Origin: Pseudomonadota bacterium
GTDB lineage: Bacteria; SZUA-182; DTGQ01
NCBI GenBank assembly: GCA_030625085.1
Contig: DAOURK010000006.1
Span: 4,061 to 68,060 of the forward strand
Direction: 5' to 3'
Length of the DNA stretch: 64,000 bases
Shown here: piece after piece, positions 1 through 64,000 of the stretch
Numbering within the stretch: the stretch's first letter is position 1
Layout of the letters: the number at the start of each line of letters is the position of its first letter
Program-made: the position numbers and the translations under genes
The notes under the pieces: generated by a model
What the model saw: only the letters and a program-made list of their open reading frames with translations
Database searches by the model: none
Told to the model about the DNA's origin: nothing

Positions 1-2020
1 TTTGATTACCATAAAGATCTATAAGGTTCTGATTCATAAAAAGAATATTATGTTTTACATCTATAACTCTCAGACCATCATTCATATTGGTGAGAATGGT
101 ATCCAATAAATCCAATTTACTTTTAATTTTTTGCTGCAATCTCATTCGTTCGGTTATATCTTTAGAGGTTTCCACTACCGATATAATATTTCCCTGGCGG
201 TCGCGAATGGGGGAAGAGCTGGTTAAATATAAAATACTCTTCCCGCCTTTATCTATTAGGGCAAGCTCTTCGGAGGAATAAATTTTTCCATCTTTAAAGG
301 TCTTCTGAACGGGACAAGTCTTGCAAGGGCCGGGTAATCCCTTATATACTTGATAACATTTCTTACCAATAATATCTCCATAATTTTCATAAGCGACCCG
401 GTTAGCCCATGTAATCTGTAAATTTTTATCTATAATTGAAATTCGATCACTGGCAATTGATTCCAAAATGGCTCGTAATCGCTCTTCAGATCGACAAATT
501 TGGTCCTCCATTTCTACTTTCTTTTCTAAAAAATTAATCTCTTCCTGAGCCATTATTCTTTTTCTATTTACCCTAAAAGCAATAAATCCCCCCAGGCTAA
601 CCAAACAAATAAGGCTTATCATTAAAATAGCAATATACAAATGGAGGTGCTCGATAGAATGAGCCTCTTTATAATCAGCAGTAACTATTACTGCCCATAA
701 TTGTTCATGAAATTCAAAAGGCGAGTAAGCAAATACTTGTCCCTGATTTTCCAATTGGGGCAGATCTTTACTTAGCCCGTTCTGTTTTTGGTTAATTTTT
801 TCAACTAATTTTTGCCTATATTGATACAGCCGTAAATCTGAGGCATCTTTCGGTCCTGACAGGAATTCCTCTCCTATTTTTTTCCGGTCAGGATGATATA
901 AAATAATCCCGTGTTGATTAATCAGCAAGCTAAATTCATTATTATTATGAGAATCGTTTTTCCTGAGAAATGATTCAGCCGTTGTAAATAAATCCATCTC
1001 AACGATAATAAATCCTTTTTTCTTCCCTTTAAGTGACTTGAGCTGATTTTGCCTTTTTAGGCCTTTTATACTAAAGGGAACAAAAAGAAGGGGTCTCGAG
1101 TTTTCAAAAGATGATGTTTGAACTAAAGCGCTGTGAATTTGTTCCGGTGATTCTTGATAAATGGAAAAATAATTTTCTATGTCATTGGGAAGATTATGAG
1201 GTATATCACCCTTCCCCTCTATAGTGCCATAATGAACAAAACCGCTTGAATCTATAAGCCGAATGCTGTAGATAAATTTATTGTTAAATTGATAAATTCT
1301 ATCTAATTCACGCTGACACCCTTCTCCCAAACTTTGAACTACTGGGAGATGGCTAAGAAATTTAATTTCATTTTCCTTCTCTAAAATAAACTCCCTAAGT
1401 CCGGTTGCCATACTTTGGGCAATGATAAGTTGGTGATGTTGAAATTGCTCAAAGACATGATTTTCAGACCGCTGATGTATTTGATCTGCGATAAACACCA
1501 TTCCAACCGCTAATAGCCCAATAAAAATTAAGGTTAGCTTAATTATCCAATGTGTTTTTAAATGGGCTATCTTTTTGTGTTTTGTAATATATTCCCCTCT
1601 ATCCACTGTATTAACAAATAAATCACTTGAATCATTGATGTCTTTTTTTAAAGAACTGCTTGATTCTATTACCTTTTCCGCAGATATATACACATTATTA
1701 GGTAAAGCTTTTGGGTATTTTGAGGTCACGGTAATCTTATCATTGGTAAGCCGAAGGTATTTTTCTTGAAAACCGAATTTAATTAAGCGACGAATCCAAT
1801 ACTTATTTTCTCTAATTACCTTTGAGGTTTTATTTTCTGACTTTAAATAATCCTCAAGTTTAGATAGAATAGCGGAAAAAGAATTCTCCTCAATATCTTG
1901 CCCTTCATTTATACCATATGCCTCATAAAGTCTTTTTAAGGCAGATCGAAGCATGTATATTCCTGATGAGGTAATCTCTCCGGAAGTTGAATAAATGTCA
2001 AATAGTTGATATAAGTTCAT
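1..2020 (-). CDS. Multi-sensor signalling protein (Cache-like periplasmic domain, TM, PAS domains); N-terminal part only, the C-terminus lies beyond the window start
   Basis: Long open frame on the minus strand starting at ATG (complement of 2018-2020), preceded by AGGAG. My translation (MNLYQLFDIY...) shows an N-terminal extracytoplasmic region, a hydrophobic TM stretch and repeated PAS-like segments. It is absent from the ORF track because it runs off the window edge. Confidence 0.6.
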   Translation of the reverse strand, partial: MNLYQLFDIYSTSGEITSSGIYMLRSALKRLYEAYGINEGQDIEENSFSAILSKLEDYLKSENKTSKVIRENKYWIRRLIKFGFQEKYLRLTNDKITVTSKYPKALPNNVYISAEKVIESSSSLKKDINDSSDLFVNTVDRGEYITKHKKIAHLKTHWIIKLTLIFIGLLAVGMVFIADQIHQRSENHVFEQFQHHQLIIAQSMATGLREFILEKENEIKFLSHLPVVQSLGEGCQRELDRIYQFNNKFIYSIRLIDSSGFVHYGTIEGKGDIPHNLPNDIENYFSIYQESPEQIHSALVQTSSFENSRPLLFVPFSIKGLKRQNQLKSLKGKKKGFIIVEMDLFTTAESFLRKNDSHNNNEFSLLINQHGIILYHPDRKKIGEEFLSGPKDASDLRLYQYRQKLVEKINQKQNGLSKDLPQLENQGQVFAYSPFEFHEQLWAVIVTADYKEAHSIEHLHLYIAILMISLICLVSLGGFIAFRVNRKRIMAQEEINFLEKKVEMEDQICRSEERLRAILESIASDRISIIDKNLQITWANRVAYENYGDIIGKKCYQVYKGLPGPCKTCPVQKTFKDGKIYSSEELALIDKGGKSILYLTSSSPIRDRQGNIISVVETSKDITERMRLQQKIKSKLDLLDTILTNMNDGLRVIDVKHNILFMNQNLIDLYGNQ

Positions 2021-2592
2021 GGATTGAAAACTCCTTTACTCTCAAGGCAATATAAATTTTTCGTCATGAAGGTTGATGCAAATCGTAAAAAGTCGTATTC
2101 ATAAAAATAGTATCTAATAAAATCAAATAATTATAATAGCTAAACCAGTTAATTTAAGACTTTTTACGAGATCATCAAGGTTGCCCTGCAAATGTCTTAG
2201 CATTGAGAATATTTTTTTCCCTAAAATCTCTACAGACAAAATAATGTTTTCTGTTTAGTAAAATATTTACCATAAAAAGTGCTGTTTGTCTATATTTTTA
2301 TTGACAAACAGACTACCCCTCTCCTCTTTTTCCCATATTTTGTCTCATTAATCCTTTTGTCTCACCCGGTATTTTTTGACTCACAGATGATTGAGACATG
2401 TCTCTTCTCACTTTTTTTGCTTTCATGGTGAAGCTTATGTAGCCAGCCAAAATGCAGGTCTACAGCCCCTGCGCTACAATTCTGTGAATATCGAGTATGA
2501 AATTATTTTGCTGAATAACTATAGTATGACTGGATGCAACTTGATATTAGAGGATGTATAAAGAGTGGGGCGAGAGGAGGGATGCAGTTTAT

Positions 2593-2665
2593 CGGGGCGA
2601 GAGGATTTGAACCTCCGACATCCGGTTCCCAAAACCGGTGCGCTACCAGGCTGCGCTACGCCCCG
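2593..2665 (-). tRNA. tRNA-Pro (anticodon UGG)
   Basis: Reverse complement reads GGGGCGTAGCGCAGCCTGGTAGCGCACCGGTTTTGGGAACCGGATGTCGGAGGTTCAAATCCTCTCGCCCCG. It has a 7-bp acceptor stem, a GGTTCAAATCC T-loop, and anticodon loop TTTGGGA giving anticodon TGG. Confidence 0.8.
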
Positions 2666-2723
2666 ATATACAGATTTAATCTTTAAAATGATGTATGATT
2701 ATAAAGAATTTTATGCTAAAAAG

Positions 2724-3326
2724 TCAATGATAATTCTGAAAAAATTCTCTTAATTTGGCTAAAGCCTGAGCGCGATGACTGATTTTGTTTTTTATTTCAA
2801 GCCCTAATTCAGCAAAGGTCTTTTTATATTCAGGCAGAAAAAAAAGCGGATCATAACCAAATCCTTCAAATCCTTTAGGCTCAAAAGTAATTATCCCCTC
2901 ACAGGTGCCTTCCCAGGTATAAACCTCTCCCTTGGGAAACAATAAAACCAAGGTGCATCGATAGCGAGCTGTTCGTTTATCAAAGGGAATTCCTTGAAGG
3001 GCCTTTAATAATTTACAATTATTGTCTTTGTCCGAAGCCCCACACCCCCCATATCGGGCGGAATACATTCCCGGCTTCCCTTCTAAGGCGTCCACTTCCA
3101 AACCCGAATCTTCCCCCAAGGCAGGTTCACCAAAATGATCTACAACACTCCGCACTTTTTGTAAAGCATTTTCATAATACGTACGGCCATTTTCTAAATG
3201 AGGATTCTTCCAATTAATATCCTTCAAAGAAAAAATTTGAATAGAAAAATCCATTAAAATTTTTCTCATTTCATCTATTTTATGTGAGTTATGAGAAGCA
3301 ATAATAAGCCGACTCAAATAATTCAT
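2724..3326 (-). CDS. rdgB: Non-canonical purine NTP pyrophosphatase (RdgB/HAM1 family)
   Basis: The ORF 2724..3359 translation matches the Ham1/RdgB family (IIASHNSHKIDE...GYDPLF...). The likely start is the internal Met (MNYL...) at 3326, by alignment with typical N-termini. Confidence 0.8.
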   Translation of the reverse strand: MNYLSRLIIASHNSHKIDEMRKILMDFSIQIFSLKDINWKNPHLENGRTYYENALQKVRSVVDHFGEPALGEDSGLEVDALEGKPGMYSARYGGCGASDKDNNCKLLKALQGIPFDKRTARYRCTLVLLFPKGEVYTWEGTCEGIITFEPKGFEGFGYDPLFFLPEYKKTFAELGLEIKNKISHRAQALAKLREFFQNYH

Positions 3327-3330
3327 TTTA

Positions 3331-4068
3331 CTATTCCAATGATAAAATAATATCTCCAAGGACTTTTTTTTGTTTTTCTATAAGAGCATTAATCCCTTTT
3401 TTCGACAGATAAATCATGGTCTGTAATTGTTCCTGTGAAAAAGGAACGCTCTCGGCTGTTCCCTGGATCTCTATAAATTTTCCCTTACTTGTTAAAATAA
3501 AATTCATGTCAACCTCTGCATGAGAATCTTCTTGATAATTCAAATCCAGTAAAACCTCTCCATTAACTATTCCAACACTTGTAGCAGCAACATAATCTTT
3601 TATCAACAATTCTTCTATTTTCCCCTTTGTTTTTAATGTGTTTAAAGCTTCTACTATGGCAATAAACCCTCCGGTAATGGCCGCTGTTCTCGTTCCACCA
3701 TCAGCTTGAATTACATCGCAATCAATCCAGATAGTTCGTTCTCCAAGGCGACTCAAATCTACCACACTTCGAAAGGCCCTGCCAATAAGTCTTTGAATTT
3801 CATGAGTTCGTCCACCAACCCGCCCCCGAGAAGACTCTCTTGTGATACGAGTTGCTGAAGATCTCGGTAACATTGAATATTCAGAAGTTATCCATCCCTG
3901 ACCCGTATCTTTCAAAAAAGGTGGGGTTTTGTCCTCTATACTTGCCGTACAAATAACTTTCGTGTCCCCAACCTCAATGAGGACCGACCCTTCTGCATAT
4001 TTAGTAAAATTGCGAATAATATTTACTTCGCGCAAGGCATCGTTAGCGCGCCCATCAATCCTCATTAT
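3331..4068 (-). CDS. rph: Ribonuclease PH
   Basis: Translation [14 protein letters not shown]...[13 protein letters not shown]...LDLNYQEDS is characteristic of RNase PH. Start chosen at the Met 14 codons into the ORF. Confidence 0.85.
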
Positions 4069-4924
4069 TCCCTCTCCCTTCTCTCTTATTATAATTTGAA
4101 ATATCAATATGCTTAACAGGAAAAATAGCCCTTTTTAAAAATAATTTTCCTAAAGAATAAAAATGCTCCGGCATGTCGGTTACAAAAAAACGTAATTCAC
4201 CGGTTGTTTTCTGTTGGTTCAATAATTCTTTATTTTGAAGTATCATTTGTAATTCCCTGGCCAGGAACATAGCTGAATCTATTAATGCTACCTTTGGCCC
4301 CAAGATATCAGAAATAACCTCTTTTAATAAAGGGTAATGAGTACACCCTAAGATAAGGGTATCAATCTGTTTTTTTTTGAAAAATTCCAAATAAATTTCC
4401 GCAATTCTGTAGGTAACGGGATGATCAATCCATGCCTCTTCTACCAAGGGCACAAATAATGGACATGCTTGACTAAAGACAACAACCTGTGAATTAATAT
4501 CTTTGATAGCCTGAATATAAGCCTGGCTGGAAATAGTACCCGCTGTACCGATAATACCGATTTTTCCGGATTGAGTGGCCTTGAGAGCAGCCCGAACTCC
4601 CGGAGCAATAACTCCTAGACAAGGCGGTGTAAAAGAGCCCTGCAATTTTTTCAGAGCAAAGGCGGCGGCGGTGTTACAAGCAACCACAATAAATTTAATA
4701 CCTTGATGTAAAAGGAATTCGGTGTTTTGAAAAGCATATTTAGTAACCGTATCAGGAGATTTAACACCATAAGGCACTCGAGCCGTATCTCCCAGATAGA
4801 CAACACTTTCATGGGGTAAGGTCTTGATAATTTCTCGAACTACCGTTAGCCCCCCTAATCCTGAATCAAATATACCGATAGCTTTATTTTGATCATTACT
4901 CGATTCATGGTTGGAATTTAACAA
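4055..4924 (-). CDS. murI: Glutamate racemase
   Basis: [13 protein letters not shown]...VVACNTA...GCTHYPLL motifs are typical of MurI. Confidence 0.85.
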
Positions 4925-5137
4925 TATTTTCTAAAAAGCCTCTCTTCGAAACGTCTGTTTTAATGCTCTCATAAAAAGTCCCTTTTGGCAAATTTGTCAT
5001 TTCGACCACATTCACTCCGTTCAGTGTAAACTCCGGGAGAAATCTTATATTTTTCAACATATTGTGCAAGAAGATTTCTCACGTTTGTTCGAAATGACAC
5101 GTTGATGAGACGTTTTACGAGACCATCCTGTTAATCT

Positions 5138-5758
5138 TTAAAAAAAAGATTGGGGATAGGATAATAATTCATTAAATGAAAAGGCCCTACGCGTATCTAA
5201 ATGACCATGTAATGTTTCTATTTCTTCACCATTAATCAATAACCTTACTTTATAAATTTGTGGAAAATTTTTAATTATGGTATTAGCAATTGAATAAATA
5301 GTTATTACCTCCGCCCAACATCCTCCAGGATGATTTTGAACTAATTCGCTTGAAAAGTCGATATACCCCACATTATTTTTATCAACGTAAATACTGCGTA
5401 CTTTTGTATCCGGTGGAATCGTTGGGGCAAGATCTGTATTTGGACCATTTATCAATTCTAATATGGCTTGGCGCATTTGCTGATGTTTATCGATTTCTCC
5501 CTTTTTTATTTCTCTCTCCTCAACAACCAAAGTGGACTGATCTTTACCTCCAAAAAATAGCTTTAAAAATAAAGGCTCTTCTTTTAAGGCCTGTTGTGTT
5601 TCGTTCAAAACTTGAGAAAGAAGGCTGTTTTCTTTTATTTGGGGTATAGGGTTCTTTACTTCAGACCATAACCATATCCCAAAACCGGCTATAATCAAAA
5701 TCAAAAGAAGAATAAAAAATTGCTTAATAAAACCGCGATTATCAATTCTTCCAAACAT
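5138..5758 (-). CDS. GerMN domain-containing protein (membrane anchored)
   Basis: N-terminal hydrophobic segment followed by GerMN-like sequence (GPNTDLAPTIP...YIDFSSEL). Confidence 0.55.
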   Translation of the reverse strand: MFGRIDNRGFIKQFFILLLILIIAGFGIWLWSEVKNPIPQIKENSLLSQVLNETQQALKEEPLFLKLFFGGKDQSTLVVEEREIKKGEIDKHQQMRQAILELINGPNTDLAPTIPPDTKVRSIYVDKNNVGYIDFSSELVQNHPGGCWAEVITIYSIANTIIKNFPQIYKVRLLINGEEIETLHGHLDTRRAFSFNELLSYPQSFF

Positions 5759-6623
5759 TATGCTTTTCCTTATCTTGAATATAAAAAATAATGCCTCGAT
5801 ATAAAATGAAGGCCAGCTCTTGTCGATATTCCTCTGTGTTCAATTTTTCAATGATTTGGGGATTTGATAAAAAAGCATTCTCAACCAATACTGCCGGCAT
5901 ATGAGCCCCTTTTAAAACAAAAAGAGGCATTTCCAGTAATTTTATCGATTCAAATCTAAGGCTGTTGAGAGCTGCTTTTTCGATTCTTAAGGCCAAATCT
6001 CTACTATCTGCCAAATACCTGCGCTGTGAAGCCTCCCAGTTCATTTTATCCCTAGAGAAACGTTTTATTTCCTCATTGGAATATGCAGTAATATAAATTT
6101 GCATCTCCTTCAACGAAATATCAAAATGAGCATTAAAATGAAGACTGAGGAAAAGATCCGCTTTGTGATGATTGGCAAAAGTTGTTCTATCTATCAATGA
6201 CAGCGCATAGTCTCCCGTTCGAGTTAGTAATACTCGATGCGCTGTATTTTCTGAAATAAGATTTTGTAACCTTTTGGCAAGATCTAATGTTAAATCTTTC
6301 TCTAATATGCTGGATTCAGAACAAACGACGCCATAATCATCGCCTCCATGTCCAGGATCAATAACAAGACAGTAAACTTTTCTCCTACCAAAATCAAAGG
6401 GGAAAAATAACTTTTCTTCTAAAAATCCTCCTTCTTTATTCTCACTATGATTTGTATTTGAATCTGCATCAAGGATGTTTTTTTTTAACCTTATGCCGGG
6501 TAAGATATCATCGGGGTTCGGTGCGCTTATACTCGAGGAAGGAAAGCTGCTAAAGAGAAAGAAGTTGACTAAAAAAAGGGTGGCTAAAAAAAAAGATTTA
6601 CGCCTAATTTGTCGATTTTTCAT
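5742..6623 (-). CDS. N-acetylmuramoyl-L-alanine amidase (Amidase_3 family)
   Basis: Signal peptide plus the VIDPGHGGDDYG...LSLHFNA motif typical of AmiC/CwlD-like amidases. Confidence 0.8.
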   Translation of the reverse strand: MKNRQIRRKSFFLATLFLVNFFLFSSFPSSSISAPNPDDILPGIRLKKNILDADSNTNHSENKEGGFLEEKLFFPFDFGRRKVYCLVIDPGHGGDDYGVVCSESSILEKDLTLDLAKRLQNLISENTAHRVLLTRTGDYALSLIDRTTFANHHKADLFLSLHFNAHFDISLKEMQIYITAYSNEEIKRFSRDKMNWEASQRRYLADSRDLALRIEKAALNSLRFESIKLLEMPLFVLKGAHMPAVLVENAFLSNPQIIEKLNTEEYRQELAFILYRGIIFYIQDKEKHNVWKN

Positions 6624-6728
6624 AGGCTTTTTTTCGCGTTAACGCTCCTCGATATGACCCTTGATGGCGATTTTGTAGAAATTCTCAGTATTCTTTATTA
6701 AGGAAAGGAATTTTTTTATTAAAAAAAA

Positions 6729-6818
6729 CGGAGAGGGAGGGATTCGAACCCTCGGAACAAGTTTCCTCATTCATTCGCTTAGCAGGCGAACGCCTTGAGC
6801 CAGCTCGGCCACCTCTCC
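6729..6818 (-). tRNA. tRNA-Ser (anticodon GCU)
   Basis: Reverse complement GGAGAGGTGGCCGAGCTGGCTCAAGGCGTTCGCCTGCTAAGCGAATG...GGTTCGAATCCC has a long variable arm. Anticodon loop CTGCTAA gives GCT. Confidence 0.8.
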
Positions 6819-6927
6819 ATAAATTATACGGGCTTAACAAAATTAACTACAGTGCTTCATAAATAAGATAAAAATTTCCATACTCGTGGATTATACAGCT
6901 CGGATGGTAAATATTCTATGTTCAATA

Positions 6928-7010
6928 CGGAGGGAGTAGGATTCGAACCCACGGACCTTTCGGTCAACGGTTTTCAAGACCGCCGCCTTAAACCACTCGG
7001 CCATCCCTCC
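6928..7010 (-). tRNA. tRNA-Ser (anticodon UGA)
   Basis: Reverse complement GGAGGGATGGCCGAGTGGTTTAAGGCGGCGGTCTTGAAAACCGTTG...GGTTCGAATCC. Anticodon loop CTTGAAA gives TGA; long variable arm. Confidence 0.75.
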
Positions 7011-7028
7011 AAAATAGTATTACTCTAT

Positions 7029-8336
7029 TTATTCTTCTTTTATTTCTGTTACTCCTCCTAAATATTGTTGAAGAGGGCCGGGAATTTCTATTGATCCGTC
7101 CTCTCTTTGATAATTTTCTAAAATAGCCACTACTGTTCGACCAATAGCCAGGCCGGAGCCATTTAAGGTATGCACTAAATGGGTCTTTCTTTTCACATTA
7201 TCCCGGTAGCGAATTTTTCCTCTTCGTGCCTGAAAATCTTCAAAATTACTACACGACGAAATCTCTCGAAATAGTTGTTGGCTTGGCAACCAAACCTCTA
7301 TATCATAAGTTTTGGCGGCTGAAAAACCTAAATCTCCCGTGCATAAAGTTACTACTCTATAAGGAATATTTAAAATTTGTAATACCTCTTCAGCATCATT
7401 AAGCAATAACTCTAAATTATCGTAAGATGTCTCGGGAGGAGAAAACCATACCAACTCCACCTTATTAAATTGATGCTGTCGAATAAGTCCTCTGGTATCT
7501 TTCCCGTATGAACCTGCTTCCCGTCTGAAGCAGGGCGTATAAGAAACATATTTTATTGGAAGACTGTTTTCTTCCAAAATTTCATCGCGATGGATATTGG
7601 TTACAGGGACCTCTGCTGTTGGAATTAAATAAAAACCATCTTCTGTAGTTTTAAAAAGGTCTTCTTCAAATTTTGGCAATTGGCCGGTTACAAACATGCT
7701 GGTAGCATTAACCATAAAGGGAGGAAGGACCTCTGTGTATCCATGTTTTCTGGTATGCAAATCCAACATAAAATTGATTAATCCTCTTTCCAGCAAGGCC
7801 CCTTTACCCTTATATAAGGCAAACCGCGATCCGGCAATTTTTGCCGAGCATAAAAAATCCAAAATATGTAATGATTCTCCTAATTCCCAATGAGGTTTTG
7901 GCTCAAATGAAAAATTTTTTTTTATTCCCCAATGACGAACTACCGTATTATCCTTCTCGTCTTTGCCAATAGGGACAGTATCATGAGGTATATTAGGAAT
8001 TATGTGTAAAATTGATTCCAGACTTTCTTGTATATTTTTTTGTCTTTCATCCAGGCCTTTGATTTGGGCCGAGATTTCCTTCATTTCCAAAATGCTTTTT
8101 TTTCTATCTGCTAAAAGTGCCAAATCCTCTGACTGCGCCTGTCCCTTTTTGTTCAAATCTGAAATTTTTTTTGAAAAAACATTCCGCTGATGTTTTGATT
8201 TTTCTGCTTCCTGTAACAGTTTTCTTCTTTGTTGATCATATTCAATAAATTTTTCTATATTTGCCTCTTCTCCTCTTTGTTGAAGGGTATCTTTAACTAA
8301 GGCTATATTTTCTCGCAAAAATTTGATGTCAAGCAT
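7029..8336 (-). CDS. serS: Seryl-tRNA synthetase
   Basis: 435-aa translation has the N-terminal coiled-coil arm and class II core motifs of SerS. Confidence 0.9.
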
Positions 8337-8347
8337 GTTACCACTCT

Positions 8348-10834
8348 TTATTCTTCTTCATTATTACTATTTTCTTCTTCTTTGGTATCTTCTTCATTAT
8401 CGGTTTCAGCTTCAGGAGCCAAGGCAATAGAGACAACTTTATCATCTTTTAATTCTATCAATTTAACACCCTGGGTGTCGCGACCTATAACACTAACGTC
8501 ATCAACACGTATCCAAATTAATTTGCCGTTTTTGGTAATAATCATTAAGGTTTCATTCGGTAAAACCTCTTTAATACCAATAACTTCTCCATTTTTAAAC
8601 GTAAGATGTATATTCCTATAGCCCTTTCCGGCCCTATTTTGGCTCCGGTATTCTTCAGTATTGGTTCTTTTTCCAAAACCATTCTCAGTTACTGTAAAAA
8701 TAGTTGAGTTTCCGGTTAAAATCTGCATATCTACCACTTCATCATTATGCCCGACCTTAATCCCCCGACATCCTTTAGCAACCCTGCCGGTAGGTCTGAG
8801 CCCTTTTTCATTAAAACGGATAGATTTACCCTTTCTTGTTCCCAGAAAAATATCTTTTTCCCCATCAGTCATTTTTACTGCTATCAATTTGTCACCCTCA
8901 GCAATAATTAGTCCGCGTATTCCTCTTTGTCCAAAGCGCTCAATATTTTTAAATCCTTGAGCCTCTGTTCTTTTAACTAATCCCTTTTTCGTTGCCATAA
9001 CCAAATACTGACCCTTCTGCAGTTCTTTAAAGGGAAAAAAGGCAGCAATTTTTTCGTCGGGATGCAAAGATAAAAGATTAACTATCGGCGTTCCCTTGGC
9101 ATTTCTCCCTGTTTCCGGAATTCTATATACTTTAAGACAAAAAACCCTGCCTGAATCAGCAAAGAAAAACATACCGTGATGGGTTGTGGTAACAAAAATA
9201 TTTGTGGTAAAATCTTCCTCTAGGGTTACAAGTCCTCTAACCCCTTGTCCTTTTCTCCTTTGAATTTTGTAATGATCAAGGGATGTTCTTTTAATATATC
9301 CACGATGGGTTACGGTAACTACCATATCCTGTTCAGGAAAAGTATCTTCATAATCTATTTCATCTTCATTATCTATAATCTCTGTAAGACGATCATCTTT
9401 ATAAGCGCCTTGCAAATCAAGCAATTCTTTTTTGATTATTTCCAAAACCATGTGATCCTTTGCTAAAACGTCGCGATAATAGCTGATTTTTTCATTAAGT
9501 TCCCTTAAATCCTTTTCCAACCCTTCTCTTTCCATGCCGGTAAGTTTCTGTAACCGCATTTCTAAAATTGATTTGGCTTGGATTTGACTTAAGGAAAATT
9601 CACTGATTAATTCTTCTTTTGCTTGATTAACCGTTTTGGAAGACCGAATGATCTCAATAACTCTATCTATGTTATCAAGAGCTATTTTTAATCCTTCTAA
9701 AATATGTACTTTATCTTCTGCCTGCTTAAGTTCAAAAATGGTCCTGCGAGTAATAATTTCTTTTCTATAAGAAATAAATTTATGAAGAAAACCCTTTAAG
9801 GTTACAACCTTGGGCTGATTTTCAACCAAGGCCAACATATTCATACCAAAACTCGTCTCAAGTGTTGTGTGCTTATATAAATAATTGAGTATGACCTGAG
9901 CTATTTCATGTTTTTTTAATTCAACAACTATGCGCATACCGTCTCTATCCGATTCATCACGCAAGTCTGATATGCCTTCAATCTTTTTTTCATTAATCAA
10001 CTGAGCAATAGTTTCTAATAATTTTGTTTTATTAACTTGATAGGGTATTTGGAAAATAATAATTCTTTCTTTGTTTGTCTTTTCATCCTTTTCAATTTCC
10101 GCTTTACCCCGTACTTTAATAATTCCTCTTCCGGTTGTGTAAGCATCTAAAATTCCTTTTTTCCCATAAATAATCCCACCAGTAGGAAAGTCCGGTCCTT
10201 TAATAAGTTGAAAAATTTGTTCTTCAGAATATTCAGGGTTATCAATAACATAGACCAATGCGTTTATTACCTCATTTAAATTATGAGGAGGTATATTTGT
10301 GGCCATGCCTACTGCTATCCCGGAAGAACCATTAATAAGCAAATTAGGTATAATAGTTGGCAAGACAACAGGCTCATCTAAGGATTCATCAAAGTTTTTT
10401 ATCCAATCAACGGTCTCTTTTTCTATATCAGTCAAAAATTCATGGGCTATCCTGGCCAATTTTACTTCTGTATATCGCATAGCTGCAGGAGAATCACCAT
10501 CAATAGAACCAAAATTGCCTTGTCCTTTAATAAGAGGGTATCTTAAGGAAAAATTTTGAACCATTCTACAGAGGGCATCATATACAGAGGCATCTCCATG
10601 GGGATGAAATTTTCCCAAAACGTCACCCACAATACGAGCGGACTTTCGAAAAGATTTATTCCAACTGAGGCCTAATTCGTGCATAGCATATAATATTCGT
10701 CGATGCACCGGCTTTAATCCATCTCTTATATCGGGTAAGGCTCTGCCAACAATTACACTCATGGCGTAATCCATATAAGAGCTTTTTAATTCATCCTCAA
10801 TATCAACTATTATATTTTTTTCTTCTAATAACAT
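8348..10834 (-). CDS. gyrA: DNA gyrase subunit A
   Basis: 828 aa; the [31 protein letters not shown]-terminus is diagnostic for GyrA. Acidic C-terminal tail. Confidence 0.95.
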
Positions 10835-10868
10835 TCCTGTTTTCCTCTATCCAAAAACGATAGTACTA

Positions 10869-13319
<2,451 letters not shown>

Positions 13320-13584
13320 TTAACTTTTTTATGTGACCGTTAAAATACAATAAAAAAATATTAATAATTGTATTAATACTTAGTTGTAGTAGGTACTGTT
13401 ACTAAAGGTAAAAGGTGTTTATTTTATTGAAAAGAAATATCTTTTAAAAATTTTTGTTGTTGTACACTATGTTTATATTATGTGATTATATTTTTATTTT
13501 TTTAAAAAAAATATTTATACAGAATTTATTCACACTTTACTAACAATTTATATACAAAAATGTTAACATTTTTTTTAAAACTAT

Positions 13585-14922
13585 TTATTTTTGTATGAGA
13601 TTAATCAGGTGATTTATTTTATAACGTAAGTTGCTATCCTGTTCTATTATTTTATCTATTTTACCACATGCATGCATGACTGTCGTATGATCTTTACCAC
13701 CGAAACAATCAGCGATTTTTGGCAAAGATTGATTGGTAATTTTTCGACAAAGATACATGGCAATTTGACGAGGAAAAGAAATTGCTCTACATCGGTTTTT
13801 TGATTTAATATCAGAGAGAGTAATTGAAAAATTTTTACAGACAATTTTTTGAATAGACTCGATAGTAACGAATTTATCATCAACAGAAAAAAGATCGTTT
13901 AATATATCTTTGGCCATAGCCAGGGTTATTTCTTGTGAATTTAGTGATGAATAAGCCCCTAATTTTACAAGACAGCCTTCCAATTCACGAATATTAGATT
14001 TAATATTATTAGCAACAAAAAAGGCAACATCGTCGGGAAGACCTATACTTTCTGCTTCAGCTTTTTTCATTAAGATAGCGATTTTTGTTTCTAAATCAGG
14101 GGGTTGGATGTCGCAAATAAGGCCCCATTCAAATCTTGATCGGAGACGTTCCTCAATAGTAGGTATTTCTTTAGGAGGGCTATCGCTGGAAATAACAATT
14201 TGTTTATGGGCTTCAAAAAGAGAGTTAAAAGTATAAAAAAATTCTTCTTCTGTTCTTTCTTTTCCTGCAATAAATTGGATATCGTCAATTAATAAAACAT
14301 CAATATTTCTGTAATTATTACGAAAATTATTCATGTTGTCATATCTGATAGAATTAATAAGCTCATTAGTAAATTTTTCAGCTTGAGTATATACAATTCT
14401 AAAATTATTATGTTTATTAATAATAAAGTGCCCAATAGCATGTAAAAGGTGCGTTTTACCCAAACCTGCTCCTCCATAAAAAAAAAGAGGATTATAGGTT
14501 AATGAAGGATGTTCCGCAACGGCTAAAGCTGCAGCATGAGCAAATTGATTGCTTGAGCCGACAACAAAGTTGCTAAAAATATATTTATTATTAAGCGCCG
14601 GCATTACAACATTTTCTATGTTTTTCGAAGGTGTTTTTTTTTGCTCATCTTCTTTATATATAGAGAATGAAGCATCTCGGGTATCTTCATCGATAACTAA
14701 TTCAAGATTTATAGCAAGGGGAGAAATATTATTAAGCGATTGGAAGATAATATCCATATAATGTTCAGTTAACCACGTTTTATAAAATTTATTCGGAACC
14801 TTAACCAGCAACAGGTTCTTTTCATAAGAAATAAATTCTGTTGGAAGAAACCATGTTTTAAAACTTTGATGGTTTATTTTCTCTTTAATTATCTCGAGGG
14901 TTTTTTCCCAAATATTATTCAT
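13585..14922 (-). CDS. dnaA: Chromosomal replication initiator DnaA
   Basis: 445 aa with AAA+ Walker A (GGAGLGKTHL) and a C-terminal DnaA-box binding domain. Confidence 0.95.
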   Translation of the reverse strand: MNNIWEKTLEIIKEKINHQSFKTWFLPTEFISYEKNLLLVKVPNKFYKTWLTEHYMDIIFQSLNNISPLAINLELVIDEDTRDASFSIYKEDEQKKTPSKNIENVVMPALNNKYIFSNFVVGSSNQFAHAAALAVAEHPSLTYNPLFFYGGAGLGKTHLLHAIGHFIINKHNNFRIVYTQAEKFTNELINSIRYDNMNNFRNNYRNIDVLLIDDIQFIAGKERTEEEFFYTFNSLFEAHKQIVISSDSPPKEIPTIEERLRSRFEWGLICDIQPPDLETKIAILMKKAEAESIGLPDDVAFFVANNIKSNIRELEGCLVKLGAYSSLNSQEITLAMAKDILNDLFSVDDKFVTIESIQKIVCKNFSITLSDIKSKNRCRAISFPRQIAMYLCRKITNQSLPKIADCFGGKDHTTVMHACGKIDKIIEQDSNLRYKINHLINLIQK

Positions 14923-14954
14923 TTATCCACAGCTTTATCCACAACTGTGGATAA
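14923..14954. promoter_or_regulatory. Cluster of three perfect DnaA boxes (TTATCCACA x2 direct, TGTGGATAA inverted) immediately upstream of dnaA
   Basis: Read directly: TTATCCACA at 14923-14931 and 14935-14943, TGTGGATAA at 14946-14954. Confidence 0.8.
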
Positions 14955-15148
14955 ATATTTAGATTTAGGGATAGAAAAATAGAGCAAGAAAAGAAAAATC
15001 ACTATTAATTTAATACACAGGGATTTTTTTGTTTTTTCAGCCGATTTGTTTGTCATCCCTATGAGAAGAGTGATATAGTCTTAATAATAATGATTAATAC
15101 TATATCAAAAACAAGATACATTTTCAATGTTTTTTTCTTATGAAAAGC

Positions 15149-15178
15149 TTGACAAAAAATAAGGGTAGAGATTATAAT
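15149..15178 (+). promoter_or_regulatory. Sigma70-like promoter (TTGACA-18nt-TATAAT) upstream of rpmH
   Basis: TTGACA at 15149-15154 and TATAAT at 15173-15178. Confidence 0.5.
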
Positions 15179-15315
15179 TTTTTAAATAAGAAAGTTTATT
15201 GGTTGTCTTGTTAAAAGGCGATCTAAGGAAATTGGTAATTTCGACCAGCAAGAAGGAATTTTATATTTTTTTTTTAGGGAAAGCAAGGAATTATTTAGAA
15301 GGAGGTAAAAAATAG

Positions 15316-15456
15316 TGAAAAGGACCTATCAACCAAAGAAGAGAAAAAGATTAAAAAAGCATGGATTTTTAAAAAGAATGAGTAGTCGCTCTGGAAGACG
15401 AATTATTAATAATCGGCGAAGAAAGGGAAGAAAGAGATTAACCGTTAGTGATTAAT
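15316..15456 (+). CDS. rpmH: 50S ribosomal protein L34. An apparent 1-nt deletion in an A-run breaks the frame after codon 14.
   Basis: AGGAGG, then a 9-nt spacer, then GTG at 15316 gives [14 protein letters not shown]. From 15351 the other frame continues ...[34 protein letters not shown]. Only 5 A are present at 15354-15358 where 6 would restore a canonical L34. Confidence 0.55.
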
Positions 15457-15810
15457 AGACAAAGAAAAGCTTTTTCCTTTCAAAAAAAGGAAAGAATAAG
15501 AAGAAAGAAAGATTTTGAAAAAATTTTTTTACAGGGAAAACGCATTAAAAATAGCTGTTTTGGGATTATCCTAAAAGGTAATACCTTAAATTGTCGAAGG
15601 ATAGCAGTTATTGTTAAAAAAAAAGAATATAGAGAAGCGCATATTAGAAATAAAATAAAAAGGAGGATAAGAGAAATTTACAGGCTAAACAAAGAAAATT
15701 TTCCGGCAAACACGGATTGCGTCATAATCATAAAAGAATCCGCTCATAACTTGTCTTACCAGGAATTACAAAGCAAATTATTAAATTTACTGTTAAAATA
15801 TAAGGCCTAG
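15448..15810 (+). CDS. rnpA: Ribonuclease P protein component
   Basis: Basic 120-aa protein directly after rpmH, with conserved synteny and an RnpA-like sequence. Confidence 0.8.
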
Positions 15811-15814
15811 TGGT

Positions 15815-16060
15815 TTGGTTGATGATATGTATTCAAAACTAAAAATTATTATAAAGAATATAATTATTTTTTATATAAAACTATATAAATATACGGTCTC
15901 ACCATGTTTTCCCCCATGTTGTCGATTTTATCCCTCCTGTTCTCAATATGCAATACAATCCATTCAAAAATATGGACTTGGGATAGGGATGTTTAAATCA
16001 ATAAAAAGATTCAGTAAGTGTAATCCATGGAATAAAGGTGGATACGATCCGGTAAAATGA
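15815..16060 (+). CDS. yidD: Membrane protein insertion efficiency factor YidD
   Basis: [11 protein letters not shown] motif. The true start may be the internal Met (MYSKLK). Confidence 0.8.
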
Positions 16061-16384
16061 ATCTTATGATTTTTTTCCTTTTTCCCAAGGGACATCTCAC
16101 CATTTAAAGCTTGATAAAACAAATCTCTTTTAACTGAGATATTTTTAATTGTAAACCCGAGGAGATAAATGGTAATATAACTTCTAAAAATTTGGGGGAG
16201 CATTAATTAATTAACAAAACCTTTTTCATTTTTTAATTGCTCTTCCAGCGGATTACTTTTTTTGCCTTCCTCTCATAAATAAGGGATAAAGTCTATGCGC
16301 GAAAATATTGTTAAATGTAAAGAAAAAAATCTATTGACCAGAATAGTGAGCCGCATAAACTTATTAAACTAAGGATACAGGTAT

Positions 16385-18148
16385 ATGGAAAAAAGAGCTT
16401 TACTGGCAGTATTATTGTCTTTGCTGGTTATAATCATTTATCAATATTTCTTTATGCCGGAAATGCCAATAAAGCAACCAGTTCAAAAAGATACAGAAAA
16501 AGAATTAATAGAGCAGGAACCTTTTTTCCCCGAGTTTACAGATAGAGAAGAAGATAATAAAAAAGTAAAACCGGAACAAGACATACTTGATTTATTTGAG
16601 CAACAGAAGGAAACAAAGCCTCGGGAAATTATTATAGATACTGAAAAATATCATGCAGTAATCAATACAAAAGGCGCCATACTTAGTCACTGGAAATTAA
16701 AAAATTATTATTTAACAGAAAAACATGAAACATCTCCCTGGAAGATGAATTTTTGGAAAATGGTGGGAAAATCCTATATTACATATTTCGCACGCCTATT
16801 TGGGGGGGAGAAGCCAATATCCGAAAGAAAAGAAATAGATTTGTTTGCTTCTATTGAAGCAAATAGCGGCCAGGGCTTACGATTAATTGCGGGAAATAAA
16901 CCAAACGAGGGGGCGGATCTTTATAGTGGTGTTTTTGAAACCGAAGCCAACGATGTTTATTTAGACAAAGAACATCCCGAGGAAACAATCAAACTTAAAT
17001 ACCTTACCCGTAATGGTTTTCAGATAGAAAAAGTTTTTACCTTTTATAATGAAAATTATCAGGTTGATACACAAATCGTTACCCAAAATATATCAAATAC
17101 AAAGCTCCTTTCAAATTATAGCCTTCTTCTTGGTCCTGGGCTGGGAAACGCCTTCCAAACGGGAGCTCATAAATTTCAAGGCCCTATTACCTGGAAAGAT
17201 GGGAAAAAAATTAAAGATAAACCAAAGAAAAAAATTCCATTCATTAGGCATCAAGAAAATGTGTCTTGGACAGCCATGACGAGTAATTATTTTTTTGCAG
17301 CTATTATTCCTCGAGAAAAAAATTCAGGGGTCTTTATTCATCGTGCCCCAAGCGAAGTTGAGGATGCGATATCTATTAACAGATCAACCACGATAGGAAT
17401 TTATTATCCCCCAGAAATGCTTGATCCAGGAGGTACTCGACGTGATTTTTATGGGTGTTATTTTGGGCCCAAAAAATATCAAACAGTAAAAATATTAGGT
17501 ATTAATCTTGAGCAAGTAATAGATTATGGATTTTTTAGTTTTCTGGCAAAACCGCTTATCTATACATTAAATGTTTTTTACAAATTTATTCCCAATTATG
17601 GAATTGCCATTATCTTGCTTACAATCATAATCAAAATAATTTTTTGGCCATTAACAGACAAAAGCTTTCGCTCAATGAAAGACATGCAGGAAGTGCAGCC
17701 CAAAATGGCTTCCTTAAGAAAAAAATACAAAGATGATCCCAAAAAATTAAACGAAGAAGTAATGGGCCTATACAAGAAGCATGGAGTAAATCCTATGGGC
17801 GGATGTTTACCCCTTGTGCTTCAGATCCCAGTATTTTTTGCTCTCTATGAAGGGCTCATGGTCGCAATTGAAATGAGAGGAGCACCCTTTATCTTCTGGA
17901 TTAAAGATCTGTCAATTATGGACCCATTGCTTATTACCCCCCTTTTAATGGGGGTAACCATGTATATTCAACAAAAAATGACTCCAATGGCAGGTGATGC
18001 TGCGCAGATGAAAATGATGACCTTTTTGCCCTTGATTTTTACCGTATTTTTTCTTGGATTTCCTTCCGGGTTAGTTATATACTGGCTATTAAACAATGTA
18101 TTAACCATTGGACAGCATTACTGGATCATGAAAAAGATGAAGGCATAA
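16385..18148 (+). CDS. yidC: Membrane protein insertase YidC
   Basis: 587 aa; N-terminal TM, periplasmic domain, and a conserved C-terminal 5-TM Oxa1 core. Confidence 0.9.
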   Translation: MEKRALLAVLLSLLVIIIYQYFFMPEMPIKQPVQKDTEKELIEQEPFFPEFTDREEDNKKVKPEQDILDLFEQQKETKPREIIIDTEKYHAVINTKGAILSHWKLKNYYLTEKHETSPWKMNFWKMVGKSYITYFARLFGGEKPISERKEIDLFASIEANSGQGLRLIAGNKPNEGADLYSGVFETEANDVYLDKEHPEETIKLKYLTRNGFQIEKVFTFYNENYQVDTQIVTQNISNTKLLSNYSLLLGPGLGNAFQTGAHKFQGPITWKDGKKIKDKPKKKIPFIRHQENVSWTAMTSNYFFAAIIPREKNSGVFIHRAPSEVEDAISINRSTTIGIYYPPEMLDPGGTRRDFYGCYFGPKKYQTVKILGINLEQVIDYGFFSFLAKPLIYTLNVFYKFIPNYGIAIILLTIIIKIIFWPLTDKSFRSMKDMQEVQPKMASLRKKYKDDPKKLNEEVMGLYKKHGVNPMGGCLPLVLQIPVFFALYEGLMVAIEMRGAPFIFWIKDLSIMDPLLITPLLMGVTMYIQQKMTPMAGDAAQMKMMTFLPLIFTVFFLGFPSGLVIYWLLNNVLTIGQHYWIMKKMKA

Positions 18149-18160
18149 CATTTCGGAAAA

Positions 18161-19543
18161 ATGGATACTATTGTTGCCATTGCCACTCCGGTAGGTCAAA
18201 GCGCAATTGGAATAATTAAATTAAGCGGCCCTGCCGCCATTGAAATCACTCAAAAAATATACAAAACCAATAAAGGAAACAAGAAGTTAGCTTCCTCCCC
18301 CACCCATACAATTCATTATGGCCATATTATTAACCCCTTGAGTAACAAAAAAATTGATGAAGTACTTGTTTCAGTTATGCGTAAACCACACTCCTATACC
18401 CGAGAAGATGTGGTCGAAATTAATTGTCATGGGGGAAGGTGGTGTTTATATAAGGTTTTGGAATTAGTTTTACAGGCAGGCGCCAGGATTGCCGAACCAG
18501 GTGAATTTACGAAAAGGGCTTTTATGAATGGAAGAATCGACCTTACTCAAGCGGAAGCCGTTATTGATGTAATTAATGTACAAAGCGAGCAGGGACTCTC
18601 ACTTTTATTGAATACCTTAGAAGGGGATACCTTTCAGCCTTTAAATGCCCTTCATAAAGAAATAAATAAATGGCAAACCCTCATTGAAACAGAACTTAAT
18701 TTTTCTGAAGAGTTAGCTTTAGGATTTTCAGTCAAAGAACTAGTAGACGATATTAATCGATGGTCTAAAATAATCAATACCTACATTGATAATTATAAAA
18801 GGAGTAGTGTATTAATTAATGGATTACAAATGGCTATCGTGGGAAAAACAAATGTTGGGAAATCTTCCATAATGAATCGGCTTCTTAAAAAGAAACGCTC
18901 TATTGTTACCAACATTCCCGGAACCACCACTGATATTATTGAAGACAGCTTTTTTTTTGACGGGATTATTATTCGCTTACTTGATACAGCAGGCTTCTGC
19001 CGGTCAAGAAACAAAATAGAAGAAGAAGGCATTCGGCTCACGCGGCAAATCATTGGCCAGGCTGATATAATAATGATCGTATGCGACGGATCGCAGGATT
19101 TAAACCATTATGATCAATCCATATTTGATTTAGTCTGTCGGCACAAAAAACCCTTTTTTATTGTGCTTAATAAAATGGATTTAGGCGACAATGTTTCTTC
19201 TCATTCTTTGATAAAATACAGCAAACGGCAAATTCCAACACTAAAGGTCTGCGCTCTTTCCGGGAAAGGGATTGATCAAATTTCAGGCGCAATTTCAGCA
19301 CTTTGTATTCCGGACCAGAAAGACACTCTTAATGTAAGCATTAATTTTCGGCAAAAACATATTCTTGTTCATATAAAAAAGGTATGCGCAGAAATTAAAC
19401 GTTTGATCAAGAAAGAACAATCTGAAGAGCTTTTAGCTGAAAATTTTCGCAGCCTCAATAAATCATTTAATCAATTTTTTGGCCATCATGCATCAGAAGA
19501 CATCCTCGATCAAATATTTACAAAATTTTGTATAGGCAAATAA
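18161..19543 (+). CDS. mnmE: tRNA modification GTPase MnmE
   Basis: N-terminal MDTIVAIATP..., G-domain GKTNVGKSS, C-terminal C(I)GK motif. Confidence 0.9.
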   Translation: MDTIVAIATPVGQSAIGIIKLSGPAAIEITQKIYKTNKGNKKLASSPTHTIHYGHIINPLSNKKIDEVLVSVMRKPHSYTREDVVEINCHGGRWCLYKVLELVLQAGARIAEPGEFTKRAFMNGRIDLTQAEAVIDVINVQSEQGLSLLLNTLEGDTFQPLNALHKEINKWQTLIETELNFSEELALGFSVKELVDDINRWSKIINTYIDNYKRSSVLINGLQMAIVGKTNVGKSSIMNRLLKKKRSIVTNIPGTTTDIIEDSFFFDGIIIRLLDTAGFCRSRNKIEEEGIRLTRQIIGQADIIMIVCDGSQDLNHYDQSIFDLVCRHKKPFFIVLNKMDLGDNVSSHSLIKYSKRQIPTLKVCALSGKGIDQISGAISALCIPDQKDTLNVSINFRQKHILVHIKKVCAEIKRLIKKEQSEELLAENFRSLNKSFNQFFGHHASEDILDQIFTKFCIGK

Positions 19544-19766
19544 TAAATAGTTCGACAACCCATTGAATTATCGCTAGAAATAAAATCTTCCCTAGAAACC
19601 TCCCGAAAGCTTTTCTTATCATTAATAGTATGGTAAAGTAAGCACCAATCATTTTATATATAATTTAATGGCAAATGCCATAAAATCTAAAGCTTTTATT
19701 GGGTAGCCATTTTATAGTTAACGTGCTGGAAAAAAAGAAAAACCCGATATGTTTGGTTTAATGTAC

Positions 19767-19802
19767 TACAGAAAAAGTTTTCACGTGAAAACTTTTTCTG
19801 TA
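19767..19802. promoter_or_regulatory. Perfect 36-bp palindrome with a parS-like core (TTTCACGTGAAA), 25 nt upstream of parA
   Basis: Read directly: TACAGAAAAAGTTTTCACGTGAAAACTTTTTCTGTA. Confidence 0.6.
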
Positions 19803-19826
19803 CATTACAAAAAAGGTTAAAAAAAT

Positions 19827-20603
19827 ATGGGAAAAATTATTGCTGTGGCCAACCAGAAGGGGGGGGTAGGCAAAACAACCACTGCGGTCAATCTTTCAGC
19901 TTGTTTAGCAATTGCGGAAAAGAAGACCCTTCTCATAGATATAGATCCACAAGCGAATGCCAGTAGCGGTGTGGGATATATGACTGAAGATGCGGAAAAA
20001 ACTATATATCAAGCATTGATAGAGCAAGAAAAGATACATGGTCTTCTTTGTTCAACGCCAATAAAATGGCTTGATTTAATCCCTTCAAACATAGAATTAA
20101 TTGGAGCGGAGATAGAATTAATTTCCGTCTCGAGGCGTGAGTTTCGATTGAAGGAAGCATTGCAAAAAATTCAGGATAAATATGATTATCTTATTATTGA
20201 TTGCCCTCCTTCCCTGGGTTTATTGACCATTAATGCCCTCTGTGCTGCAGATTCGGTTATAATTCCTTTGCAGTGTGAATATTATGCCCTTGAGGGGGTT
20301 ACAAAAATATTAAATACTATTAAACTAATCAAGCAAAATTTAAACCATGAGTTGCAGGTTGAAGGCGTTTTATTAACCATGTTTGATAAAAGAACAAACC
20401 TTTCTAAACAAGTGGTTAAAGAAGTATGTGAATATTTTAAAGAACAGGTTTTTGCTTCGATTGTGCCACGTAATGTAAGCTTAAGTGAGGCCCCGAGCCA
20501 TGGATTACCAATAGTTTTGTATGAAATTCGTTCTTCAGGAGCACAAGTATATTTAAAATTAGCAAAAGAGGTGATAGATCATGTCGAGAAAGGCATTAGG
20601 TAA
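19827..20603 (+). CDS. parA: Chromosome partitioning ATPase ParA/Soj
   Basis: Deviant Walker A KGGVGKTT and typical ParA length. Confidence 0.9.
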   Translation: MGKIIAVANQKGGVGKTTTAVNLSACLAIAEKKTLLIDIDPQANASSGVGYMTEDAEKTIYQALIEQEKIHGLLCSTPIKWLDLIPSNIELIGAEIELISVSRREFRLKEALQKIQDKYDYLIIDCPPSLGLLTINALCAADSVIIPLQCEYYALEGVTKILNTIKLIKQNLNHELQVEGVLLTMFDKRTNLSKQVVKEVCEYFKEQVFASIVPRNVSLSEAPSHGLPIVLYEIRSSGAQVYLKLAKEVIDHVEKGIR

Positions 20604-21435
20604 AGGATTAGGTGCGTTAATATCCAATTTGGGACAAGCACCAATTAATGAAATTTTAGAAATTCCAATTGATCGAATCTCACCTAATCCAGCCCAACCC
20701 AGAAAATATTTTAATGAACAAAAATTAGCAGCGCTAGCTTCGTCGGTTAAAGAGAAAGGGATAATTCAACCTATTCTTGTAAAAAGAGATGATGACGGAT
20801 ATACCATTATTGCAGGGGAGCGAAGATGGCGGGCAGCTCAACAAGTCGGCCTGAATCGACTTCCGGTAATTATTAAAGATGCTTCTGAGAAAGAAGAACT
20901 GGAGTTATCATTAATTGAAAACATACAACGAGAAGATATTAACCCTATTGAAGAGGGAGAAGCATATCAGAAATTGCTGGAATCGTTTCATTATACTCAG
21001 GACTATTTAGCATCTATTTTAGGCAAAGATAAATCTACGGTTTCAAATATGATTCGATTACTCAGGTTAGAAGAACCAATTAAGGAGTATATTAGACAAG
21101 GCCTCTTAACAATGGGACACGCACGCACGCTTTTGAGTATCTTGGATTTTGCAGAAAGATTGCGTATCAGTAAAAAAATCATTCAAGAAGGGCTGTCGGT
21201 TCGACAGACTGAAAAATTAGTTAAGCAGCAGTTGACCGGTAATAAGAAGAAACAAATTTCCGGAGGCGAACCGAATGTTTTTATAGAGGCTTTAGAAGAG
21301 GATTTTAAATCATTATTTGGAACCTATGTAAGAATTAAACATAAAAAAGAAAAGGACAGAGTTAAGGGCAGTATAGAGATTAAATATTCTTCCTCTGATG
21401 AATTGGATAGGATTATATCAGTAATAAAAGAATAG
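20581..21435 (+). CDS. parB: Chromosome partitioning protein ParB/Spo0J
   Basis: ParB N-terminal GLGRGL-like box (LGKGLGALI), the GERRWRAA motif, and an HTH. Confidence 0.9.
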   Translation: MSRKALGKGLGALISNLGQAPINEILEIPIDRISPNPAQPRKYFNEQKLAALASSVKEKGIIQPILVKRDDDGYTIIAGERRWRAAQQVGLNRLPVIIKDASEKEELELSLIENIQREDINPIEEGEAYQKLLESFHYTQDYLASILGKDKSTVSNMIRLLRLEEPIKEYIRQGLLTMGHARTLLSILDFAERLRISKKIIQEGLSVRQTEKLVKQQLTGNKKKQISGGEPNVFIEALEEDFKSLFGTYVRIKHKKEKDRVKGSIEIKYSSSDELDRIISVIKE

Positions 21436-21441
21436 AATAAG

Positions 21442-22713
21442 GTGGATGGATATAGTATAGGGACGGAGATCTTTAATGATGGAGTGGAGTATTTTAGCTT
21501 GAAAAAGGTTGAATTGGTAGCCCCGGCGGGAAATCTGGAAAAATTATGCTTTGCCCTGCATTATGGTGCTGATGCGGTTTATGTAGGGGGCGAAAGGTTC
21601 AACCTTCGTCAGCAGGCTGGAAATTTTACCTTCGATGAACTATGCATCGCCCGTGAGAAGACACAAAAACAAGGAACGAAACTATATATAGCGGTAAATA
21701 TATTCGCTCGCAATCAAGACATTGAAAGCCTTCCTGGCTATCTGGAAAGATTAAATAATTTACATGTTGATGGTTTGATAATTTCTGATCCGGGGGTTTT
21801 TTTGTGTGCTCGGGAATATGCTCCTGATACCCCAATTATCATTAGTACGCAAGCTAATAGTTGTAATTGGAAAACGTTACATTTTTGGGAGCGTTTAGGG
21901 GCTAAAAAGATATGTTTAGCGAGAGAATTGTCTTTGAAGGAGATTAAACATATTCGTGAGAGGACTGTTTTAGAATTGGAAGCCTTTGTTCACGGCGCTA
22001 TGTGCGTCGCTTATTCGGGTAGGTGTTTGTTGAGTAACTATTTTGTCCAAAGGAATAGTAATAGCGGTAATTGTGCTCAGCCTTGCCGCTGGAAATATCA
22101 TTTAGTTGAGGAATCTCGCCTGGAGGATTCCTTGAAAATTGAGGAAGATAGTTTAGGGACATATTTCCTTAATTCAAAAGATCTTTGTATGATAGAGCAT
22201 CTTCCGAAATTAATAGAATGCGGGATAAATTCTTTGAAAATTGAGGGGAGAATGAAAAGCTTTTACTATCTTTCGGTTGTTACTCGCGTTTATAGAGAGG
22301 CAATTGATAGCTATTATGAAGACCCCAAGGCATATTGTTTCAAAGAATCATGGCGAGAGGAGTTGATGAAGGTAAATCACCGGGGATATACTACAGGGTT
22401 CTATTTTGATTCATATCCTCAAGACACTCAATTGTATAGTCATTCTGCACATCGGTGTAAATATCGAATGACTGGCTTTGTTTGTCATAAGAGTGATAAT
22501 CATAAAACAAAAATCGATGTACGAAACCAGATATCAATTGGCGATATCATAGAAATTTTCAGTAAATCCGCAGAATGCTCTTTCGTTAAGGTAATAAGGT
22601 TGTGGAATACTGAATTGGAGCCGGTAGAAACCTTACATCCGGGAACAGTGGGGTTTTTAGAAGCGGACAAGCCGCTTAAAGAATTTGATATACTCCGAAA
22701 AGCCATGGATTAA
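21442..22713 (+). CDS. U32 family peptidase (PrtC/YhbU-like)
   Basis: ELVAPAGNLEKL...CRW...IEGR motifs of peptidase family U32. Confidence 0.75.
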   Translation: MDGYSIGTEIFNDGVEYFSLKKVELVAPAGNLEKLCFALHYGADAVYVGGERFNLRQQAGNFTFDELCIAREKTQKQGTKLYIAVNIFARNQDIESLPGYLERLNNLHVDGLIISDPGVFLCAREYAPDTPIIISTQANSCNWKTLHFWERLGAKKICLARELSLKEIKHIRERTVLELEAFVHGAMCVAYSGRCLLSNYFVQRNSNSGNCAQPCRWKYHLVEESRLEDSLKIEEDSLGTYFLNSKDLCMIEHLPKLIECGINSLKIEGRMKSFYYLSVVTRVYREAIDSYYEDPKAYCFKESWREELMKVNHRGYTTGFYFDSYPQDTQLYSHSAHRCKYRMTGFVCHKSDNHKTKIDVRNQISIGDIIEIFSKSAECSFVKVIRLWNTELEPVETLHPGTVGFLEADKPLKEFDILRKAMD

Positions 22714-22918
22714 CTAAATAGTATAGGCATTTTTATTTTATTTAAGCGGTTTTCCAGCCGATGCCGATCAAAAAGTATATGATTACAATAAGACAAATCG
22801 TTTCCCATTTGGGACAAAATGAAGCAAATATTTACCGATTATACAAAAGACTAAAAGTCCGCAGGGCGTTATACTTGGCAAAGCCATAAATTATGATTTT
22901 CAAAAAATGCTAAATAAA

Positions 22919-22991
22919 CCACAGAGGACGCAGAGGACACTTCAGTTCAGTAATAAAATTTAAAACTCTGTGCTCTCTGTGTCTTCTGTGG
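22919..22991 (+). other. Long imperfect hairpin (22-bp stem, 29-nt loop) in an intergenic region. It pairs well only as plus-strand RNA.
   Basis: Arm 22919-22940 CCACAGAGGACGCAGAGGACAC pairs with arm 22970-22991 GTGCTCTCTGTGTCTTCTGTGG. Pairing gives 18 Watson-Crick pairs, 3 G-U wobbles and 1 mismatch. On the minus strand the G-U positions become C-A mismatches. Confidence 0.5.
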
Positions 22992-23054
22992 TGAAATTTA
23001 AAAAGCGTAATTTATGCCCTCGCTGAGTATAAGTTCATAAAGAGAGAATGAAAA

Positions 23055-24719
23055 ATGGGCAATTCCATAATTGCGCAAAGAAGTGAAAATGGTAAACCAA
23101 TAGAGAAGATTCATAAAACGATAATTCAGGATCCTGAAGAGTTTTTGTCATATCTGCAGGATGAATCCCATTTGGGATATGGTCGAGCAGAAGCCGTTTA
23201 TTTTCCTGAAAGTGAGGGGGAGGTCTGCGCTCTCCTATCGTATTTTCAAAAAAAGGGAACACCCGTGACCGTATCCGGTGCCCGCACGGGGGTGGTCGGT
23301 GGGGCGGTGCCACGAGGCGGTGTTATCCTTTCCATGGAAAGGATGAACCATATACTTGGAATATATAAAAGCGAGCAGGGAAAAACCTGGTATGTTCAAG
23401 TAGAGGCGGGTATTAGGCTAAAGAGTGTGCATACATCGATTGAGAGCAAAAATGTGGGTGATATGGAAAATGTTTCAAAAAAAGACGATTTTGTTTCGGA
23501 TCCGATTACCTATTTTTATCCACCGGACCCAACAGAGGACTCAGCCTTAATTGGCGGGACTGCAGCGGCTAATTCATCGGGTGCTAGATCATTTGCCTAT
23601 GGCCCAACGCGAAATTATATTCATCGTCTCAAGGTAGTATTAGCTAATGGCGAGCTTTTAGATATTTTACGAGGAAAGATTTTTGCCGATGAGTCCAACA
23701 CCTTTGAATTAGTTACTTGTGCAGGAAAGAGAATTAAGATTCCTGTACCTTCTTACCGAATGCCTGAAGTAAAAAATGCCGCAGGTTACTATGCCAAGCC
23801 CGGTATGGATTTAATAGATCTTTTTATCGGCTCAGAAGGAACGCTGGGGATTATTACCCTTTTGGAACTTAAAATTATTCCCACCCCGGAAAATATTTTT
23901 AGCGGAATAGCTTTTTTTCCTAAATCAAAAAATGCTTATCAATTTGCCCAACAGGTTCAAAAAGAACGATCAAATCAAATGAGCCGAATCAAACCCACTG
24001 TTTTAGAATATTTTGATTCTCATTCTCTCGACTTATTGCGTCAAAAGCGCAAAGATGATGCTTCGGGTTCGTTAATCGGCGATTTTCCGGACTATGCTCG
24101 ATCAGCAATTTTTTTTGAGCAATTTTGCCGAGAAAAAGACTTGGAAGACATATATGAAAGCTGGCAGAAGCTCTTAGAAGAAAATGAAGTGAGTATGGAT
24201 GATACCTGGGGAGGATTCGAGAAACGAGAGCTGATAAAGATGAAAATTTTTCGGCATACCTTGCCGGAGATTTTAAATGAAATTTTCAGACAAAGAAAAA
24301 GACAATATCCGCAAATTCAAAAAATAAGCCTTGATATTTCTTTACCTGAAAAAGCCTTCCACGAAATGCTTCTTTTTTACAAGACCCGGATAGAAAAACA
24401 AGGGCTAGAATATGTTCTTTTTGGGCATATTGGGGAATATCATCTCCATTTAAATATCTTACCCCGGAATGCTGAAGAGATGGAGAAAGCCAAAGGTCTA
24501 AGCCTTGAATTTGCCCAAAAGGCAGTCTCCTTGGGAGGAACTATTTCAGCCGAACATGGTATTGGTAAAATAAAACATGAATTTCTAGAAATTCTCTATG
24601 GCTCCCAGGGAGTAAAGGAGATGGTGCGGATAAAATTGTTATTAGATCCAAAGGGAATATTAAGTAGAGGCAACATTTTTTCAGAAAGCTATTTACCAGG
24701 TATTTCTTCGTATGAGTAA
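23055..24719 (+). CDS. FAD-linked oxidase (GlcD / D-lactate dehydrogenase-like, FAD_binding_4 family)
   Basis: 554 aa with a FAD-binding PCMH-type N-terminal half (VTVSGARTGVVGG) and a C-terminal oxidase domain. Confidence 0.7.
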   Translation: MGNSIIAQRSENGKPIEKIHKTIIQDPEEFLSYLQDESHLGYGRAEAVYFPESEGEVCALLSYFQKKGTPVTVSGARTGVVGGAVPRGGVILSMERMNHILGIYKSEQGKTWYVQVEAGIRLKSVHTSIESKNVGDMENVSKKDDFVSDPITYFYPPDPTEDSALIGGTAAANSSGARSFAYGPTRNYIHRLKVVLANGELLDILRGKIFADESNTFELVTCAGKRIKIPVPSYRMPEVKNAAGYYAKPGMDLIDLFIGSEGTLGIITLLELKIIPTPENIFSGIAFFPKSKNAYQFAQQVQKERSNQMSRIKPTVLEYFDSHSLDLLRQKRKDDASGSLIGDFPDYARSAIFFEQFCREKDLEDIYESWQKLLEENEVSMDDTWGGFEKRELIKMKIFRHTLPEILNEIFRQRKRQYPQIQKISLDISLPEKAFHEMLLFYKTRIEKQGLEYVLFGHIGEYHLHLNILPRNAEEMEKAKGLSLEFAQKAVSLGGTISAEHGIGKIKHEFLEILYGSQGVKEMVRIKLLLDPKGILSRGNIFSESYLPGISSYE

Positions 24720-25011
24720 TAAACAGCACCTTTTAGAATAAGTCGTCGATCTGAAAATTCAAGAGTCTCGCCCTCCCGGTACCGCAATCTAAATATCCAC
24801 GCAACAAAGAATTAATTTCTTGTTTCAATACCTAGCTAGCCGAACAATTTTCTATTCTTGCTTTTCGTTCCTTAACCCGGAATTTTTATTACAACTAAGC
24901 ATACTGGGATCAAAAAAGGTCCTTAATAGCAAAGGTTTCTTTAAAGTTTTGGTGATAAGAGAACGATAAAGTGTATAGAGAAAAAGATTTCTTAAGCCAG
25001 AAAGAAGAAGA

Positions 25012-26562
25012 ATGATTCAAACCTTAGCTGGACCCAGCCACCGATTTTTACAGCAAATACTTTCCTTTTTACCCTTAGCGGTTGTAATTATTGATAAAGA
25101 TAGGCGCATTCTTTATTTTAATCTTATGGCAGAACAAATAACAGGATATTCTCAGGATGAAATCGTGGGTGAACTTTGCAGTCAGTTGGATATTCGTGAT
25201 GGTCAGGATTCTTGTTCCTTTCTCAAGTCTGATGGAAGTCATAATCCTCGCCTTGCGCAAGCAGCCATTAGACATAAGGATGGGCACAAAATTTTATTAC
25301 TTAGAGGGATTTATCCATTGAAAAATGATCAAGGGCAAGTAATTGGTGCCCTGGAGACCTTATTGGATATAAGTCGAAATCAAAAATCCTCTCATTGTAT
25401 GCCTGAATGTTTAACCATCCAAAGCCTTGAGCTGTCCCATGATCGTCATCTTCGAGAGCTCATAGAACGGAGCAAGAGTAAGTTGCTTGGGATATTTGAT
25501 GAAATTATTGACGGCCTTTTTATGATTGATCATGACTATCGGATTAATGCCATAAACAAAACTCAGGCTTCATACCTGAATAATGTTCCGAAAGCACTAG
25601 TTAAAAATTATTGCTATCAAGTTATGGCTAATCGAACCTCACCATGTTCAGCCTGTATGGCAGCGCAAGTATTTAAAGAGGGAAAAACCAATGCGGCCTT
25701 GAATATCCGATGCAGTAAAGATATTAGTTGTTTTCAAGGACGCCAGGATGGCCCTCGTTATGTCAATATGTATTATATTCCCATCAAAACAGACTTGGGT
25801 CAGGTTCATGATGTATTAATTTATATTCAAGACATTTCGAAATTAAAAGAATTAGAGGAAGGCGTCCGGAGAACGGAAAATTTGGCTGGTCTGGGGATTT
25901 TAGCTTCAGGCGTTGCCCATGAAATCAATAATCCCCTTCAGGTGATTCTCTCTGGGGCTAATTGTTTGATGAAGAAGAGAGAGAATCAAGATATTGTTTT
26001 AGACATTGCAACCCAAATAAAAGAATGTGCGGAAAAAATGGCTAATATTATTAAGGATCTTTCCTTATATTCTCGAGGAATTCGGCAAAAAGATGGAGGA
26101 ACATTAATCCATATTAAACAAATATTGGATGATTCTATTTCAATGGCTTCACACGTCCGGAATATGGGAAAGGTTTCGATCACGAAAGATTATCACCAAA
26201 CGGCCATGATTTTAGGGAATCCAAGTCAATTTCAACAAATTTTTGTTAATCTCATCATTAATGCAGTTGATGCCATGGAGGGAAAGGGGTCAATGGTGCT
26301 GAAAACATTTCAGCGAAACGGTTTTGTCGAAATTCGCGTAGAAGATACAGGATGCGGGATTCGAGATAATGATCTTCCCTATATTTTTGACCCTTTCTTT
26401 ACTACCAAAGATCCGGGGAAAGGAACCGGTTTGGGATTAAATGTAGTTTATCGGTTGGTTAATCAATATAAAGGCAAAATTCATGTTAAGTCGAATAAGG
26501 GAGAAGGGACCTCTTTTATCGTAAAATTTCCAAAGGTTTTATCTAGAGAGGGGGAAAAATAG
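25012..26562 (+). CDS. PAS-domain sensor histidine kinase
   Basis: PAS regions, HisKA H-box (GVAHEINNPL), HATPase_c (NLIINAVDAM...GTGLGLNVV). Confidence 0.85.
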   Translation: MIQTLAGPSHRFLQQILSFLPLAVVIIDKDRRILYFNLMAEQITGYSQDEIVGELCSQLDIRDGQDSCSFLKSDGSHNPRLAQAAIRHKDGHKILLLRGIYPLKNDQGQVIGALETLLDISRNQKSSHCMPECLTIQSLELSHDRHLRELIERSKSKLLGIFDEIIDGLFMIDHDYRINAINKTQASYLNNVPKALVKNYCYQVMANRTSPCSACMAAQVFKEGKTNAALNIRCSKDISCFQGRQDGPRYVNMYYIPIKTDLGQVHDVLIYIQDISKLKELEEGVRRTENLAGLGILASGVAHEINNPLQVILSGANCLMKKRENQDIVLDIATQIKECAEKMANIIKDLSLYSRGIRQKDGGTLIHIKQILDDSISMASHVRNMGKVSITKDYHQTAMILGNPSQFQQIFVNLIINAVDAMEGKGSMVLKTFQRNGFVEIRVEDTGCGIRDNDLPYIFDPFFTTKDPGKGTGLGLNVVYRLVNQYKGKIHVKSNKGEGTSFIVKFPKVLSREGEK

Positions 26563-26566
26563 CCTA

Positions 26567-27682
26567 ATGAATGATAAAATTTTACTTATTGATGATGATG
26601 TTAATATCTTAAAAATGCTCGCCAAGGTTTTTCAGTTTGAAGGGTATAACGTACTTACTGCTGAAAATGGAAAAAAGGGTCTTGAGCTACTGACCAAGCA
26701 AAAAGATACAGGAGTGGTAATATGCGATATTAAGATGCCTGAAATGGATGGCGAAAAGGTTTTGGAACAGATTCGATTTCGTCAGCCACTTATACCGGTA
26801 ATTATGTTAACTGGGTTTTTAGAATTAGAAACAGCCGTTAATGTGATGCGAAATGGTGCTTTCGACTATATCACTAAGCCGGTAGATAATGATCAGTTAT
26901 TGGCTGTAGTAGAAAAAGCTTTTCAACAAAGAAACCGAATGCTTGAAGAATTACGAAAAAAGGGGCAGGAGGAAAAAATGGCTGCCCTTGGCAGGTTAAC
27001 TGCCGGGTTTGCTCATAATTTGAATAATCCATTAAGCTGTATTATTGCCTATGCTGAATTCTTAAAAGGAAAATATCCTCAGGAACCAAGATTAAGCAAA
27101 ATATATTCAGCAGGAAATAAAATGTATACGATAATCAGCAGCATGTTGAATAAAACCCGTAAAGAATACCATAGAAACAAAGAAATAATTAATCTTAATC
27201 AAATATTGGTAGAAGAGGTAGAGTTTTTTGATGCGGATTTAGAATTTAGGCACCAAGTGGAAAAGAAGTGGAATCTGGCCAAAGATTTACCCGAAATCGA
27301 GGGAATTTATGCTGATTTTAGCCAGTGCTTTTCAAATTTGATCAAGAATGCCTTTGATGCCATGAAGGGATCAGCAAATAAAATGCTGGGCGTAAACACC
27401 GGATGGGATAAACATCATATATATGTCGAAATCAGTGACTCGGGCTGTGGAATAAAAAAGAAAGATCTTCCGAAATTGTTTGAACCGTTTTTTACTACAA
27501 AATCAGGGCGAGAGGGGAAAAGTCTTAAAGGAACAGGGTTAGGTTTGTTCAGCAGTTATCAATTATTAAAACAATATCAGGCAGCCTTTGATGTTCAAAG
27601 CGAGCTCGGAAAAGGCACTACCTTTCGAGTGTCTTTCCCTTATACTTTAGCTATTAAACCGGCGATGGCAGGTGCATGCTGA
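26567..27682 (+). CDS. Hybrid response regulator receiver - histidine kinase
   Basis: N-terminal REC domain (LLIDDD...DIKMPEMDG...MLTG), then an H-box (GFAHNLNNPL) and HATPase_c (GTGLGLFSS). Confidence 0.85.
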   Translation: MNDKILLIDDDVNILKMLAKVFQFEGYNVLTAENGKKGLELLTKQKDTGVVICDIKMPEMDGEKVLEQIRFRQPLIPVIMLTGFLELETAVNVMRNGAFDYITKPVDNDQLLAVVEKAFQQRNRMLEELRKKGQEEKMAALGRLTAGFAHNLNNPLSCIIAYAEFLKGKYPQEPRLSKIYSAGNKMYTIISSMLNKTRKEYHRNKEIINLNQILVEEVEFFDADLEFRHQVEKKWNLAKDLPEIEGIYADFSQCFSNLIKNAFDAMKGSANKMLGVNTGWDKHHIYVEISDSGCGIKKKDLPKLFEPFFTTKSGREGKSLKGTGLGLFSSYQLLKQYQAAFDVQSELGKGTTFRVSFPYTLAIKPAMAGAC

Positions 27683-27948
27683 AAAGCTAAGATGAATAAA
27701 TAATCGAAACGGCTATTTATCCTTACGACGACACTTGTTTCGTGAACCCCGGTATTATCGGTATTAAAGGCTATTAAATAAATAACAAAATTTATCAAAA
27801 TAAGGTAAACTCAATCACCTCAATGATCTGAAAAAATAAGTGACATTGCAGGGTTATTTAGAGGAATGGAGGAATGGGGAAGATTTTTAATCTGTCCCTA
27901 TTTTTTAAGATTTAGAAAGACAGGGATAGAGAACGAGAGGAAATTTAG

Positions 27949-28191
27949 GTGTGGAAAAGAATTGAAGTCCACTGCTATTCAGGGTATAAGGTAAATGAAA
28001 GTCCTCGAGAGATTATTCTGGAAAAAAAATTAATAAAAATTAAACAGGTCCTGGATCGTTGGTATGAAGGCGGAATACGGGCCGGTCAGCCCAAAATGGA
28101 TTATTTTAAGATTTTAACAGAGAATAATCAACAATATGTAATGCGCTATAATTCTTTGTTTGACGCTTGGAGTCTGTGGCAAAATGAATAG
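27949..28191 (+). CDS. Hypothetical small protein (80 aa)
   Basis: GTG start with an upstream AGAGG. Non-repetitive sequence with Trp/Tyr-rich motifs; no recognisable family. Confidence 0.35.
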   Translation: MWKRIEVHCYSGYKVNESPREIILEKKLIKIKQVLDRWYEGGIRAGQPKMDYFKILTENNQQYVMRYNSLFDAWSLWQNE

Positions 28192-28329
28192 AAAAATTAC
28201 ACTAGTGTCGTGTCAACCTTTAAATGTTGAATAAAGTAAGGATGTTTTTATTTGGCATACTTGATTGATAATAAGAAAAATAACTGATTGTTATACGACA
28301 TTACAAAGTTTACATGATACTAGGTCGTT

Positions 28330-28480
28330 AAAAAATCGCTTCGCTAGACGGTTGTCTTTTTTAAGCTCCTAAGCTTGCAAAAGCTAAATTGCCGAACTCG
28401 CTTCGCTCAGACAGTGGCAATTTTTATCGCTTTTGCTTCGCTAAGAAGCTTTACAAAAAGTCTCTCTATATCGCTTTAGC
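28330..28480. repeat. Degenerate short-repeat / multi-hairpin region (CGCTTCGCT-type motif x4, several small palindromes)
   Basis: CGCTTCGCTAGAC, CGCTTCGCTCAGAC, TTGCTTCGCTAAGA, CGCTTTAGCG. Hairpins TTGCCG...CAGTGGCAA and AGCTTGCAAAAGCT. Confidence 0.4.
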
Positions 28481-28702
28481 GAAATTTTGGCGACCTATTA
28501 TTTAATGTAGGACAAAATTTAGCATTATTGATCTAACAGGTGGTGATGTGAATTTTGATTGTTTATTATCTAAAAGGCTAATATAATTGAAGAGCAAGCG
28601 ACATTAGTAGTGAAAAAAATAGAAAGGGAACATATACGTCGACAGGTAGACATAAACGATAATAAAATTTTCTAATATCAATTAAACATAGGTGATCACC
28701 AA

Positions 28703-29374
28703 ATGAAAAATCAAAGATTAGGCATTCTTTTTTTTGTGTTGGCGGTATGCTGTATACTATCTGGAATAAAATCAGTGTCGGAGGAGGGTGTTTTTTTTGA
28801 GAAAAAAAGCCAAACTTTTATCGATGGTGAACCTGCAGGGCCTTCAAAAATTTTAAGGGTTTGGGTAAAAGGTAATCGACTACGGTACGAAAACGAGAAC
28901 GAGAAGGATAAATATGTTCTTATTTTAATGGATAAGGGAAAGACCTATGAATTAGATAAAATAAACAAAACATTCAAAAAATCTTTAAATGAAACGGATA
29001 AACTAAAAGAAGCGAATGAGCGCTCTATGGTTATTTCAAAGCGAACGGGCAGGAAAAAGAAGATTGAGAAATGGAACTGCTATGAAGTTGTTTTGGATAC
29101 GACAATTCAGGGAAAGAAAATGAAAGCTGTCTGCTGGCTTAGTGAAGACATTCATATTTCATCAAATATTATGGAAAAAATAGCTAAATTTAGCCAGATG
29201 AAGTTAATGGAGGAATTAGCAAAATTTTCGGGGTATCCTGTTAAGATGATTTTAGAATCCACCTTACAGGGCAAACATGTTAAAATTATAAGTACCTTAA
29301 CCAAGATTAGTAAAGAGCCGATAAAAGCAAATTTTTTAAAGGTTCCTTTTGATTACAATGAAGTAGCTCCCTAA
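28703..29374 (+). CDS. Secreted/lipoprotein-like hypothetical protein (DUF4412-like)
   Basis: Signal peptide with a Cys (lipobox-like LAVCC), Lys-rich mature region. Confidence 0.55.
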   Translation: MKNQRLGILFFVLAVCCILSGIKSVSEEGVFFEKKSQTFIDGEPAGPSKILRVWVKGNRLRYENENEKDKYVLILMDKGKTYELDKINKTFKKSLNETDKLKEANERSMVISKRTGRKKKIEKWNCYEVVLDTTIQGKKMKAVCWLSEDIHISSNIMEKIAKFSQMKLMEELAKFSGYPVKMILESTLQGKHVKIISTLTKISKEPIKANFLKVPFDYNEVAP

Positions 29375-29588
29375 TCGTATATTTTTACACAAAGAGCACG
29401 CAATTTGTGATTGTAAATACCGATTAAACCTCAGTTACAAAATTTACAAACCTTGTCATTTTGACCTTGGGGAAAAATTTAAAAAGGTTTAAAATTCCCC
29501 CTTTTTTTCAACAGAAAGGATAAATTTTGTATGGGAAAAAGACCGTAAATTTTGCCCATGCCGAATAAAATAGGAAAGGTTATTATCA

Positions 29589-30752
29589 ATGCAGCAAGAG
29601 CAAAAAAATCAAAAAAGTAAGTATAGGTGTTTTTTCTTTTTCTGGACAGGCTTAGTATTGATAGGAATGATATTCCTGCTGTGTTCATCCATCAGGGCAC
29701 AAGCGGATCAAGATGCAAGATTGGAATGGGTAGCAGGACAGAGAACAGATCCGGTGATTGTTTCGAGCCATGAAGCCTTTTTTCAAATAAAGCTTATTGA
29801 TCCACAGGAACGAGACCCCAATAGATTTGGAGTCGAAGTCTGGATCGATGCTGATGAAGATGGGCCGGATGATGATGATGAGAGAAAATCATTAACGTCT
29901 ACTTCCAACGAAAATCTCTCTGTAGGAAGGATTTATTCAACTACCCTTTATTTTTTAGAGGACAAGACTATTGGATCGGTAGCTGATCCGGATGGTAATC
30001 AATGTAATGAGCTAGAAAGTTTTGAGACTACGTTTCGCTTTTGTTGTAAAATCGACGGCAACAAAGTCACTGATGATGATAATATAATACCTAATAGCCC
30101 GACCGACCCCAATAATCAGTTAATAGTCTTAAATAAAAATTGTGATGTTGATGAAGACGGCATCAATGATTTGGAAGAGGGCGCTGACTCTTTACCGGAA
30201 TCCTATTGCCCAGATCCTAACTATGCTTATAGGGATAAAACCTTGGTTGCTTTCAGGACCCCGGGGGGTAAAATAGCCATGAAAATCGATAAAGGTCGGT
30301 TTCGAAAGGTCCGTATAGAAGCCGAGAATGATGCCAACCGTCCGGAAGAGACTATTTCGAATTTAACGTTTCCCTATGGGTTTATTTCTTTTAGGATTGA
30401 GGGACCAAAAAAAGGAGTAAACTTAGAAGAAGTAGAATTAAGGATACTATTTCCAACCCAAATTACTAATTATGCTGAGTTTTGCCGTTATAGTTTGGGG
30501 GCATGGCGGGCTAGAATCGAATATAGCGTCTATGATGATAGTTATGTTGGAGGAGATACTTGGCGACACGAAGATTTTTCGGGAGCACCTGAGTGGGAAA
30601 AACGTAGCCTTATGGTAAAACTCACGGACAATAACCCCAAACATGACTCAAATGATAATTATGGTGTAATTGACGATCCTTGGGGTTTGGGTATACCAAG
30701 GGAAAGCAGCGGGGGTGGAAGATGTTTTCTCTCTTATATTATAGCCTTTTAA
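29589..30752 (+). CDS. Secreted hypothetical protein with an acidic Asp-rich segment
   Basis: N-terminal hydrophobic signal; the DADEDGPDDDDER and DVDEDGINDLEEGAD segments resemble Ca-binding. No recognisable family. Confidence 0.5.
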   Translation: MQQEQKNQKSKYRCFFFFWTGLVLIGMIFLLCSSIRAQADQDARLEWVAGQRTDPVIVSSHEAFFQIKLIDPQERDPNRFGVEVWIDADEDGPDDDDERKSLTSTSNENLSVGRIYSTTLYFLEDKTIGSVADPDGNQCNELESFETTFRFCCKIDGNKVTDDDNIIPNSPTDPNNQLIVLNKNCDVDEDGINDLEEGADSLPESYCPDPNYAYRDKTLVAFRTPGGKIAMKIDKGRFRKVRIEAENDANRPEETISNLTFPYGFISFRIEGPKKGVNLEEVELRILFPTQITNYAEFCRYSLGAWRARIEYSVYDDSYVGGDTWRHEDFSGAPEWEKRSLMVKLTDNNPKHDSNDNYGVIDDPWGLGIPRESSGGGRCFLSYIIAF

Positions 30753-30812
30753 TTTTTAAGAATTTTGAATATACAGCACCTTAATCGTAATATATATATT
30801 TAACCATACACC

Positions 30813-32000
30813 CTATGTCTTCAATTCAAAATTTGGTAATTTTTCCAATTGTTGGAGAACGAATTGACGAATTTTTTGGGGAGTGGGAAGAGGACGGACT
30901 ATTTTCCCCTTGTGAATAAGCGGATGTAAAAGGGGTTCAAAGGCTGTGCCGCAAGAACAGGAGGTAAGGGCGGAGTTAGCTGGGACGGTGTGATTTTGAA
31001 AACAGTTCGCACAGTGGAATACTTGTTTTTTGCCGGATTTTTTACCTCGTTTAGCCAAGGGGCGGCCTTCTATTTCAATAATGTCAAAAGAAAAATCTAA
31101 GACGGGAGCATTGCTGATGCATGTTCCTATACCATAAGCATCAGCAACAGGATTTAAATCTAAAATTTGGTTTTCATCTACCCCGCCACTGACAAATAAT
31201 TTTACTCTCTGAAACCCCCTTAAATTAAGCTCCCATCGAACCTCTTCCAGAATTTGGCGCATATTTCCCCTTCGGGAAGAGGGTGTGTCTAATCGAAGAG
31301 CAAAAAGATCTTGGCCAAGTTTTTGAGCCACTTTGATAGCCTCTTCTTTTTCATCACAGAAGGTGTCAATAAGAGCTACGCGTTTAATCTCAGGATCGAT
31401 AATTTCGTGAAAGGCTTGACAGGCTTTGACAGTATCTCCTAAAATGAGTATGAGAGAATGGGGCATAGTTCCAACAGGCTTTTCATGAATCAAATCTGCG
31501 CTTTTGGTCACCGCCACCCCATTACATCCGCCGATGAAAGCGTTTCTTTCGATCATAGGGGCGATGGCAGGATGCATTCTTCTTGCCCCAAAACTGACCA
31601 TTATACGATCTCCGGCAGCCTTTCGACAACGGGAAGCCTTGGTGGCAATGCCTGAAGCCTGACAGAGGAGTCCCAGTAAAGAGGTTTCATATTTGAGAAA
31701 GTCCAGATACTTTCCTTCGATATAGAGTACAGGTTGGTCAATATTGAATATGGTGCCTTCCGACATGGCGTAAACATTGATGGGAAGGCCTTTTAATAGA
31801 TGAGCAACTTCTTCCAGGCCTGATAAAATCCCCCAACACCAATTTTTGGGTAAGAGTTTAAGACTTACCTCAGCTACTACATGTTGATCAGGGGCTTTTT
31901 GTTTAAGGATTTTTTCAGTGTGACTAAAATAAACATCGCTGATGGCTGCGGCTTTTATTTCGTCTTCCCCGGCAATATGAAACACTTTTAAATCCTTCAA
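30813..32000 (-). CDS. pncB: Nicotinate phosphoribosyltransferase family protein (archaeal-type, C-terminal Cys4 zinc ribbon)
   Basis: NAPRTase-like core plus C-terminal CANC...CSCG motifs. Confidence 0.7.
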   Translation of the reverse strand: MKDLKVFHIAGEDEIKAAAISDVYFSHTEKILKQKAPDQHVVAEVSLKLLPKNWCWGILSGLEEVAHLLKGLPINVYAMSEGTIFNIDQPVLYIEGKYLDFLKYETSLLGLLCQASGIATKASRCRKAAGDRIMVSFGARRMHPAIAPMIERNAFIGGCNGVAVTKSADLIHEKPVGTMPHSLILILGDTVKACQAFHEIIDPEIKRVALIDTFCDEKEEAIKVAQKLGQDLFALRLDTPSSRRGNMRQILEEVRWELNLRGFQRVKLFVSGGVDENQILDLNPVADAYGIGTCISNAPVLDFSFDIIEIEGRPLAKRGKKSGKKQVFHCANCFQNHTVPANSALTSCSCGTAFEPLLHPLIHKGKIVRPLPTPQKIRQFVLQQLEKLPNFELKT

Positions 32001-32088
32001 ACAAACTTTAATAATAGCTAATTGAATAGCTAGGAAGTTTCATTTAAAAGAAAAATCTCGTAAATCCTTTTAAATCCGCCTAATTTAA

Positions 32089-34473
32089 TTAAGAGGAATT
32101 ATTTTTACTACTTTTACCATTTTTTAGAGCAATTTTCAAGATTTCTTCCATGCGGTCAGCGAAAATAAAGTGCATATTTTGACGGACCGGCTTGGGGATC
32201 TCCTGAATATCATTTTTATTTCGGGCAGGAATTATTATATGGTGAATGCCCACTCGTTTTGCAGCCAGGACCTTTTCTTTCAATCCACCGACCGGCAAAA
32301 CTCGGCCCCGCAGAGTAATTTCTCCGGTCATAGCCAAATCTTTGCGAACCAGTTTTTTCGTAAAGAGTGAAACTAAAGAAGTAGCCATGGTTACGCCGGC
32401 GGAAGGTCCATCTTTAGGAATAGCGCCGGCAGGAATATGAATGTGAATATCTTTATTAGAATAAAAATTATCTTCAAGACCTAAGTCTTCGGCTCTAGAT
32501 CTGGCAAAACTGAGAGCTGCCTGAGCAGACTCTTTCATGATATCTCCCAGGTGCCCAGTGAGAATTAATTGTCCTTTGCCTTTCATGCTGGTAGCTTCAA
32601 TATGTATAATCTCTCCACCGGCCATAGTCCAGGCCATACCTGTAGTTACTCCTACCTCCTCTGAGTCATATTCCATTTCTCTAAGATATTTGGGCATTCC
32701 CAATAAAAGATGAAGATTTCTGGGATTAACATTAAGCTTTTGGACAATACCCTCGGCTTTTCGTTTGGCGCGTTTGCGGCAGATGGCGGCTAATTCCCGC
32801 TCCAAATTTCTCAAGCCCGCTTCCCGAGTATATTCGTTAATTATTTTTAATATGGCTTGATCGGAAATGTGTAAATCCTTATCAGTAACACCATTTTCTT
32901 CAAATTGCTTTGGAATTAAGTATCGATTAGCGATTTTCAGTTTTTCTAACTCTGTATACCCTGTTAGGTGAATAATTTCCATTCGATCTCGAAAGGCGGG
33001 AAGAATCGGATCAAGAAGATTAGCCGTGGCAATGAAAATAACATTGGTCAAATCAAAAGGGAGTCCTAAATAATGATCAGTAAAGGTAGAATTTTGTTCC
33101 GGATCCAGGACTTCTAAAAGGGCGGCTGAGGGATCTCCCCGAAAATCAGCTCCGATTTTATCTACTTCATCCATCATATATACCGGATTGTTGGACCCTA
33201 CTTGTTTTATTCCTTGAATAATACGGCCGGGCATAGAACCGATATAGGTCCTTCGGTGGCCGCGGATTTCAGCTTCATCTCTGACACCTCCAAGAGAAAT
33301 CCGCACAAATTTTCGACCCAGTGCCCTGGCAATAGATTTCCCCAAAGACGTTTTCCCAACTCCAGGAGGGCCAACAAAGCAGAGAATAGGACCTTTCATT
33401 TTATCTTTTTTGAGTTTTCTTACTCCCAGATATTCCAGAATTCTTTCCTTGACCTTTTCCAAATCGTAGTGATCTTCATTAAGGACTTTGGTCGCCTGAG
33501 CAATATCCAGATTATCTTCAGTAGCCGTGTTCCAGGGAATCTCAATCAACCACTCCAAATAATTACGAACCATGCCGGATTCAGCAGCCTCAGGGTGCAT
33601 TTTAGCTAATCGAGATAATTGTTTTTGCGCCTCTTTTTCAGCATCTTCGGGAAGTTTAGCCTTTTTGATTTTAGCTTTTAAATCATTAATTTCTTCAGTA
33701 CGTTCATCAGACTGTCCCAGTTCATGTTGGATGGCTTTCAATTGTTGTCGAAGGTAGTATTCCTTATGGTCTTTATCCATCTCTTCTTTGGCCTGGGACT
33801 GAATTTTTTTCTGCATGCCCAGAACTTCTAATTCCTTGGACAGCAGTTCATGAACCCTTTTAAGCCTTTGAACAGGATCAATAATCTCTAAAACCTCTTG
33901 GGTTTTTTCTGTTTTGAGAACCAGATTAGAGACAATCAAATCGGCTAATTTTCCTGGGTCCTCTATATTACCTGCAATAGCTACTACATCTGGAAGCAAG
34001 GCCTTTCCCAGGGACAGACTTTTTTCCATTTGTGACTTGACATTTCTCATGAGAGCTTCTATTTCCAATGTGCGCTCAGGGGTTTCCTTTTCGACGATTT
34101 TTTTAATATTGGCCATGAAGCAATTTTCATTTTGTTTAAAATTGGTTAGTTTTGCCCTTATCAGGCCATGTATTAAGATTTTAAGTCTTCCATCAGGCAA
34201 TTTCAGAATTTTCATGATACTGCCAATAGTTCCAAATCGAAAGATTTCTTTAGCAGTTGGATTTTCGGTTTTAGGATCTTTTTGTGCGGCAAGAAAAATT
34301 TTTCGATCGTATTCAGCTACGGATGCCTCTACCGCCTTGATAGATTTTTCTCTCCCAACAAATAAAGGAAGAATCATATAGGGATAAACGACAATATCTC
34401 TAACGGGCAAAAGAGGTAAGCAGTTTGGTATGCCTTCCAAAAGCAGATTCTTTTTTTCATCAGTCTCGACCAC
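32089..34473 (-). CDS. lon: ATP-dependent Lon protease
   Basis: 794 aa with LON N-domain, AAA+ (GPPGVGKTS) and a proteolytic S16 domain (PKDGPSAG). Confidence 0.95.
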
Positions 34474-34757
34474 AACGTATCCTCCTCAGAAATTATTCGT
34501 CACCTTTGTGCTTTATGCCCAAGTAATCCACTGATAAACATCAATTGAAAAATATTACTCAGTGAAAAGGGGCTTTAGAAAATTTGATTCAGCTTACAAT
34601 TTTTATCGGCACAACCCTTTTTTCTCCTCATTTATGAATTTGGATTGATCTTTTTTTAATTATTTTGGTAAAAATAAGCTAAGACGTTTTCGGGTTAATG
34701 TAATATTGGTAAGGATTTAAGATTAACACCGGAGCAGAAACAGCCTTTATCCAAAAT

Positions 34758-35666
34758 TTATTCCGGATTCTGTATAGATTTTTTATTTTTTTTCTTATTG
34801 GGAGTTGTCAGTTGCAGACCGGCTAAATATTGGGCAAACTCTTTCCCTACATCTTGACTTTTCAAGGCAAATTCAACTGTGGCCTGCAAAAAACCTATTT
34901 TACTGCCGGCGTCGTATCGCTTCCCGGTAAATTCACAGGCATAAATAGCCTGGCGTTTAACTAATTCCTTTAGGCCGTTCGTGAGCTGGATTTCACCAGT
35001 TCGGTCTTTTTTTATATTTTTCAAGATGTCAAAAAGTTCGGGGGTCAGAATATATCGCCCAATGATGGCTAAATTAGAAGGGGCTTCATCGGGTCTTGGT
35101 TTTTCAACCATATCGAGAACTTGATAAATATTTTTTTCTAAATATCTGGGCTGGATAACTCCATATTTAGAAATATCATCATCAACTTTTTGTACGGCGA
35201 TTACTGAGCATTTATATCGATTATAAATATCAATCATTTGTTTTAAACAAGGGACCTCGGCATCGATAATATCATCTCCAAGCAACACAGCAAAGGGTTC
35301 ATTTCCTATGAGATCTTTGGCTATTAATATAGCGTGCCCCAGGCCGAGGGGCTCTTTTTGTCGTATGTAGCATATGTTTGCCATATTAGGGATAAGCTGC
35401 ATTTGTTTCAGAATATTATGTTTGCCTCTTTTTTCCAGTTCATGCTCAAGTTCAAAGGATATATCAAAAAAATCTTCTATTGCCCGTTTTCCTCGGCCAG
35501 TGATAATGGTAATATGTTCTATCCCGGAAGAAACGGCTTCCTCAACAACATATTGGATCATTGGTTTGTCAACCAGAGGTAACATTTCTTTTGGGGAAGA
35601 TTTGGTTGCGGGAAGAAATCGGGTTCCCAGGCCTGCTGCTGGGAAAATGGCTTTTTTTATGCTCAT
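34758..35666 (-). CDS. galU: UTP--glucose-1-phosphate uridylyltransferase
   Basis: KAIFPAAGLGTRFLPATK...EMLP motif. Start chosen at the internal Met (MSIKK). Confidence 0.85.
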   Translation of the reverse strand: MSIKKAIFPAAGLGTRFLPATKSSPKEMLPLVDKPMIQYVVEEAVSSGIEHITIITGRGKRAIEDFFDISFELEHELEKRGKHNILKQMQLIPNMANICYIRQKEPLGLGHAILIAKDLIGNEPFAVLLGDDIIDAEVPCLKQMIDIYNRYKCSVIAVQKVDDDISKYGVIQPRYLEKNIYQVLDMVEKPRPDEAPSNLAIIGRYILTPELFDILKNIKKDRTGEIQLTNGLKELVKRQAIYACEFTGKRYDAGSKIGFLQATVEFALKSQDVGKEFAQYLAGLQLTTPNKKKNKKSIQNPE

Positions 35667-35929
35667 TGGATACGTCCTTTTCCTTAATAGATTTGCATTA
35701 CCCAAAAACTAAATTATATAGCCGAATAAGTAAAATTTTATAGTATAGAAAAGGATTCAAGAAGTCAAGAATCCTATCTTAAAATCGTCGTTTTGGCAAT
35801 CCTGATACGGTTTGCTGAGAAATTAAGGTGTGGCTTTTGTCAAGTGAAATTTAGGTCTATTCAAGAACCCGCTCTGCGCAAAAATTTTTTCCGAAGACGG
35901 GCGTTTTTTTATATAATCAGAGAAGCAGG

Positions 35930-36520
35930 TTAATGAAGAATTTTGGCAAAACGGTTCCATCTAACCCAGTGACTGTCGGAATTCCAAGACCAATAAATGA
36001 TAAAAGCCCTCCCTTTAATTAAATCTTCTTTTAATAGACCCCAAAATCGACTATCAAGGCTGCAGTCACGGTTATCCCCCATCATAAAGAAGTACCCTTC
36101 AGGGATAGTAATGGGGCCGAAATTGTCTCGATTGACCGGAACATAAATGGAATCATCGGCGCCTTGGTGAATAGTATAGGGTTCAGTGAGAGATTTTTCA
36201 TTAATATATACTTTTTTATCGCGAATTTCTAAAGTATCTCCAGGTAATCCAATAAGTCGTTTAATAAAGTCTCGAGAGGGATCTTTGGGGTATTTAAAAA
36301 CTATGATATCTTCTCGTTTCGGTTTTCCAAATCGGTAAATAAATTTGTTGACTAAGATATGATCGCCGATTTGTAAGGTGGGAAGCATAGATCCTGAAGG
36401 GATTTTAAAGGCCTGCACAACATAACTGCGAATGAAAAGGGCCAATATAACGGCGATGATAATCGCTTCACCGTATTCTCGATAGATTGATTTTTTATTA
36501 ATCGATTTTTCTTTATTCAC
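35930..36520 (-). CDS. lepB: Signal peptidase I
   Basis: GSMLPTL, the box with K, and the GDNRDCSLDSR motif. Confidence 0.9.
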   Translation of the reverse strand: MNKEKSINKKSIYREYGEAIIIAVILALFIRSYVVQAFKIPSGSMLPTLQIGDHILVNKFIYRFGKPKREDIIVFKYPKDPSRDFIKRLIGLPGDTLEIRDKKVYINEKSLTEPYTIHQGADDSIYVPVNRDNFGPITIPEGYFFMMGDNRDCSLDSRFWGLLKEDLIKGRAFIIYWSWNSDSHWVRWNRFAKILH

Positions 36521-36942
36521 AAAAATATTGTTGTTTTATAAGACGGTTTTCTAAATGTCTATCTTTCCGGCATATTGTGTTCAAAGAGTCTATCCAACTT
36601 ACAAGAACCATTAAATGATTTTTTTATTTTAACTATGACCAATTGGTTTGTCAAGAGTATACCACCCCGGGGGAAAAATATTTGACAGGACAAGAGGATA
36701 AACAAGATATAAATCCAGACTGCTATCCTGTCTAAAAATAGTTAATTGCACTGATGGAAAAAATTGTTTTTGTGCTGAGCTTACACGAATTTTAAAACAG
36801 GTTTTGATTTTTAGTGATAGGCTGCCTAGCATGAGTAAAATTCTTAGAATGAGCGTTATTTTATCTAACAATCAACAAAGAATAAATAGATCGGAAATAT
36901 AGTAGATTATCATTGTTGATATATAAAAGTAGTATTTTTATT

Positions 36943-36971
36943 GACAAAAATAGAACGAAGTATTATTATGA
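36943..36971 (+). promoter_or_regulatory. Sigma70-like promoter (TTGACA-17nt-TATTAT) about 225 nt upstream of the iclR start, implying a long leader
   Basis: Sequence match only. Confidence 0.35.
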
Positions 36972-37196
36972 ACGTTTATCCTTCGGAGATAATCTCGAGG
37001 GCTCGTGAAATTAGATCGCTTAGCCTAAAATGAGAATATTAAGCTATGAATGTTACAGGGGTTATTATGCGAACTTCAGGGAATAGCGTTTGTTCCTAAA
37101 AAAGGTTATGGTAAGCGACGATACATTATAACTTATTGAAATATCATGAATTATCGAGGTTGTTTGATCATAGTTTTTCATAAAGGATTGTAATTC

Positions 37197-37991
37197 GTGC
37201 CTAAGAAGCAATTTTCCGAATATTTAATTCAATCTGTTTTACATGCCTTTGATGTTTTAAATATTTTTATTGTAAGTAATGTAAAAGAACTCGGAGTAAC
37301 GGATCTAAGTAAACGTATGAGATTACCGAAAAATAATGTCTTTCGTCTACTTTCTACTCTTTGTCATCAAGGTTATATTGAACAGAACGTAATGACCGGA
37401 AATTATCGGCTTGGGCTGAAATGTTTTGAGTTGGGGCAAGCTTTCTGGAGAAGAATGGGATTGGTCACCCAGGCTCATGATATTTTGGATTCCTTGGCTC
37501 TTAAAACCCTGGAAACCGTTTATTTATCCGTTTATGATAGTGGAGAAATTATTTATATTGATATGGTAGAAACCCCTCGCCCGGTAAGGATTATACCTAT
37601 GTTAGGGCGAAGAGCCCCCTTGTTTTGTACTTCCGCCGGAAAAGTTCAGGTTGCCTATAGATCGGTAGAAGAAATTCGTAAGTTACTCAAAGATATAGGA
37701 TTGAAACCCTATACAAAAAATACGATTGTTTTAGATGTTGAAATGCTGCAGCATTTGGAAGTGGTGCGGCGGCAAGGCTATGCTTTAGATAAAGAGGAAT
37801 ATGAAGAGGATGTGATATGTCTGGCTGCTCCTATTTATGATTATACGGAAAATGTAGTAGCAGGCATATGTATTTCGGGGCCTATTCAGAGAATGTCTGA
37901 TGAGAGATTAGAGACGGAACTCATTCCCTTAGTCAAAAAGGTGGCAGTGAAAATTTCTCAGCGCTTGGGGTATGGTACAACTCCCGATTAA
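37197..37991 (+). CDS. IclR family transcriptional regulator
   Basis: N-terminal wHTH (LSKRMRLPKNNVFRLLSTL) and an IclR effector domain. GTG start. Confidence 0.8.
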   Translation: MPKKQFSEYLIQSVLHAFDVLNIFIVSNVKELGVTDLSKRMRLPKNNVFRLLSTLCHQGYIEQNVMTGNYRLGLKCFELGQAFWRRMGLVTQAHDILDSLALKTLETVYLSVYDSGEIIYIDMVETPRPVRIIPMLGRRAPLFCTSAGKVQVAYRSVEEIRKLLKDIGLKPYTKNTIVLDVEMLQHLEVVRRQGYALDKEEYEEDVICLAAPIYDYTENVVAGICISGPIQRMSDERLETELIPLVKKVAVKISQRLGYGTTPD

Positions 37992-38256
37992 ATGAATGGC
38001 GCTGGAATCCCTATTTTTTATGTGGCTTCCCAGCGATTTTTTTACCATGAAAATGCATTTTGAAAAACATGCTTTACTGATGGATTTTTCATCCTCGGGG
38101 GTGAACAACTTGTTCATGAGCGTTTAGACAGGATTGAAGAGGATAAAAAGAAAAATCTAGTAAATCCTGTTTAATTTAACGGGGTTGGCGGGGAGCGTAT
38201 AACGAGCTGCAAGAGGAGTTTTTTTGCGTGAGTGATAAGGCAAGAGGAGTTTTAAG

Positions 38257-39048
38257 GTGAAAATCGCGGTCACTGGCAAAGGAGGAGTGGGTAAAACAAC
38301 GGTAGCCGCCATTTTAGCCAGGCTCTATTCTCATCAGGGTGATTTTGTGCTGGCAGTTGATGCCGATCCTGACGCAAACCTGGCTTCTGCCATTGGCTTT
38401 TCAGAATTGGAAATTTCAAAAATACAACCTCTCAGCTCTTTGTCTTCTTTTATTGAAGAGCGAACCGGGGCTCGTCCCGGGGCAGGAGGCGGCTTTTTTA
38501 AAATAAACCCTCGGGTTGATGATGTGGTGGATCGTTTTGGTATTCAATTTGAAAATATCCGCTTGATCTCTATTGGTAAACCCAAACCGGGAGGCACTGG
38601 TTGTTATTGTCCGGAAAATGTTTTTATTAAGAGTTTGGTTACCCATCTTATTTTAAAAAAAGATGAGATGTTGATTGTGGACATGGAAGCGGGTATTGAA
38701 CATCTGGGGAGGGGAACGGCGAAAGCGGTAGATGCTCTTTTAATTGTGGTAGAACCGGGAAAAAGGAGCCTTCAGACAGCGAAAGAAATTCGCAAATTAG
38801 CTTTAGATTTAGGGATACTCAGGGTATTTTTAGTGGCCAATAAGCTGCATCATACGCAGGACGAAGATTTTTTCAGAAAAAATTTATCGGATTTTGAGAT
38901 TATTGGTTTTTTACCCTTTGACAAAGCCTTGATTGAAGCGGATACAAACGGACAAGCTCCTTTCCCTACATGCCGGAGGGTGATACAAGAAATAGAAAAA
39001 ATAAAACACTTTTTAGATACAAACTCACAGATGAGTGAAGATAAATAA
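38257..39048 (+). CDS. cooC: CODH nickel-insertion accessory ATPase CooC (MinD/ParA family)
   Basis: GKGGVGKTT Walker A and the CooC-signature GCYCPEN (CxC) motif. Confidence 0.85.
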
Positions 39049-39049
39049 A

Positions 39050-39613
39050 ATGGCTATTGATAAGAAAAAGATAGAAAAAGGGGTCAAGCTGATTTTGGAG
39101 GGCATTGGTATTGAAGATTGGCAAGGGGTACAAAATACGCCCCTTCGGATTGGGGAAATGTATGAAGAAATTTTTGCCGGTTTGAATCAGGATCCTCGAC
39201 AAATTATTTCTCCCATTAAGGGAGAGGAATATGACGAAATGGTACTGGTCCGGGAAATTCCTTTTTATTCAATGTGCGAGCATCATCTTTTGCCTTTTTT
39301 TGGAGAGGCGCATATTGCCTATTTACCTAAAAGGGGAGAAATTGTTGGTGTAAGTAAATTGGCTAAAATTTTAGATGTTTTGGCCAAAAGGCCGCAACTG
39401 CAAGAGCGTTTAACCAAGGAATTGGTTGATATTATTATGGATGGATTGGAGCCGATAGGGGCAATGGTAGTGATTCAGGCTGAGCATTTATGCATGTCCA
39501 TGCGAGGAGTAAAAAAATCTCAGGCTAAAGTAATAACTTCTGCAGTGCGGGGGGCTTTTCGAAGTAATCCAAAAACAAGGATGGAGATGTTGGAATTGAT
39601 TCATAAACGATAA
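39050..39613 (+). CDS. folE: GTP cyclohydrolase I
   Basis: FolE motifs (EMV...[12 protein letters not shown]...VIQAEHLCM). An alternative GTG start exists at 39035. Confidence 0.85.
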
Positions 39614-39656
39614 ATTTTGTTGGCCATAGTTTTCTCAAAAGCTAAGGAGGATTATC

Positions 39657-40040
39657 ATGACCGGAAATAGGTATTTTAATAAAGAGCATTTATGGGTTAA
39701 GGTAGACGGGAATGAGGTGACGATTGGACTTAGCGACCATGCCCAGCAAGAACTAGGAGATATTTTATTGGTGGAGCCTTCCGGATTGGACACAGAAATA
39801 GAACAATCGGCTTCTTTTGGTCAGGTCGAATCTGCCAAGGCTGTGTCGGATTTGATATCACCTGTGAGTGGTACTGTTATTGAAGTTAATGAATCATTAG
39901 AGGATGAACCTGAGTTGATTAATGAAGATCCTTATGAAAAGGGATGGATTATCAAATTAGATTTGAAGGATGTCAAGGAATTGGATAATTTAATGGGCGA
40001 AGATGAATATACACGATACCTTCAAGAAGAACTGGATTAA
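39657..40040 (+). CDS. gcvH: Glycine cleavage H-protein-like lipoyl carrier
   Basis: Lipoyl-lysine region SAKAVSDLISPVSGTV and GcvH fold-typical sequence. Confidence 0.8.
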   Translation: MTGNRYFNKEHLWVKVDGNEVTIGLSDHAQQELGDILLVEPSGLDTEIEQSASFGQVESAKAVSDLISPVSGTVIEVNESLEDEPELINEDPYEKGWIIKLDLKDVKELDNLMGEDEYTRYLQEELD

Positions 40041-40042
40041 TA

Positions 40043-40705
40043 ATGATTATTAGTCAACAAAAACCCTTTGAAGAAATTTTGACCATTCTTGGTGAAAAGA
40101 AAAGGGTTTTTCTTATAGGCTGTAGTTTATGCGCCACCCTTTGCCAGAGCGGCGGGGAGGAGCAGGTTATAGAAATGAAGGAGCGCCTTATTGGTGAGGG
40201 TAAGGAGGTTTCCGGGCATGTCGTTATCGAGGCGGTTTGTCATATCTTGAACAGTAAAAAAGAATTAGCCGCTCATAAGGCTGCATTAAAAGAAACCGAT
40301 GCTGTTTTAGTAATGGCTTGTGGGGCAGGCGTGCAAACAGTAACCGAACTAAAGAAAATTCCTGTTATGGCGGCATTGGACACGCTTTTTTTAGGTAATG
40401 TGAAACGCTTTGGCCAATTTGAAGAGCGATGTTCTTTATGTGGTGAATGCATATTAAATAAAACAGGTGGAATTTGTCCGGTGACAACTTGTTCTAAGGG
40501 ATTATTGAATGGTCCTTGTGGGGGAATGCATGATGGTAAATGTGAAATAGATCCGGAGCGTGATTGTGCCTGGGTTAAAATTTACGACCGTTTGGAAGAA
40601 TTGGGTCAACTGGAAACCTTTGAAGAAATTTTTGCACTCAAGGATTATTCAAAAGGAATTAAACCAAAGGCGCTGATATTGGAAAGAGGAAAGAAAGTAC
40701 TATGA
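40043..40705 (+). CDS. metV: Methylene-THF reductase small subunit MetV (zinc-ribbon/FeS)
   Basis: Cys-rich C-terminal half (CSLCGECIL...CP...CGGMHDGKC) resembling MetV of acetogens, immediately upstream of metF. Confidence 0.7.
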   Translation: MIISQQKPFEEILTILGEKKRVFLIGCSLCATLCQSGGEEQVIEMKERLIGEGKEVSGHVVIEAVCHILNSKKELAAHKAALKETDAVLVMACGAGVQTVTELKKIPVMAALDTLFLGNVKRFGQFEERCSLCGECILNKTGGICPVTTCSKGLLNGPCGGMHDGKCEIDPERDCAWVKIYDRLEELGQLETFEEIFALKDYSKGIKPKALILERGKKVL

Positions 40706-41598
40706 ATTTTCAGCAAAGCTTGACCCAAAATCAGTTTACCATTACTACTGAAATTGGTCCGCCAAAGGGTACTGACACCTCGGAAATGCTGGCTCAGGCA
40801 AGTAAAATCAAAGACAGAGTACACGCTATGAATGTTACTGATAATCAAAGTTCCATTATGAGATTAGGTTCTTTGGCTGCTTGTCATTTACTGAAAGAAC
40901 AAGGTATTGATCCAATATATCAATTAACCTGTCGGGATAGGAATCGTCTGGCGCTACAATCCGATTTGTTGAGCGCCAGTGCTTTGGGTCTTAGGAATGT
41001 TCTTGCCTTGACAGGGGATCATCCCCAGGTAGGTGATCACCCTCAAGCCAAACCGGTTTTTGATGTGGATTCAACCCAGCTTTTACAAATCATCGGACGA
41101 CTCAATGAGGGAAGGGACCTTTCCACACAATTTATGAATAAACCCTTGACGGAGGGCACAGCCTTGAAGGGGAAAACAGACCTTTTTCCGGGGGCTGTAG
41201 TTTGCCCTGAGGCAAATCCCATAAAACCGCAATTATTGAGATTTTCCAAGAAAGTTGTCGCCGGGGCAAAATTTTTTCAAACTCAGGCTATCTATGATTT
41301 TGAAAAGTTTGAAAATTTTATGAAATATGCTAGGGACCTGGGCGCCAAGATTTTAGCCGGCATTCTTCTTTTGCGCTCTGCCGGTATGGCTAGATATCTT
41401 AATAAGAATGTTCCGGGAATAATGGTGCCGGACCATCTAATAAAGGAAATGGAATCCTCCGCTCATCCTCTGGAAACAGGGATCAAAATTGCTGCACGTC
41501 AGATCAGCCAATTAAAGGGCATATGTAACGGAGTGCATATTATGGCCATCGGACTGGAGGATAAAGTTTTGGATATTCTTGATGAAGCAGGAATTTAA
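40702..41598 (+). CDS. metF: 5,10-methylenetetrahydrofolate reductase
   Basis: MTHFR TIM-barrel motifs (TCRDRNR...LTGDHP). Confidence 0.85.
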   Translation: MNFQQSLTQNQFTITTEIGPPKGTDTSEMLAQASKIKDRVHAMNVTDNQSSIMRLGSLAACHLLKEQGIDPIYQLTCRDRNRLALQSDLLSASALGLRNVLALTGDHPQVGDHPQAKPVFDVDSTQLLQIIGRLNEGRDLSTQFMNKPLTEGTALKGKTDLFPGAVVCPEANPIKPQLLRFSKKVVAGAKFFQTQAIYDFEKFENFMKYARDLGAKILAGILLLRSAGMARYLNKNVPGIMVPDHLIKEMESSAHPLETGIKIAARQISQLKGICNGVHIMAIGLEDKVLDILDEAGI

Positions 41599-41757
41599 GC
41601 TCAAAAAGCAAGGGTTAGAAATAGATATTTAGATTTGTCAGCGCGGGAAGCGAGCTTTACTTAAAAAACAAGTAGACTTTGTGTTAAAAAAGAGTAAAAT
41701 TGGGTAATAAACCTAACCATGATATACTATTAGCTTCTCTTTAAGGAGGTTGAGAAC

Positions 41758-43032
41758 TTGAACGATCAGGATCAAGCCATTGTTATCGGTGGTGGGATAA
41801 CAGGGGTTACCTCGGCCCTTGCTTTAGCTGATAACGGATATAAGGTTTCTATTATTGAAAAAAGCGCCGGCATTGGTGGGCATGCCATGCAGTTTTGCTG
41901 TAAGGCTACTGATCAGTGTAACAGTTGTGGGGTTTGTCTGGCTAAAGATAAAATCATGAAAGCGGCATCTCATCCAGGCATCCATATTTTAACCAACACA
42001 GAGGTAATAGGAGTAGAAGGAGAAGAGCCTCATTTTCAGGTTGAGGTCTTAAAGACACCACGGTTCATTGATGAATATAAATGTATTGCTTGTTCATTGT
42101 GCTATCAAAATTGTCCCAAACCGGGAGAAGCCATTGACCGTCCTTATTTATATTCTGTGCCGAATGCTTTTTACATTAATAAAGAACACTGTTTATACTT
42201 CCAAAAAGGGGAAGAGTGTACTATTTGTGAAGAAAATTGTCCGGCCGGGGCTATCTTTTTTGATCAACAAGAAGAGCGCCATATATTAAAAGCCTCAGCT
42301 ATAATTGTAGCTACCGGGTTTGAAGTATATGATGCCAGAAAAAAAGGATATCTTGGCTATGGGCGTTTTCCGGAGGTGATTTCAGGGCTTGATCTTGAAC
42401 AAAGATTGTTGATGGGTGAAGATACGATAATTTCCAAATCTTCGCCGGGAGGAAAGCCCCGCGTAGCTTTTATTCAATGTGTCGGCTCTCGAGACCCTCA
42501 TATCAGCCATGACTATTGTTCCCGGGTCTGTTGTAAATATGCGGCGCGGATGGCGGCTAAACTGAAATCGAAATGTGATGAAATAGATCTGACCATTTTT
42601 TATATTGATCTTCAGAAAACGGAAAGAGATTTTTTAGCCTTGGTTGAAAGCTTAAAAGAAAATATTCGGTTGGTTAAGGGACTGCCGGTAAAAATCGAAA
42701 AAGCCGAGGATTCCGGAGTAACAATGCGGTATGAAAATATTGATCGAGGATGTATGGAGAGGGAGTCTTTTGATTTGGTTGTGTTATCAGTAGGAATCAG
42801 TCCCTCTGTCGAAAATCAGTCTTTAGCCGGATTGTTGGGTATAAATATTGACGCGAATGGATTTTTCGCTTCAGTCGATTTAATGGATTCTACCATTAGT
42901 TCTCGGAGAGGAATTTTTCTAGCTGGCACCTGCCAGGGGCCAAAGAATCTTATTGAATCTATTTCCCACGGTCAGGAGGCGGCTTTGAGAACACTTGCTT
43001 TAATGAAGGGGCTAGGTGTAAACAATGGATAA
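41758..43032 (+). CDS. hdrA: HdrA-like flavoprotein (FAD thioredoxin-reductase-like domain with inserted 2x[4Fe-4S] ferredoxin)
   Basis: GGGITG Rossmann motif, CIACSLCYQNCP and CTICEENCP cluster motifs, FIQCVGSRD...YCSRVCC. TTG start with AAGGAGG. Confidence 0.75.
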   Translation: MNDQDQAIVIGGGITGVTSALALADNGYKVSIIEKSAGIGGHAMQFCCKATDQCNSCGVCLAKDKIMKAASHPGIHILTNTEVIGVEGEEPHFQVEVLKTPRFIDEYKCIACSLCYQNCPKPGEAIDRPYLYSVPNAFYINKEHCLYFQKGEECTICEENCPAGAIFFDQQEERHILKASAIIVATGFEVYDARKKGYLGYGRFPEVISGLDLEQRLLMGEDTIISKSSPGGKPRVAFIQCVGSRDPHISHDYCSRVCCKYAARMAAKLKSKCDEIDLTIFYIDLQKTERDFLALVESLKENIRLVKGLPVKIEKAEDSGVTMRYENIDRGCMERESFDLVVLSVGISPSVENQSLAGLLGINIDANGFFASVDLMDSTISSRRGIFLAGTCQGPKNLIESISHGQEAALRTLALMKGLGVNNG

Positions 43033-44737
43033 TCAGGTGAAAATAGGGGTATTCTTCTGTGCGTGCGGCCATATTATGAATGACTATTTTGATATGAAGG
43101 CCTTGCTTGATTATGCCGGTAGAATTCCCGGGGTAACCTATGTTGATGAAAATCGGTTTTTATGTACGAGGAGTGGGTTTGATTGGCTGAAGACTAAGAT
43201 TGCCAACACAGGCTGTAATCGAGTGATTATTGTTGGTTGCTCACCACATCTCTATGAACAAAGCTTTATGAAAGTAGTGGAAGAAGCGGGCCTGAATAAA
43301 TATTTTTTGAGCATAGCCAATATTAGAGAGGGATGTGCCTGGGTGTGCCGGGAAAAGGAAAATCTTATGTCCCGGGCCAGACGGATTATAGCCGCAGCCG
43401 TCCAGCGAGTGAGCTTTGCTAAGCCGGTGGAAAAGGTTCGAAAAAATATAAATAGGTCGGCTTTAGTGATCGGAGCGGGGCTTACCGGTATTCAAACAGC
43501 CCTGGAATTGCAACGGTTAGGGATTAAGCCAATACTCATTGAGAAAAAAACCCAGGTAAGTCGAAAGAACCCCCCCTTCTTTATCCCCTGCATAGAGGGT
43601 ATCAATGAACAAGAGATGTTTTCTGCGAAGATTAAAGAGCTTCGGGATAGTAAAATAGAGCTTTTAACCTCTACAGAAGTGAAGGAAGTGAGAGGAAATG
43701 TTGGGTCATTTCAGGTTACCTTGGATACAATGGGGCAAGAAAAAGCGCTGGAAGTGGGCGCTGTTGTTGTCAGTACGGGGGACCAAAGACAGGCAGCAGA
43801 GAGGATACATAATTTGCCGAATTCCCGCCGGATTGTCAGTTTATCCCAATTACGCAATATGTTTGATTTTGAGAGAAGGACCTTGGAGCGGATGTTGGTT
43901 ACTCCGGATAAACGTACTAAATATGCCTGTTTTATTCTTGGGGATTCTGAAAGTTTTACTAAAACAAATACCATTATGGCCCTTAATGAAGCCATTTTTT
44001 TAAAGGAGCAATTCAAAGCGGAAATTGTGATTGCAGCAAAAGACATAACCGTTTCAGGAACAGAACTGGAGCCTCTTTATCGACAGGCCAGACAAAAGGG
44101 GGTTTTGTTTTATCGGTACTCGCAAGATTCATTGCCGGAAATCAGCCTTGAAAAAGGAGTGATTATCGTTCGCTTGCATGATCCGGCTTTAACGGTGAAC
44201 GATGAAGAGAAGGCCGGTTATAATATTGCTGTTTCAAGTGACCTTCTGATACTTGAGGATGAAATTTTTCCCCATGAAGGGACAGATCGCCTGAAGGATA
44301 TTCTTGATATTAATGTGAATCAATGGGGATTTTTTCAAGAAAAGAATATTCATCTGAAACCGAACCTTTCTAATAAAAAAGGGATTTTTCTGGCCGGTGC
44401 TTGTCATGGGGAAGAGGATATTTACGAAACCCTTAATGATATTTGTTCAGTATCAATGGGGGTTTATTCTTATTTGTCTCAAGAATTTTTGGAGTTAGAG
44501 AAAAAGATAGATATTAATACTGATAAGTGTGTGTTATGTTTGACGTGTTTTCGTTCCTGTCCACACAGGGCAATTGAGATAGGGGATGTAGCTTCGGGCC
44601 AGAAACGAGGTGCAATGGTTAATGTTGAGGCGTGCCAGGGGTGTGGTATTTGTGTTGGAGAATGTCCGGCCAAGGCTATTGAAATGGTAACGTATTCAGA
44701 TAACCAGATTTTTTCCGAATTAACCTTTGAGGGGTAA
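43025..44737 (+). CDS. hdrA: HdrA-like protein (HdrA N-terminal Cys domain + FAD domain + C-terminal 2x[4Fe-4S])
   Basis: IGVFFCACGHI...VGCSPH N-domain, GAGLTG Rossmann motif, C-terminal CVLCLTCFRSCP / CQGCGICVGECP. Overlaps the upstream ORF by 8 nt. Confidence 0.7.
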   Translation: MDNQVKIGVFFCACGHIMNDYFDMKALLDYAGRIPGVTYVDENRFLCTRSGFDWLKTKIANTGCNRVIIVGCSPHLYEQSFMKVVEEAGLNKYFLSIANIREGCAWVCREKENLMSRARRIIAAAVQRVSFAKPVEKVRKNINRSALVIGAGLTGIQTALELQRLGIKPILIEKKTQVSRKNPPFFIPCIEGINEQEMFSAKIKELRDSKIELLTSTEVKEVRGNVGSFQVTLDTMGQEKALEVGAVVVSTGDQRQAAERIHNLPNSRRIVSLSQLRNMFDFERRTLERMLVTPDKRTKYACFILGDSESFTKTNTIMALNEAIFLKEQFKAEIVIAAKDITVSGTELEPLYRQARQKGVLFYRYSQDSLPEISLEKGVIIVRLHDPALTVNDEEKAGYNIAVSSDLLILEDEIFPHEGTDRLKDILDINVNQWGFFQEKNIHLKPNLSNKKGIFLAGACHGEEDIYETLNDICSVSMGVYSYLSQEFLELEKKIDINTDKCVLCLTCFRSCPHRAIEIGDVASGQKRGAMVNVEACQGCGICVGECPAKAIEMVTYSDNQIFSELTFEG

Positions 44738-44741
44738 GAGA

Positions 44742-45155
44742 ATGGATTTTATGCCGGCCATAGTGGCTTTTTGTTGTGAAAATTCAGCTTTTCGGGCCGC
44801 AGATACAGCAGGGGCAAAACAGGAAGGATATCCTTCCAACATTAAGATCTGTCGGCTCCCTTGTTCTGGAAAACTAGAGATAAACTATATCTTAAGGGCT
44901 TTTGAAGAGGGCGCTGATGGAGTGTTTATTTTTGCCTGCCATCCGGACAGTTGTAAGTTTCTCAAAGGTAATGTGCGTGCCCAAAAAAGGGTTGAGCATA
45001 CCGGTGCTTTATTAGAAAAAATCGGCATTAAAAAAGAACGTTTGCGTTTTTTTTATTTGTCCGAATTAGAATGGACAAAATTTTTAGATTTAGTTCAGCA
45101 GGGTAATGAAAGCATTAAGGGCTTGGGGCCCTGTCCGACAAAGGTGAAAGTATGA
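44742..45155 (+). CDS. mvhD: MvhD-like (methyl-viologen-reducing hydrogenase delta subunit family) [2Fe-2S] protein
   Basis: IVAFCCENSA...RLPCSG...CHPDSC motifs. Confidence 0.8.
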   Translation: MDFMPAIVAFCCENSAFRAADTAGAKQEGYPSNIKICRLPCSGKLEINYILRAFEEGADGVFIFACHPDSCKFLKGNVRAQKRVEHTGALLEKIGIKKERLRFFYLSELEWTKFLDLVQQGNESIKGLGPCPTKVKV

Positions 45156-45820
45156 TTATTGCAGAACAAAAAGAAATATCAGAAATTATCAATATGGTTG
45201 GCGATCACCGGAAAATTTTGGTGATTGGGTGTGATACCTGTGTTACAGTCTGTTTGTCCGGAGGCGCTAAGGAAGTGGCCATTTTGGCTTCGGCCCTGCG
45301 CTTGGCTTTCCGAGTGCAGGGTAAGCAGGTGGAGGTTAATGAAACCACCATTGAGAGGCAGTGCGAGATAGAATTTGTGGATTCTTTGGAATCTATGGCA
45401 AAGGACAAAGACCTTTTGATTTCAATGGGTTGCGGGATAGGCGTTCAGACCATAGCCGAGCGTTTTTTTCATTTACCGGTGGTGCCTGCCCTGAACACAA
45501 AATTTTTAGGTCTTCCGGAAAAACAGGGTGTCTGGGTTGAGCGATGTCAGGCCTGTGGCCAATGTGTACTAGATAAAACCGGCGGCATTTGTCCGATTTC
45601 TCGATGCTCAAAAAGTTTGCTCAATGGTCCCTGCGGGGGCTCACAAAACGGTAAGTGTGAAATTAATGATGAAATTGATTGTGCTTGGCACCTGATCTAC
45701 GAACGGTTGAAAGCCCTGAATAGACTTGAATGTTTGGAGGAGATCATGCCTGTAAAAGATTGGTCTACCAGCCGTGACGGCGGACCACGGAAAATGATCA
45801 GGGAGGACATGTGTCTATGA
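45152..45820 (+). CDS. metV: MetV paralogue (second copy)
   Basis: Paralogous to 40043-40705; the C-terminal Cys-rich half is conserved (CQACGQCVL...CGGSQNGKC). Confidence 0.7.
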   Translation: MIIAEQKEISEIINMVGDHRKILVIGCDTCVTVCLSGGAKEVAILASALRLAFRVQGKQVEVNETTIERQCEIEFVDSLESMAKDKDLLISMGCGIGVQTIAERFFHLPVVPALNTKFLGLPEKQGVWVERCQACGQCVLDKTGGICPISRCSKSLLNGPCGGSQNGKCEINDEIDCAWHLIYERLKALNRLECLEEIMPVKDWSTSRDGGPRKMIREDMCL

Positions 45821-46758
45821 AGGTAGGTAGCCGTCTGGAAACATTATTAACTCAAGGAGAATTTGTAGCTACCGCAGAGTTAGGACCGCCAAAGAGCGCT
45901 GATCTTGAATTAATCAAGAAAAAGGCCGCCATTTTACGGGGTTATGCAGATGCGGTGAATATTACCGATAATCAGACTGCCATTGTTAGGGTCTCCAGTA
46001 TTGCCGCAGGTAAAATTAGTTTAGATGAGGGATTGGAGCCGATTATCCAGATGACTTGCCGGGATAGAAACCGGTTGGCCATGCAGGCTGATATCCTTGG
46101 TGCCCATGTTTTTGGTCTCAAAAATTTATTATGCCTCAGTGGAGATCATCAAAGCTTCGGTAATCATCCCCAAGCGAAAAACGTTTATGATCTTGATTCG
46201 ATTCAATTGGCTCAGATGGTTAAGAACATGCGGGATGAAAAGGTATTTCAATGTGGTGATGAGATTAAGAATACGAAAAAATCCGAGGTCATAGAACCGC
46301 GGATGTTTGTGGGGGTAGCGGCCAACCCTTTTGCTGATCCCTTTGAATTTAGAGTGATTCGACTGGCCAAAAAAATTAAGGCTGGTGCGGATTTTGTTCA
46401 GACTCAATGCATTTTTGATCTTCCTAAATTTAAAGAGTGGATGAAGATGGTGGTTGATCGGGGTTTGCACGAGAAGGTTTATCTGTTAGCCGGGGTGATG
46501 CCCGTTAAATCCTATCGAGTGCTTCAATATATGAAAAAAAATGTGGCCGGTATGAGTATCCCCGATGAGCTGATTGACAGAATGAAGGGGGCGGAAGACC
46601 CCAAGGCCGAAGGAGTGAAAATTTGTATAGAGCTGATTCAGCAGGTACGTGAAATTGAAGGTATCCGTGGAGTTCATATTATGGCGGTAGAATGGGAGGC
46701 CATTGTACCTTCAATTGTTCAGGAGGCAGGGCTTTACCCAAGACCTCAGATTCAGTGA
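45811..46758 (+). CDS. metF: Methylenetetrahydrofolate reductase (second copy)
   Basis: MTCRDRNR...LSGDHQ motifs. Confidence 0.85.
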   Translation: MSMKVGSRLETLLTQGEFVATAELGPPKSADLELIKKKAAILRGYADAVNITDNQTAIVRVSSIAAGKISLDEGLEPIIQMTCRDRNRLAMQADILGAHVFGLKNLLCLSGDHQSFGNHPQAKNVYDLDSIQLAQMVKNMRDEKVFQCGDEIKNTKKSEVIEPRMFVGVAANPFADPFEFRVIRLAKKIKAGADFVQTQCIFDLPKFKEWMKMVVDRGLHEKVYLLAGVMPVKSYRVLQYMKKNVAGMSIPDELIDRMKGAEDPKAEGVKICIELIQQVREIEGIRGVHIMAVEWEAIVPSIVQEAGLYPRPQIQ

Positions 46759-46894
46759 TCAAACCCGTTTTTAGTGGTTAGTAATTTAGTAATCAGGTTA
46801 AGGTTTTTCTTCTTAGTAAATATTCAATGACCCTTTAGGTCACCATGAAAAAATGAAAAGAGAAAATTTACTGTAAGGAGGGTAGGTAATATCG

Positions 46895-47392
46895 GTGTCG
46901 GAAGAAAAGAAAAATTCCCCAATTAATGTATCAGAACTGGATTCAAAATTTAAATATGAGGTTTCCGAACAACCGGGGGGTGAAAATCTAACGTTATGTT
47001 TTTCTTGTGGTATTTGTACGGCCGGCTGTCCGGTAACCGAGGTGGAAGGCGAATACAATCCCCGAAAATTGATTCGAATGATTTTATTAGGCATGAAGGA
47101 AGAAGTGCTTTCTTCCAATTTGATTTGGTTGTGCTCGCTCTGTTATACCTGCTATGCCCGGTGTCCCCAGAACGTAAAATTTACTGATATCATGGGTGTT
47201 TTGCGTGATATGGCGGTACGGGAAAAGTATGTTGATTCTTCCTTTGTTAAAAATATTGATGAAATTGATCGCCTGTCGCAGCAAATTCGCCATCAAATGG
47301 TACGAGCCATCTTCCCTCAAAAAAAAGAAAACAAATCCATCGATCAGAAAGAATTAGTAAAGATGGCCCTCAAGAATTTGGATAAGGAGTAA
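46895..47392 (+). CDS. hdrC: HdrC-like 2x[4Fe-4S] ferredoxin subunit
   Basis: CFSCGICTAGCP and CSLCYTCYARCP separated by about 35 residues. Confidence 0.7.
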   Translation: MSEEKKNSPINVSELDSKFKYEVSEQPGGENLTLCFSCGICTAGCPVTEVEGEYNPRKLIRMILLGMKEEVLSSNLIWLCSLCYTCYARCPQNVKFTDIMGVLRDMAVREKYVDSSFVKNIDEIDRLSQQIRHQMVRAIFPQKKENKSIDQKELVKMALKNLDKE

Positions 47393-47399
47393 AGGAATT

Positions 47400-50300
47400 A
47401 TGGCGGAGACTGAAGGTCAAAAGAAAATTGGCGCGGTAATGGTTGTTGGCGGAGGTGTTGCCGGTGTCCAATCTGCCCTGGATCTGGCTGATTCCGGATA
47501 CAAGGTTTATATAGTCGAAAGAGGTTTGAGTATTGGCGGGGTTATGGCCCAGTTAGATAAGACCTTTCCGACCAACGACTGTTCCATGTGTATTTTAGCT
47601 CCTAAATTGGTGGATACGGGTCGCCATCAAAATATTGAAATAATAACCAACACTGAAATTCAAAGTGTCGAGGGAGAGGCAGGAAATTTCCGTGTTCAAC
47701 TCCTCAAGCATCCGCGTTTCATTGATGAGACTAAGTGTAATGGGTGCGGTGATTGTGAAAAGGAGTGTCCGGTAGAGGTCCCCAATGAATTTGAACAGGG
47801 ACTGAGCATGCGCAAAGCCATTTATAAGCCCTTTGCCCAGGCCATCCCCAATAAATATTCGATTGACAAACGAGGTAAATCTCCCTGTAAAATTGCTTGC
47901 CCTTTGGGGCAGAACGCCCAAGGCTATATTGCTTTAATCAAGGAGAAAAAATATGCTGAGGCGTATAATCTGATCAAAAGAGATAATCCGATCCCCCTTG
48001 TTTGTGGAAGGATTTGCGCTCATCCTTGTGAAGAGGTTTGCAAAAGGGGAGAGGTTGACGAACCAATGTCTATTGCCGCCCTGAAACGCTTTATCGCTGA
48101 TTATGCCTATAAGCATGATTTTCATGTTGATCTGGAGGTGGCCGAAAAGCGGGAAGAGCGCGTAGCTATCATTGGTTCCGGACCGGCGGGATTAGTAGCT
48201 GCTCATGATCTGGCCCTGAAAGGCTACCAAGTAACCATATATGAAGCCCTGCCGGTAGCGGGAGGCATGTTGGCTGTTGGCATTCCTGATTATCGACTCC
48301 CGCACAATCTCTTACAGTATAAGATTGATCTTATCAAGTCCCTGGGAGTTGAGATTAAATTGAATACTCCCATTGATCCTCATTTTACCTGTGAAGATCT
48401 GAAGGCTGAAGGGTATAAGGCTATTTTACTGGCTACCGGGGCCCATAAGAGTATTAAATTAGGTATTGCCGGCGAGGGTTCAAAGGGGGTTATTCATTGC
48501 ACGGATTTTTTGCGAGAGGTAAATCTTGGCAAGAAGGTAGAGGTTGGAAAACGGGTAGCCGTTATCGGTGGTGGAAATACAGCCGTTGATGCGGCTAGAG
48601 TGGCTTTTCGGCTGGGCGCTGAAGAAATACATATCGTTTATCGTCGGACTCGTCTTGAGATGCCCGCTTTAGAGGATGAAATTGAAGAGGCCGAATTTGA
48701 GGGAGTTAAGATTTTATTTTTAACAGCCCCTGTACAGATTTTGGCTGAAAATGGGCGGGTGGCCGGATTGAAATGCGTGCGTATGGAGTTGGGCGAGCCG
48801 GATGATCGTGGCCGGCGAAGACCCATACCTATTGCCGATTCGGAATTTATCATCCCTATAGATACTGTTATCCCATCAGTGAGTCAGGCACCGGATCTTT
48901 CTTTTTTGCCCGGGGATACGGATTTAAAAATTGGGGCCCATGATACCCTTGACGTTGATCCAATTACCGGGGCCACCAACCAGGAAGGAATTTTTGCCTC
49001 CGGCGAAGTGGTGACCGGTCCGTGGATTGCTGTTCAGGCTATGATTTCCGGTCGAGAAGCCGCCATTTCCATTGATCGGTATCTCAACGATCAGGATATG
49101 CGAAAGGGAAGAGATACGAAAAAAGTTTTTGAAAAGGCGGAACCTCATAAAGAGCGATGGAATGTTGAAATTAAGCCGCGTGTCAGAATGCCGAGGCTTT
49201 CCTTGGAAGAGCGGAAGGGAAATTTTAAGGAAGTAGATTTAGGTTTAACTGAGGAAATGGCCTTAGAAGAAGCCAGACGATGTTTGAATTGTGGTATTTG
49301 CTCGGAATGTATGGAATGTGTAACTACCTGTAAGGCGGAAGCCATTAATCATGATATGAAAGAGCAAACCTTGGAGTTGGAAGTGGGTAGTGTTATTCTG
49401 GCTCCGGGGTATGAAGAATTTGATGCCAAGTTAAAGACCAATTTTGGCTATGGCCGATACCCCGATGTGGTTTCCAGTATTGAGTTTGAGCGTATCTTGA
49501 GCGCCTCCGGTCCCTTCAAAGGGCACATTATCCGTCCCTCGAATCATCAGGAACCCAAGAAAATTGCTTTTATTCAATGCGTTGGCTCCAGGGACACCTC
49601 CTGCGGTAATGATTATTGCTCTTCTGTATGCTGTATGTATTCCATCAAAGAAGCGGTGATTGCCAAGGAACATCTACGTTCCATTGAGCCCACCATCTTT
49701 TATAATGATATGCGGGCCTATGGGAAGGATTTTGATAAGTATGTAAATCGGGCGGAAAAGCAATATGGGGTGCGTTTTATTAAATCTCTTGTCTCCGAAG
49801 TAGAACAAGACCATGACAGCCAGGCCTTAGGTTTAAAATATCTTCAGGAAGATGGGCAATTGATCAGTGAACAATTTGATCTGGTCATTTTAGCTGTCGG
49901 GTTTGAGCCACCTAAAGATGTCCAGGAAATGGCCAAAAGATTACATGTTGATTTAAACAGATATGGTTTTTGCCGGACAGAGACCATGTCACCCTTAAGG
50001 ACTTCTCGAGCAGGTATATATGCGTGCGGGGCTTTTGTCAGCCCTAAGGACATTCCGGAAACTGTTATGCAGGCCAGCGGGGCAGCCAGCGAAGCCTCAG
50101 CTTTGTTGTCTTCGGCCCGAAATACGCTGATTACAGAAAGGACCTATCCGCCGGAAAGAGATGTCTCCGGGGATACTCCTCGGATCGGCGTTTTTGTTTG
50201 CCATTGCGGCATCAACATAGGCGGCTTTGTGAATGTTCCCGAGGTTAAAGATTATGCCTTAACGCTTCCTTTTGTAAAGTATGCTGCTGAGAATCTGTAT

Positions 50301-51839
50301 ACATGTTCTGAAGATACCCAGCAGAAAATGGTGGAGGTCATCAAGGAACATAATTTAAACCGGGTGATTGTTGCCTCCTGTTCTCCCAGGACCCATGAGC
50401 CCCTTTTTCAGGAGACCATTCGTGAAGCGGGTCTTAATCCCTATCTTTTTGAGATGGCCAATATTAGAGATCAATGTTCCTGGGTGCATATGTTTGAAAA
50501 GGAAAAGGCCACGGAAAAGGCCAAGGACCTGGTTCGGATGGCTGTGTATAAAGCGGCCCTGATCGAGCCGCTCCAACGGCTTTCTTTGCCGGTAAATCCG
50601 GCCGGTTTGGTTATTGGGGGAGGCGTAGCCGGCATGATGAGCGCCTTATCCTTAGCTGAACAGGGATTCGATGTCCATCTGGTAGAGAAAGAGTCGCTCC
50701 TTGGTGGGGTGGCCAGAAAGATTTATTATACTCCCGGGGAAAGGGATTTCCCCTCTATCTTGAAATGGATGATTAATCGAATTCAACAACATCCCTTAAT
50801 TCATCTTTATCTGGATTCCGAGGTGGTTGAGGTCTCGGGATTTGTTGGTACTTTTGCCTCGATTATTCGCTCTAAAAAGCGGGAAATTCCCATTGAACAT
50901 GGGGCGATTATAGTAGCTACCGGTGGAGAGGAATCTGTCCCCCAGGAATATTTATATGGACAAAACCCAAAAGTGGTTACTGCACATGATTTAGAATATT
51001 TGATTGCCAAAGAAGATCCCGAGCTTATGAATGCTCAAAACGTGGTTATGATTCAATGCGTCGGTTCTCGGGAAGAAGGGCGGATGTATTGTAGTCGAGT
51101 GTGCTGTATCCAAAGCATAAAGAACGCCCTGCGCTTAAAAGAGATAAATCCTTTGGTTAACATTTATATCCTTTATAGAGATATTCGTACCTATGGATTT
51201 TGGGAAGAATACTATCAGCAGGCCCGTTCAAAGGGAGTTGTTTTTATTCGCTATGATCTAGAGGAAAAGCCCCTTGTCTCCAGCAATGGGTCCGGCACGA
51301 TAGTTATTCAAACGAAAGACCCGATTTTGAATCAACAGGTACTTTTGTCGGCTGATTTTTTGACCTTGGCGCCGGCTATTTTGGCCCCGGAAAGCAATAA
51401 AGATCTGGCCCGGATGTTAAAGGTGCCGGTCAATGAAGATAGATTTTTCCTAGAGGCTCACATGAAATTGCGGCCTGTGGATTTTGCCACTGATGGTATT
51501 TTCGTTTGTGGTCTAGCCCATGCCCCAAAATCGATAGATGAAAGCATTGCTCAGGCTAAGGCAGCCGCAGCCAGGGCCTCTCAAGTTTTAAGTAAGTCTG
51601 CCATTCAGACCCAGGGGCAGACGGCTAAGGTTGATAAAAACCGGTGTGCAGGATGTGGTATTTGTGAGCTGGTTTGTGCCTATAAGGCCATTGAATTGGA
51701 CCTTGAAGAAAAATGCGCCAAGGTAAACGAGGCCCTTTGTAAAGGATGCGGGGCCTGTGCCGCTACCTGTCGTTCAGGGGCGTTAGATGTCAAAGGATTT
51801 ACGAACCAACAGATATTTGAGATGATGGAGGCCTTATGA
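47400..51839 (+). CDS. hdrA: Giant HdrA-family fusion flavoprotein (HdrA FAD/Fd segment, inserted GltD/NfnB-like NAD(P)H-FAD-2x[4Fe-4S] module, rest of HdrA, then a second complete HdrA unit)
   Basis: 1479 aa with three GxGxxG Rossmann motifs (GGGVAG, GSGPAG, GGGVAG), GltD-like CGRICAHPCEEVC, two copies of the IQCVGSR...YCSxVCC inserted-ferredoxin motif, an internal RIGVFVCHCGINI...ASCSPR HdrA N-domain, and C-terminal CAGCGICELVC / CKGCGACAATC. Confidence 0.75.
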   Translation: MAETEGQKKIGAVMVVGGGVAGVQSALDLADSGYKVYIVERGLSIGGVMAQLDKTFPTNDCSMCILAPKLVDTGRHQNIEIITNTEIQSVEGEAGNFRVQLLKHPRFIDETKCNGCGDCEKECPVEVPNEFEQGLSMRKAIYKPFAQAIPNKYSIDKRGKSPCKIACPLGQNAQGYIALIKEKKYAEAYNLIKRDNPIPLVCGRICAHPCEEVCKRGEVDEPMSIAALKRFIADYAYKHDFHVDLEVAEKREERVAIIGSGPAGLVAAHDLALKGYQVTIYEALPVAGGMLAVGIPDYRLPHNLLQYKIDLIKSLGVEIKLNTPIDPHFTCEDLKAEGYKAILLATGAHKSIKLGIAGEGSKGVIHCTDFLREVNLGKKVEVGKRVAVIGGGNTAVDAARVAFRLGAEEIHIVYRRTRLEMPALEDEIEEAEFEGVKILFLTAPVQILAENGRVAGLKCVRMELGEPDDRGRRRPIPIADSEFIIPIDTVIPSVSQAPDLSFLPGDTDLKIGAHDTLDVDPITGATNQEGIFASGEVVTGPWIAVQAMISGREAAISIDRYLNDQDMRKGRDTKKVFEKAEPHKERWNVEIKPRVRMPRLSLEERKGNFKEVDLGLTEEMALEEARRCLNCGICSECMECVTTCKAEAINHDMKEQTLELEVGSVILAPGYEEFDAKLKTNFGYGRYPDVVSSIEFERILSASGPFKGHIIRPSNHQEPKKIAFIQCVGSRDTSCGNDYCSSVCCMYSIKEAVIAKEHLRSIEPTIFYNDMRAYGKDFDKYVNRAEKQYGVRFIKSLVSEVEQDHDSQALGLKYLQEDGQLISEQFDLVILAVGFEPPKDVQEMAKRLHVDLNRYGFCRTETMSPLRTSRAGIYACGAFVSPKDIPETVMQASGAASEASALLSSARNTLITERTYPPERDVSGDTPRIGVFVCHCGINIGGFVNVPEVKDYALTLPFVKYAAENLYTCSEDTQQKMVEVIKEHNLNRVIVASCSPRTHEPLFQETIREAGLNPYLFEMANIRDQCSWVHMFEKEKATEKAKDLVRMAVYKAALIEPLQRLSLPVNPAGLVIGGGVAGMMSALSLAEQGFDVHLVEKESLLGGVARKIYYTPGERDFPSILKWMINRIQQHPLIHLYLDSEVVEVSGFVGTFASIIRSKKREIPIEHGAIIVATGGEESVPQEYLYGQNPKVVTAHDLEYLIAKEDPELMNAQNVVMIQCVGSREEGRMYCSRVCCIQSIKNALRLKEINPLVNIYILYRDIRTYGFWEEYYQQARSKGVVFIRYDLEEKPLVSSNGSGTIVIQTKDPILNQQVLLSADFLTLAPAILAPESNKDLARMLKVPVNEDRFFLEAHMKLRPVDFATDGIFVCGLAHAPKSIDESIAQAKAAAARASQVLSKSAIQTQGQTAKVDKNRCAGCGICELVCAYKAIELDLEEKCAKVNEALCKGCGACAATCRSGALDVKGFTNQQIFEMMEAL

Positions 51840-52324
51840 GTGTAGAGAAAAAAAAGAGTCAACAGCAATCCTGGGAACCGAAAATTGTGGCCTTCCTTTG
51901 TAATTGGTGCAGCTATGCGGGAGCTGACCTGGCCGGCATTAGTAGAATTCAATATCCTCCTAATGTCCGTGTTATTCGGGTCCCGTGCTCCGGCAGGATC
52001 AATCCGGTTTTTATTTTGAAGGCATTGCAGAGTGGAACTGACGCTGTTTTAGTATCAGGCTGTCATCCGGGAGATTGTCATTACGTAAGCGGCAATTATT
52101 ATGCTCGAAGAAAATTTGAGATTTTTGACCATTTGCTGGATTTTGTGGGGTTGGAAAAGGGAAGGGTCTTTTTTTCCTGGGTTTCGGCTGCAGAGGGAGA
52201 AAATTTCGGCCATTTAATTAAGCATGTTGTGGATGAGGTAAAGAAACTGGGACCTGCTCATAAATTAGTGAAAACCATTGAAGGGCCAGTAGCCAATTGT
52301 CAGCAAACAATGGTCGAAGGGTAA
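51836..52324 (+). CDS. mvhD: MvhD-like / FlxD-like protein
   Basis: IVAFLCNWCSYAG...VPCSG...CHPGDC motifs. ATGA start/stop overlap with the upstream gene. Confidence 0.8.
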   Translation: MSVEKKKSQQQSWEPKIVAFLCNWCSYAGADLAGISRIQYPPNVRVIRVPCSGRINPVFILKALQSGTDAVLVSGCHPGDCHYVSGNYYARRKFEIFDHLLDFVGLEKGRVFFSWVSAAEGENFGHLIKHVVDEVKKLGPAHKLVKTIEGPVANCQQTMVEG

Positions 52325-52377
52325 GTAAATAATCTGAAAGCCAATTTTAAAATTGATAAATCATTATGGAGTAAATT

Positions 52378-53337
52378 ATGTGGTCAAAGGAAATAACTCA
52401 GAAGATCCGAGCCACTGCGGAATCTTTGCTACTCGAAGGAAAGGTTGACCTCATTATCGGCTATGAGGCAGGCAGCACTCCTTTACGAACAGCTCCTTCT
52501 TTTGTGCGATCAGCGGAGCAGGCTTCTTTGTTGGTTTGGAACCCTTTTTGTGAGAATAACCTCAGTGTTTATTTAGAAGGGAGAAAAGAGAAGGTAGGTC
52601 TGATGGCTAAAGGCTGTGATGCCAGAGCCGCAGTGGTTGCTTTACAGGAAAAACGTATTGATCGAGACCGATTGCTAATTATTGGTCTTCCGTGCTCCGG
52701 AGTTGTTGATCGACAAAAATTAGCCGCCTCGGTAAATATTGATGCTGTTAAGGCTTTTTCGGTTGATAAGGATTCACTCGTGCTTCAGACAGAAGAAGAA
52801 GTACGGCTACCTTTAGAGGATGTTTTGCATGCTTCCTGTAAGACTTGTTCGCGAAGAAACGCTCCGGTGTCGGATATTTTTATTGGTGAAAAAAGCTCTG
52901 AGCCTCAGGTCAAGGACGAGTTTGCAGAGGTAAAATCTTTCGAGGGTTTGGGCACTCAGGAGCGGTGGCGCTATTTTCGTGAATTGGCCCAAAAATGTAT
53001 TCGCTGTTACGCTTGCCGAAATGCCTGTCCTTTATGTTATTGTCAGGAATGTATTGTTGACCAGACACAACCACAGTGGTTCGGGAAGACTGCTGCTGAA
53101 GAAGATACATTAATTTATCATATTATACGTGCTTACCATTGTGCGGGAAGGTGTATTGATTGCGGTGCCTGCTCTAGGGCCTGTCCTATGGGTATTGATT
53201 TAAGACTTTTAAACAAAAAACTTCAAAAGGACGTGCAGGAGCTTTATCACTATATTCCCGGATTAAATCCGGATGAAGCGCCAGCCTTTGGTACGTTTAA
53301 GCTTGATGATCCGCAGGATTGTATCACGGAAAAATAA
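52378..53337 (+). CDS. Iron-sulfur oxidoreductase subunit (HydB/AsrA-like; FlxC-like)
   Basis: AKGCDARAA motif and a C-terminal 2x[4Fe-4S] (CIRCYACRNACP...CIDCGACSRACP). Confidence 0.55.
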   Translation: MWSKEITQKIRATAESLLLEGKVDLIIGYEAGSTPLRTAPSFVRSAEQASLLVWNPFCENNLSVYLEGRKEKVGLMAKGCDARAAVVALQEKRIDRDRLLIIGLPCSGVVDRQKLAASVNIDAVKAFSVDKDSLVLQTEEEVRLPLEDVLHASCKTCSRRNAPVSDIFIGEKSSEPQVKDEFAEVKSFEGLGTQERWRYFRELAQKCIRCYACRNACPLCYCQECIVDQTQPQWFGKTAAEEDTLIYHIIRAYHCAGRCIDCGACSRACPMGIDLRLLNKKLQKDVQELYHYIPGLNPDEAPAFGTFKLDDPQDCITEK

Positions 53338-53385
53338 AGAATAATAGGGATTTGAAGAAGGAATCATAAGAATAGGAATTAACAA

Positions 53386-54396
53386 ATGGATACAGGGATT
53401 ATAAAGAAGGAAAATATCAAAGGTGTTATCGAGAGCTTGATGCAAATGGGAAAGGTGGTGGCCCCGACTCGGCAAGATGATATGACTGTGTTTTCGGCTT
53501 TACCCTCCAGTGAGGCCTTAGATCTTAATTATACCAATAGCAAATTAAGCCCTAAGGATTATTTTTTTCCTCAAACCGAGGTGCTTTTTTGTTACGAAAA
53601 AGAAAATAATCAAATTCATCCACCGCTCATTGAAGACAAGCCCGCTTGCCTGGTGGGAGTTCGTCCCTGCGATGCTAAGGCTATAACTTTATTGGATTGT
53701 ATTTTCAATGATCCGCAGTATAAGGATGTCTATTATCTCAACAAGCGCAAAAACACTGTGGTGATTGGTCTTGCCTGTACGAATCCCCAAAGCACCTGTT
53801 TTTGTACCTCCACGGGAGGAGGCCCATTGGATACTACCGGTATGGATATGCTTTGGCAAGATCTTGGTGATAGATATCTGATCAAAGCAGTAACTCCTCA
53901 GGGAAAAGAATTGGCCTCTAAGCTTTTCGGTATTGATAAGGCACCGGAAAAGGACCTTTCTTACGCCAAGAAGCAGGGCGAGAAGGTCCTGTCGATGATT
54001 CCACCGGCCTTTGAGGCAGAAAAGATTTCTGAGAAATTACGTTCCTCATTTGAGGATTCTGTCTGGGAAACAATTCATGAAAAATGTTTAGGGTGCGCGG
54101 CCTGTACCTTTGTTTGCCCTACTTGTCATTGCTTCGATATACAGGATGAAAACAGCCGGGACCGGGGGAGACGAGTGAAGTTGTGGGACTCTTGTATGTT
54201 TCCCCTCTTTACACTTCATACATCAGGACATAATCCCAGGTTATCGGGTAAAGAACGTATGCGGCAAAGAATTATGCACAAATTTAATTATTTTAAGGTT
54301 AATAACGGACACGTTGCCTGTGTCGGCTGCGGAAGATGTATCAGGGAATGTCCGGTCAATATGGATATTAGACAGATAGTATCGGCGTTTAGTTGA
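53386..54396 (+). CDS. Iron-sulfur oxidoreductase subunit (sulfhydrogenase beta / AsrA-like; FlxB-like)
   Basis: VGVRPCDAKA motif, CLGCAACTFVCPTCHC and CVGCGRCIRECP clusters. Confidence 0.6.
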   Translation: MDTGIIKKENIKGVIESLMQMGKVVAPTRQDDMTVFSALPSSEALDLNYTNSKLSPKDYFFPQTEVLFCYEKENNQIHPPLIEDKPACLVGVRPCDAKAITLLDCIFNDPQYKDVYYLNKRKNTVVIGLACTNPQSTCFCTSTGGGPLDTTGMDMLWQDLGDRYLIKAVTPQGKELASKLFGIDKAPEKDLSYAKKQGEKVLSMIPPAFEAEKISEKLRSSFEDSVWETIHEKCLGCAACTFVCPTCHCFDIQDENSRDRGRRVKLWDSCMFPLFTLHTSGHNPRLSGKERMRQRIMHKFNYFKVNNGHVACVGCGRCIRECPVNMDIRQIVSAFS

Positions 54397-54407
54397 GGAA
54401 AGAGAAA

Positions 54408-55247
54408 ATGGAGAATCCCTATTTACCAAAAAATGTAAAGATAGAAAAAATTATTGATGAGACAGCGGGAAAGGATATTAAAAGTTTTGTCTTATCCTTT
54501 CTGAATCCTCAAGATTGCGAAGCTTTTTCGTATCATCCAGGTCAGTTTGCCGAAATTTCCATTGCCGGGGCCGGAGAAATTCCTATTGGTATTGCTTCAT
54601 CTCCTTCCGAGGGAGTAGAAGTGAAATTTACGGTAAAAAAAATGGGGGTGGTAACGAAAGACCTTCATAATTCTTCCGCCGGGCGGATTATTGGTTTGCG
54701 AGGACCTTACGGAAATGGTTTTCCCATGGAAGAGCTAAAGGGTAAAAATATTGTCATTGTAGGGGGAGGGTTTGCTTTTACTACCTTGCGATCTTTGGCT
54801 GTGTATTTGATGGATGATTCCCGCAGGAAGGATTACGGGGATATTACTATTATCTGTGGGGCCAGGACCCCGGGTGATCTTATTTATCGTCAAGAAGTGG
54901 AAACTTGGGCTTCCCAGCCTGATTTAAAGGTCCAGGTGACCGTTGATAAGGGAAATGCGGATTGGAGTGGGAGAGAGGGTTTTATTCCGCCTGTGGTCAA
55001 GGAAGTGGCTCCTTCTGCGGATAATGCCATAGCCTTGGTTTGCGGCCCTCCGATAATGATTAAACTTACCATTCCTATTCTTTTTGATCTGGGCTTTGCG
55101 CCCAACAAAATTTTGAATTCACTAGAGATGAGAATGAAATGTGGATTTGGTAAATGTGGCCGCTGTAACATCGGAAATAAATATGTTTGCAAAGATGGGC
55201 CGGTTTTTACCTTTGAGGAACTACAAAAACTCCCTCAAGAATATTAA
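54408..55247 (+). CDS. FAD/NAD(P)-binding oxidoreductase with C-terminal [2Fe-2S] (HydG/AsrB/PyrK-like; FlxA-like)
   Basis: Ferredoxin-NADP reductase-type fold motifs and C-terminal CGFGKCGRC. An alternative TTG start at 54393 overlaps the upstream stop. Confidence 0.65.
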   Translation: MENPYLPKNVKIEKIIDETAGKDIKSFVLSFLNPQDCEAFSYHPGQFAEISIAGAGEIPIGIASSPSEGVEVKFTVKKMGVVTKDLHNSSAGRIIGLRGPYGNGFPMEELKGKNIVIVGGGFAFTTLRSLAVYLMDDSRRKDYGDITIICGARTPGDLIYRQEVETWASQPDLKVQVTVDKGNADWSGREGFIPPVVKEVAPSADNAIALVCGPPIMIKLTIPILFDLGFAPNKILNSLEMRMKCGFGKCGRCNIGNKYVCKDGPVFTFEELQKLPQEY

Positions 55248-55321
55248 TACAGTTATTGGTCCCCTATGCTTTACCGAAATGTTTCTCTTTCTGACGTCCA
55301 TATTGAAGAGGCAAAAGAATT

Positions 55322-56722
55322 ATGAGCGATTATGACATTGGCATTATCGGGGCCGGGCCGGGTGGTTATGTGGCAGCGATCAGAGCATCTCAACTGGGGG
55401 CTCGGGTTTGTTTAATTGAACGGTCAGAGGTAGGCGGGACATGCTTGAATCTTGGCTGTATTCCGACCAAAGCCCTGGTTGGCTGTGTAAGTGCGCTCTC
55501 CAATATAAAATCGGCAGAAGAATTCGGCATTCAAATCAAAGATATCTCCTTTGATTTTAAAAAGATGATGGAGCGCAAAGACAGAATTGTTGAACGCTTG
55601 ACTAAAGGGATTAGACAACTACTGAAAAGCTATCAAATTGATCTGATGTGGGGCAAAGCCGGGATTCGAACACCGAATATTATCGAAGTTACGACTCGTG
55701 ATAATGGCAAGATGGAGAAGGTGAGCGTGGAAAAGATTATTATTGCTACCGGCTCCAGACCTGCCAAAATACCGGTTTTTGAAATCGACGGAAAGAGAGC
55801 AATTACCAGCGATGAAGCCTTGTCCTTGGAGGAGGTCCCTGAACGGCTCCTGATTGTGGGTGGAGGTGTGGTTGGTTGCGAATTTGCCTGTATTTTTAAT
55901 GCCTTGGGGAGCAAAGTTACCATTGTCGAGGTCATGCCGGACCTGATTCAGTTGCAGGATAAGCAGATTAGCCGGCAATTGCGGGTACTGTTAAAAAAAG
56001 CAGGCATTACCATTTTAACCAATGAAACCATTTGTCAGGTAAGAAAAGGCTCTGAGGAAATAGAAGTCGAATTGGAGTCTGAAAAAACGCTCCAGGCGGA
56101 CAAAATGTTGGTTTCCATTGGGCGAGTATTTAATTCAGATAATCTCGGGTTGGCGGAGGTTGGGGTGAAAACTTCCAAGGGAATGATTTTAGTAGACAAT
56201 AGAATGCGGACCTCTGTGGAAGGCATTTACGCCATCGGTGATGTGGCCAGTCATCTTCGATTGGCTTATATAGCTTCGGCACAAGGGATTGTGGCGGCTA
56301 CGAATTGTCTGGGCAAGCGAAAAACTATGGATTATGGAACTGTGCCTACCTGTATTTTTACTATGCCGGAGATTGCCTCTGTAGGCCTGACGGAAGCGCA
56401 GGCCAGAGAAGAAGGATATGATGTAGGGGTCGGCAAATTTCCTTTTTCAGCCAGTGGAAAAGCCTTGGCTATGGGAGAAACCGATAGTTTTCTCAAAATG
56501 ATTGCCGACAATGATGAGGAGACTGTGCTGGGGGTACATATCATAGGCCCCCACGCCACAGATATTATTCATGAAGCTGCTTTGGCCATTCGGATGGGTG
56601 TCAGGGTCCGGCAATTGGCTGATACGCTACATGCTCACCCGACCTTATCCGAGGTATTGGTTGAGGCGGCTGAAGACGTCAAGGGAACATCAATTCATCT
56701 TCCAAAGAAAAAAAAGGATTAG
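55322..56722 (+). CDS. lpdA: Dihydrolipoyl dehydrogenase
   Basis: GAGPGGY...GGTCLNLGCIPTK redox-active disulfide, NAD Rossmann motif, C-terminal dimerisation HAHPTLSE. Confidence 0.9.
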   Translation: MSDYDIGIIGAGPGGYVAAIRASQLGARVCLIERSEVGGTCLNLGCIPTKALVGCVSALSNIKSAEEFGIQIKDISFDFKKMMERKDRIVERLTKGIRQLLKSYQIDLMWGKAGIRTPNIIEVTTRDNGKMEKVSVEKIIIATGSRPAKIPVFEIDGKRAITSDEALSLEEVPERLLIVGGGVVGCEFACIFNALGSKVTIVEVMPDLIQLQDKQISRQLRVLLKKAGITILTNETICQVRKGSEEIEVELESEKTLQADKMLVSIGRVFNSDNLGLAEVGVKTSKGMILVDNRMRTSVEGIYAIGDVASHLRLAYIASAQGIVAATNCLGKRKTMDYGTVPTCIFTMPEIASVGLTEAQAREEGYDVGVGKFPFSASGKALAMGETDSFLKMIADNDEETVLGVHIIGPHATDIIHEAALAIRMGVRVRQLADTLHAHPTLSEVLVEAAEDVKGTSIHLPKKKKD

Positions 56723-56728
56723 AAAAAA

Positions 56729-57502
56729 ATGAGTTATATAATTGCAGTGGCCGGTAAAGGTGGAACGGGGAAAACGACTTTATGCGGGTTAATGATTCGT
56801 TATCTTTTGGCTAAAGGGAAATCACCGGTTTTGGCCGTAGATGCTGATGCGAATGCGAATCTTCATGAGGTCTTGGGATTAGAAATAGCAGAATCCGTGG
56901 GTGCCCTTCGGGAAAAGGCTATGGCTGAAGTAAAGGATCTTCCACTGGGAGTAACCAAGGAGCAATATATTGAGCAGAGAATTCATGAGATTCTGGTGGA
57001 AAGCTCTGGCGTTGATTTAATGACTATGGGCAGACCTGAGGGGCCGGGATGCTATTGCTATGCCAATCATCTTATTCGAAAATATAGTGAAAGAATCGGC
57101 CAAAGCTATAAATACGTTATTATGGACAATGAGGCCGGACTGGAACATCTCAGTCGAAGGACAACGCAAGGTGTGGATGCCCTGGTTATCTCTACTGATG
57201 AAACCCTGCGCGGTCTTCGCACTGTTCAACGGATACTGGATATTATTGTGGAGTTACAGCTTGATATCAAAAAAACCTATCTGGTAGTTAATCGCTCTTT
57301 AAACGGCCTTACCGATGCCTTTCATGAGGCGATTACCGGAATGAGAGTGCAATTTTTAGGCGCTATTCCTTCAGACAAACGTTTAATCCAGTTTGATTTA
57401 GAAGGTAAGCCATTGATTCAATTGCCGGATAATTCTCTTGCTGTACAAAAGGTATCGGATATGATGCTTGAGTTGGTTGAGAAGAACGTTGAGAATAAAT
57501 AG
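56729..57502 (+). CDS. cooC: CooC/AcsF-type Ni-insertion ATPase (second copy)
   Basis: GKGGTGKTT Walker A and the GCYCYAN CxC motif. Confidence 0.85.
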   Translation: MSYIIAVAGKGGTGKTTLCGLMIRYLLAKGKSPVLAVDADANANLHEVLGLEIAESVGALREKAMAEVKDLPLGVTKEQYIEQRIHEILVESSGVDLMTMGRPEGPGCYCYANHLIRKYSERIGQSYKYVIMDNEAGLEHLSRRTTQGVDALVISTDETLRGLRTVQRILDIIVELQLDIKKTYLVVNRSLNGLTDAFHEAITGMRVQFLGAIPSDKRLIQFDLEGKPLIQLPDNSLAVQKVSDMMLELVEKNVENK

Positions 57503-57655
57503 GCAAAAGAAGGCTATGAAAAATAATTTTAAAATCTATATTCAGACAAAAGGAGCGCAGGGTCTAAAGCCTTCGGCTCCAACATGAATTTATTATCGGA
57601 AAACCTATTAGGAGAAAAAGAAAATAAAAACCATACAGTATAAAAGGAGGAATGT

Positions 57656-58441
57656 ATGCTGGTTATAGGGGAAAAGATTAATGTAAGAACAAAGCTTTAT
57701 GCAGATGCCTTTAAAGAGAGAAATTTTGAGCCCATCAAGGATATGGCCATTCAGCAGGTCAAGGCAGGGGCAAACATGCTGGATATTAATATCGGGCCGG
57801 CCAGAAAAACCGGACCCGAATTAATGCTCTGGCTGGTGGAGAATATTCAAAGTGTGGTGGATGTCCCGCTTTGTCTTGATACCACCAATGCCGAGGCTAT
57901 TGAGGCAGGGCTGAAAGTGCATAAGGGAAAGGCCCTGATTAACTCTACTTCAGCCGACCCGGAGAGATTGGCGTTGTTAATGCCTCTGGCGGCTAAATAT
58001 AACGCTATGATAATCGGCCTTACTTTGGCCACAGGGGGGCTGCCTCGCGATGCCAATGAGCGATGTGCTTTGGCTGCTGAAGTAATGGCCTCGGCCATGG
58101 AACATGGCGTTCCCTTAGAAGATATCTATCTGGACCCGATCATGGTGCCTATTAACGGTCAGCAAGAGCAAGTAAAAGAGATTTTAGAGGCCATCAAATT
58201 ATTTCGAGAGTTGAATGATCCCCCCATGAAGAGCGTGATTGGTCTCAGTAATGTTTCTAATGGCGCTCCTGAGGAAATGCGCGGCTTGATCAATTCTACT
58301 TTTTTGACTATGGCCATTACTGTGGGGCTGGAAGGGGCCATTGTTGATCCATTAGATTCAATGATTATGCAGTCAGTGAAAACAACCTCGGTGATTTTAA
58401 ATCAAAGCTTATATTGTCATTCATATTTAGAAACCAGCTAA
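57656..58441 (+). CDS. acsE: Methyltetrahydrofolate:corrinoid/iron-sulfur protein methyltransferase
   Basis: Collinear similarity to the Moorella AcsE pterin-binding barrel: MLVIGEKIN...LDINIGPA...LCLDTTN...INSTS...DPIMVP...GLSNVSNG. Confidence 0.85.
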   Translation: MLVIGEKINVRTKLYADAFKERNFEPIKDMAIQQVKAGANMLDINIGPARKTGPELMLWLVENIQSVVDVPLCLDTTNAEAIEAGLKVHKGKALINSTSADPERLALLMPLAAKYNAMIIGLTLATGGLPRDANERCALAAEVMASAMEHGVPLEDIYLDPIMVPINGQQEQVKEILEAIKLFRELNDPPMKSVIGLSNVSNGAPEEMRGLINSTFLTMAITVGLEGAIVDPLDSMIMQSVKTTSVILNQSLYCHSYLETS

Positions 58442-58557
58442 AGTCAATGTGCGCTCGTTTGCTACCCACAGCTTAAGCCTTAGTCGAAAGCCATAAGGGT
58501 TTGTTGATGGGGGTGAACCCATACCTTGCACATTGGCCGGCAGCAAAGGAGGAGATT

Positions 58558-59502
58558 ATGCCCTTTACCGTGCCTAAGGAAATATATAATGGAAAAATTA
58601 ACCAACTGGAAGTTGGGCAAGAACAACATAAAGCGATCTTGGGGGGTGAGGAGGTCCTTCCCTTTCTGAGTTTTGAGGGAAAGGTCCCTTTACTAATACC
58701 CTTAGCTTTAGAGATTCAGGATATAGAACCTACTGATTGGGCCCCAAGCTTGACAGAGTCCTATGGGGATGTAATGAACAACCCGGTAGAATGGGCCAAG
58801 CGTTGTCAGGATCAGTATAAGGCCGATATGATTTGTCTTCGTCTTGCAGGAACGCATCCGGACAATGGTGATAAATCCCCGCAAGAGGCTGGAAAGGTTG
58901 TGGATTCAGTTCTCTCGGCTATTCAGGTCCCCTTGATGATTTTGGGGAGCAACCATGTGGAAAAGGATGTTGAGGTAATGAAACATGTGGCCGAGGTGGC
59001 GGCCAATACAGGCTCGATTATCGGCAAGGCCCAAGAAAAAAATTATAAAACCTTTGCGGCCGTGGCTACTGCCTATGGTCACAAGCTGGTGGCCCTTTCC
59101 GACCTGGATATTAACCTTTCCAAACAATTAAATATTCTCTTAACCCAGAGTGGTTTTGATGGGGAAAATATTATCGTTGATGCTATGTCCAGCACTTTAG
59201 GGTATGGCCTTGAGTATACATACTCGGTTATGGAACGGATTCGGCTGGCTGCCCTGCAGCAAAATGATACTATGATGCAAATGCCTATGATAGTTGATGT
59301 CGGCGAGGTAACCTGGAAAGTCAAGGAAGCGAAGGCAACTCAAGAGGAGCAACCTACCTGGGGAGATGCCAAACAGCGAGGGGTTTTGTGGGAAACCTTG
59401 ACCGCCTTGAGCTTTATCATGGCCGGCGGTGGTCTGGCGGTTTTGCGTCATCCTGAGGCGTTGGTGACTGTGCATAAGACTTTGGCTGAATTGGGTGAAT
59501 AA
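58558..59502 (+). CDS. acsD: Corrinoid iron-sulfur protein small subunit
   Basis: CFeSP delta-subunit TIM-barrel-like sequence. A strong SD (AAGGAGGAG) precedes the internal ATG at 58558; the ORF is open from 58501. Confidence 0.75.
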   Translation: MPFTVPKEIYNGKINQLEVGQEQHKAILGGEEVLPFLSFEGKVPLLIPLALEIQDIEPTDWAPSLTESYGDVMNNPVEWAKRCQDQYKADMICLRLAGTHPDNGDKSPQEAGKVVDSVLSAIQVPLMILGSNHVEKDVEVMKHVAEVAANTGSIIGKAQEKNYKTFAAVATAYGHKLVALSDLDINLSKQLNILLTQSGFDGENIIVDAMSSTLGYGLEYTYSVMERIRLAALQQNDTMMQMPMIVDVGEVTWKVKEAKATQEEQPTWGDAKQRGVLWETLTALSFIMAGGGLAVLRHPEALVTVHKTLAELGE

Positions 59503-59558
59503 GGAGTATTTCCTCATGAAAATTTCCAGGCAATTAAGCGAAAAAAAAGGAGAATAAA

Positions 59559-60905
59559 ATGGGCCTTACAGGTATTCAGATATTTAAATATTTACCGAAA
59601 ACCAACTGCGGAGATTGCAAATTTCCGACATGTTTGGCTTTTGCCATGAGACTGGCTGCAGCCCAGGTTCGCCTGGATGCTTGCCCCCACATTTCAGCGG
59701 AGGCCAAAAAGATTTTAACCGAGGTCTCAGCGCCGCCTGTTCGGTTGGTAAAATTGGGAACCGGTGACCGAACAATTGAAATTGGTGATGAGACCGTTCT
59801 TTTTCGACATGAAAAGAAATTTAACCACCCTTCAGGATTAGCTCTGGCTGTGGCGGATAATCTTTCTGATCAGGAGATTGAACAAAAAGTACAACAGGTT
59901 AAAGATTCAGCTATGGAGAGAGTCGGACAACAATTGCGCGTTGATTTGATATGTATTCAAGATAAGGCAAAAGATGCAGGGCGCTTTGCTCAAGTGACCA
60001 AAAAGATAGCCGACCTTACCGATAGCGGCTTGATTTTGGATTCCCTTGATCCTGAAATCATGAAGGCAGGTTTAGCTGAGACGGCCAGCAGAAAGCCTCT
60101 TATGTATGCAGCTACAGAGGAGAATTGTGATCAGATGGCAGCCTTGGCCAAAGAATACAAAACGCCTTTAGCGGTATATAGTGATAAGGGGCTTGAAGCC
60201 TTATCGGCCCTGGCAGAGAAGTTGGCGGCTTCCGGAGTTGAGGATTTGGTCTTAGATTCAGGGGCCAGGACGGCAGGTAAAATGCTTTCCGACCTTACCC
60301 AGATCCGGCGTGCCGGCATTAAGAAAAAATTTAAACCATTGGGATATCCTACCATCGTTTTCCCGGGGCAAGGAGCAGAGAATTCATTGATGGAAGTAGC
60401 GCGGGCAGGTATTGGGGTTATGAAATATGCCTCCTTAATTGTTTTAAACAACATTAATAATGAGGTCATATTACCTCTTTATACTCTGCGGCAAAATATT
60501 TACACTGATCCGCAGCAGCCGATGCAGGTCGAGGAGAAACTCTATAAAATTGGTGAGCCCGATGAGAATTCTCCTTTGCTCATTACCACGAATTTTTCTT
60601 TAACCTATTTTATTGTTTTGGGTGAAATTGAAAACAGCAAGGTTCCTTCCTGGCTTTTGATTGCCAACTCCGAAGGATTATCGGTGCTGACGGCTTGGGC
60701 GGCGGATAAGTTCAATGCTCCCAAGATTGCCAAGTTGGTGAAGAACCAGACGGTTGAGGAGAAAGTGAATCATCGCAATTTAATTATTCCCGGCTACGTT
60801 TCTATTCTTTCCGGAGAGATTGAAGAGGAATTGCCTGGATGGAAAGTGGTAGTGGGTCCCAGGGAAGCGGCGAATATTCCCAAATTCCTTCGGGAATTGG
60901 CGTAG
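59559..60905 (+). CDS. acsC: Corrinoid iron-sulfur protein large subunit
   Basis: N-terminal [4Fe-4S] motif CGDCKFPTCLAFAMRLA...CP and a C-terminal corrinoid-binding domain. Confidence 0.85.
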   Translation: MGLTGIQIFKYLPKTNCGDCKFPTCLAFAMRLAAAQVRLDACPHISAEAKKILTEVSAPPVRLVKLGTGDRTIEIGDETVLFRHEKKFNHPSGLALAVADNLSDQEIEQKVQQVKDSAMERVGQQLRVDLICIQDKAKDAGRFAQVTKKIADLTDSGLILDSLDPEIMKAGLAETASRKPLMYAATEENCDQMAALAKEYKTPLAVYSDKGLEALSALAEKLAASGVEDLVLDSGARTAGKMLSDLTQIRRAGIKKKFKPLGYPTIVFPGQGAENSLMEVARAGIGVMKYASLIVLNNINNEVILPLYTLRQNIYTDPQQPMQVEEKLYKIGEPDENSPLLITTNFSLTYFIVLGEIENSKVPSWLLIANSEGLSVLTAWAADKFNAPKIAKLVKNQTVEEKVNHRNLIIPGYVSILSGEIEEELPGWKVVVGPREAANIPKFLRELA

Positions 60906-61088
60906 TTAGGGAATTTGTCGAGTAAAATTTACCCCTTGAGAGGGGCGCGAGTAAGCGTGATAGTAAGGAGGTTAAGTAATTGAATGGTTGAGCATCTTAC
61001 AAATTTGGATAATTTCCCAGCAATATATACAAGGGTTGTTTCTATAACAGGATGTGTATTACATTCTTGATCACCTAAGGAGAGAATT

Positions 61089-63032
61089 ATGGACTATAAA
61101 GAATTTTCATCATGTAAAGCCTGTAATGAAATTTTTGAATCAATGGAACATGAGAAGGATCTCACGGCATTTCATCGGGCAGCGGATTTAAAGCCCTGTC
61201 CCTTTGGAAGTCAGGGATTGTGCTGTAAGAATTGTTCCATGGGCCCATGTCGACTCAGCACCAAAGAGACCGGGACGAAAAGAGGGGTCTGTGGTGCTAC
61301 GGCCGGTACCATTGCAGCCCGTAATTTTGTGCGGATGATTGCCGCAGGTGCCGCCGCCCATTCAGATCATGGCCGGGATATTATCAAAACCTTTTCCATG
61401 GTTGCCAATGGTGAGGCTGAAGGGTCAGGATATAAAATCAAAGATGTTACAAAACTCATAGCAGTAGCCCAGGATTTTGGGATTGAAACCGAAGGAAAAG
61501 CCTCTTCGGAAATTGCCAAAGAATTGGCCCCGAAACTATGGGCTGAATTTGGCAATCAGGAAGGCGAACTGCAATTTATCAAAAGGGCGCCGGAAAAACG
61601 GCAGGCTCTCTGGCGAGAGCAGGGAGTGTCTCCCCGAGGGATAGATCGTGAAGTAGTGGAAATCATGCATCGCACCCATATGGGTGTTGATCAGGATGCG
61701 GAAAATCTTTTACGTCATGGAACGCGGGCTGCTTTGGCCGACGGTTGGGGAGGCTCTATGTTGGCGACTGAGGTGCAAGATATTTTACTTGGAACTCCGG
61801 TCCCTGTGCGCGGTAAAGCAAATTTAGGGGTCTTAAAAGAAGATCAGGTAAATATTATTGTGCATGGTCATGATCCCCTTCTTTCGGAAATGCTGGTAGT
61901 GGCCGCCCAGGACCCGGAAATGATTGCTAAGGCCAAGGCCAAAGGCGCGGCAGGGATTAATCTGGCCGGGATTTGCTGTACAGCCAATGAAATTTTGTTG
62001 CGCCACGGCATTCCCGTAGCAGGAAATTTTCTCCAGCAGGAGTTGGCCATTCTTACCGGCGTGGTGGATGCCATGGTTGTTGATGTGCAATGTATCATGC
62101 AGTCTTTGGGTGATCTTGTGCAGTGTTATCATACCAAATTGATAACTACCTCGGAAAAGGCTAAGATGGCCGGGGCAACTCATATGCAGTTTGAAGAGCA
62201 TGATGCCCTTAAGATCTCCAAAAATATTATTGACCAGGGGATTGAAAATTTTGGGAATCGCAATCCTGGCAAAATCTGCGTTCCCAAGGCAGAAATGGAC
62301 CTGGTAGCCGGATTCAGTCATGAAAGCATTAACTATTGCTTGGGGGGGACCTTCCGGGGCTCTTATCGTCCGTTGAACGATAATATCATGAATGGCCGGA
62401 TATTAGGCGTGGCCGGCGTGGTAGGCTGCAATAATCCAAGGGTAAAGCATGACGATGTGAACAATATCCTGGTTAAGGAATTGATTAAAAATAATGTGCT
62501 GGTGCTTCAAACCGGATGTTGCGCCATTGCCAGCGCAAAGGAGGGTTTGATGATTCCGGAAGCCGCTGCCTTAGCCGGCCCGGGATTGGCCGAAGTATGC
62601 GAAACAGTGGGCCTGCCGCCAGTGCTTCACTGCGGATCTTGTGTGGATAACAGCCGCCTGCTGATGGCAGCCACAGCCATGGTGAAAGAGGGTGGTCTGG
62701 GAGACGATATATCCGATCTTCCTTTGGCAGGTTGCGCTCCTGAGTGGATGAGTGAAAAAGCAATTTCCATCGGGCAATATTTTGTAGCCTCAGGTGTCTT
62801 TACTGTCTTTGGAGTAACCTTTCCCATTATGGGAAGTGAAGAGGTCAAGGACCTTTTATTCAATAAGTTCGAAAAAATCACCAAAGGCAAATGGGCCTTT
62901 GAGCCTGATCCGATAAAGATGGCTCATTTGATGATCGATCATATTAAAGCCAAAAGAGCGGCTTTGGGGATCGATAAAAAACAAGATCGGGTCCTCTATG
63001 ATATGGATATGAGAAGGTCTCTGGAGGTCTAA
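61089..63032 (+). CDS. cooS: Anaerobic carbon-monoxide dehydrogenase catalytic subunit
   Basis: 647 aa with N-terminal B/D-cluster cysteines (CxxC...CPFGSQGLCC..C..GPC) and C-cluster ligand context. A member of the CooS/AcsA family. Confidence 0.9.
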   Translation: MDYKEFSSCKACNEIFESMEHEKDLTAFHRAADLKPCPFGSQGLCCKNCSMGPCRLSTKETGTKRGVCGATAGTIAARNFVRMIAAGAAAHSDHGRDIIKTFSMVANGEAEGSGYKIKDVTKLIAVAQDFGIETEGKASSEIAKELAPKLWAEFGNQEGELQFIKRAPEKRQALWREQGVSPRGIDREVVEIMHRTHMGVDQDAENLLRHGTRAALADGWGGSMLATEVQDILLGTPVPVRGKANLGVLKEDQVNIIVHGHDPLLSEMLVVAAQDPEMIAKAKAKGAAGINLAGICCTANEILLRHGIPVAGNFLQQELAILTGVVDAMVVDVQCIMQSLGDLVQCYHTKLITTSEKAKMAGATHMQFEEHDALKISKNIIDQGIENFGNRNPGKICVPKAEMDLVAGFSHESINYCLGGTFRGSYRPLNDNIMNGRILGVAGVVGCNNPRVKHDDVNNILVKELIKNNVLVLQTGCCAIASAKEGLMIPEAAALAGPGLAEVCETVGLPPVLHCGSCVDNSRLLMAATAMVKEGGLGDDISDLPLAGCAPEWMSEKAISIGQYFVASGVFTVFGVTFPIMGSEEVKDLLFNKFEKITKGKWAFEPDPIKMAHLMIDHIKAKRAALGIDKKQDRVLYDMDMRRSLEV

Positions 63033-63186
63033 GGTCTTGTGAATTCGCGCCGACTGATCGGCGCTAAATGATGATAACGCATTCACTCCTTCTTTTCCTT
63101 GCTGGAAGACGGTTAGGAGTGAGGGCTATATTCATAATGAATTTTAAGTCGAATTTACTTTTACAGTTTTGAAAAAGGGGTAAACA

Positions 63187-64000
63187 ATGTCAAAAATAAT
63201 CGCTTCTGCCGCCATTCGTGGGGCACACAAAATTGTAGGAAGAGCGGAAACCTCTCTGGCCAAAGCTTTGGAGCAGCATGGACCGGATAAAACGATCGAG
63301 TTTCCCAATACCGGTTATTTTTTGCCGGTTATCTATGGGATGACGGGCATGAAGGCTGAAAAACTCGGGGATCTGCCAAAGATTTTGAAGCGGACTAAAT
63401 CCTTATTGCCGCCTAATCCTACGGAAAAGGTTTGGCTTCCCTACCTTGGACATACCTTGGATGCCGGGACGGCCACGCTTTTTGCCGATGAGATCATTGA
63501 AGTCATTAAATATTTACAAGACCCTGTTCCCTATTCCATGACCGAAAATTGTCCCGAAGACGGTAATTTATGGTTGGGTGCGGCTGATGATGTTATTATG
63601 CGTAAAAGGGGCATTGAGTTTGTGGACGGAACGGCGCCGGGCTTTGCCGCTTGCGTTGGTGCTTGCCCGACTAATGAAATTGCCGTCAAAATTGCCAGAG
63701 AGCTTCAGGAAAAAAACCTGTATGTATTTATGGCCGCCGACTCTCATGGCAAGACCATGGCCGAGCAGTTGCGTGAGGAAGGCGTCCAGATGGGCTGGGA
63801 AACTCGCCTGATTCCCTTCGGCAAGGATGTAACCAGCGCCATTTTTGCCATCGGCTTTGCCACCAGGGCGGCCATGTCCTTTGGCGGAGTAAAACCGGGG
63901 GATTATAGTAAAATTTTAAAATACAATAAGAACCGTGTGTTTGCTTTTGTTTTGGCCCTGGGGGAAGTGGATGATGAAAAATATGCCCAAGCGGCAGGGG
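63187..64000 (+). CDS. acsB: Acetyl-CoA synthase (CODH/ACS beta subunit), N-terminal part; continues past the window end
   Basis: ATG at 63187. The translation (MSKIIASAAIRGAHKI...EFPNTGYFLPVIYGMTGMKAEKLGDLPKILKR...) aligns with AcsB N-termini. Confidence 0.8.
   Translation, partial: MSKIIASAAIRGAHKIVGRAETSLAKALEQHGPDKTIEFPNTGYFLPVIYGMTGMKAEKLGDLPKILKRTKSLLPPNPTEKVWLPYLGHTLDAGTATLFADEIIEVIKYLQDPVPYSMTENCPEDGNLWLGAADDVIMRKRGIEFVDGTAPGFAACVGACPTNEIAVKIARELQEKNLYVFMAADSHGKTMAEQLREEGVQMGWETRLIPFGKDVTSAIFAIGFATRAAMSFGGVKPGDYSKILKYNKNRVFAFVLALGEVDDEKYAQAAG

Follow-up and report, generated by a model that had tools for sequence, protein, structure and literature searches.

Candidate variant parS with a co-varying ParB residue near the replication origin of a Pseudomonadota bacterium

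In the stretch of DNA analysed here (64,000 nucleotides, in the following called the window), a long palindrome is located directly in front of the partition genes parA and parB. This raises the question of what reads it: ParB, for which it would be a parS site of unusual sequence, another dimeric regulator, or no protein at all if the strand simply folds back on itself. The palindrome, TACAGAAAAAGTTTTCACGTGAAAACTTTTTCTGTA, is a perfect inverted repeat of 18 + 18 nucleotides with a spacer of 0, in which two nested elements are distinguished.

19767-19802, no strand assigned: full 36-bp perfect palindrome, i.e. the core with 10-bp arms TACAGAAAAA and TTTTTCTGTA
19777-19792, no strand assigned: 16-bp dyad-symmetric core GTTTTCACGTGAAAAC, proposed variant parS (ParB nucleation site)

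Within a span of 60 bp, no other fully complementary repeat of such length is present in the 64-kb window, and no second copy of the 36-bp palindrome was found there with up to 3 mismatches tolerated. The palindrome occurred in 0 of 100 shuffles. For 10 more complementary positions per arm outside the 16-mer core, the probability is approximately 5e-6 at the local base composition, and folding of the palindrome as single-stranded DNA gave a z-score of -6.2. A preliminary description had called it a perfect 36-bp palindrome, which is borne out by the sequence reading, its uniqueness and the shuffles. The position '25 nt before' parA given there agrees with the palindrome end at 19802 and the ATG at 19827, which are separated by 24 nt.

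The two halves of the core, GTTTTCAC and GTGAAAAC, are perfectly symmetric around a CACGTG centre. Compared to the parS consensus TGTTNCACGTGAAACA, 12 of 16 positions are identical, namely the central 12, and the mismatches are confined to the outermost two positions of either half, just as had been described before. Position 1 of the half-site is a T in the variant core and a G in the canonical class, and the sequence thus falls outside the canonical parS class. Relative to the canonical half-site GTTTCAC, the conserved G of GTTTTCAC lies one bp farther from the dyad. Two other types of element were considered and rejected. An intrinsic terminator does not fit, as the stem is A+T-rich, CATTACAAAAAAGG instead of a T-run follows the palindrome and the terminator scan was negative at this place; likewise, the sequence does not fit a LexA-type box. 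A search of the whole window against Rfam returned three tRNAs only and no known RNA at the palindrome.

A canonical parS with up to 3 mismatches was found neither in the 64-kb window nor in the related loci described below, and the consensus pattern search with this tolerance fails to recover even the variant site itself. In the window, neither the palindrome nor the half-site or the TTCACGTGAA core recurs above chance, and the same applies to the 16-mer if up to 3 mismatches are tolerated. This leaves a single variant copy in the 64 kb of the window and one in each related locus (5.7-21 kb covered per locus). Since no canonical parS was present in the searched DNA either, the lack of other copies is a weak argument against a parS.

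The genomic setting is that of a replication origin. The order is dnaA, three DnaA boxes, rpmH-rnpA-yidD-yidC-mnmE, the palindrome, parA-parB and a U32 peptidase gene. Here, dnaA is encoded on the minus strand (13585-14922, assigned by Pfam) and rpmH, rnpA, yidD, yidC and mnmE on the plus strand.

14923-14954, no strand assigned: three perfect DnaA boxes (TTATCCACA) between dnaA and rpmH, mark of oriC

The cumulative GC skew reaches its minimum at approximately 14 kb, at the DnaA boxes. Based on the boxes and this turn of the skew, the palindrome is placed about 4.8 kb from oriC, within the mnmE-parA spacer of 283 bp. An origin-proximal position linked to parAB is expected of parS and is what is seen here, with the core located 34 nt 5' of parA. 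Approximately 120 bp past the DnaA boxes, the window contains a near-perfect palindrome as well (15071-15107, 18 + 18, TGATATAGTCTTAATAAT and ATGATTAATACTATATCA, 89% complementary). The nearest named homologues of GyrB, which are about 61% identical, belong to Nitrospirota and Binatia.

The identity of ParB homologues to the window ParB decreases from 98, 93, 86 and 76% to 65-61% and then falls to 48%. Related loci were taken from contigs of six further species (L001-L006), whose ParB proteins are 93, 86, 76, 65, 63 and 61% identical. All six have the gene order of the window and contain exactly one TTTCACGTGAAA, and the 16-mer core ends 23-36 nt before parA. In an alignment of the spacer from all seven species, the sole invariant block besides the gene ends is GTTTTCACGTGAAAAC, and the flanks diverge. 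A conserved core amid diverging flanks, as is characteristic for parS, is thus observed over a range of 61-100% ParB identity. Two further contigs (L209 and L210) represent the same species as L004, and L212, which belongs to the next GyrB group, does not extend to parAB.

That the palindrome has no function, being a product of chance, what is left of a canonical parS after decay, or an artefact of assembly, would be compatible with its single copy in the window. Furthermore, palindromes upset assemblers, and contig L211 begins with a fold-back copy. This explanation is regarded as highly improbable, since the core is invariant amid diverging flanks in seven species that were assembled independently from different samples, the chance probability is as low as stated above (about 5e-6), and neither the window nor the related loci hold a canonical parS as a substitute. 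As to L211, the 42 nt after the 16-mer recur in exact reverse complement at its positions 1-42, an assembler fold-back at the palindrome, so that the left arm in L211 is an artefact. In this manner, metagenome contigs can be broken or corrupted at palindromic parS sites.

The arms behave differently from the core. Base pairs were scored by their distance from the dyad, because a MAFFT alignment of the palindromes placed gaps on one arm only. At offsets 1-8 from the dyad no variation was present. At offsets 9-18 the sequence varies, and the window and the three species closest to it have kept Watson-Crick pairing. Here, L001 has changed the A-T pair at offset 9 to G-C and displays a perfect palindrome of 46 bp, L002 has changed C-G at offset 16 to T-A, and L003 has symmetrically lost one A/T pair, resulting in a perfect palindrome of 40 bp. 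The palindromic extension past the core is 4-5 bp in L004 and L006 and is missing in L005. The invariant offsets 1-8 next to the varying offsets 9-18 point to the 16-mer as the recognition unit; the long outer arms are, as far as the aligned loci indicate, a feature of one subclade and lie outside this unit. The symmetry of the arms, kept through two-sided changes, suggests either selection for a hairpin, be it in the mRNA leader or as a cruciform, or template-switch correction. The latter, the correction of quasi-palindromes by template switching during replication, is a known mutational process for which selection is not needed.

Whether such a hairpin would be transcribed depends on the promoter of parAB. 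The palindrome had been proposed to overlap the likely promoter, which was not confirmed, as a consensus promoter scan gave nothing convincing at or beside it. A candidate is present farther upstream.

19631-19639, plus strand: TGn-extended -10-like motif TGGTAAAGT, candidate parAB promoter that the consensus scan did not call

This motif lies about 137 nt 5' of the core, compared to 16-17 nt for the TGn-extended -10-like motif TGGTAAACT of L004 and L005; the motifs in the related loci were found by eye. Since a -10-like motif is located 5' of the site, the site probably belongs to a transcribed leader, and if the motif is the promoter, a leader RNA with a stable hairpin is predicted. Between the motif and the palindrome, the window (19640-19766) carries an extra spacer of approximately 125-140 bp with equivalents in L001 and L002. 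It is partly conserved among these three, absent from L004-L006 and contains a small hairpin, GGCAAATGCC; this segment (19640-19766) gave no match in Rfam.

This brings up the explanation that the palindrome acts as nucleic acid, either in the leader of the parAB mRNA, where a stem of 18 bp would influence stability or translation, or as a DNA cruciform, and that ParB is not its main reader. The two-sided changes in L001, L002 and L003, which keep the outer arms paired, are in line with this, as are the predicted stability of the hairpin and the conserved -10-like motif upstream, by which the site is probably transcribed. However, selection for structure predicts co-variation within the core, and the core is invariant. 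The extension is absent in L005 and only 4-5 bp long in L004 and L006, the copies in Elusimicrobia and Omnitrophota-like bacteria described below have non-palindromic flanks, the stem is not a terminator, as a T-run is missing after it, and template-switch correction could maintain the symmetry of the arms without any selection. We consider a structural role as the main function quite improbable.

The genes downstream of the site are as follows.

19813-19817, plus strand: AAGGT, likely ribosome-binding site of parA, read from the sequence
19827-20603, plus strand: parA (soj), 258 aa, short chromosomal-type ParA (Pfam AAA_31, CbiA, ParA, MipZ)
20581-21435, plus strand: parB (spo0J), 284 aa (Pfam ParB_N, HTH_ParB, ParB_C)
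21031-21033, plus strand: codon of Lys151 in GKDKSTVSN, corresponding by alignment to Arg173 of Caulobacter ParB

At the place matching the likely ribosome-binding site, AAGG or AGGG is present in L001-L003. The window ParA has no N-terminal DNA-binding domain, and its N-terminus is conserved among the relatives. The product of parB is the only ParB homologue of the window; it aligns with the solved ParB proteins 7bnk, 1vz0, 6t1f and 6sdk and contains the GERRWRA and ENIQRED motifs. A complete ParB, comprising the CTP-binding N-domain, the helix-turn-helix domain and the C-terminal dimerisation domain, is thus encoded together with ParA, as is expected where a parS is functional.

For Caulobacter ParB, R173 has been shown to hydrogen-bond guanine 1 of the half-site G1-T2-T3-T4-C5-A6-C7, and a one-hybrid selection yielded an invariable R at 173 in parS-specific variants; the specificity residues are R, T, A and G at positions 173, 179, 184 and 201 (PMC7383237). 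These four residues were located on 6t1f within GKSR, ANT, LLA and TAGH at the correct spacings. The window ParB, GKDKSTVSNMIRLLRL...TMGHAR, has K, M, R and G at these positions. Here, Lys in place of Arg at 173 is the sole deviation at a position that is constrained according to that study (PMC7383237), and the site departs from canonical parS at the very base read by residue 173.

This Lys is present in 18 of 18 ParB proteins of the clade, and all 93 other top ParB matches with a readable motif have R173. At the loci of the closest R-type ParBs fetched, L007 and L008, whose gene order is Bacillota-like, parAB is flanked by two exact matches to canonical parS in each case, and no variant site was found. 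A larger control consisted of 80 metagenome ParB loci chosen without regard to the site; they can serve as such, since the metagenome patterns for clade ParBs were too general and drew unrelated ParBs. R173 was found in all 80 of them and a canonical parS with at most 1 mismatch in 33, and the variant site in none within the sequence examined.

The exact 16-mer was scanned for in one genome per species of 185,579 species, which gave at least 120 matching stretches. At uniform composition, approximately 140 matches are expected by chance in the 596 Gb, so singletons in unrelated taxa are to be expected. Among the matches listed, parA lies within the 8-kb chunk of at least 43 stretches; in 40 of these the site is 5' of parA, and in 31 of these 40 the nearest site is at most 110 bp from the parA start. 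Elusimicrobia typically have 2-3 copies within approximately 1.2 kb before parA among the matches listed, and the Omnitrophota-like loci listed display the order dnaA-yidC-site(s)-parA-parB, an architecture as in the window; the listed loci of both groups contain 2-3 copies. Several Elusimicrobiaceae genomes have additional copies of the 16-mer on other contigs.

Outside the window clade, the same 16-mer has non-palindromic flanks with mostly 0-2 bp of chance extension, and some A5/T5 flanks in A+T-rich genomes. Such symmetric A5...T5 flanks, for example GAAAAATGTTTCACGTGAAACATTTTTC, give rise to perfect palindromes of 26-28 bp. They are present at the canonical parS sites of the Bacillota-like outgroups (L007 at 8522 and 10990, L008 at 8092 and 10714) as well as at several dispersed variant sites in Elusimicrobiaceae (L019, L057, L061, L068 and L084). 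Saccharimonadia-type MAGs (L026, L066 and L069, Saccharimonadia and related), in whose 8-kb chunks neither ParA nor ParB was detectable, carry 2-3 variant 16-mers clustered within 0.1-2 kb.

A different location is found in approximately 31 high-GC actinobacterial MAG chunks among the matches listed (Gaiellaceae, Thermoleophilia and others). Here, the same A+T-rich 16-mer, usually as cGTTTTCACGTGAAAACg, lies in syntenic position between a gene for a HAMP-HisKA-HATPase sensor kinase and one for an HtrA-like protease (L010, L013, L015, L017, L018, L020, L035, L037, L042, L044, L050, L054, L055, L065, L070, L072, L074-L076, L087, L096, L098, L102-L105, L109, L110, L112, L115, L118 and L125), and no parAB was found in these 8-kb chunks. 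Because of these copies, the link of the 16-mer with parAB is not an exclusive one. The actinobacterial copies may be a conserved distant parS or the site of another protein.

The same copies bear on the explanation that the site is the operator of a dimeric transcription factor other than ParB, acting on parAB or on the actinobacterial htrA, and that its likeness to parS is a coincidence. An identical 16-mer between kinase and HtrA-like genes without parAB is what this would predict, and the place just before parA would suit an operator too. This place is, however, also typical for parS, as a canonical parS is located 7-145 bp 5' of parA in 17 of 35 control loci, so that an operator role is not implied by position alone. 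Furthermore, the central 12 bp are those of parS, the site tracks parAB in at least three unrelated bacterial groups, often with 2-3 copies as in parS clusters, the base changes relative to parS are restricted to where ParB residue 173 reads, a residue which changes as well, and no regulator gene is conserved beside the site. The operator of another dimeric regulator, which the preliminary description had named as the alternative, is regarded as improbable, since the site tracks parAB across phyla and changes together with ParB.

The co-variation was followed in the variant-site loci themselves. Residue 173 was readable in 37 of those among the matches listed, of which 28 have K, 8 have R and one has P; site and base-contacting residue thus vary together as expected of a parS, with the exception of an R173 subclade of Elusimicrobia. 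In L014, one of the eight R173 cases, a core of canonical type is present in addition, 604 bp 5' of parA. The other seven (L028, L036, L043, L063, L089, L097 and L127) form this Elusimicrobia subclade; their ParB proteins read HKSRGAVSN or GKSRGAVSN and are nested among Lys types in the tree, and the loci have 1-3 variant 16-mers before parA. Since this subclade retains the variant site, K173 is not strictly required. Ser177 is common to all Elusimicrobia ParBs and the window clade. The Omnitrophota-like variant-site ParBs (L016, L039, L011, L047, L067, L094 and L119) contain Ser or Thr at 201 instead of the 'absolutely conserved' Gly, and RSQAR or RTQAR in place of GHAR.

In bootstrapped neighbour-joining trees, the ParBs of the window clade, of Elusimicrobia and of the Omnitrophota-like bacteria are each monophyletic in 100% of bootstraps, and the union of the three groups is supported by 3-19%. 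On average, the window-clade ParBs are nearer to R-type ParBs than to the other two variant-site groups. Three separate groups, together with the proximity of the clade to R-type ParBs, argue against simple shared ancestry behind the association of Lys and site. Independent origins of the Lys-type ParB are likely from these trees; since the deep ParB tree is poorly supported, the Lys type may also have a single ancient origin. We read Lys173 and the site with the shifted G as a matched change of protein and site, a link which is statistical and has a known exception.

On sequence grounds, GTTTTCACGTGAAAAC is a good candidate for, and probably is, the cognate parS of this lineage, a variant core with a co-varying ParB. 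The variant parS proposed in the preliminary description finds support in the conservation, the proximity to the origin, the recurrence beside parAB elsewhere and the co-variation of the ParB residue. What did not hold is the palindrome of 36 bp as the functional unit, whose place is taken by the invariant 16-mer.

The binding of ParB to parS, the loading of the CTP clamp and the subsequent segregation steps are established knowledge on the ParB family, from which we infer by analogy what would happen at the variant site. Here, a ParB dimer would nucleate on the 16-mer via its helix-turn-helix motifs and, once closed into a CTP-dependent clamp, slide onto the adjacent DNA. An origin-proximal partition complex would form, which ParA would move and which would recruit SMC. 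As the core lies 34 nt before parA and downstream of the -10-like motif, bound ParB may also damp the transcription of parAB. An autoregulation, in which ParB at the core also represses parAB, is a possibility to which we give somewhat less than even weight.

A more far-reaching reading is tentative and rather unlikely as a whole. According to this, Lys173 ParB and GTTTTCACGTGAAAAC would form a distinct specificity class, orthogonal or nearly orthogonal to Arg173 and TGTTNCACGTGAAACA, which would have arisen more than once, namely in the window lineage, in Elusimicrobia and in Omnitrophota-like bacteria. In addition, the site would here be embedded in a hairpin or cruciform that aids the loading of ParB or the control of parAB, and the long palindrome would have been kept perfect through concerted changes.

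The candidate site resembles canonical parS, TGTTNCACGTGAAACA, of Bacillus subtilis, Caulobacter crescentus and Thermus thermophilus, which likewise is a 16-bp dyad centred on CACGTG with identical central 12 bp. Canonical parS is likewise origin-proximal and often directly before parAB, and its cognate ParB contains ParB_N (GERRWRA), HTH_ParB and ParB_C. In contrast, each half-site of the variant departs from it at its two outer positions, where the G contacted by R173 is replaced by T and the G is shifted outward. Also unlike the canonical system, the window ParB has K173, one copy is present in 64 kb, and the palindromic arms of the clade reach 10-15 bp.

The nearest precedent in which residue 173 and half-site position 1 change together is Noc with its site NBS (ATTTCCCGGGAAAT). 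In Noc, R173 is changed to Q along with a change from G to A at position 1 of NBS, position 6 is C and residue 201 is R (PMC7383237). In the window, R173 is changed to K along with G to T at position 1, whereas A at position 6 and G at residue 201 stay as in parS and ParB. Unlike Noc, which is a paralogue, the window protein is the sole ParB and lies beside ParA at the origin, and the outward shift of the G is new. A classification as NBS/Noc was rejected on the same grounds, i.e. A at position 6, K173 with G201 and a single ParB-family gene in the window. The centromere-operators of plasmid par systems (parOP of P1 with ParA and ParB; type Ib with ParG or omega) likewise are inverted repeats just before the par operon. 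By analogy, a plasmid-like coupling of the partition complex to repression of the operon would be possible at the window site.

No searchable paper contains TTTTCACGTGAAAA, and searches of open full texts gave no account of such a variant and nothing relevant on a non-canonical or Elusimicrobia parS. The parS site and the residues of ParB that read it are regarded as nearly invariant in bacteria, and genome-wide prediction of parS uses the canonical consensus. Since a consensus search with up to 3 mismatches misses the variant, parS could be erroneously recorded as absent in entire phyla. The change from Arg to Lys along with the outward G would represent a natural experiment in which the recognition code drifts and the machine stays unchanged, complementing the story of ParB and Noc. 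If the Lys-type pair is orthogonal to the canonical one, it would be useful as an additional ParB/parS labelling system. Both implications, drift and labelling, are drawn from comparisons of sequences.

Apart from parA, the window contains a second ParA/MinD-like P-loop ORF (38257-39048, 263 aa), of which the first 47 residues are 45% identical to ParA. Its start codon is overlapped by the sole 3-mismatch relative of the 16-mer in the window, GTTTTAAGGTGAAAAT at 38249, which is probably a coincidence.

Follow-up and report, generated by a model that had tools for sequence, protein, structure and literature searches.

The window, the 64-kb stretch of DNA that was analyzed, comes from a lineage whose GyrB shares only ~61% identity with that of any named phylum. 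It contains a Wood-Ljungdahl gene cluster that runs from an IclR-family regulator to the genes of the pathway's carbonyl branch (Table 1). Within this cluster, two MetV-MetF pairs, modules 1 (positions 40043 to 41598) and 2 (45152 to 46758), were recognized by their matches to PF12225 and PF02219. The MetF1 start overlaps the MetV1 stop as ATGA. For MetF2, the list of open reading frames gave a GTG start at 45811, but the true start is most likely the ATG at 45817, because it overlaps the stop codon of MetV2 as ATGA and yields the 313-aa length found in a 100%-identical database homologue.

Module 1 is preceded by a canonical GcvH (NF002270, score 149.9, cut-off 117; TIGR00527, 135.1, cut-off 115.85). 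As the earlier note had reported, only 2 nt separate the GcvH stop from the MetV1 start (TAA-TA-ATG), and the spacing is 1 to 3 nt in relatives L002, L006, L008, L009, and L016. FolE lies further upstream, accompanied by FolD in relatives, and the IclR regulator is 73 to 76% conserved at the same position in L002, L006, L008, and L016. Domain matches also bore out the proposed order downstream of module 2, namely, an HdrC-like gene, a giant HdrA (HdrL), MvhD2, and three Flx-like genes. The best NCBIfam matches of the HdrC-like gene were HdrC and the QmoC N terminus, both under the cut-off. HdrL matched the NAD(P)-binding model PRK12771 at residues 149 to 662 (532.6, cut-off 516) and the HdrA2 model (1038). 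Lpd lies beyond the Flx-like genes, 14 kb 3' of GcvH.

Table 1. Features of the cluster (positions within the window)
Feature	Position (strand)	Description	Supporting matches
IclR-family regulator	37197..37991 (+)	Cluster head	PF01614, PF09339
CooC-like ATPase, copy 1	38257..39048 (+)	P-loop ATPase (Ni-insertion type); syntenic in relatives	PF01656 (CbiA/ParA family)
FolE	39035..39613 (+)	GTP cyclohydrolase I (pterin/folate synthesis)	PF01227, E 1e-65; TIGR00063 206.6 (cut-off 181.6)
GcvH	39657..40040 (+)	Canonical lipoyl H protein	PF01597, E 6.5e-43
MetV1	40043..40705 (+)	Fe-S/Zn subunit, module 1	PF12225, E 6e-37
MetF1	40702..41598 (+)	Catalytic subunit, module 1; groups with MetF-only and plain MetVF enzymes	PF02219, E 3e-43
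MetF1-HdrAa gap	41599..41757	159 nt; possible operon boundary	
HdrAa	41758..43032 (+)	HdrA flavin (thioredoxin-reductase-like) domain and inserted ferredoxin domain only	
HdrAb	43025..44737 (+)	HdrA N-terminal, flavin, and C-terminal ferredoxin domains	
MvhD1	44727..45155 (+)		PF02662, E 5e-41
MetV2	45152..45820 (+)	Fe-S/Zn subunit, module 2	PF12225, E 1e-38
MetF2	45817..46758 (+)	Catalytic subunit, module 2; Hdr-associated clade	PF02219, E 3e-41
HdrC-like	46895..47392 (+)	Di-cluster ferredoxin	PF13183, PF13534
HdrL-type giant HdrA	47400..51839 (+)	1479 aa; flavin domain interrupted by GltD/NfnB-like NAD(P)H module; fusion with second HdrA	
MvhD2 (FlxD-like)	51836..52324 (+)	ATGA overlap with HdrL	PF02662, E 7e-53
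FlxC-like	52378..53337 (+)	FrhB/FdhB-like Fe-S protein	PF04432, Fer4 domains
FlxB-like	53386..54396 (+)	HydB/AsrA-like Fe-S protein	PF17179; sulfhydrogenase beta and AsrA models under cut-off
FlxA/HydG/AsrB-like	54393..55247 (+)	NAD(P)H-FAD-[2Fe-2S] protein	PF00175, PF10418; NCBIfam HydG/AsrB-like
Lpd	55322..56722 (+)	Dihydrolipoyl dehydrogenase	TIGR01350 565.7 (cut-off 408.8); PF07992, PF02852
CooC2, AcsE, AcsD, AcsC, AcsA (CODH), AcsB start	56729..64000 (+)	Carbonyl branch	Pfam

Pairwise BLASTP gave 44% identity between MetV1 and MetV2 (E 6e-61) and 40% between MetF1 and MetF2 (E 8e-79), and the modules are therefore true but diverged paralogues rather than near-identical copies. A recent duplication is ruled out, since each MetF is also 58 to 75% identical to proteins from other phyla. 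The suggestion that the MetV C-terminal halves are conserved while the N-terminal halves differ held in degree (54% identity versus 30% over residues 1 to 109), but the N-terminal half still aligns and retains its cysteines, with C27, C30, and C93 invariant and C34 nearly so. The catalytic residues are intact in both MetF copies, which keep the equivalents of E28, D120, Q183, and H273. MetV1 has the NGPCGG motif and every family-invariant Cys; MetV2 keeps the Cys set and carries a C-terminal tail (SRDGGPRK..RED) specific to its clade. For MetVF1 and MetVF2, dN was 0.08 to 0.26 with synonymous sites saturated. Purifying selection acts on both modules, with MetVF1 evolving ~1.5- to 2-fold faster than MetVF2.

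A neighbor-joining tree, the kind of analysis that the earlier note had called for, placed MetF1 and MetF2 in different clades, and the catalytic residues and MetV cysteines are invariant across both. Bootstrap values for exactly these two clades were 33/100 and 53/100, modest owing to a few deep, unstable sequences. Clade 1, with MetF1, comprises MetVF-Lpd...GcvH loci termed Clostridium type solely from their gene order, actinomycetotal and deltaproteobacterial MetVF-ThyX loci, and MetF-only loci. Outside its lineage, MetF1 has its nearest relatives (64 to 67% identity) either in MetVF-ThyX loci or among MetF-only genes with housekeeping fab-rnc-radical SAM neighbors. Clade 2, with MetF2, includes the HdrC-HdrB-HdrA-MvhD-FolD-MetVF loci of Poribacteria and the MetVF-HdrC-HdrL-MvhD-Flx loci of Latescibacteria. 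Hdr genes lay within 6 kb of a lone MetF in 4 of 7 clade 2 cases versus 0 of 22 in clade 1 (Fisher P = 0.0015).

Two of the genes between the modules, HdrAa and HdrAb, together correspond to HdrL without its GltD insert. HdrAa matches residues ~140 to 565 of HdrA (8rvv/5odc; E 1e-72) and aligns to HdrL residues 25 to 170 and 636 to 889; HdrAb matches HdrA residues 11 to 243 and 319 to 649 and aligns to HdrL residues 928 to 1473. The split is kept in all relatives, and the 1022-aa HdrA of Poribacteria is the fused counterpart. The proposal that each MetVF module has its own HdrA/MvhD partner was not supported: the split HdrA and MvhD1 are translationally coupled to MetV2, the MvhD1 stop and MetV2 start overlapping as ATGA. 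HdrAa-HdrAb-MvhD1-MetV2-MetF2 is contiguous in L002, L003, L006, L008, and L016. The block is also kept with MetVF2 in L004, whose sequence is cut within HdrAb, and in L003 and L004 multihaem cytochrome genes occupy the place of GcvH-MetVF1 upstream of it. Because of this overlap, the retention of the block without MetVF1, and the lack of Hdr neighbors around lone MetF1-type genes, both Hdr sets appear to belong with module 2. The 64 kb contain no HdrB (CCG) gene, whereas HdrB is part of the Moorella complex; in T. phaeum hdrBC is retained elsewhere in the genome (PMC6895022).

The gap between MetF1 and HdrAa contains no terminator-like site on the plus strand and one weak promoter-like site (41673 to 41700). 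Its sequence is unconserved among relatives apart from the ribosome-binding site, and in L002 it shrinks to ~5 to 14 nt. Since a terminator is lacking here and the L002 gap is short, the whole cluster may be one transcript.

The sequences show that the modules are paralogues of different clades, with distinct gene linkage, with their catalytic residues intact, and under purifying selection; from this we infer what the complexes consist of, which electron donors they use, in which direction they run, and whether bifurcation takes place. We give a little better than an even chance to the reading that the locus encodes two non-redundant methylene-THF reductases (MTHFRs) from anciently separated MetVF lineages, an Hdr-coupled module 2 and a plain, Hdr-independent module 1. 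Weighing against this reading are the missing HdrB, the lack of a terminator between MetF1 and HdrAa, the recurrence of two-set clusters in another lineage, the modest bootstrap values, and the naming of Clostridium-type loci from gene order alone. Module 2 would carry out folate reduction at one end of a flavin-based, Hdr-type system that bifurcates or confurcates electrons. The invariant core of this system, HdrAa-HdrAb-MvhD1-MetV2-MetF2, may be a split form of the Moorella-type double HdrA; HdrC, HdrL with its NAD(P)H-binding module, MvhD2, and an Flx-like NAD(P)H:Fe-S module would extend it 3'. Such a system could couple NAD(P)H to the methylene-/methyl-THF pair plus a low-potential carrier such as ferredoxin. 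If it bifurcates or confurcates, the reductive step would become cheap or, in the oxidative direction, methyl-THF could feasibly be oxidized. Module 1 would be a plain two-subunit enzyme making no use of Hdr proteins. Its lineage probably includes the Clostridium-type MetVF dependent on reduced ferredoxin, which is the electron source of 2S MetFV rather than NAD(P)H (PMC8515935, PMC8760232). Presumed coexpression with GcvH and FolE, and with FolD in relatives, would place module 1 in folate/C1 metabolism around the methylene-THF node. Distinct redox partners, as the earlier note had envisaged, are thus plausible, because two diverged, intact MTHFR modules stand in different genomic company; the lipoyl/Lpd route that it proposed for one of them is weakened, as discussed below.

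A different view is that HdrAa and HdrAb form an asymmetric pair in place of the HdrA homodimer, with one MetVF on each arm of a single Hdr-centered supercomplex, and that the symmetric order MetVF1-HdrAa-HdrAb-MvhD1-MetVF2 therefore mirrors the assembly. This would fit the tightly packed operon, including the short L002 gap. Moreover, a distant second group (L017, L057, L067, and L091) likewise combines one clade 1 and one clade 2 MetVF with a double HdrA and MvhD, and an equivalent arrangement has been published for Chloroflexi DscP3 (PMC5736913). Because such two-set clusters recur in another lineage and are interleaved in L017 (MetV1-HdrA-MvhD-MetV2-HK-MetF2-RR-RR-MetF1), both MetVF could work with Hdr. 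We nevertheless consider the supercomplex unlikely: L003 and L004 carry the Hdr-MetVF2 block without an adjoining MetVF1, lone clade 1 MetVF never has Hdr neighbors, and two like high-potential acceptors offer no obvious gain to a bifurcating enzyme. The His kinase and response regulators between the second-group sets suggest regulation rather than co-assembly.

Regulation is central to another improbable reading, in which the modules are isoenzymes doing the same job, one in reductive flux during autotrophy or acetogenesis and the other in oxidative flux from acetate or methyl groups, or one in anabolism and the other in catabolism, and are switched by regulation, not chemistry. The housekeeping-context or ThyX-linked kin of MetF1, the FolE (and FolD) genes before module 1, the IclR regulator, the faster evolution of MetVF1, and the two-component systems between both sets in Chloroflexi-like loci (PMC5736913) are consistent with it. 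However, one apparently continuous operon without a clear internal terminator holds both modules, and the clade 1 type is the catabolic enzyme in Clostridia (PMC8515935). This reading also overlaps the division of labor favored here instead of excluding it.

The third alternative, in which lipoylated GcvH, recycled by Lpd and NADH, serves MetVF1 as electron donor or co-acceptor while module 2 takes the NAD(P)H/Hdr-Flx route, is more doubtful still, and its lipoyl donor idea is already published. It would explain the GcvH-MetV1 spacing kept in five relatives with MetF1 identity down to 67%, the presence of both canonical GcvH and canonical Lpd, and the lack of GcvT/GcvP in a Pfam scan of the ORFs in the window that are 150 aa or longer. 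Clostridium-type clusters with clade 1 MetVF also carry lpdA and gcvH (PMC8515935), and the lipoyl couple has a lower redox potential than that of methylene-THF (PMC8760232). However, C. ljungdahlii MetFV with NADH, DLDH, and lipoamide, with or without ferredoxin, did not reduce methylene-THF, and DLDH failed to co-purify with it (PMC8515935). Oppinger et al. call the idea highly unlikely, partly as lpdA and gcvH accompany RnfC2-type MTHFRs too (PMC8760232). Here, Lpd and GcvH are separated by 14 kb with Flx-like genes between, GcvH lay directly 5' of MetV in 0 of 80 metagenome loci, and common use of methylene-THF accounts equally well for the GcvH-MetV1 linkage. The idea is weakened, not excluded, because only free lipoamide was negative and protein-bound lipoyl-GcvH is not among the tested donors described in the accessible parts of PMC8515935 and PMC8760232.

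Each module has counterparts in known systems. The syntrophic acetate oxidizer "Ca. Syntrophonatronum acetioxidans" likewise has two metF copies; MvhD/Hdr-like genes accompany one of them in the acs operon, and the authors read this as different redox coupling (PMC6295475). There the two copies are on separate contigs, with a NiFe hydrogenase next to the second, whereas those in the window are in tandem in one cluster. Module 1 resembles C. ljungdahlii MetFV, a two-subunit type II (2S) enzyme with lpdA and gcvH in its Wood-Ljungdahl cluster (PMC8515935, PMC8760232): MetVF1 shares a MetF clade with MetV-MetF-Lpd-CooC-AcsD-AcsC-AcsE...GcvH loci, and GcvH and Lpd are both present. Clostridial lpdA follows metF and gcvH sits at the far cluster end, whereas here GcvH immediately precedes MetV1, to which it is translationally coupled, and Lpd is distant. 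Module 2 recalls the type IV (6S) MTHFR of Moorella thermoacetica, MetFV-HdrABC-MvhD (Mock et al. 2014, as reviewed in PMC8760232 and PMC8515935), in the published order HdrA-MvhD-MetV-MetF, the double-HdrA architecture, an HdrC-like protein, and the clustering of MetF2 with Hdr-linked MetF genes. The window differs in lacking HdrB, dividing HdrA into two genes, placing HdrC downstream, and adding the NAD(P)H-binding HdrL, MvhD2, and Flx-like genes. HdrL resembles the giant HdrA/glutamate-synthase-like fusion followed by MvhD in Desulfobacterium autotrophicum (PMC2702500). The genes after it resemble FlxABCD-HdrABC of Desulfovibrio vulgaris in comprising MvhD, two Fe-S proteins, and an NAD(P)H-FAD-[2Fe-2S] protein (Ramos et al. 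2015, cited in PMC9430772). In the window, and in Latescibacteria contig L015, HdrL and the Flx-like genes are joined directly to MetVF, in the window not to DsrABC or HdrABC.

The closest parallel to the pairing itself is the hdrABC-mvhD-metVF cluster of Chloroflexi DscP3 (Sewell et al. 2017, PMC5736913), a single Hdr-containing Wood-Ljungdahl locus with two non-identical metVF sets of only ~41 to 43% similarity, one Moorella-like and the other A. woodii/Clostridium-like; the second-group loci mentioned above show the same pattern. Unlike the window, DscP3 encodes an HdrB-HdrC fusion and a fused double HdrA and carries a two-component system between its metVF sets; it lacks GcvH, HdrL, and Flx-like genes, all three of which are in the window. 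The MetVF pairing is thus real, yet a similar one is already described in marine Chloroflexi, and the window, from an unrelated lineage, holds a variant of that arrangement. New in this variant are the absence of HdrB from the 64 kb, the split HdrA, the added HdrL/Flx-like module, and the coupling of GcvH to MetV1.

The Wood-Ljungdahl genes of the window form a single cluster (see the table). Its first half reads IclR, CooC1, FolE, GcvH, MetV1, MetF1, HdrAa, HdrAb, MvhD1, MetV2 and MetF2, and MetF2 is followed by an HdrC-like gene, HdrL (a giant HdrA), MvhD2, three Flx-like genes, Lpd, CooC2, AcsE, AcsD, AcsC, AcsA and the start of AcsB. The coupling of MetV1 to a GcvH-like gene with 2-nt spacing, claimed in the earlier note, is real: the TAA stop of GcvH is followed by 2 nt and the MetV1 ATG. 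ATGA overlaps join MetV1/MetF1, MvhD1/MetV2, MetV2/MetF2, and HdrL/MvhD2; the overlap at MetV2/MetF2 yields a 313-aa MetF2, the same length as its closest homologues. Only 159 nt separate MetF1 from HdrAa, and in an alignment of this spacer across relatives, the RBS alone was conserved. A scan for terminators and promoters marking operon limits gave counts that were not above those of shuffled sequence, and our search for glycine, THF, and SAM riboswitches found none, the only Rfam matches at gathering score being three tRNAs. The corresponding spacer of one relative, unlike that of the window, is full of short direct repeats (GATCAGTGGTCAGTGGCCAGTGG... and AACTGATAACTGAAAACTGATAAC). The cluster starts ∼23 kb from the replication-origin neighborhood, where the cumulative GC skew reaches its minimum and the GC content dips to 0.30 at ∼14-16 kb of the window, and it is co-oriented with replication.

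Coordinates of the features in the window and in the compared loci
Feature	Sequence	Position	Strand	Remark
Chromosomal replication-origin neighborhood	window	8348-21435		gyrA, gyrB, dnaA (-), then yidC, mnmE, parA, parB (+)
387-aa ORF	window	29589-30752	+	no Pfam match; between DUF4412 protein and nicotinate phosphoribosyltransferase-like gene
Wood-Ljungdahl cluster	window	37.2-64 kb	+	
MetV1-MetF1 (module 1)	window	40043-41598	+	
HdrAa	window	41758-43032	+	split HdrA, first part
HdrAb	window	43025-44737	+	split HdrA, second part
MvhD1	window	44727-45155	+	
MetV2-MetF2 (module 2)	window	45152-46758	+	MetF2 start ATG at 45817
HdrL	window	47400-51839	+	
MvhD2	window	51836-52324	+	
FolD between FolE and GcvH	L006/L007 (relative)	7945-8793		
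FolD between FolE and GcvH	L008 (relative)	8073-8921		
FolD between FolE and GcvH	L016 (relative)	7960-8808		
MetF1-HdrAa spacer with direct repeats	L008	10907-11065		
Region with promoter-like site before HdrAa	L003 (relative)	8700-8989		
Region with promoter-like site before HdrAa	L004 (relative)	8700-8989		
Insertion after MetF2	L008	16377-19133		
Insertion after MetF2	L016	16561-18339		
Two MetVF sets	L017 (distant locus)	166-10454		
Two MetVF sets	L057 (distant locus)	11-10791		
Two MetVF sets	L067 (distant locus)	60-12861		
Two MetVF sets	L091 (distant locus)			
Extra short MetV-like protein	L057	10306-10791		
MetV-like gene without MetF	L049 (metagenome locus)	7912-13241		

Both methylene-THF reductase (MTHFR) modules lie where the earlier note had placed them, and their products match the expected families far above threshold: PF12225 for MetV1 and MetV2 (125.7 and 131.3 bits; cut-off, 23) and PF02219 for MetF1 and MetF2 (148.5 and 142.2 bits over the whole protein; gathering cut-off, 24). 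The two pairs are indeed diverged paralogues, as MetV1 and MetV2 are 44% identical (E 6e-61) and MetF1 and MetF2 are 40% identical (E 8e-79). The proposed contrast between a conserved C-terminal and a divergent N-terminal half of MetV holds for overall identity (54% versus 30%), but the N-terminal half still keeps its cysteines and the CG.GVQ motif. Both MetV copies have the NGPCGG motif and all cysteines that are invariant in the MetV family; this motif and 11 invariant cysteines are found in both clades described below. Across 102 aligned MetF sequences, the residues equivalent to the catalytic Glu28, Asp120, Gln183, and His273 (approximate E. coli numbering) were invariant in both MetF copies and in 36-37 members per clade. 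Against four relatives, dN was 0.12-0.26 for MetVF1 and 0.08-0.13 for MetVF2 with synonymous sites saturated; both modules are therefore under purifying selection, and module 2 is the more constrained. Inactivation of one copy is rejected on these grounds. A PDB search returned no solved MetV structure and, for MetF, only distant structures of the E. coli/Thermus type.

The homologues of MetF1 are 58-67% identical to it and are labeled Desantisbacteria, Firestonebacteria, Actinomycetota, Deltaproteobacteria, and Nitrospirae, while those of MetF2 (64-75%) come from Poribacteria, Lindowbacteria, Abyssobacteria, Hydrogenedentota, Planctomycetota, Latescibacteria, and others. Since these cross-phylum identities clearly exceed the 40% that MetF1 and MetF2 share, the tandem is an old pairing of two lineages rather than a lineage-specific duplication. 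A recent duplication or an assembly artifact is likewise rejected, because the copies are only 40-44% identical, have closer relatives in other phyla, and are kept in tandem in five other assemblies. Thus, neither of the findings that the earlier note had named as speaking against its claim, near-identical copies or an inactivated copy, was obtained.

A neighbor-joining tree split the MetF1 type (clade 1) from the MetF2 type (clade 2) in line with gene context. Bootstrapping recovered the exact clades in no more than 33 and 53 of 100 cases, as a small number of deep sequences change position. Clade-1 genes occur as MetV-MetF-ThyX, which lies within the acs cluster of an actinobacterium or by itself on a deltaproteobacterial contig, as MetF genes that lack MetV and follow fab-rnc-radical SAM genes, and in the Clostridium-type cluster MetV-MetF-Lpd-CooC-AcsD-AcsC-AcsE...GcvH. 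MetF1 falls in one clade with these Clostridium-type loci, which we recognized by gene order (recovery, 33/100), and may be of type II/2S (MetFV only, dependent on reduced ferredoxin). The clade-2 contexts are HdrC-HdrB-HdrA(1022 aa)-MvhD-FolD-MetV-MetF in Poribacteria, MetV-MetF-HdrC-HdrL(1482 aa)-MvhD-Flx-like in Latescibacteria, and MetV-MetF alone in Hydrogenedentota. Among loci with enough flank to be counted, 4 of 7 lone clade-2 MetF genes had Hdr or MvhD at ≤6 kb, versus 0 of 22 lone clade-1 genes (p = 0.0015).

About half of 80 MetV1-like metagenome loci had no acetogen-type MetF beside MetV. An order that recurs in such loci (L035, L049, L050, L068, L083, L093, and L094) is UvrD helicase, a MetV-like protein (217 aa, PF12225), NifU/IscU, 5-formyl-THF cyclo-ligase, and RNase Y. 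The presence of MetV homologues where MetF is missing points to a role beyond MTHFR.

HdrAa (424 aa) spans only the flavin and inserted ferredoxin domains of the solved HdrA (residues ∼140-565), and HdrAb (570 aa) has a flavin domain along with the N-terminal domain and the C-terminal ferredoxin domain of HdrA. Taken as one, the two proteins align over the full length of HdrL minus its GltD/NfnB-like NAD(P)H insert (HdrL ∼150-660), and the Poribacteria HdrA represents the fused form without insert. Thus, the cluster contains a pair of paralogous double-HdrA units, each followed by MvhD: a split unit that lacks the NAD(P)H insert and a fused unit that has it. The split does not result from a frameshift artifact, as the same two overlapping ORFs are found in all relatives. 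HdrL combines HdrA domains with a GltD-type NAD(P)H module and is followed by mvhD, with MvhD2 overlapping the HdrL stop; in module 2, metV-metF adjoins hdrA and mvhD, the arrangement of type IV/6S MTHFR (MetFV-HdrABC-MvhD). The HdrC-like gene encodes a 165-aa di-cluster protein whose best models are HdrC and QmoC, below their cut-offs (94.5 bits versus 160). In their domains, the three genes downstream of MvhD2 correspond to FlxC (FrhB-like), FlxB (HydB/AsrA-like), and FlxA (HydG/AsrB-like). We call them Flx-like for this domain content only: the set comprises an FlxA-like NAD(P)H/FAD/[2Fe-2S] protein, two Fe-S proteins, and an MvhD-like FlxD, in reversed order (D-C-B-A). HdrB is absent from the cluster, where no protein has a Pfam CCG match, and tblastn with three HdrB sequences was blank across the 64-kb window. 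HdrB may be encoded elsewhere in the genome, as in T. phaeum, in which hdrA lies at metVF and hdrBC lies elsewhere (PMC6895022).

The earlier note correctly saw module 2 followed by HdrC, the giant HdrA, and the Flx-like module, but its proposal that each module has its own partner, the split HdrA and MvhD1 for module 1 and HdrL and MvhD2 for module 2, is not supported. The lineage is a deep one: GyrB of this genome is 74-97% identical only to MAGs labeled "bacterium" and ∼61% identical to Nitrospirota or Binatia. The tandem with the preceding IclR, CooC, FolE, and GcvH occurs in five other assemblies (L002, L006/L007, L008, and L016), with 1-3 nt between GcvH and MetV1 in all of them. FolD is inserted between FolE and GcvH in three relatives; it is missing there in the window and L002, so this genome must encode FolD elsewhere. 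Two further relatives, L003 and L004, have HdrAa-HdrAb-MvhD1, continued in L003 by MetV2-MetF2-HdrC-HdrL-MvhD2-Flx. Upstream of HdrAa, they carry genes for a 1178-aa multiheme cytochrome, cytochrome b, and an NHL-repeat protein, no GcvH-MetVF1, and a perfect TTGACA-17-TATAAT promoter-like site. Directly after MetF2, L008 and L016 carry toxin-antitoxin genes (RelB-like, ParE, PhdYeFM/PIN) and a PLD/restriction-type gene in place of HdrC-HdrL of the window, suggesting a recombination-prone break point. These upstream and downstream changes delimit an invariant block, HdrAa-HdrAb-MvhD1-MetV2-MetF2, whose genes overlap or adjoin one another and which every relative retains (L004 is cut within HdrAb). 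Although HdrAa lies only 159 nt after MetF1 in the window, translational coupling, the architecture of L003 and L004, the clade statistics, and the gene order HdrA-MvhD-MetV-MetF published for Moorella together suggest that both Hdr sets belong with module 2.

With moderate confidence, we read module 2 as the folate end of an HdrB-less bifurcating or confurcating system of the Hdr/HdrL/Flx type and module 1 as a separate two-subunit reductase. The former would link NAD(P)H, a low-potential carrier, and the methylene-/methyl-THF couple; the latter would be expressed with folate/C1 genes. Complex composition, electron donors, and direction are inferred here. Module 1 probably belongs to the plain MetVF lineage, whose characterized members use reduced ferredoxin rather than NAD(P)H as the donor (PMC8515935, PMC8760232).

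That the modules are isoenzymes specific for a direction or a condition is a reading that we consider unlikely and that overlaps with the favored one. A single supercomplex, with both MetVF modules on an asymmetric HdrAa/HdrAb core, would agree with the fact that Hdr loci with two sets recur and with the interleaved sets of L017 (MetV1-HdrA-MvhD-MetV2-HK-MetF2-RR-RR-MetF1), but the architecture of L003 and L004 and the Hdr-free clade-1 contexts make it improbable.

The electron donor route suggested for module 1 in the earlier note, lipoyl-GcvH with Lpd, seems quite improbable. GcvH and Lpd both pass their equivalog models (TIGR00527, 135.1 versus a cut-off of 115.85; TIGR01350, 565.7 versus 408.8 bits), and GcvH has the lipoyl-lysine motif VESAKAVSD. 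The coupling of GcvH to MetV1 is conserved and specific to this lineage (0 of 80 metagenome loci), and the available parts of PMC8515935 and PMC8760232 do not mention testing of the lipoylated GcvH protein itself. However, Lpd lies 14 kb from GcvH in the window, and the idea is already in print: MetFV of C. ljungdahlii was inactive when supplied with NADH, DLDH, and lipoamide (PMC8515935), and Oppinger et al. rated the lipoyl donor scheme highly unlikely (PMC8760232). We regard as very unlikely the bolder proposal that the coupling marks a redox partnership in which two-subunit MetVF has its missing physiological donor, or a partner in bifurcation, in protein-bound dihydrolipoyl-GcvH recycled by Lpd, or its variant, a single machine in which MetVF modules of two kinds are connected by the asymmetric HdrAa/HdrAb core.

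Which electron donor serves MetVF-type MTHFR and whether energy is conserved at this step is a long-standing Wood-Ljungdahl question (PMC8760232). Plain and Hdr-embedded MetVF side by side offer a compact gene set for comparing the donors of the two types, and this set also bears on possible bifurcation onto methylene-THF by an HdrB-less Hdr/HdrL/Flx system and on a possible redox role of lipoyl-GcvH. As all components are of known kinds and dual sets have a published precedent, the gain is incremental unless an unusual reading is true; interest would be high only if the lipoyl-GcvH or the dual-arm reading were borne out.

A syntrophic acetate oxidizer has two metF copies with different partners (PMC6295475), and in the Chloroflexi DscP3 cluster of Sewell et al. 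(PMC5736913), the two metVF sets resemble those of Moorella and A. woodii, respectively, and a two-component system lies beside metF_1. Exactly the same pattern, including the HdrC-HdrB fusion, is found in the distant loci L017, L057, L067, and L091, which combine one clade-1 and one clade-2 MetVF with double HdrA, MvhD, and HdrC/HdrB (fused in L057) and carry a His-kinase and response regulators between the sets. The dual-set kind is thus already known, and what is new in the window is the split HdrA, the absence of HdrB, the added HdrL and Flx-like genes, and the translationally coupled GcvH.

Follow-up and report, generated by a model that had tools for sequence, protein, structure and literature searches.

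A GcvH variant and a dihydrolipoyl dehydrogenase inside a Wood-Ljungdahl gene cluster: a possible NAD(H):lipoyl redox couple for the methyl branch

What do a lipoyl-carrier H protein and a dihydrolipoyl dehydrogenase do among genes for CO2 fixation? The question is raised by a metagenome-assembled contig of an uncultured diderm bacterium, whose Wood-Ljungdahl genes house GcvH and LpdA, and it is familiar from clostridial acetogens (C. ljungdahlii, C. autoethanogenum, C. aceticum, C. difficile and others). The preliminary description stated that GcvH and LpdA genes occur there inside the acs clusters, and the literature bears this out: as in our case these clusters contain the H and L genes only, with T and P absent from the cluster and lpdA immediately 5' of cooC and the acs genes, and their function has been left unresolved (PMC4600107, PMC5039349, PMC9040625, PMC7132306). 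Many acetogens lack T and P genome-wide, yet they retain the cluster-borne H and L genes and express them at very high levels (PMC7132306, PMC9040625). Both the presence of H and L genes in Wood-Ljungdahl clusters and the idea of a partnership with MetVF are already published for Firmicute acetogens. The stretch of DNA that we analysed (64 kb, hereafter the window) contains the following features:

37197-37991: IclR regulator, preceding cooC1
38257-39048, + strand: cooC1, CooC/AcsF-type ATPase for Ni insertion, heading the cluster (Pfam CbiA/AAA_31)
39035-39613, + strand: folE, GTP cyclohydrolase I of folate biosynthesis (Pfam GTP_cyclohydroI, 1.1e-65)
39657-40040, + strand: gcvH, variant lipoyl-carrier H protein (Leu12 and Ile67 stand where E. 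coli GcvH has Glu-14 and Tyr-70)
40043-40705, + strand: metV1, FeS subunit of a stand-alone MetVF-type methylene-THF reductase (Pfam DUF5981, 5.8e-37)
40702-41598, + strand: metF1, MTHFR flavin subunit (Pfam MTHFR, 3.3e-43; 40% identity to metF2)
41758-44737, + strand: HdrA-like flavoprotein split over two genes that overlap (41758-43032, 43025-44737), each matching part of NCBIfam HdrA2 (327 and 293 bits; Pfam)
44727-45155, + strand: mvhD1 (Pfam FlpD, 5.3e-41)
45152-46758, + strand: metV2 (45152-45820) and metF2 (45811-46758), MTHFR pair within an Hdr-like module (Pfam)
46895-47392, + strand: HdrC-like di-cluster ferredoxin (TIGR03290 94.5 bits, under the family cut-off; Pfam Fer4_8)
47400-51839, + strand: hdrL, 1479 aa, HdrA fused to a GltD/NfnB-like NAD(P)H flavoprotein
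51836-55247, + strand: block of mvhD2 (51836-52324), frhB-like (52378-53337), ShyB/AsrA-like (53386-54396) and ShyC/AsrB-like NAD(P)H module (54393-55247)
55322-56722, + strand: lpdA, dihydrolipoyl dehydrogenase
56729-57502, + strand: cooC2 (Pfam CbiA/AAA_31)
57656-63032, + strand: acsE (57656-58441), acsD (58501-59502), acsC (59559-60905) and cooS/acsA (61089-63032) (NCBIfam, Pfam)
63188-64000, + strand: ORF running off the window and reading MSKIIASAAIRGAHKIV..., the putative 5' part of acsB, so named for its place behind cooS and its AcsB-like N-terminus

Much of this layout is shared. The order iclR-cooC-folE is kept in three related loci (L080, L083, L170), pairs of the metV2-metF2 type lie directly 5' of hdrC-like and hdrL genes in many phyla, and the block from mvhD2 to the ShyC/AsrB-like gene is likewise kept across phyla. 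The HdrL type was defined in D. autotrophicum (PMC2702500).

Both gcvH and lpdA are confirmed as real and intact genes. GcvH (127 aa, ATG start, AAGGAGG 7 nt upstream) matches Pfam GCV_H at 6.5e-43 and TIGR00527 at 135.1 bits, above the cut-off of 115.85. The preliminary description had made its case depend on a conserved lipoylation lysine, which the alignment places at Lys61 in the motif GQVESAKAVSD and finds in 38 of 38 clade members; Glu-12, His-13, Ser-67 and Asp-68 (E. coli numbering) are present as well, and identity to operon-encoded H proteins is 53-57%. LpdA (466 aa) passes the TIGR01350 cut-off of 408.8 with 565.7 bits and, aligned to the solved E3 1EBD (371 bits), possesses the redox disulfide GGTCLNLGCIPTK (CLNLGC) and the His-Glu dyad in HAHPTLSE. 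It is 55% identical to an L protein closing a gcv operon, and both proteins have ordinary members of gcvT-gcvH-gcvP(A/B)(-lipA-lplA-lpdA) operons as their nearest outgroups.

The other components of a glycine cleavage system are missing from the window. Three gcvT, gcvP/PA/PB, lplA, lipA and folD references gave no tblastn match in the whole 64 kb, and Pfam annotation, which covered almost every ORF of 100 aa or more that did not overlap a longer annotated one, revealed no glycine-cleavage gene beyond gcvH and lpdA and no lipoate-attachment gene. The earlier remark that no gcvT or gcvP lies nearby thus holds for the full 64 kb, as does the absence of lipoate ligase and lipoate synthase by tblastn; the flanks of related loci are equally devoid of T, P and lipoate-attachment genes.

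The two genes have been described as sitting directly upstream of metV-metF and of cooC-acsE, respectively, and both placements are accurate. A spacer of 2 nt separates the gcvH stop, ending at 40040, from the metV1 ATG at 40043, and metF1 overlaps metV1 by 4 nt. All seven related loci that were found keep the order gcvH-metV1-metF1 (GcvH identity in the clade 61-96%), with an identical 2-nt stop/start junction in three lineages, whose MetV1 is 63-68% identical to that of the window; because the adjacency recurs in six loci besides the window, it is not due to chance. MetV1F1 is a paralogue of MetV2F2 (44% and 40% identity) and has its nearest outgroup in stand-alone folD-metV-metF loci of Geobacteraceae, which have no adjacent gcvH. 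No electron-input subunit is encoded next to it; MetV2F2, by contrast, is part of hdrA-mvhD and hdrC-hdrL-mvhD-NAD(P)H modules across many phyla. A comparison of MetV1 with MetV2 found the same 13 cysteines and no extra thiol/disulfide motif in MetV1.

At the other end, the lpdA stop at 56722 is separated by 6 nt from the cooC2 start at 56729; next come acsE, acsD, acsC, cooS and the 5' end of the putative acsB. This adjacency, too, is not fortuitous, because another metagenome-assembled genome (L084) has lpdA at the same position. The gene is confined to the closest sub-lineage (five sequences at at least 79% identity, the next dropping to 55%) and is absent without remnant from the equivalent site in the sister lineages L057 and L003; H and L, which lie 15 kb apart, were therefore recruited separately.

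The cluster-linked GcvH carries a substitution among its cavity residues. Glu-14 (E. coli numbering), which locks the aminomethyl intermediate, is replaced by Leu in 38/38 of these proteins, and the Tyr-70 position is Ile, Val or Thr in all 38. By comparison, Glu-14 is present in every one of the 37 GcvHs encoded beside gcvT/gcvP, in 82/84 next-nearest homologues and in 122 of 150 diverse representatives; the five best solved H proteins all read H-E-W where the window GcvH reads H-L-W. Two further GcvH lineages without Glu-14 adjoin redox partners and not gcvT/P: one consists of gcvH-lpdA pairs, with an AhpC/TSA redoxin immediately 5' in two of the four loci examined, and the other of gcvH-hdrC-hdrB(CCG)-hdrL. 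Judged from sequence, losing a residue that would ordinarily shield the intermediate derived from glycine may point to a redox function.

The reading that we tentatively place first is that GcvH and LpdA may together act as an NAD(H):lipoyl-protein redox couple of two components for the C1 pathway, with MetV1F1 as the likeliest client, and not half of a glycine-cleavage complex. It is suggested by the fact that H and L are the two components of the glycine cleavage system that make a redox couple and the sole ones present, by the conserved gene order and 2-nt junction, by the lack of an adjacent electron input to a paralogue whose outgroups stand alone, and by the clade-wide loss of Glu-14 together with the genomic company of the two other Glu-14-less lineages. 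A precedent exists in the LbpA-sHdr system, in which a GcvH-like lipoyl protein is the redox partner of an Hdr-like enzyme (PMC6067878), and the retention of H and L by acetogens without T and P (PMC7132306, PMC9040625) speaks for this reading as well. The earlier proposal that the lipoyl protein is a redox partner of MTHFR is supported in this respect only in part. MetV1 has no additional cysteine motif, the Geobacteraceae outgroup MetVF manages without an adjacent gcvH, the sister lineages lack a cluster lpdA, and GcvH is otherwise very canonical and above its equivalog cut-off. In E. coli, Ala mutants of Glu-12, Glu-14, Ser-67 and Tyr-70 synthesize glycine like the wild type when P, T and L are added (bioRxiv 10.1101/2021.03.28.437365). 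Moreover, the idea has been published: a GcvH/LpdA-MetVF scheme was modelled by Oppinger et al., who deemed it highly unlikely (PMC8760232).

A strong rival, although in our view somewhat unlikely, is a split glycine cleavage or synthase system, in which ordinary H and L proteins work with gcvT and gcvP encoded elsewhere. Their placement among folate and C1 genes (folE, metVF and, in relatives, folD) would follow from 5,10-methylene-THF being common to the glycine system, and the methyl branch would be linked to glycine/serine synthesis or glycine breakdown. Both proteins pass curated equivalog cut-offs and have their closest outgroups inside gcvT-gcvH-gcvP operons; the window GcvH shares fold, lipoyl-lysine motif, profile membership and most cavity residues with the canonical system, and the cavity mutants were active in vitro in a full system. 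In relatives folD lies directly 5' of gcvH, just as it lies 5' of gcvT-gcvH-gcvP in locus L088. In C. drakei, gcvH and lpdA of the cluster do work in a glycine synthase, together with gcvT-gcvPA-gcvPB from a cluster of their own (PMC7132306), which also counts against a redox couple. However, T and P genes were found neither in the 64 kb nor in any related locus, Glu-14 is replaced clade-wide although invariant in the operon-encoded homologues (Tyr-70 is Ile in the window), the H-plus-L pattern also occurs in acetogens without any T and P (PMC7132306), and the conserved translational coupling to metV1 is left unexplained.

It is improbable that the pair is a general NADH-dependent dithiol reductant for oxygen- or disulfide-sensitive pathway enzymes, with LpdA acting near cooC and CODH/ACS instead of MTHFR. 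Models would be the Lpd-lipoyl protein-peroxiredoxin antioxidant system or, in Moorella, the formerly postulated 'CO dehydrogenase disulfide reductase'. In the mycobacterial Lpd-DlaT-AhpD-AhpC NADH peroxidase, reportedly described by Bryk et al. in 2002, Lpd and a lipoyl protein are said to form an NADH-driven dithiol relay to a non-dehydrogenase client; there the carrier is an E2 subunit and the client a peroxiredoxin, and the sole tie to our data are AhpC/TSA-gcvH-lpdA triads on other metagenome contigs, whose GcvH also lacks Glu-14. The coupling of lpdA to cooC2-acsE in the window and in L084 is in line with this role, as are the position of lpdA before cooC in the clostridial gene list and the disulfide-reductase idea that Poehlein et al. 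raised (PMC4600107). Against it, Pfam detects no peroxiredoxin or thioredoxin-like gene in the cluster, gcvH is coupled to metV1 at a distance of 15 kb from lpdA, and the sister lineages dispense with lpdA at this site.

More doubtful still is the possibility that the lipoyl-GcvH disulfide would be a substrate of the Hdr-like (HdrA/HdrL) complex, comparable to CoM-S-S-CoB or to LbpA in sHdr. The preliminary description had offered this complex as the alternative partner, a proposal that finds little footing in the window, where Pfam and NCBIfam revealed no HdrB/CCG protein, which provides the one disulfide-reducing site known in Hdr enzymes. The order gcvH-hdrC-hdrB-hdrL-mvhD is found only in other lineages (genomes labelled Syntrophaceae, Syntrophorhabdus and Thermodesulfobacteriota), and REC-GcvH-like-HdrC fusions occur in L029 and L072. 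LbpA, a GcvH-family protein encoded with Hdr-like genes and acting outside glycine cleavage, is a precedent (PMC6067878), but sHdr also comprises HdrB1/B2 CCG subunits, lipoate ligases of its own and sulfur transferases, all of them missing from the window. Furthermore, hdrL-metVF clusters of other phyla are mostly without gcvH, and the lipoyl potential would probably be too low for the high-potential acceptor in NAD(P)H-driven bifurcation.

GcvH is the obligatory lipoyl relay to other lipoyl proteins in Bacillus subtilis, and relay users encode it apart from gcvT/P. Housekeeping moonlighting as such a relay, or as aminomethyl-lipoyl donor in [FeFe]-hydrogenase H-cluster maturation, which reportedly needs the aminomethyl-lipoyl-H protein (PMC12752695, PMC12501116), is nevertheless highly improbable here, given that lipM/lipL, hydE/F/G and hydrogenase genes are all absent from the window, that the aminomethyl form fits poorly with the loss of Glu-14, and that neither role accounts for the metV coupling.

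Compared with the clostridial systems, the window differs in its host, an uncultured diderm lineage (YidC with periplasmic domain) instead of a Firmicute, and in the place of gcvH, which is coupled to metV1 where the methyl-branch genes begin, whereas the clostridial list has it after acsB (PMC4600107). The cluster contains two metVF pairs and HdrA/HdrL/MvhD modules, whereas C. ljungdahlii is without RnfC2 and Hdr (PMC8760232). Tepidanaerobacter acetatoxydans likewise has lipoyl genes next to metVF, lpdA1-gcvH1 being 'directly upstream of metF', but there H and L adjoin each other and have been assigned to a glycine synthase whose gcvT/gcvP lie elsewhere (PMC13564433); in the window 15 kb separate them, and they were acquired at different depths of the lineage's evolution. 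The sequence NADH -> LpdA -> GcvH -> MetVF is shared with the model of Oppinger et al. (PMC8760232). Theirs, however, was bifurcating, whereas a redox couple in the window would simply relay electrons from NADH, without bifurcation, to a second, stand-alone MetVF.

If GcvH and LpdA do form such a couple, LpdA would interconvert NADH/NAD+ with the dihydrolipoyl/lipoyl arm on Lys61 of GcvH, an activity predicted from the motifs and the lysine, and the reduced arm would pass two electrons to its client, most probably the co-translated MetV1F1, as the conserved gene coupling suggests. The potentials of NAD (-320 mV), the lipoyl group (about -290 to -325 mV) and methylene-THF/methyl-THF (about -200 mV) make this chain downhill in the reductive direction. 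The outcome would be an NADH-linked, non-bifurcating route from methylene-THF to methyl-THF, which may run parallel to that of MetV2F2, itself wired into the HdrA/MvhD/HdrL flavin-based module.

The lipoyl-carrier gene gcvH and the dihydrolipoyl dehydrogenase gene lpdA lie in a Wood-Ljungdahl (WL) cluster in which every gene is on the plus strand and neighbours overlap or are closely spaced.

Genes of the WL cluster in the window, in order
Segment 1, plus strand: iclR, cooC1, folE, gcvH (39657-40040), metV1 and metF1, then a gap of 159 nt
Segment 2, plus strand: a split hdrA-like pair, mvhD1, metV2 and metF2, all overlapping, then a gap of 136 nt
Segment 3, plus strand: hdrC-like, hdrL, mvhD2, frhB-like, ShyB/AsrA-like and ShyC/AsrB-like genes
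Segment 4, plus strand: lpdA (55322-56722), cooC2, acsE, acsD, acsC, cooS and the start of a putative acsB (the last open reading frame of the window, which we take to be acsB from its position and N-terminal sequence only)

The preliminary description had placed gcvH and lpdA at these positions, the latter directly upstream of cooC-acsE, and had noted neither gcvT nor gcvP in their vicinity, all of which is borne out here. Between the lpdA stop codon, which ends at 56722, and the start of cooC2 at 56729 lie 6 nt. References from three operons gave no tblastn match for gcvT, gcvP/PA/PB, lplA, lipA or folD in the 64-kb window, and Pfam/NCBIfam annotation, covering nearly every reading frame of 100 aa or longer that lies clear of longer annotated ones, revealed no other glycine-cleavage gene. 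Genes for the T and P proteins (GcvT, GcvP) were likewise not found in the loci related to the window. The arrangement, with gcvH and lpdA among acs and met genes in a cluster devoid of gcvT and gcvP, is thus of the acetogen type.

Both products score as members of their families. The gene gcvH, preceded by the ribosome-binding site AAGGAGG, encodes a protein of 127 aa that scores 135.1 bits against TIGR00527 (curated cut-off 115.85) and 149.9 bits against NF002270 (cut-off 117), with a Pfam GCV_H (PF01597) match of 6.5e-43. Its lipoyl-lysine, which the preliminary description had proposed to confirm by alignment, is present as Lys61 in GQVESAKAVSD (E-S-x-K-A motif intact) and is kept in 38/38 GcvHs of its clade. 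LpdA (466 aa) reaches 565.7 bits against TIGR01350, above the cut-off of 408.8, and has the FAD and NAD Rossmann folds, with Pfam matches to Pyr_redox_2 and Pyr_redox_dim; its alignment to solved dihydrolipoamide dehydrogenases (1EBD, 371 bits) spans the whole length, and in the alignment to 1EBD both the redox disulfide CLNLGC (CxxxxC) and the C-terminal His-Glu dyad HAHPTLSE are present.

The clade of the window GcvH comprises 36 database proteins at 61-96% identity, beyond which identity is at most 57%, and its nearest outgroups (53-57%) are encoded in gcvT-gcvH-gcvP operons (L087, L088 and about 45 metagenome loci). The lpdA clade contains only five sequences, all at least 79% identical, the next lying at 55%; one such 55%-identical LpdA is encoded at the end of an operon gcvT-gcvH-gcvPA-gcvPB-?-lipA-lplA-lpdA (L086). 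Judged by sequence, the nearest outgroups of both cluster proteins are ordinary glycine-cleavage components. The order shyC-like gene, lpdA, cooC, acsE is retained in the related locus L084; in L057 the shyC-like gene directly abuts cooC, and a search for an lpdA remnant in sister loci, including L003, found none. The wide occurrence of H (GcvH), as opposed to the confinement of L (LpdA) to a few relatives, implies that the two were recruited to the cluster separately, H earlier and more widely than L.

The stop codon of gcvH ends at 40040 and the ATG of metV1 is at 40043. The match of metV1 to DUF5981 (5.8e-37) and of the adjacent metF1 to PF02219 (3.3e-43) identify a methylene-THF reductase (MTHFR) of the MetVF type, and given the second metV-metF pair in the hdr-like segment, the cluster encodes two such pairs (44% and 40% identity between MetV1F1 and MetV2F2). 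The genes of MetV2F2 are embedded among those of electron-transfer subunits, whereas the sole coupled neighbour of metV1-metF1 is gcvH. MetV1 and MetV2 share the same 13 cysteines, and no cysteine motif specific to MetV1 was found. The nearest outgroups of MetV1 (55-60%) are encoded in stand-alone folD-metV-metF or metV-metF arrangements that have no adjacent gcvH; one of their contigs carries a protein labelled Geobacteraceae by NCBI. In every clade member with a readable neighbourhood (the window, L057, which is identical to L080-82 and L091, and L083, L089, L090, L092 and L170), gcvH lies directly upstream of metV1-metF1, usually in the relative order folE-folD-gcvH-metV1-metF1. The window, L057/L091 and L170 share the same 2-nt junction of stop and start, and the spacer measures 36 to ~240 nt in the remaining loci. 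In L080 (9095-9943), L083, L089 and L170, folD sits between folE and gcvH; the corresponding gap in the window (39613-39657) holds no folD, which is missing from the whole 64 kb. A promoter and terminator scan of 37000-56999 found sites no commoner than in shuffled sequence and is uninformative on transcription units. An Rfam scan of the window revealed no riboswitch near the cluster, only three tRNAs reaching the gathering score:

2592-2665, minus strand: tRNA gene
6729-6818, minus strand: tRNA gene
6928-7010, minus strand: tRNA gene

The cluster GcvHs differ from the H proteins of glycine cleavage at one conspicuous position. In the E. coli protein the aminomethyl-lipoate arm is held in a protective cavity by Glu-12 and Glu-14 (PMC7733448). 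The position of Glu-14 (H-E-W in E. coli) is occupied by Leu in 38/38 clade GcvHs and that of Tyr-70 by Ile, Val or Thr (Ile in the window), while Glu-12, His-13, Lys-64, Ser-67 and Asp-68 are retained, so that the six-residue cavity set (Glu-12/His-13/Glu-14/Ser-67/Asp-68/Tyr-70) is incomplete in the window protein, which aligns to solved H proteins without gaps at the key positions. Glu is found at position 14 in 37/37 homologues encoded beside gcvT/gcvP, 82/84 of the next-nearest homologues, 122/150 diverse family representatives and all five of the best-matching solved H proteins. In the H protein of pea, Asn stands in place of Tyr-70, and therefore Glu-14 alone carries weight as a marker. 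Ala mutants of the E. coli cavity made glycine at wild-type speed when P, T and L were added (bioRxiv 10.1101/2021.03.28.437365); at the level of sequence, the loss of Glu-14 hence shows an altered selective constraint and does not imply incompetence in the glycine cleavage system.

Two further groups of GcvHs lack Glu-14. The first consists of gcvH-lpdA pairs in 11 loci with Thr, Val or Ala at this position, and in two of the four such loci examined an AhpC/TSA redoxin is encoded directly upstream. These two rows of redoxin, gcvH and lpdA (L093 7830-10388; L104 9297-11757), whose GcvHs have Val and Thr, respectively, at position 14 and have both lost Asp-68, resemble a lipoyl-dependent peroxidase system by analogy; the nine further pairs are all without gcvT/P. 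In the second group, labelled Syntrophaceae, Syntrophorhabdus and Thermodesulfobacteriota MAGs, gcvH accompanies hdrC-hdrB(CCG)-hdrL, position 14 is Phe or Tyr, and Ser-67 and Asp-68 are changed too. Its loci (L005, L010, L011, L015, L063 and L075, at ~8.0-10.0 kb in each; GcvH motif ESGKWVGR) have gcvH adjoining hdrC-hdrB(CCG)-hdrL-mvhD, with five of them having it immediately upstream in the same orientation and L005 having it divergent, which suggests a lipoyl protein acting with a true HdrBC-type module. Two other loci (L029 7697-9019; L072 7242-8570) encode, directly upstream of hdrL, a fusion of response-regulator receiver, GcvH-like and HdrC-like domains in which the GcvH-like domain has no lipoyl lysine. 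As the Glu-14-less proteins form three clades, they represent about three independent events, not 52, and the loss is common to the cluster-linked clade and other redox-linked GcvH lineages.

The occurrence of H and L without T and P in the WL clusters of acetogens, to which the preliminary description had rightly referred, is well documented and unexplained (PMC4600107, PMC5039349, PMC9040625). In comparison with the clostridial order metV-metF-lpdA-cooC-acsD-acsC-acsE-acsB-gcvH (gene list in PMC4600107), the window shares the lpdA-cooC adjacency alone: its gcvH precedes metV1, and hdr-like genes spanning 13.7 kb lie between metF1 and lpdA. T. acetatoxydans has lpdA1 and gcvH1 directly upstream of metF (PMC13564433). 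The suggestion that GcvH is a redox partner of MTHFR gains from the conserved gcvH-metV1 coupling and the loss of Glu-14, but the idea is neither new nor proven: Oppinger et al. set out a model in which GcvH reduced by LpdA and NADH feeds a bifurcating MetVF, and themselves judged it highly unlikely (PMC8760232).

The reading we prefer, at somewhat less than even confidence, is that LpdA acts with lipoyl-GcvH as an NAD(H):lipoyl-protein redox couple, the likeliest client of which would be the co-translated MetV1F1. The catalytic motifs of LpdA and the carrier lysine of GcvH are in place, and from these we infer the redox activity; MetV1F1 is the suggested client because the coupling is conserved and this paralogue has no other electron-input subunit. 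Electrons would pass from NADH to LpdA, GcvH, MetV1F1 and finally methylene-THF. The established potentials of NAD and methylene-THF are -320 mV and ~-200 mV, respectively. With a lipoyl potential of ~-290 to -325 mV (the lipoate value as quoted with PMC8760232), the chain from NADH to methylene-THF would be downhill. The outcome would be a simple NADH-linked MTHFR alongside the Hdr-wired MetV2F2. The weakest link is the step from the dihydrolipoyl group to the iron-sulfur clusters of MetV, for which we know of no precedent.

Alternatively, and with a smaller though appreciable probability, the two proteins may belong to a split glycine synthase or cleavage system with T and P encoded elsewhere. 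The canonical GcvH and LpdA sequences and the folD neighbourhood favour this, as does C. drakei, where gcvT-gcvPA-gcvPB form a cluster of their own and, with H and L from the WL cluster, make up a glycine synthase; many acetogens lack gcvT-gcvPA-gcvPB (PMC7132306). It seems improbable that the two proteins supply the pathway enzymes with a general NADH-driven dithiol reductant or act as their antioxidant, or that they constitute a disulfide reductase linked to CODH.

We consider it quite unlikely that lipoyl-GcvH is a substrate of the Hdr-like complex. In sulfur oxidisers a GcvH-family lipoyl protein is the essential partner of such complexes (PMC6067878); there, in contrast to the window, HdrB/CCG, a dedicated lipoate-protein ligase and sulfur transferases are encoded near the lipoyl protein. 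A candidate HdrB/CCG was sought in the window by Pfam/NCBIfam scans and rejected, and no CCG, LplA/LipB, DsrE or TusA domain occurs in the reading frames scanned; this lack of HdrB speaks against the substrate role. The product of hdrL (1479 aa) joins HdrA to a GltD/NfnB-like NAD(P)H flavoprotein in a single chain and is of a type first described in Desulfobacterium autotrophicum (PMC2702500). The block metV-metF-hdrC-like-hdrL-mvhD-frhB-like-shyB-like-shyC-like (45152-55247) recurs in dozens of MAG loci (L004-L079), with labels that include Chloroflexota, Bacillota, Thermodesulfobacteriota, Planctomycetota and Asgard archaea, and has the look of an NAD(P)H-linked MTHFR/Hdr-like complex that is widespread, uncharacterised and devoid of HdrB. 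The other HdrA-like flavoprotein (41758-44737) is split over two overlapping genes in a permuted manner kept in relatives, the first encoding the central HdrA (profile positions ~140-560), the second the N-terminal part and a C-terminal ferredoxin domain. A lipoyl relay, or an aminomethyl donor in hydrogenase maturation, is the least credible role.

If the redox reading is extended to all GcvHs that lack Glu-14, these may, rather speculatively, be dedicated dithiol/disulfide redox carriers. Together with LpdA they would supply the long-sought physiological electron donor of stand-alone MetVF, and in anaerobes they would constitute a recurring lipoyl-protein shuttle whose clients include MetVF, HdrBC-HdrL and peroxiredoxins.

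The closest assemblies are MAGs, some labelled 'Deltaproteobacteria bacterium', and the periplasmic domain of YidC marks the organism as diderm. In L001, the locus with the closest HdrL (81%), a gene for a 1178-aa multihaem cytochrome c (415-3951) replaces gcvH-metV1-metF1 upstream of the hdrA-like genes, and acs genes are lacking after the shyC-like gene; the cluster has therefore been rearranged between close relatives. The WL cluster starts ~23 kb from dnaA, which belongs to a chromosomal replication-origin region (8348-21435) with a switch in the sign of the GC skew near 14 kb:

Minus strand, origin region: gyrA, gyrB, dnaA
Plus strand, origin region: rnpA, yidC, mnmE, parA, parB

A 387-aa reading frame at 29589-30752, without a Pfam match at E <= 1e-5, is flanked by genes for a DUF4412 protein and a nicotinate/quinolinate phosphoribosyltransferase-like protein.

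The locus touches two questions of acetogen and C1 metabolism, namely the electron donor of MetVF-type MTHFR and the role of the highly expressed GcvH and LpdA in WL clusters, both of which matter for the pathway's energy balance. To a known acetogen puzzle it adds a non-Firmicute host, so that the association of H and L with the cluster is not confined to Firmicutes, and the separate recruitment of the two proteins. It further provides a particularly clean arrangement, in which a stand-alone metVF has gcvH translationally coupled to it and a second metVF, wired to Hdr, lies alongside, and, in the loss of Glu-14, a simple sequence marker separating cluster-linked from operon-encoded H proteins. 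With the host, the arrangement and the marker taken together, four recombinant proteins would suffice for a direct test of the question.

Follow-up and report, generated by a model that had tools for sequence, protein, structure and literature searches.

We reasoned that the gene cluster analysed here, from an uncultivated bacterium, forms the electron input to the methyl branch of a Wood-Ljungdahl cluster and that its product is a variant Hdr-type (type IV) methylene-THF reductase lacking HdrB, a reading to which we assign a probability of about 60%. Most likely, this enzyme would be linked to NAD(P)H, carry out flavin-based bifurcation and have MetVF in place of HdrB. The cluster lies in a 64-kb stretch of DNA (the window) with all of its ORFs on the forward strand, and it is embedded among Wood-Ljungdahl genes with MetVF adjacent, as identified with Pfam, which is in keeping with the link to MetFV made in a preliminary description of the sequence. 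Annotation with Pfam also located the previously described domains in the genes at the coordinates below.

39657–40040, + strand: GcvH, lipoyl carrier protein (Pfam GCV_H, E = 6.5e-43); context, membership in the complex not implied
40043–40705 and 40702–41598, + strand: MetV1 and MetF1, an extra methylene-THF reductase pair (Pfam DUF5981, the MetV C-terminal domain, E = 5.8e-37; MTHFR, E = 3.3e-43)
41758–43032, + strand: HdrA′, 424 aa, 46 kDa; FAD (thioredoxin-reductase-like) domain and intact inserted 2x[4Fe-4S] ferredoxin domain
43025–44737, + strand: HdrA″, 570 aa, 64 kDa; N-terminal Cys domain, FAD domain without inserted ferredoxin, C-terminal 2x[4Fe-4S] ferredoxin domain
44727–45155, + strand: MvhD1, 142 aa, [2Fe-2S] connector subunit (Pfam FlpD, E = 5.3e-41 over the whole domain; NCBIfam VhuD, E = 3e-36)
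45152–45820 and 45811–46758, + strand: MetV2 and MetF2, the pair of the conserved unit (Pfam DUF5981, E = 1e-38; MTHFR, E = 2.7e-41)
46895–47392, + strand: HdrC-like 2x[4Fe-4S] protein, 165 aa, 8 Cys in two CX2CX2CX3C motifs (Pfam Fer4_8, Fer4_17)
47400–51839, + strand: HdrL, 1479 aa, 163.4 kDa; fused HdrA pseudo-heterodimer with inserted NfnB/GltD module (Pfam, phmmer)
51836–52324, + strand: MvhD2, 162 aa, [2Fe-2S] connector subunit (Pfam FlpD, E = 7.2e-53)
52378–53337, + strand: FdhB/FrhB-like FeS subunit, 319 aa, FlxC position (Pfam FrhB_FdhB_C at aa 71–173, Fer4 motifs)
53386–54396, + strand: HydB/AsrA-like FeS subunit, 336 aa, FlxB position (Pfam Fer4_22, E = 2e-33)
54393–55247, + strand: HydG/AsrB-like NAD(P)H:FAD:[2Fe-2S] subunit, 284 aa, FlxA position (Pfam NAD_binding_1, DHODB_Fe-S_bind)
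55322–56722, + strand: dihydrolipoamide dehydrogenase, Lpd (Pfam Pyr_redox_2, E = 2.8e-72; Pyr_redox_dim, E = 2.8e-41); context
56729–63032, + strand: CooC, AcsE, AcsD, AcsC and CODH, the Wood-Ljungdahl carbonyl branch (Pfam CbiA, Pterin_bind, CdhD, CdhD plus FeS, Prismane at E = 4e-177); context

The MetV1-MetF1 pair is located just upstream of position 41758, where the preliminary description began. Identity is 44% between MetV1 and MetV2 and 40% between MetF1 and MetF2. The extra pair also occurs in the relative L086 (L numbers denote genome loci), and GcvH is adjacent in L003, L014 and L086 as well.

The HdrL fusion and its unfused paralogue

HdrL is encoded by a single unbroken ORF, preceded by an AAGGAG ribosome-binding site and separated by 7 nt from the stop codon of the hdrC-like gene. 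Its segments are listed here.

aa 13–158: FAD Rossmann fold and first half of the inserted ferredoxin domain
aa 160–641: NfnB/GltD module
aa 634–~906: second half of the inserted ferredoxin domain and remainder of FAD domain 1
aa 926–1097: HdrA N-terminal domain and second Rossmann fold
aa 1098–1337: divergent second FAD domain
aa 1338–1478: end of the second FAD domain and C-terminal ferredoxin domain

As previously described, an HdrA segment is split by a GltD/NfnB-like module: Pfam Fer4_20 (aa 160–239) and Pyr_redox_2 (aa 254–548) are both flanked by HdrA-type FAD/ferredoxin segments. The NfnB chains 4ylf_B (E = 6e-98) and 5jca_L (E = 7e-94) align to residues 161–564, and the Stn-type transhydrogenase chains 8oh5_C and 9n5u_A are among the top PDB matches of this module. 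In a phmmer comparison with 5odc_A, four stretches of HdrL were matched, in which residues 926–1097, 13–158, 634–850 and 1338–1478 correspond to HdrA 3–174, 146–291, 293–510 and 506–648, respectively. In this mapping, N-terminal and C-terminal ferredoxin domains are missing from unit 1, and the inserted ferredoxin domain from unit 2. The protein is therefore an intramolecular heterodimer of two complementary HdrA halves and not two full HdrAs, and the earlier claim of a second full HdrA unit has to be dropped. Unit 1 holds the canonical FAD site, the Cys197-equivalent residue (Cys61/Cys64 are the counterparts of Cys194/Cys197 in the HdrA alignment) and the inserted ferredoxin domain, into which the NfnB/GltD module (NAD(P)H, FAD, two [4Fe-4S]) is spliced; Cys is absent from unit 2 between residues 1026 and 1220. 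The Cys residues of HdrL and its GGGNTAxD/YRR motifs are invariant across 12 homologues.

The pair of 424 and 570 residues is an unfused, NfnB-less paralogue of HdrL. HdrA′ is collinear with HdrL 25–170 and 636–889 at 35–39% identity, that is, with unit 1 minus the NfnB module, and it retains the QCVGSRD...YCSRVCC motif. [quoted passage not shown] HdrA″ aligns end to end with HdrL 928–1473 (29% identity, E = 1e-65); the NCBIfam HdrA models match it in two stretches, Pfam Fer4 covers residues 495–555, and the QCVGSR..CC motif is absent from it in the alignment with HdrL. Direct reading confirmed the tandem arrangement at 41758–44737, the two ORFs sharing exactly 8 nt (ATGGATAA).

Such an overlap could in principle hint at a frameshift, and the pair or the 1479-aa ORF might then be the outcome of a frameshift, read-through or misassembly of separate genes; we found no other support for this reading, which is already refuted by the conservation data. 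At least the top 120 database clusters hold HdrL homologues of the same length (1465–1657 aa), and the best 80 genome loci match residues from about 1 to 1479 of the query; length and domain order are repeated in both sets. The exact protein sequence is also present in a public NCBI assembly (76-kb contig), the HdrA′/HdrA″ pair is identically split in L085, L086, L084 and L012, and ribosome-binding sites precede the starts of both hdrL and hdrA′ (a TTG start with AAGGAGG upstream).

Contrary to the suggestion that the HdrA-GltD fusion might be undescribed, the same data revealed a common, already annotated family: full-length homologues come from at least 80 species genomes of many phyla and make up at least 120 protein clusters. 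HdrL was named in Desulfobacterium autotrophicum as an HdrA/glutamate-synthase fusion whose gene always has mvhD directly after it (Strittmatter 2009). The HdrA of the purified Moorella thermoacetica MetFV-HdrCBA-MvhD complex, 162.8 kDa against 163.4 kDa for HdrL, has an identical domain order according to the published descriptions and shows an NADH:benzyl viologen activity of 190 U/mg (Kremp 2022). The Moorella complex, previously cited as a contrast, thus has an HdrA of the HdrL type. Fused and tandem HdrA heterodimers, and the NfnB insertion within the inserted ferredoxin domain, were described by Chadwick (2022), who regarded Moorella HdrA as a fusion of two HdrAs that have lost Cys197 and the N-terminal domain in a complementary manner.

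MvhD, HdrC-like and Flx-like subunits

An MvhD gene follows each HdrA block, in agreement with the preliminary description; both products match Pfam FlpD, and they share 34% identity. For the HdrC-like protein, which resembles the N-terminal third of QmoC, the top NCBIfam family was CoB-CoM heterodisulfide reductase subunit C, with 94.5 bits. This score is below the 160-bit cut-off for HdrC, an observation that speaks against the role proposed for the protein below.

Of the three subunits encoded downstream of MvhD2, two had been called HydB/AsrA-like and one HydG/AsrB-like, and this holds for the 336-aa and 284-aa proteins. The former matches NCBIfam ShyB, HydB and AsrA (E = 3e-55 to 8e-47) but reaches none of their cut-offs, and it aligns over residues 7–327 with sulfhydrogenase I beta (PDB 9nez_B, E = 5e-47). 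The latter matches NCBIfam HydG, AsrB and ShyC and is far closer to sulfhydrogenase I gamma (9nez_C, E = 3.5e-57) than to NfnA (4ylf_A, E = 6.5e-15). The 319-aa protein is instead FdhB/FrhB-like: no NCBIfam family was found for it, among solved structures it comes closest to FdhB of the Fdh-Hdr supercomplex (7bkb_E, E = 2.9e-29), and it resembles the 336-aa subunit weakly and in the FeS region alone, with 24% over 147 aa. In Fdh-Hdr complexes, Hdr receives its electrons from FdhAB instead of MvhAG (Chadwick 2022). The earlier label "FlxDCBA-like" is right as far as domain content goes.

The conserved gene unit and the place of HdrB

The six-frame scan of the 64-kb window yielded neither a CCG-domain signature nor any ORF of at least 100 aa with a CCG tripeptide, confirming that HdrC occurs there without a CCG-domain HdrB. 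The 7-nt spacing leaves no hdrB remnant between hdrC and hdrL. The complete eleven-gene order, hdrA′-hdrA″-mvhD-metV-metF-hdrC-hdrL-mvhD-fdhB′-hydB′-hydG′, is found without HdrB in L085 and L086, two relatives from the same lineage, with subunit identities of 52–90%; in L085, the unit is intact though no longer close to the ACS genes, from which it has moved. Three other MAGs have altered forms of it, namely L042 (Bacillota), L056 (termite Spirochaetes) and L066, and its first eight genes are also found in L084 (a Dehalococcoidia MAG). MetV2-MetF2 sits between both Hdr blocks in L085, L086, L042, L056, L066 and L084, and the hdrC-like gene is directly upstream of hdrL in all loci with the unit. 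No CCG signature was detected in the L085, L086, L001, L056, L066 and L084 loci, and in L042 CCG tripeptides occur only in CobS and an HdrA-like protein.

We then have to ask whether the enzyme is HdrB-less or only its locus. The preliminary description spoke of an HdrB-less complex; the absence from the window stands, and the step to the complex is insecure, since type I Acetothermia cluster metVF-hdrA-mvhD and keep hdrBC at another genome site. We regard it as unlikely that the enzyme is a canonical type IV one like the Moorella MetFV-HdrCBA-MvhD complex, which would have its hdrB, or an hdrBC/hdrD-like gene, at a separate locus and would still use the heterodisulfide-type site for catalysis or for a second substrate. 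In favour of this reading, our view of the genome is the 64-kb window, hdrABC is often not co-localised with metFV-mvhD (Poudel 2018), and HdrB or a short CCG protein lies near many HdrL loci: HdrB is next to HdrL in L003, L006, L007, L010, L012, L013, L070 and others, and a CCG protein was found in 14 of 20 MetVF-only HdrL loci for which the flanks reach 5 kb or more in either direction. However, a CCG protein is absent from seven loci with the unit, spanning at least four lineages and about 24 kb each; hdrB is specifically missing while hdrC is retained next to hdrL; and the L085 unit was relocated as a block and did not gain hdrB.

Independent systems in a shared operon appear quite improbable. 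MetVF would then be a stand-alone, reduced-ferredoxin-dependent (type II) reductase, and HdrL-MvhD plus the trio a second, soluble enzyme of the Nfn/Stn kind, which would balance NAD(P)H against ferredoxin or NADH against NADP+ and supply suitable carriers to the pathway. Purified MetVF of C. ljungdahlii and S. ovata is indeed active alone with reduced ferredoxin, and Hdr proteins were not co-purified; both Nfn subunit types have homologues in the cluster (the NfnB-like module, with its Stn-type matches, and a PyrK/HydG-like subunit). The survey of 85 HdrL genes in 82 loci, scoring MetV plus MetF within 8 kb on the same strand, is also relevant here. MvhD lies within 2.5 kb of 70 HdrL genes. 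MetV plus MetF accompany 39/85 and the three-gene FdhB/HydB/HydG-like set 17/85, which favours the link of HdrL with MetVF and the NAD(P)H module in our main reading; since HdrL-MvhD occurs with the trio and without MetVF in 13/85 and with MetVF and without the trio in 35/85, the modules are separable. Against independent systems, metV-metF is inside the unit, between the Hdr blocks, in every locus with the unit; the Moorella proteins were enriched together; and in Sporomusa ovata, where MetVF was purified without the Hdr and MvhD proteins, pull-downs (the only evidence of interaction there) link MetF and MetV with HdrA, HdrB and MvhD.

Proposed electron flow

The two NAD(P)H-binding modules of the cluster, NfnB/GltD-like within HdrL and the HydG-like subunit, together with MetVF in a Wood-Ljungdahl setting, make an NAD(P)H-linked bifurcating complex serving MetFV a reasonable reading. 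To this extent the earlier proposal is retained, the modules and the adjacency as observations, and bifurcation and the complex as interpretation. NADH bifurcation was proposed for the Moorella enzyme (Mock 2014), whose large HdrA oxidises NADH and whose MetF reduces methylene-THF; NADH-dependent methylene-THF reduction by that complex was never demonstrated, and its second acceptor is unknown.

As judged from gene order and homology, the subunits would form a physical complex in which the NfnB module of HdrL takes electrons from NAD(P)H. An additional or alternative NAD(P)H route may run from the HydG-like subunit through the HydB-like and FdhB-like subunits and MvhD2 to the C-terminal ferredoxin domain; the path of Chadwick (2022) leads from MvhD to the C-terminal ferredoxin, FAD, and then HdrBC or the inserted ferredoxin domain. 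High-potential electrons would pass from the HdrA flavin through the thioredoxin-reductase-like domain, by way of its FeS cluster, and on to HdrC, MetV and MetF, where methylene-THF would be reduced (E0′ = −200 mV for methylene-THF/methyl-THF). MetVF would thereby take the position held in methanogens by HdrB and the heterodisulfide, and the exergonic step might be coupled to a second, lower-potential couple, either ferredoxin or a second pyridine nucleotide. HdrA′/HdrA″ and MvhD1, members of the same conserved unit, may provide a free ferredoxin-interacting exit; the HdrA′ homologue of L042 has no detectable ferredoxin domain, so this role is not general. The flow could be reversed if the organism is acetate-oxidising.

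The fusion itself is thus known as HdrL, and what is mildly new is its presence inside a conserved Wood-Ljungdahl gene set without the usual HdrB.

Architecture of HdrL and of the unfused HdrA pair

The 1479-aa fusion protein HdrL (163.4 kDa; positions 47400 to 51839, plus strand) was mapped by phmmer against the PDB, with the 654-aa HdrA of Methanothermococcus thermolithotrophicus (5odc_A) serving as the reference. HdrL aligned to this chain in four pieces, as listed here.

HdrL segments aligned to HdrA (5odc_A)
HdrL 13-158, HdrA 146-291: FAD Rossmann fold, then the inserted ferredoxin domain (first half)
HdrL 634-850, HdrA 293-510: second half of the inserted ferredoxin domain and remaining thioredoxin-reductase-like domain
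HdrL 926-1097, HdrA 3-174: N-terminal cluster domain and second Rossmann fold
HdrL 1338-1478, HdrA 506-648: fourth piece

Two HdrA-type GGGVAG Rossmann motifs were present in HdrL, and its residues 160-641 aligned full length to NfnB/GltD (4ylf_B, E = 6e-98; 5jca_L, E = 7e-94) as well as to Stn-type chains. This segment, which matched Pfam Fer4_20 and Pyr_redox_2, interrupts the inserted ferredoxin domain, one half of which lies on each side. The flavin site of unit 1 is canonical; the unit also contains the inserted ferredoxin domain and, by alignment, Cys61 and Cys64 as the equivalents of HdrA Cys194 and Cys197, and it lacks both the N-terminal and the C-terminal domain. Unit 2 has the N-terminal domain (926-1060, corresponding to HdrA 3-140) and the C-terminal domain; the inserted ferredoxin domain is absent, and there is no Cys in residues 1026-1220, where the Cys197 equivalent is expected. 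Since the HdrA pieces are complementary between the units, HdrL consists of two complementary partial HdrAs, each missing domains on the 5odc_A mapping; the preliminary description, a GltD-interrupted HdrA followed by a complete second one, does not hold. Such complementarity has been interpreted as a built-in heterodimer, with the Moorella HdrA named explicitly (Chadwick 2022). Across 12 homologues (56-82% identity), neither the cluster-binding Cys residues nor the GGGNTAxD...YRR nucleotide motif vary.

A protein search with HdrL yielded at least 8000 matches, and the best 120 of these, on which the description of homologues rests, are all 1465-1657 aa in length and 52-94% identical. Their sources include Aerophobetes, Deltaproteobacteria, and Thermoplasmatota MAGs, and some are annotated as "heterodisulfide reductase subunit A-like polyferredoxin." When contigs from one genome per species were scanned, the best 80 loci among the matches listed all covered HdrL residues ~1-1479, with hosts in Desulfobacterota, Acidobacteriota, Bacillota, Chloroflexota, Aminicenantes, Spirochaetes, and Planctomycetes and an Asgard archaeon. 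The top-ranking match shared 57% identity with the query, and the matches listed included no member of the window's lineage. A large HdrA fusion has been discussed for S. fumaroxidans, D. reducens (Otwell 2016), and Desulfurivibrio dismutans. The HdrA of the Moorella MetFV-HdrCBA-MvhD complex has a mass of 162.8 kDa; its N-terminal part contains two additional domains, one of ferredoxin type and one like thioredoxin reductase, with a GltD domain interrupting, and its C-terminal part is devoid of the inserted ferredoxin domain (Kremp 2022). The order in Moorella is FAD plus ferredoxin domain split by the GltD module, then N-terminal domain, FAD domain, and C-terminal ferredoxin domain. The NfnB insertion point, too, was described earlier, for ANME-1 HdrA9-11, whose inserted ferredoxin domain is likewise interrupted by NfnB at this position (Chadwick 2022). 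The suggestion that the fusion might be undescribed therefore had to be dropped: layout and mass match the Moorella HdrA (163.4 versus 162.8 kDa), the likeness to Moth_1194 being one of published domain description and mass, and there are at least 120 full-length homologues. The HdrA-GltD-HdrA protein, which headed the preliminary description, is an ordinary, known one.

A second HdrA form is encoded by the adjacent genes of HdrA' and HdrA'' (41758-43032 and 43025-44737). HdrA' (424 aa) is collinear with HdrL unit 1 minus the NfnB module (HdrL 25-170 plus 636-889; 35-39% identity), and HdrA'' (570 aa) is collinear end to end with unit 2 (HdrL 928-1473; 29% identity, E = 1e-65). Thus, the window carries a fused, NfnB-bearing form and an unfused, NfnB-less form of the same two-unit HdrA. 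Each form is followed by an MvhD, and MvhD1 and MvhD2 are 34% identical. The QCVGSR...CC cluster motif is lost in the 570-aa protein and retained in the 424-aa protein and in both HdrL units. A frameshift or read-through artefact was excluded for the 1479-aa ORF and for the split pair, because the length and the split are conserved across homologues and loci. Tandem and fused HdrA heterodimers (Chadwick 2022) likewise have Cys197 and the N-terminal domain split between two units, and this complementary sharing recurs here, fused in HdrL and adjacent in the 424/570 pair. The N-terminal unit has Cys197 and the C-terminal unit has the N-terminal domain in the window, whereas the order is opposite in ANME HdrA3/4; the window further differs from the ANME HdrAs in its bacterial, tetrahydrofolate-based, MetVF-linked context.

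The eleven-gene unit in its genomic surroundings

Both HdrA forms lie in a single codirectional gene array, within an eleven-gene unit of the order hdrA'-hdrA''-mvhD-metV-metF-hdrC-hdrL-mvhD-fdhB'-hydB'-hydG', where the last three genes form a trio of FeS/flavin subunits.

Features of the window
8348-10834, minus strand: gyrA
10869-13277, minus strand: gyrB
13585-14922, minus strand: dnaA
15448-15810, plus strand: rnpA
Origin region, plus strand: yidC, mnmE, parA, parB
37197-37991, plus strand: IclR-type regulator gene, directly upstream of the Wood-Ljungdahl array
38257-63032, plus strand: the gene array
Array, 5' part: CooC, FolE, GcvH, MetV1-MetF1, 424-aa and 570-aa HdrA-like proteins, MvhD1
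Array, middle: MetV2-MetF2, HdrC-like protein, 1479-aa protein, MvhD2, three FeS/flavin subunits
Array, 3' part: Lpd, CooC, AcsE, AcsD, AcsC, CODH

The window takes in the replication origin region (8348-21435), and the GC skew switches sign at 14-16 kb, where the GC minimum (0.297) is also found. YidC has a periplasmic domain, typical of diderms, and a GyrB search gave close MAG relatives at 74-97% identity and Nitrospirota MAGs at ~61%. Sequences identical to the window's HdrL and CODH occur in an NCBI assembly, on a contig of 76 kb.

Direct reading of the sequence bore out all coordinates and the ORF structure of the preliminary description, including the 8 nt (ATGGATAA) shared by the 424-aa and 570-aa ORFs. 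The TTG start at 41758 is preceded by an AAGGAGG site; 7 nt separate the hdrC stop from the start of the 1479-aa ORF, ahead of which lies an AAGGAG site; and the MvhD2 start at 51836 overlaps the hdrL stop codon. Between 37000 and 56900, 33 promoter-like sites (37.3±5.9 in shuffled sequence) and 27 terminator-like sites (21.0±4.6 in shuffled sequence) were counted, none of them convincing in the intergenic gaps, and the Rfam search yielded three tRNAs only, all distant from the cluster. The IclR-family gene is a possible regulator of the cluster.

The trio was assigned by comparison with solved structures and protein families. The 284-aa subunit (54393-55247) contains NAD_binding_1 and DHODB_Fe-S_bind domains (Pfam) and is nearest to sulfhydrogenase I gamma (9nez_C, E = 3.5e-57, 197 bits), with NfnA far behind (4ylf_A, E = 6.5e-15, 58 bits). 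The 336-aa subunit (53386-54396) is nearest to sulfhydrogenase I beta (9nez_B, E = 5e-47) and has NCBIfam matches to HydB, ShyB, and AsrA. Of the two FeS subunits previously called HydB/AsrA-like, only this one keeps the label: the 319-aa subunit (52378-53337) has an FrhB_FdhB_C domain, among solved structures it best matches FdhB from the Fdh-Hdr supercomplex (7bkb_E, E = 2.9e-29), and it resembles the neighbouring gene product in the FeS region only. Hydrogenase large and small subunits are absent from the window, as is an FdhA gene; of Fdh- and hydrogenase-type enzymes, it holds the electron-transfer and NAD(P)H parts only, including the counterparts of the sulfhydrogenase beta and gamma (NADPH diaphorase) subunits. 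The HdrC-like protein (165 aa, 2x[4Fe-4S]) has HdrC as its best NCBIfam match, at 94.5 bits versus a 160-bit cut-off.

HdrB, the subunit with two CCG domains and non-cubane clusters, had been reported missing from the 64 kb, and our searches agreed. The CCG-domain signature is absent from all six-frame ORFs of the 64-kb window, no ORF of at least 100 aa in the six frames has a CCG tripeptide, and BLAST with the HdrB of L003 (L-numbers denote HdrL loci fetched from other genomes) found no match in the window.

GcvH (39657-40040) and lpd (dihydrolipoamide dehydrogenase; 55322-56722) bracket the Hdr/MetVF genes, and GcvH, a lipoyl carrier, recurs beside HdrL or HdrC in distant loci (L003:19384-19848, L014:1-1796, L086:993-1376). 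A protein-bound dithiol/disulfide near an HdrB-less Hdr system is a suggestive pairing. Alternatively, the presence of gcvH and lpd near Hdr genes may reflect glycine cleavage/synthase chemistry at methylene-THF.

HdrL loci in other genomes

To describe the context of HdrL, the best 80 loci among the matches listed were supplemented with lineage relatives found via protein ids. ORFs in the 84 fetched loci were labelled by BLASTP with the window proteins, and HdrB was detected with the L003 HdrB query and a CCG regular expression. An MvhD gene was found within 2.5 kb of 70 of the 85 HdrL genes, MetV plus MetF near 39 of 85, and the complete FdhB/HydB/HydG-like trio near 17 of 85.

CCG protein within 8 kb of HdrL, by context
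HdrL with MetVF only: 19 with, 16 without
HdrL with trio only: 8 with, 5 without
HdrL with MetVF and trio: 1 with, 3 without

Among MetVF-only loci flanked by 5 kb or more of sequence on each side, 14 had a CCG protein and 6 did not. These counts indicated that the MetVF and trio modules are combinable. HdrB-less HdrL forms are a recurrent minority.

The full eleven-gene order recurs in two relatives of the same lineage. L085 (GCA_049472335.1) encodes an HdrL of 81% identity, with the other subunits at 67-90%, and the corresponding values for L086 are 77% and 52-87%. The unit in L086 is flanked by FolD-GcvH-MetV1-MetF1 upstream and CooC-AcsE-AcsD-AcsC-CODH downstream. The L085 unit adjoins genes for a 1178-aa protein with faint multihaem-cytochrome Pfam matches and an NHL-repeat protein (L085:415-3951) and not ACS/CODH genes, so the eleven-gene unit relocates as a block. 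More distant loci vary: hdrA'-hdrA''-metV-metF-hdrC-hdrL-mvhD-trio is found in L066, in a Bacillota MAG (L042), and in a termite Spirochaetes MAG (L056), and the first eight genes of the unit are found in L084 (Dehalococcoidia MAG). The HdrA'' homologue of L042 ends in an FlpD (MvhD) domain and is thereby a QmoB-like fusion (L042:6552-7892), and no ferredoxin domain was detectable in its HdrA' homologue; an L042 ORF with a CCG tripeptide was rejected as HdrB, being CobS. L001 (GCA_040755755.1; 80% identical) is organized as in the window except for an insert of ~9 kb between metF and hdrC (L001:343-9288), whose recognisable genes are mostly of toxin-antitoxin type (RelB, PIN, ParE, HicAB, nucleotidyltransferase, and others). 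L003 (58% identical) has HdrB directly 5' of HdrL, within an ACS cluster. Its AcsB/CdhC homologue (L003:1-1383) is a 1713-aa protein with two intein insertions (Intein_splicing plus LAGLIDADG).

In many Desulfobacterota loci, the HdrL stop-to-stop ORF is broken ~60-100 residues from the N terminus (L017, L019, L030-L032, L034-L036, L039, L043, L048, L049, L051, L053, L060, L061, L063, L069, and L077). The breaks would fit an in-frame TGA (selenocysteine) near the position of Cys61/Cys64 (HdrA Cys194/197). In-frame selenocysteine has been reported for HdrL1 and HdrL3 of HRM2 (Strittmatter 2009); the window HdrL has Cys at that position.

Desulfobacterota HdrL-MvhD-MetVF loci also contain ORFs of ~177-195 aa with a CCG-domain-like Cys pattern, which escaped detection by BLAST when a standard HdrB was the query. 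A long (~240-280 aa) HdrC-like ORF accompanies them in most of the loci. The short ORFs may encode a minimal, one-domain HdrB.

Short ORFs with a CCG-like Cys pattern
L024:1560-2123
L027:1087-1653
L034:8881-9447
L035:17868-18434
L039:18030-18614
L044:9397-9960
L048:11008-11538
L049:17836-18411
L053:15940-16503

Relation to known systems and possible electron flow

Among the systems closest to the cluster is the type IV, Hdr-type methylene-THF reductase of Moorella thermoacetica, with which it shares MetV, MetF, MvhD, a putative HdrC, an HdrA of ~163 kDa with an NAD(P)H site, and a Wood-Ljungdahl context. MetV2/MetF2 are encoded directly 5' of hdrC-hdrL-mvhD2, and MetV1/MetF1 (40043-41598) directly 5' of hdrA'-hdrA''-mvhD1. 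The window differs in gene order (metVF-hdrC-hdrL-mvhD versus hdrCBA-mvhD-metVF), in having no hdrB, and in its additional genes, namely, a second MetVF pair, the trio, and the HdrA'/HdrA''/MvhD set that is not fused. In Desulfobacterium autotrophicum HRM2 and in Syntrophobacter fumaroxidans (HdrABC/HdrL), HdrL is likewise an HdrA/glutamate-synthase fusion with an NADH-binding site, followed by mvhD. Those loci are tied to dsrABC, hdrABC, or fdh in a sulfate-reduction context and include several selenoproteins, whereas the window HdrL is a Cys protein partnered by MetVF and HydBG-like subunits.

FlxABCD-HdrABC of Desulfovibrio vulgaris (Ramos 2015, as cited in later papers) and the Flx-like/large-HdrA locus of D. 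reducens also encode two FeS subunits beside HdrA, together with one MvhD-type and one NAD(P)H:FAD:[2Fe-2S] subunit. The 284-aa protein corresponds to FlxA (NAD(P)H/FAD/[2Fe-2S]), and FlxB, FlxC, and FlxD have their counterparts in the 336-aa (HydB-like) and 319-aa (FdhB-like) proteins and in MvhD2, in every case by domain content only. The earlier label of an FlxDCBA-like module thus agrees with the published description of FlxABCD in domain content and misses the FdhB-like nature of one FeS subunit. Unlike Flx-Hdr, the window has a reversed gene order, an hdrABC set left incomplete by the missing hdrB, and no implicated DsrC-type acceptor. With NfnAB/Stn (4ylf, 5jca, 8oh5, 9n5u) the cluster shares a complete NfnB-type module (E ~1e-94 to 1e-98) and a PyrK-type FAD/[2Fe-2S] subunit. 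An NfnAB enzyme was rejected, as the NfnB-like part sits within HdrL instead of forming a subunit of its own and the PyrK-like protein, three genes downstream, is of HydG type (197 versus 58 bits). QmoABC, in which two HdrA-like flavoproteins go with a membrane QmoC made up of an HdrC-like and a haem b part, was rejected as well: the likeness lies in the small plus large HdrA pair, and the HdrC-like 165-aa protein covers no more of the qmoC model (360 positions) than positions 2-110. No apr or sat gene was found in the 64-kb window.

[quoted passage not shown] The large HdrA of Moorella is the NADH-oxidising subunit (190 U/mg with benzyl viologen), and MetF holds the methylene-THF site (Kremp 2022). 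Within the HdrL family, NADH oxidation is known for this Moorella protein only. NADH-to-methylene-THF activity has never been obtained with that complex, and a second acceptor, which was postulated, has not been found since 2014. Methylene-THF has an E0' of -200 mV.

We consider it fairly probable, at about 60%, that the cluster encodes a methylene-THF reductase built on HdrL and linked to NAD(P)H, which bifurcates or confurcates electrons and has MetVF in the place of HdrB; any specific electron wiring deserves much less confidence than this general statement. HdrL-MvhD2 would form the core of the complex. NAD(P)H would enter at the NfnB module and/or through the HydG-like, HydB-like, and FdhB-like subunits to MvhD2. 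The HdrC-like protein, whose gene is retained and tightly coupled to hdrL, would wire the flavin domain to MetV-MetF, so that methylene-THF would stand in for the heterodisulfide. Either ferredoxin or a second pyridine nucleotide would be the low-potential partner in the coupling. With the NfnB module in the canonical low-potential exit and two nicotinamide sites at hand, transhydrogenase-like coupling is possible.

Two other explanations have to be weighed. hdrB may be encoded elsewhere in the genome: it lies elsewhere in type I Acetothermia, and the window covers only 64 kb of the host genome. The two eleven-gene relatives, L085 and L086, have no CCG ORF in 24 kb each. Alternatively, MetVF may need no partner other than reduced ferredoxin, in which case the Hdr and HydBG-like proteins may form a separate redox-balancing enzyme.

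Beyond the HdrL-based methylene-THF reductase itself, the inserted ferredoxin domain of HdrA' is unobstructed in this lineage, and HdrA' could thus be the ferredoxin exit. A ferredoxin exit via a second HdrA resembles the proposal for D. reducens, in which a large HdrA with NADH domains oxidises NADH and a second HdrA reduces ferredoxin (Otwell 2016). Since the L042 homologue of HdrA' lacks a ferredoxin domain, this role is kept to a reading that we regard as rather unlikely, namely, that the eleven-gene unit encodes a single super-complex that works without HdrB and has MetVF surrounded by two HdrA pseudo-dimers. The ferredoxin exit of HdrL would there be plugged by the NfnB module, and HdrL and the HydG/HydB/FdhB-like chain would take pyridine-nucleotide electrons at two nicotinamide sites; MetVF, reached via HdrC, would be the high-potential arm replacing HdrB, and HdrA'/HdrA''/MvhD1 would be the low-potential exit to ferredoxin. 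If this were true, ferredoxin reduced via the second HdrA would be the long-sought second acceptor of Hdr-type methylene-THF reductases, and the CCG subunit would be dispensable for HdrA-based bifurcation.

Taken together, the HdrB-less cluster is not a new kind of system. No description of the exact eleven-gene HdrB-less unit was found in the literature searched, which is not proof of absence, and what remains new is a conserved variant of the Hdr-type methylene-THF reductase cluster that has eleven genes and lacks hdrB. The conservation of a variant with HdrL, MvhD, an HdrC-like protein, and MetVF, an extra trio and HdrA pair, and no HdrB suggests that HdrB may be unneeded for coupling to MetVF. 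It also suggests candidates for the missing partner of the Moorella-type enzymes, either a second pyridine nucleotide or ferredoxin via a second HdrA. The unit is thus a useful lead for biochemists and for the annotation of MAGs, where its genes carry only "FAD-dependent oxidoreductase" labels.
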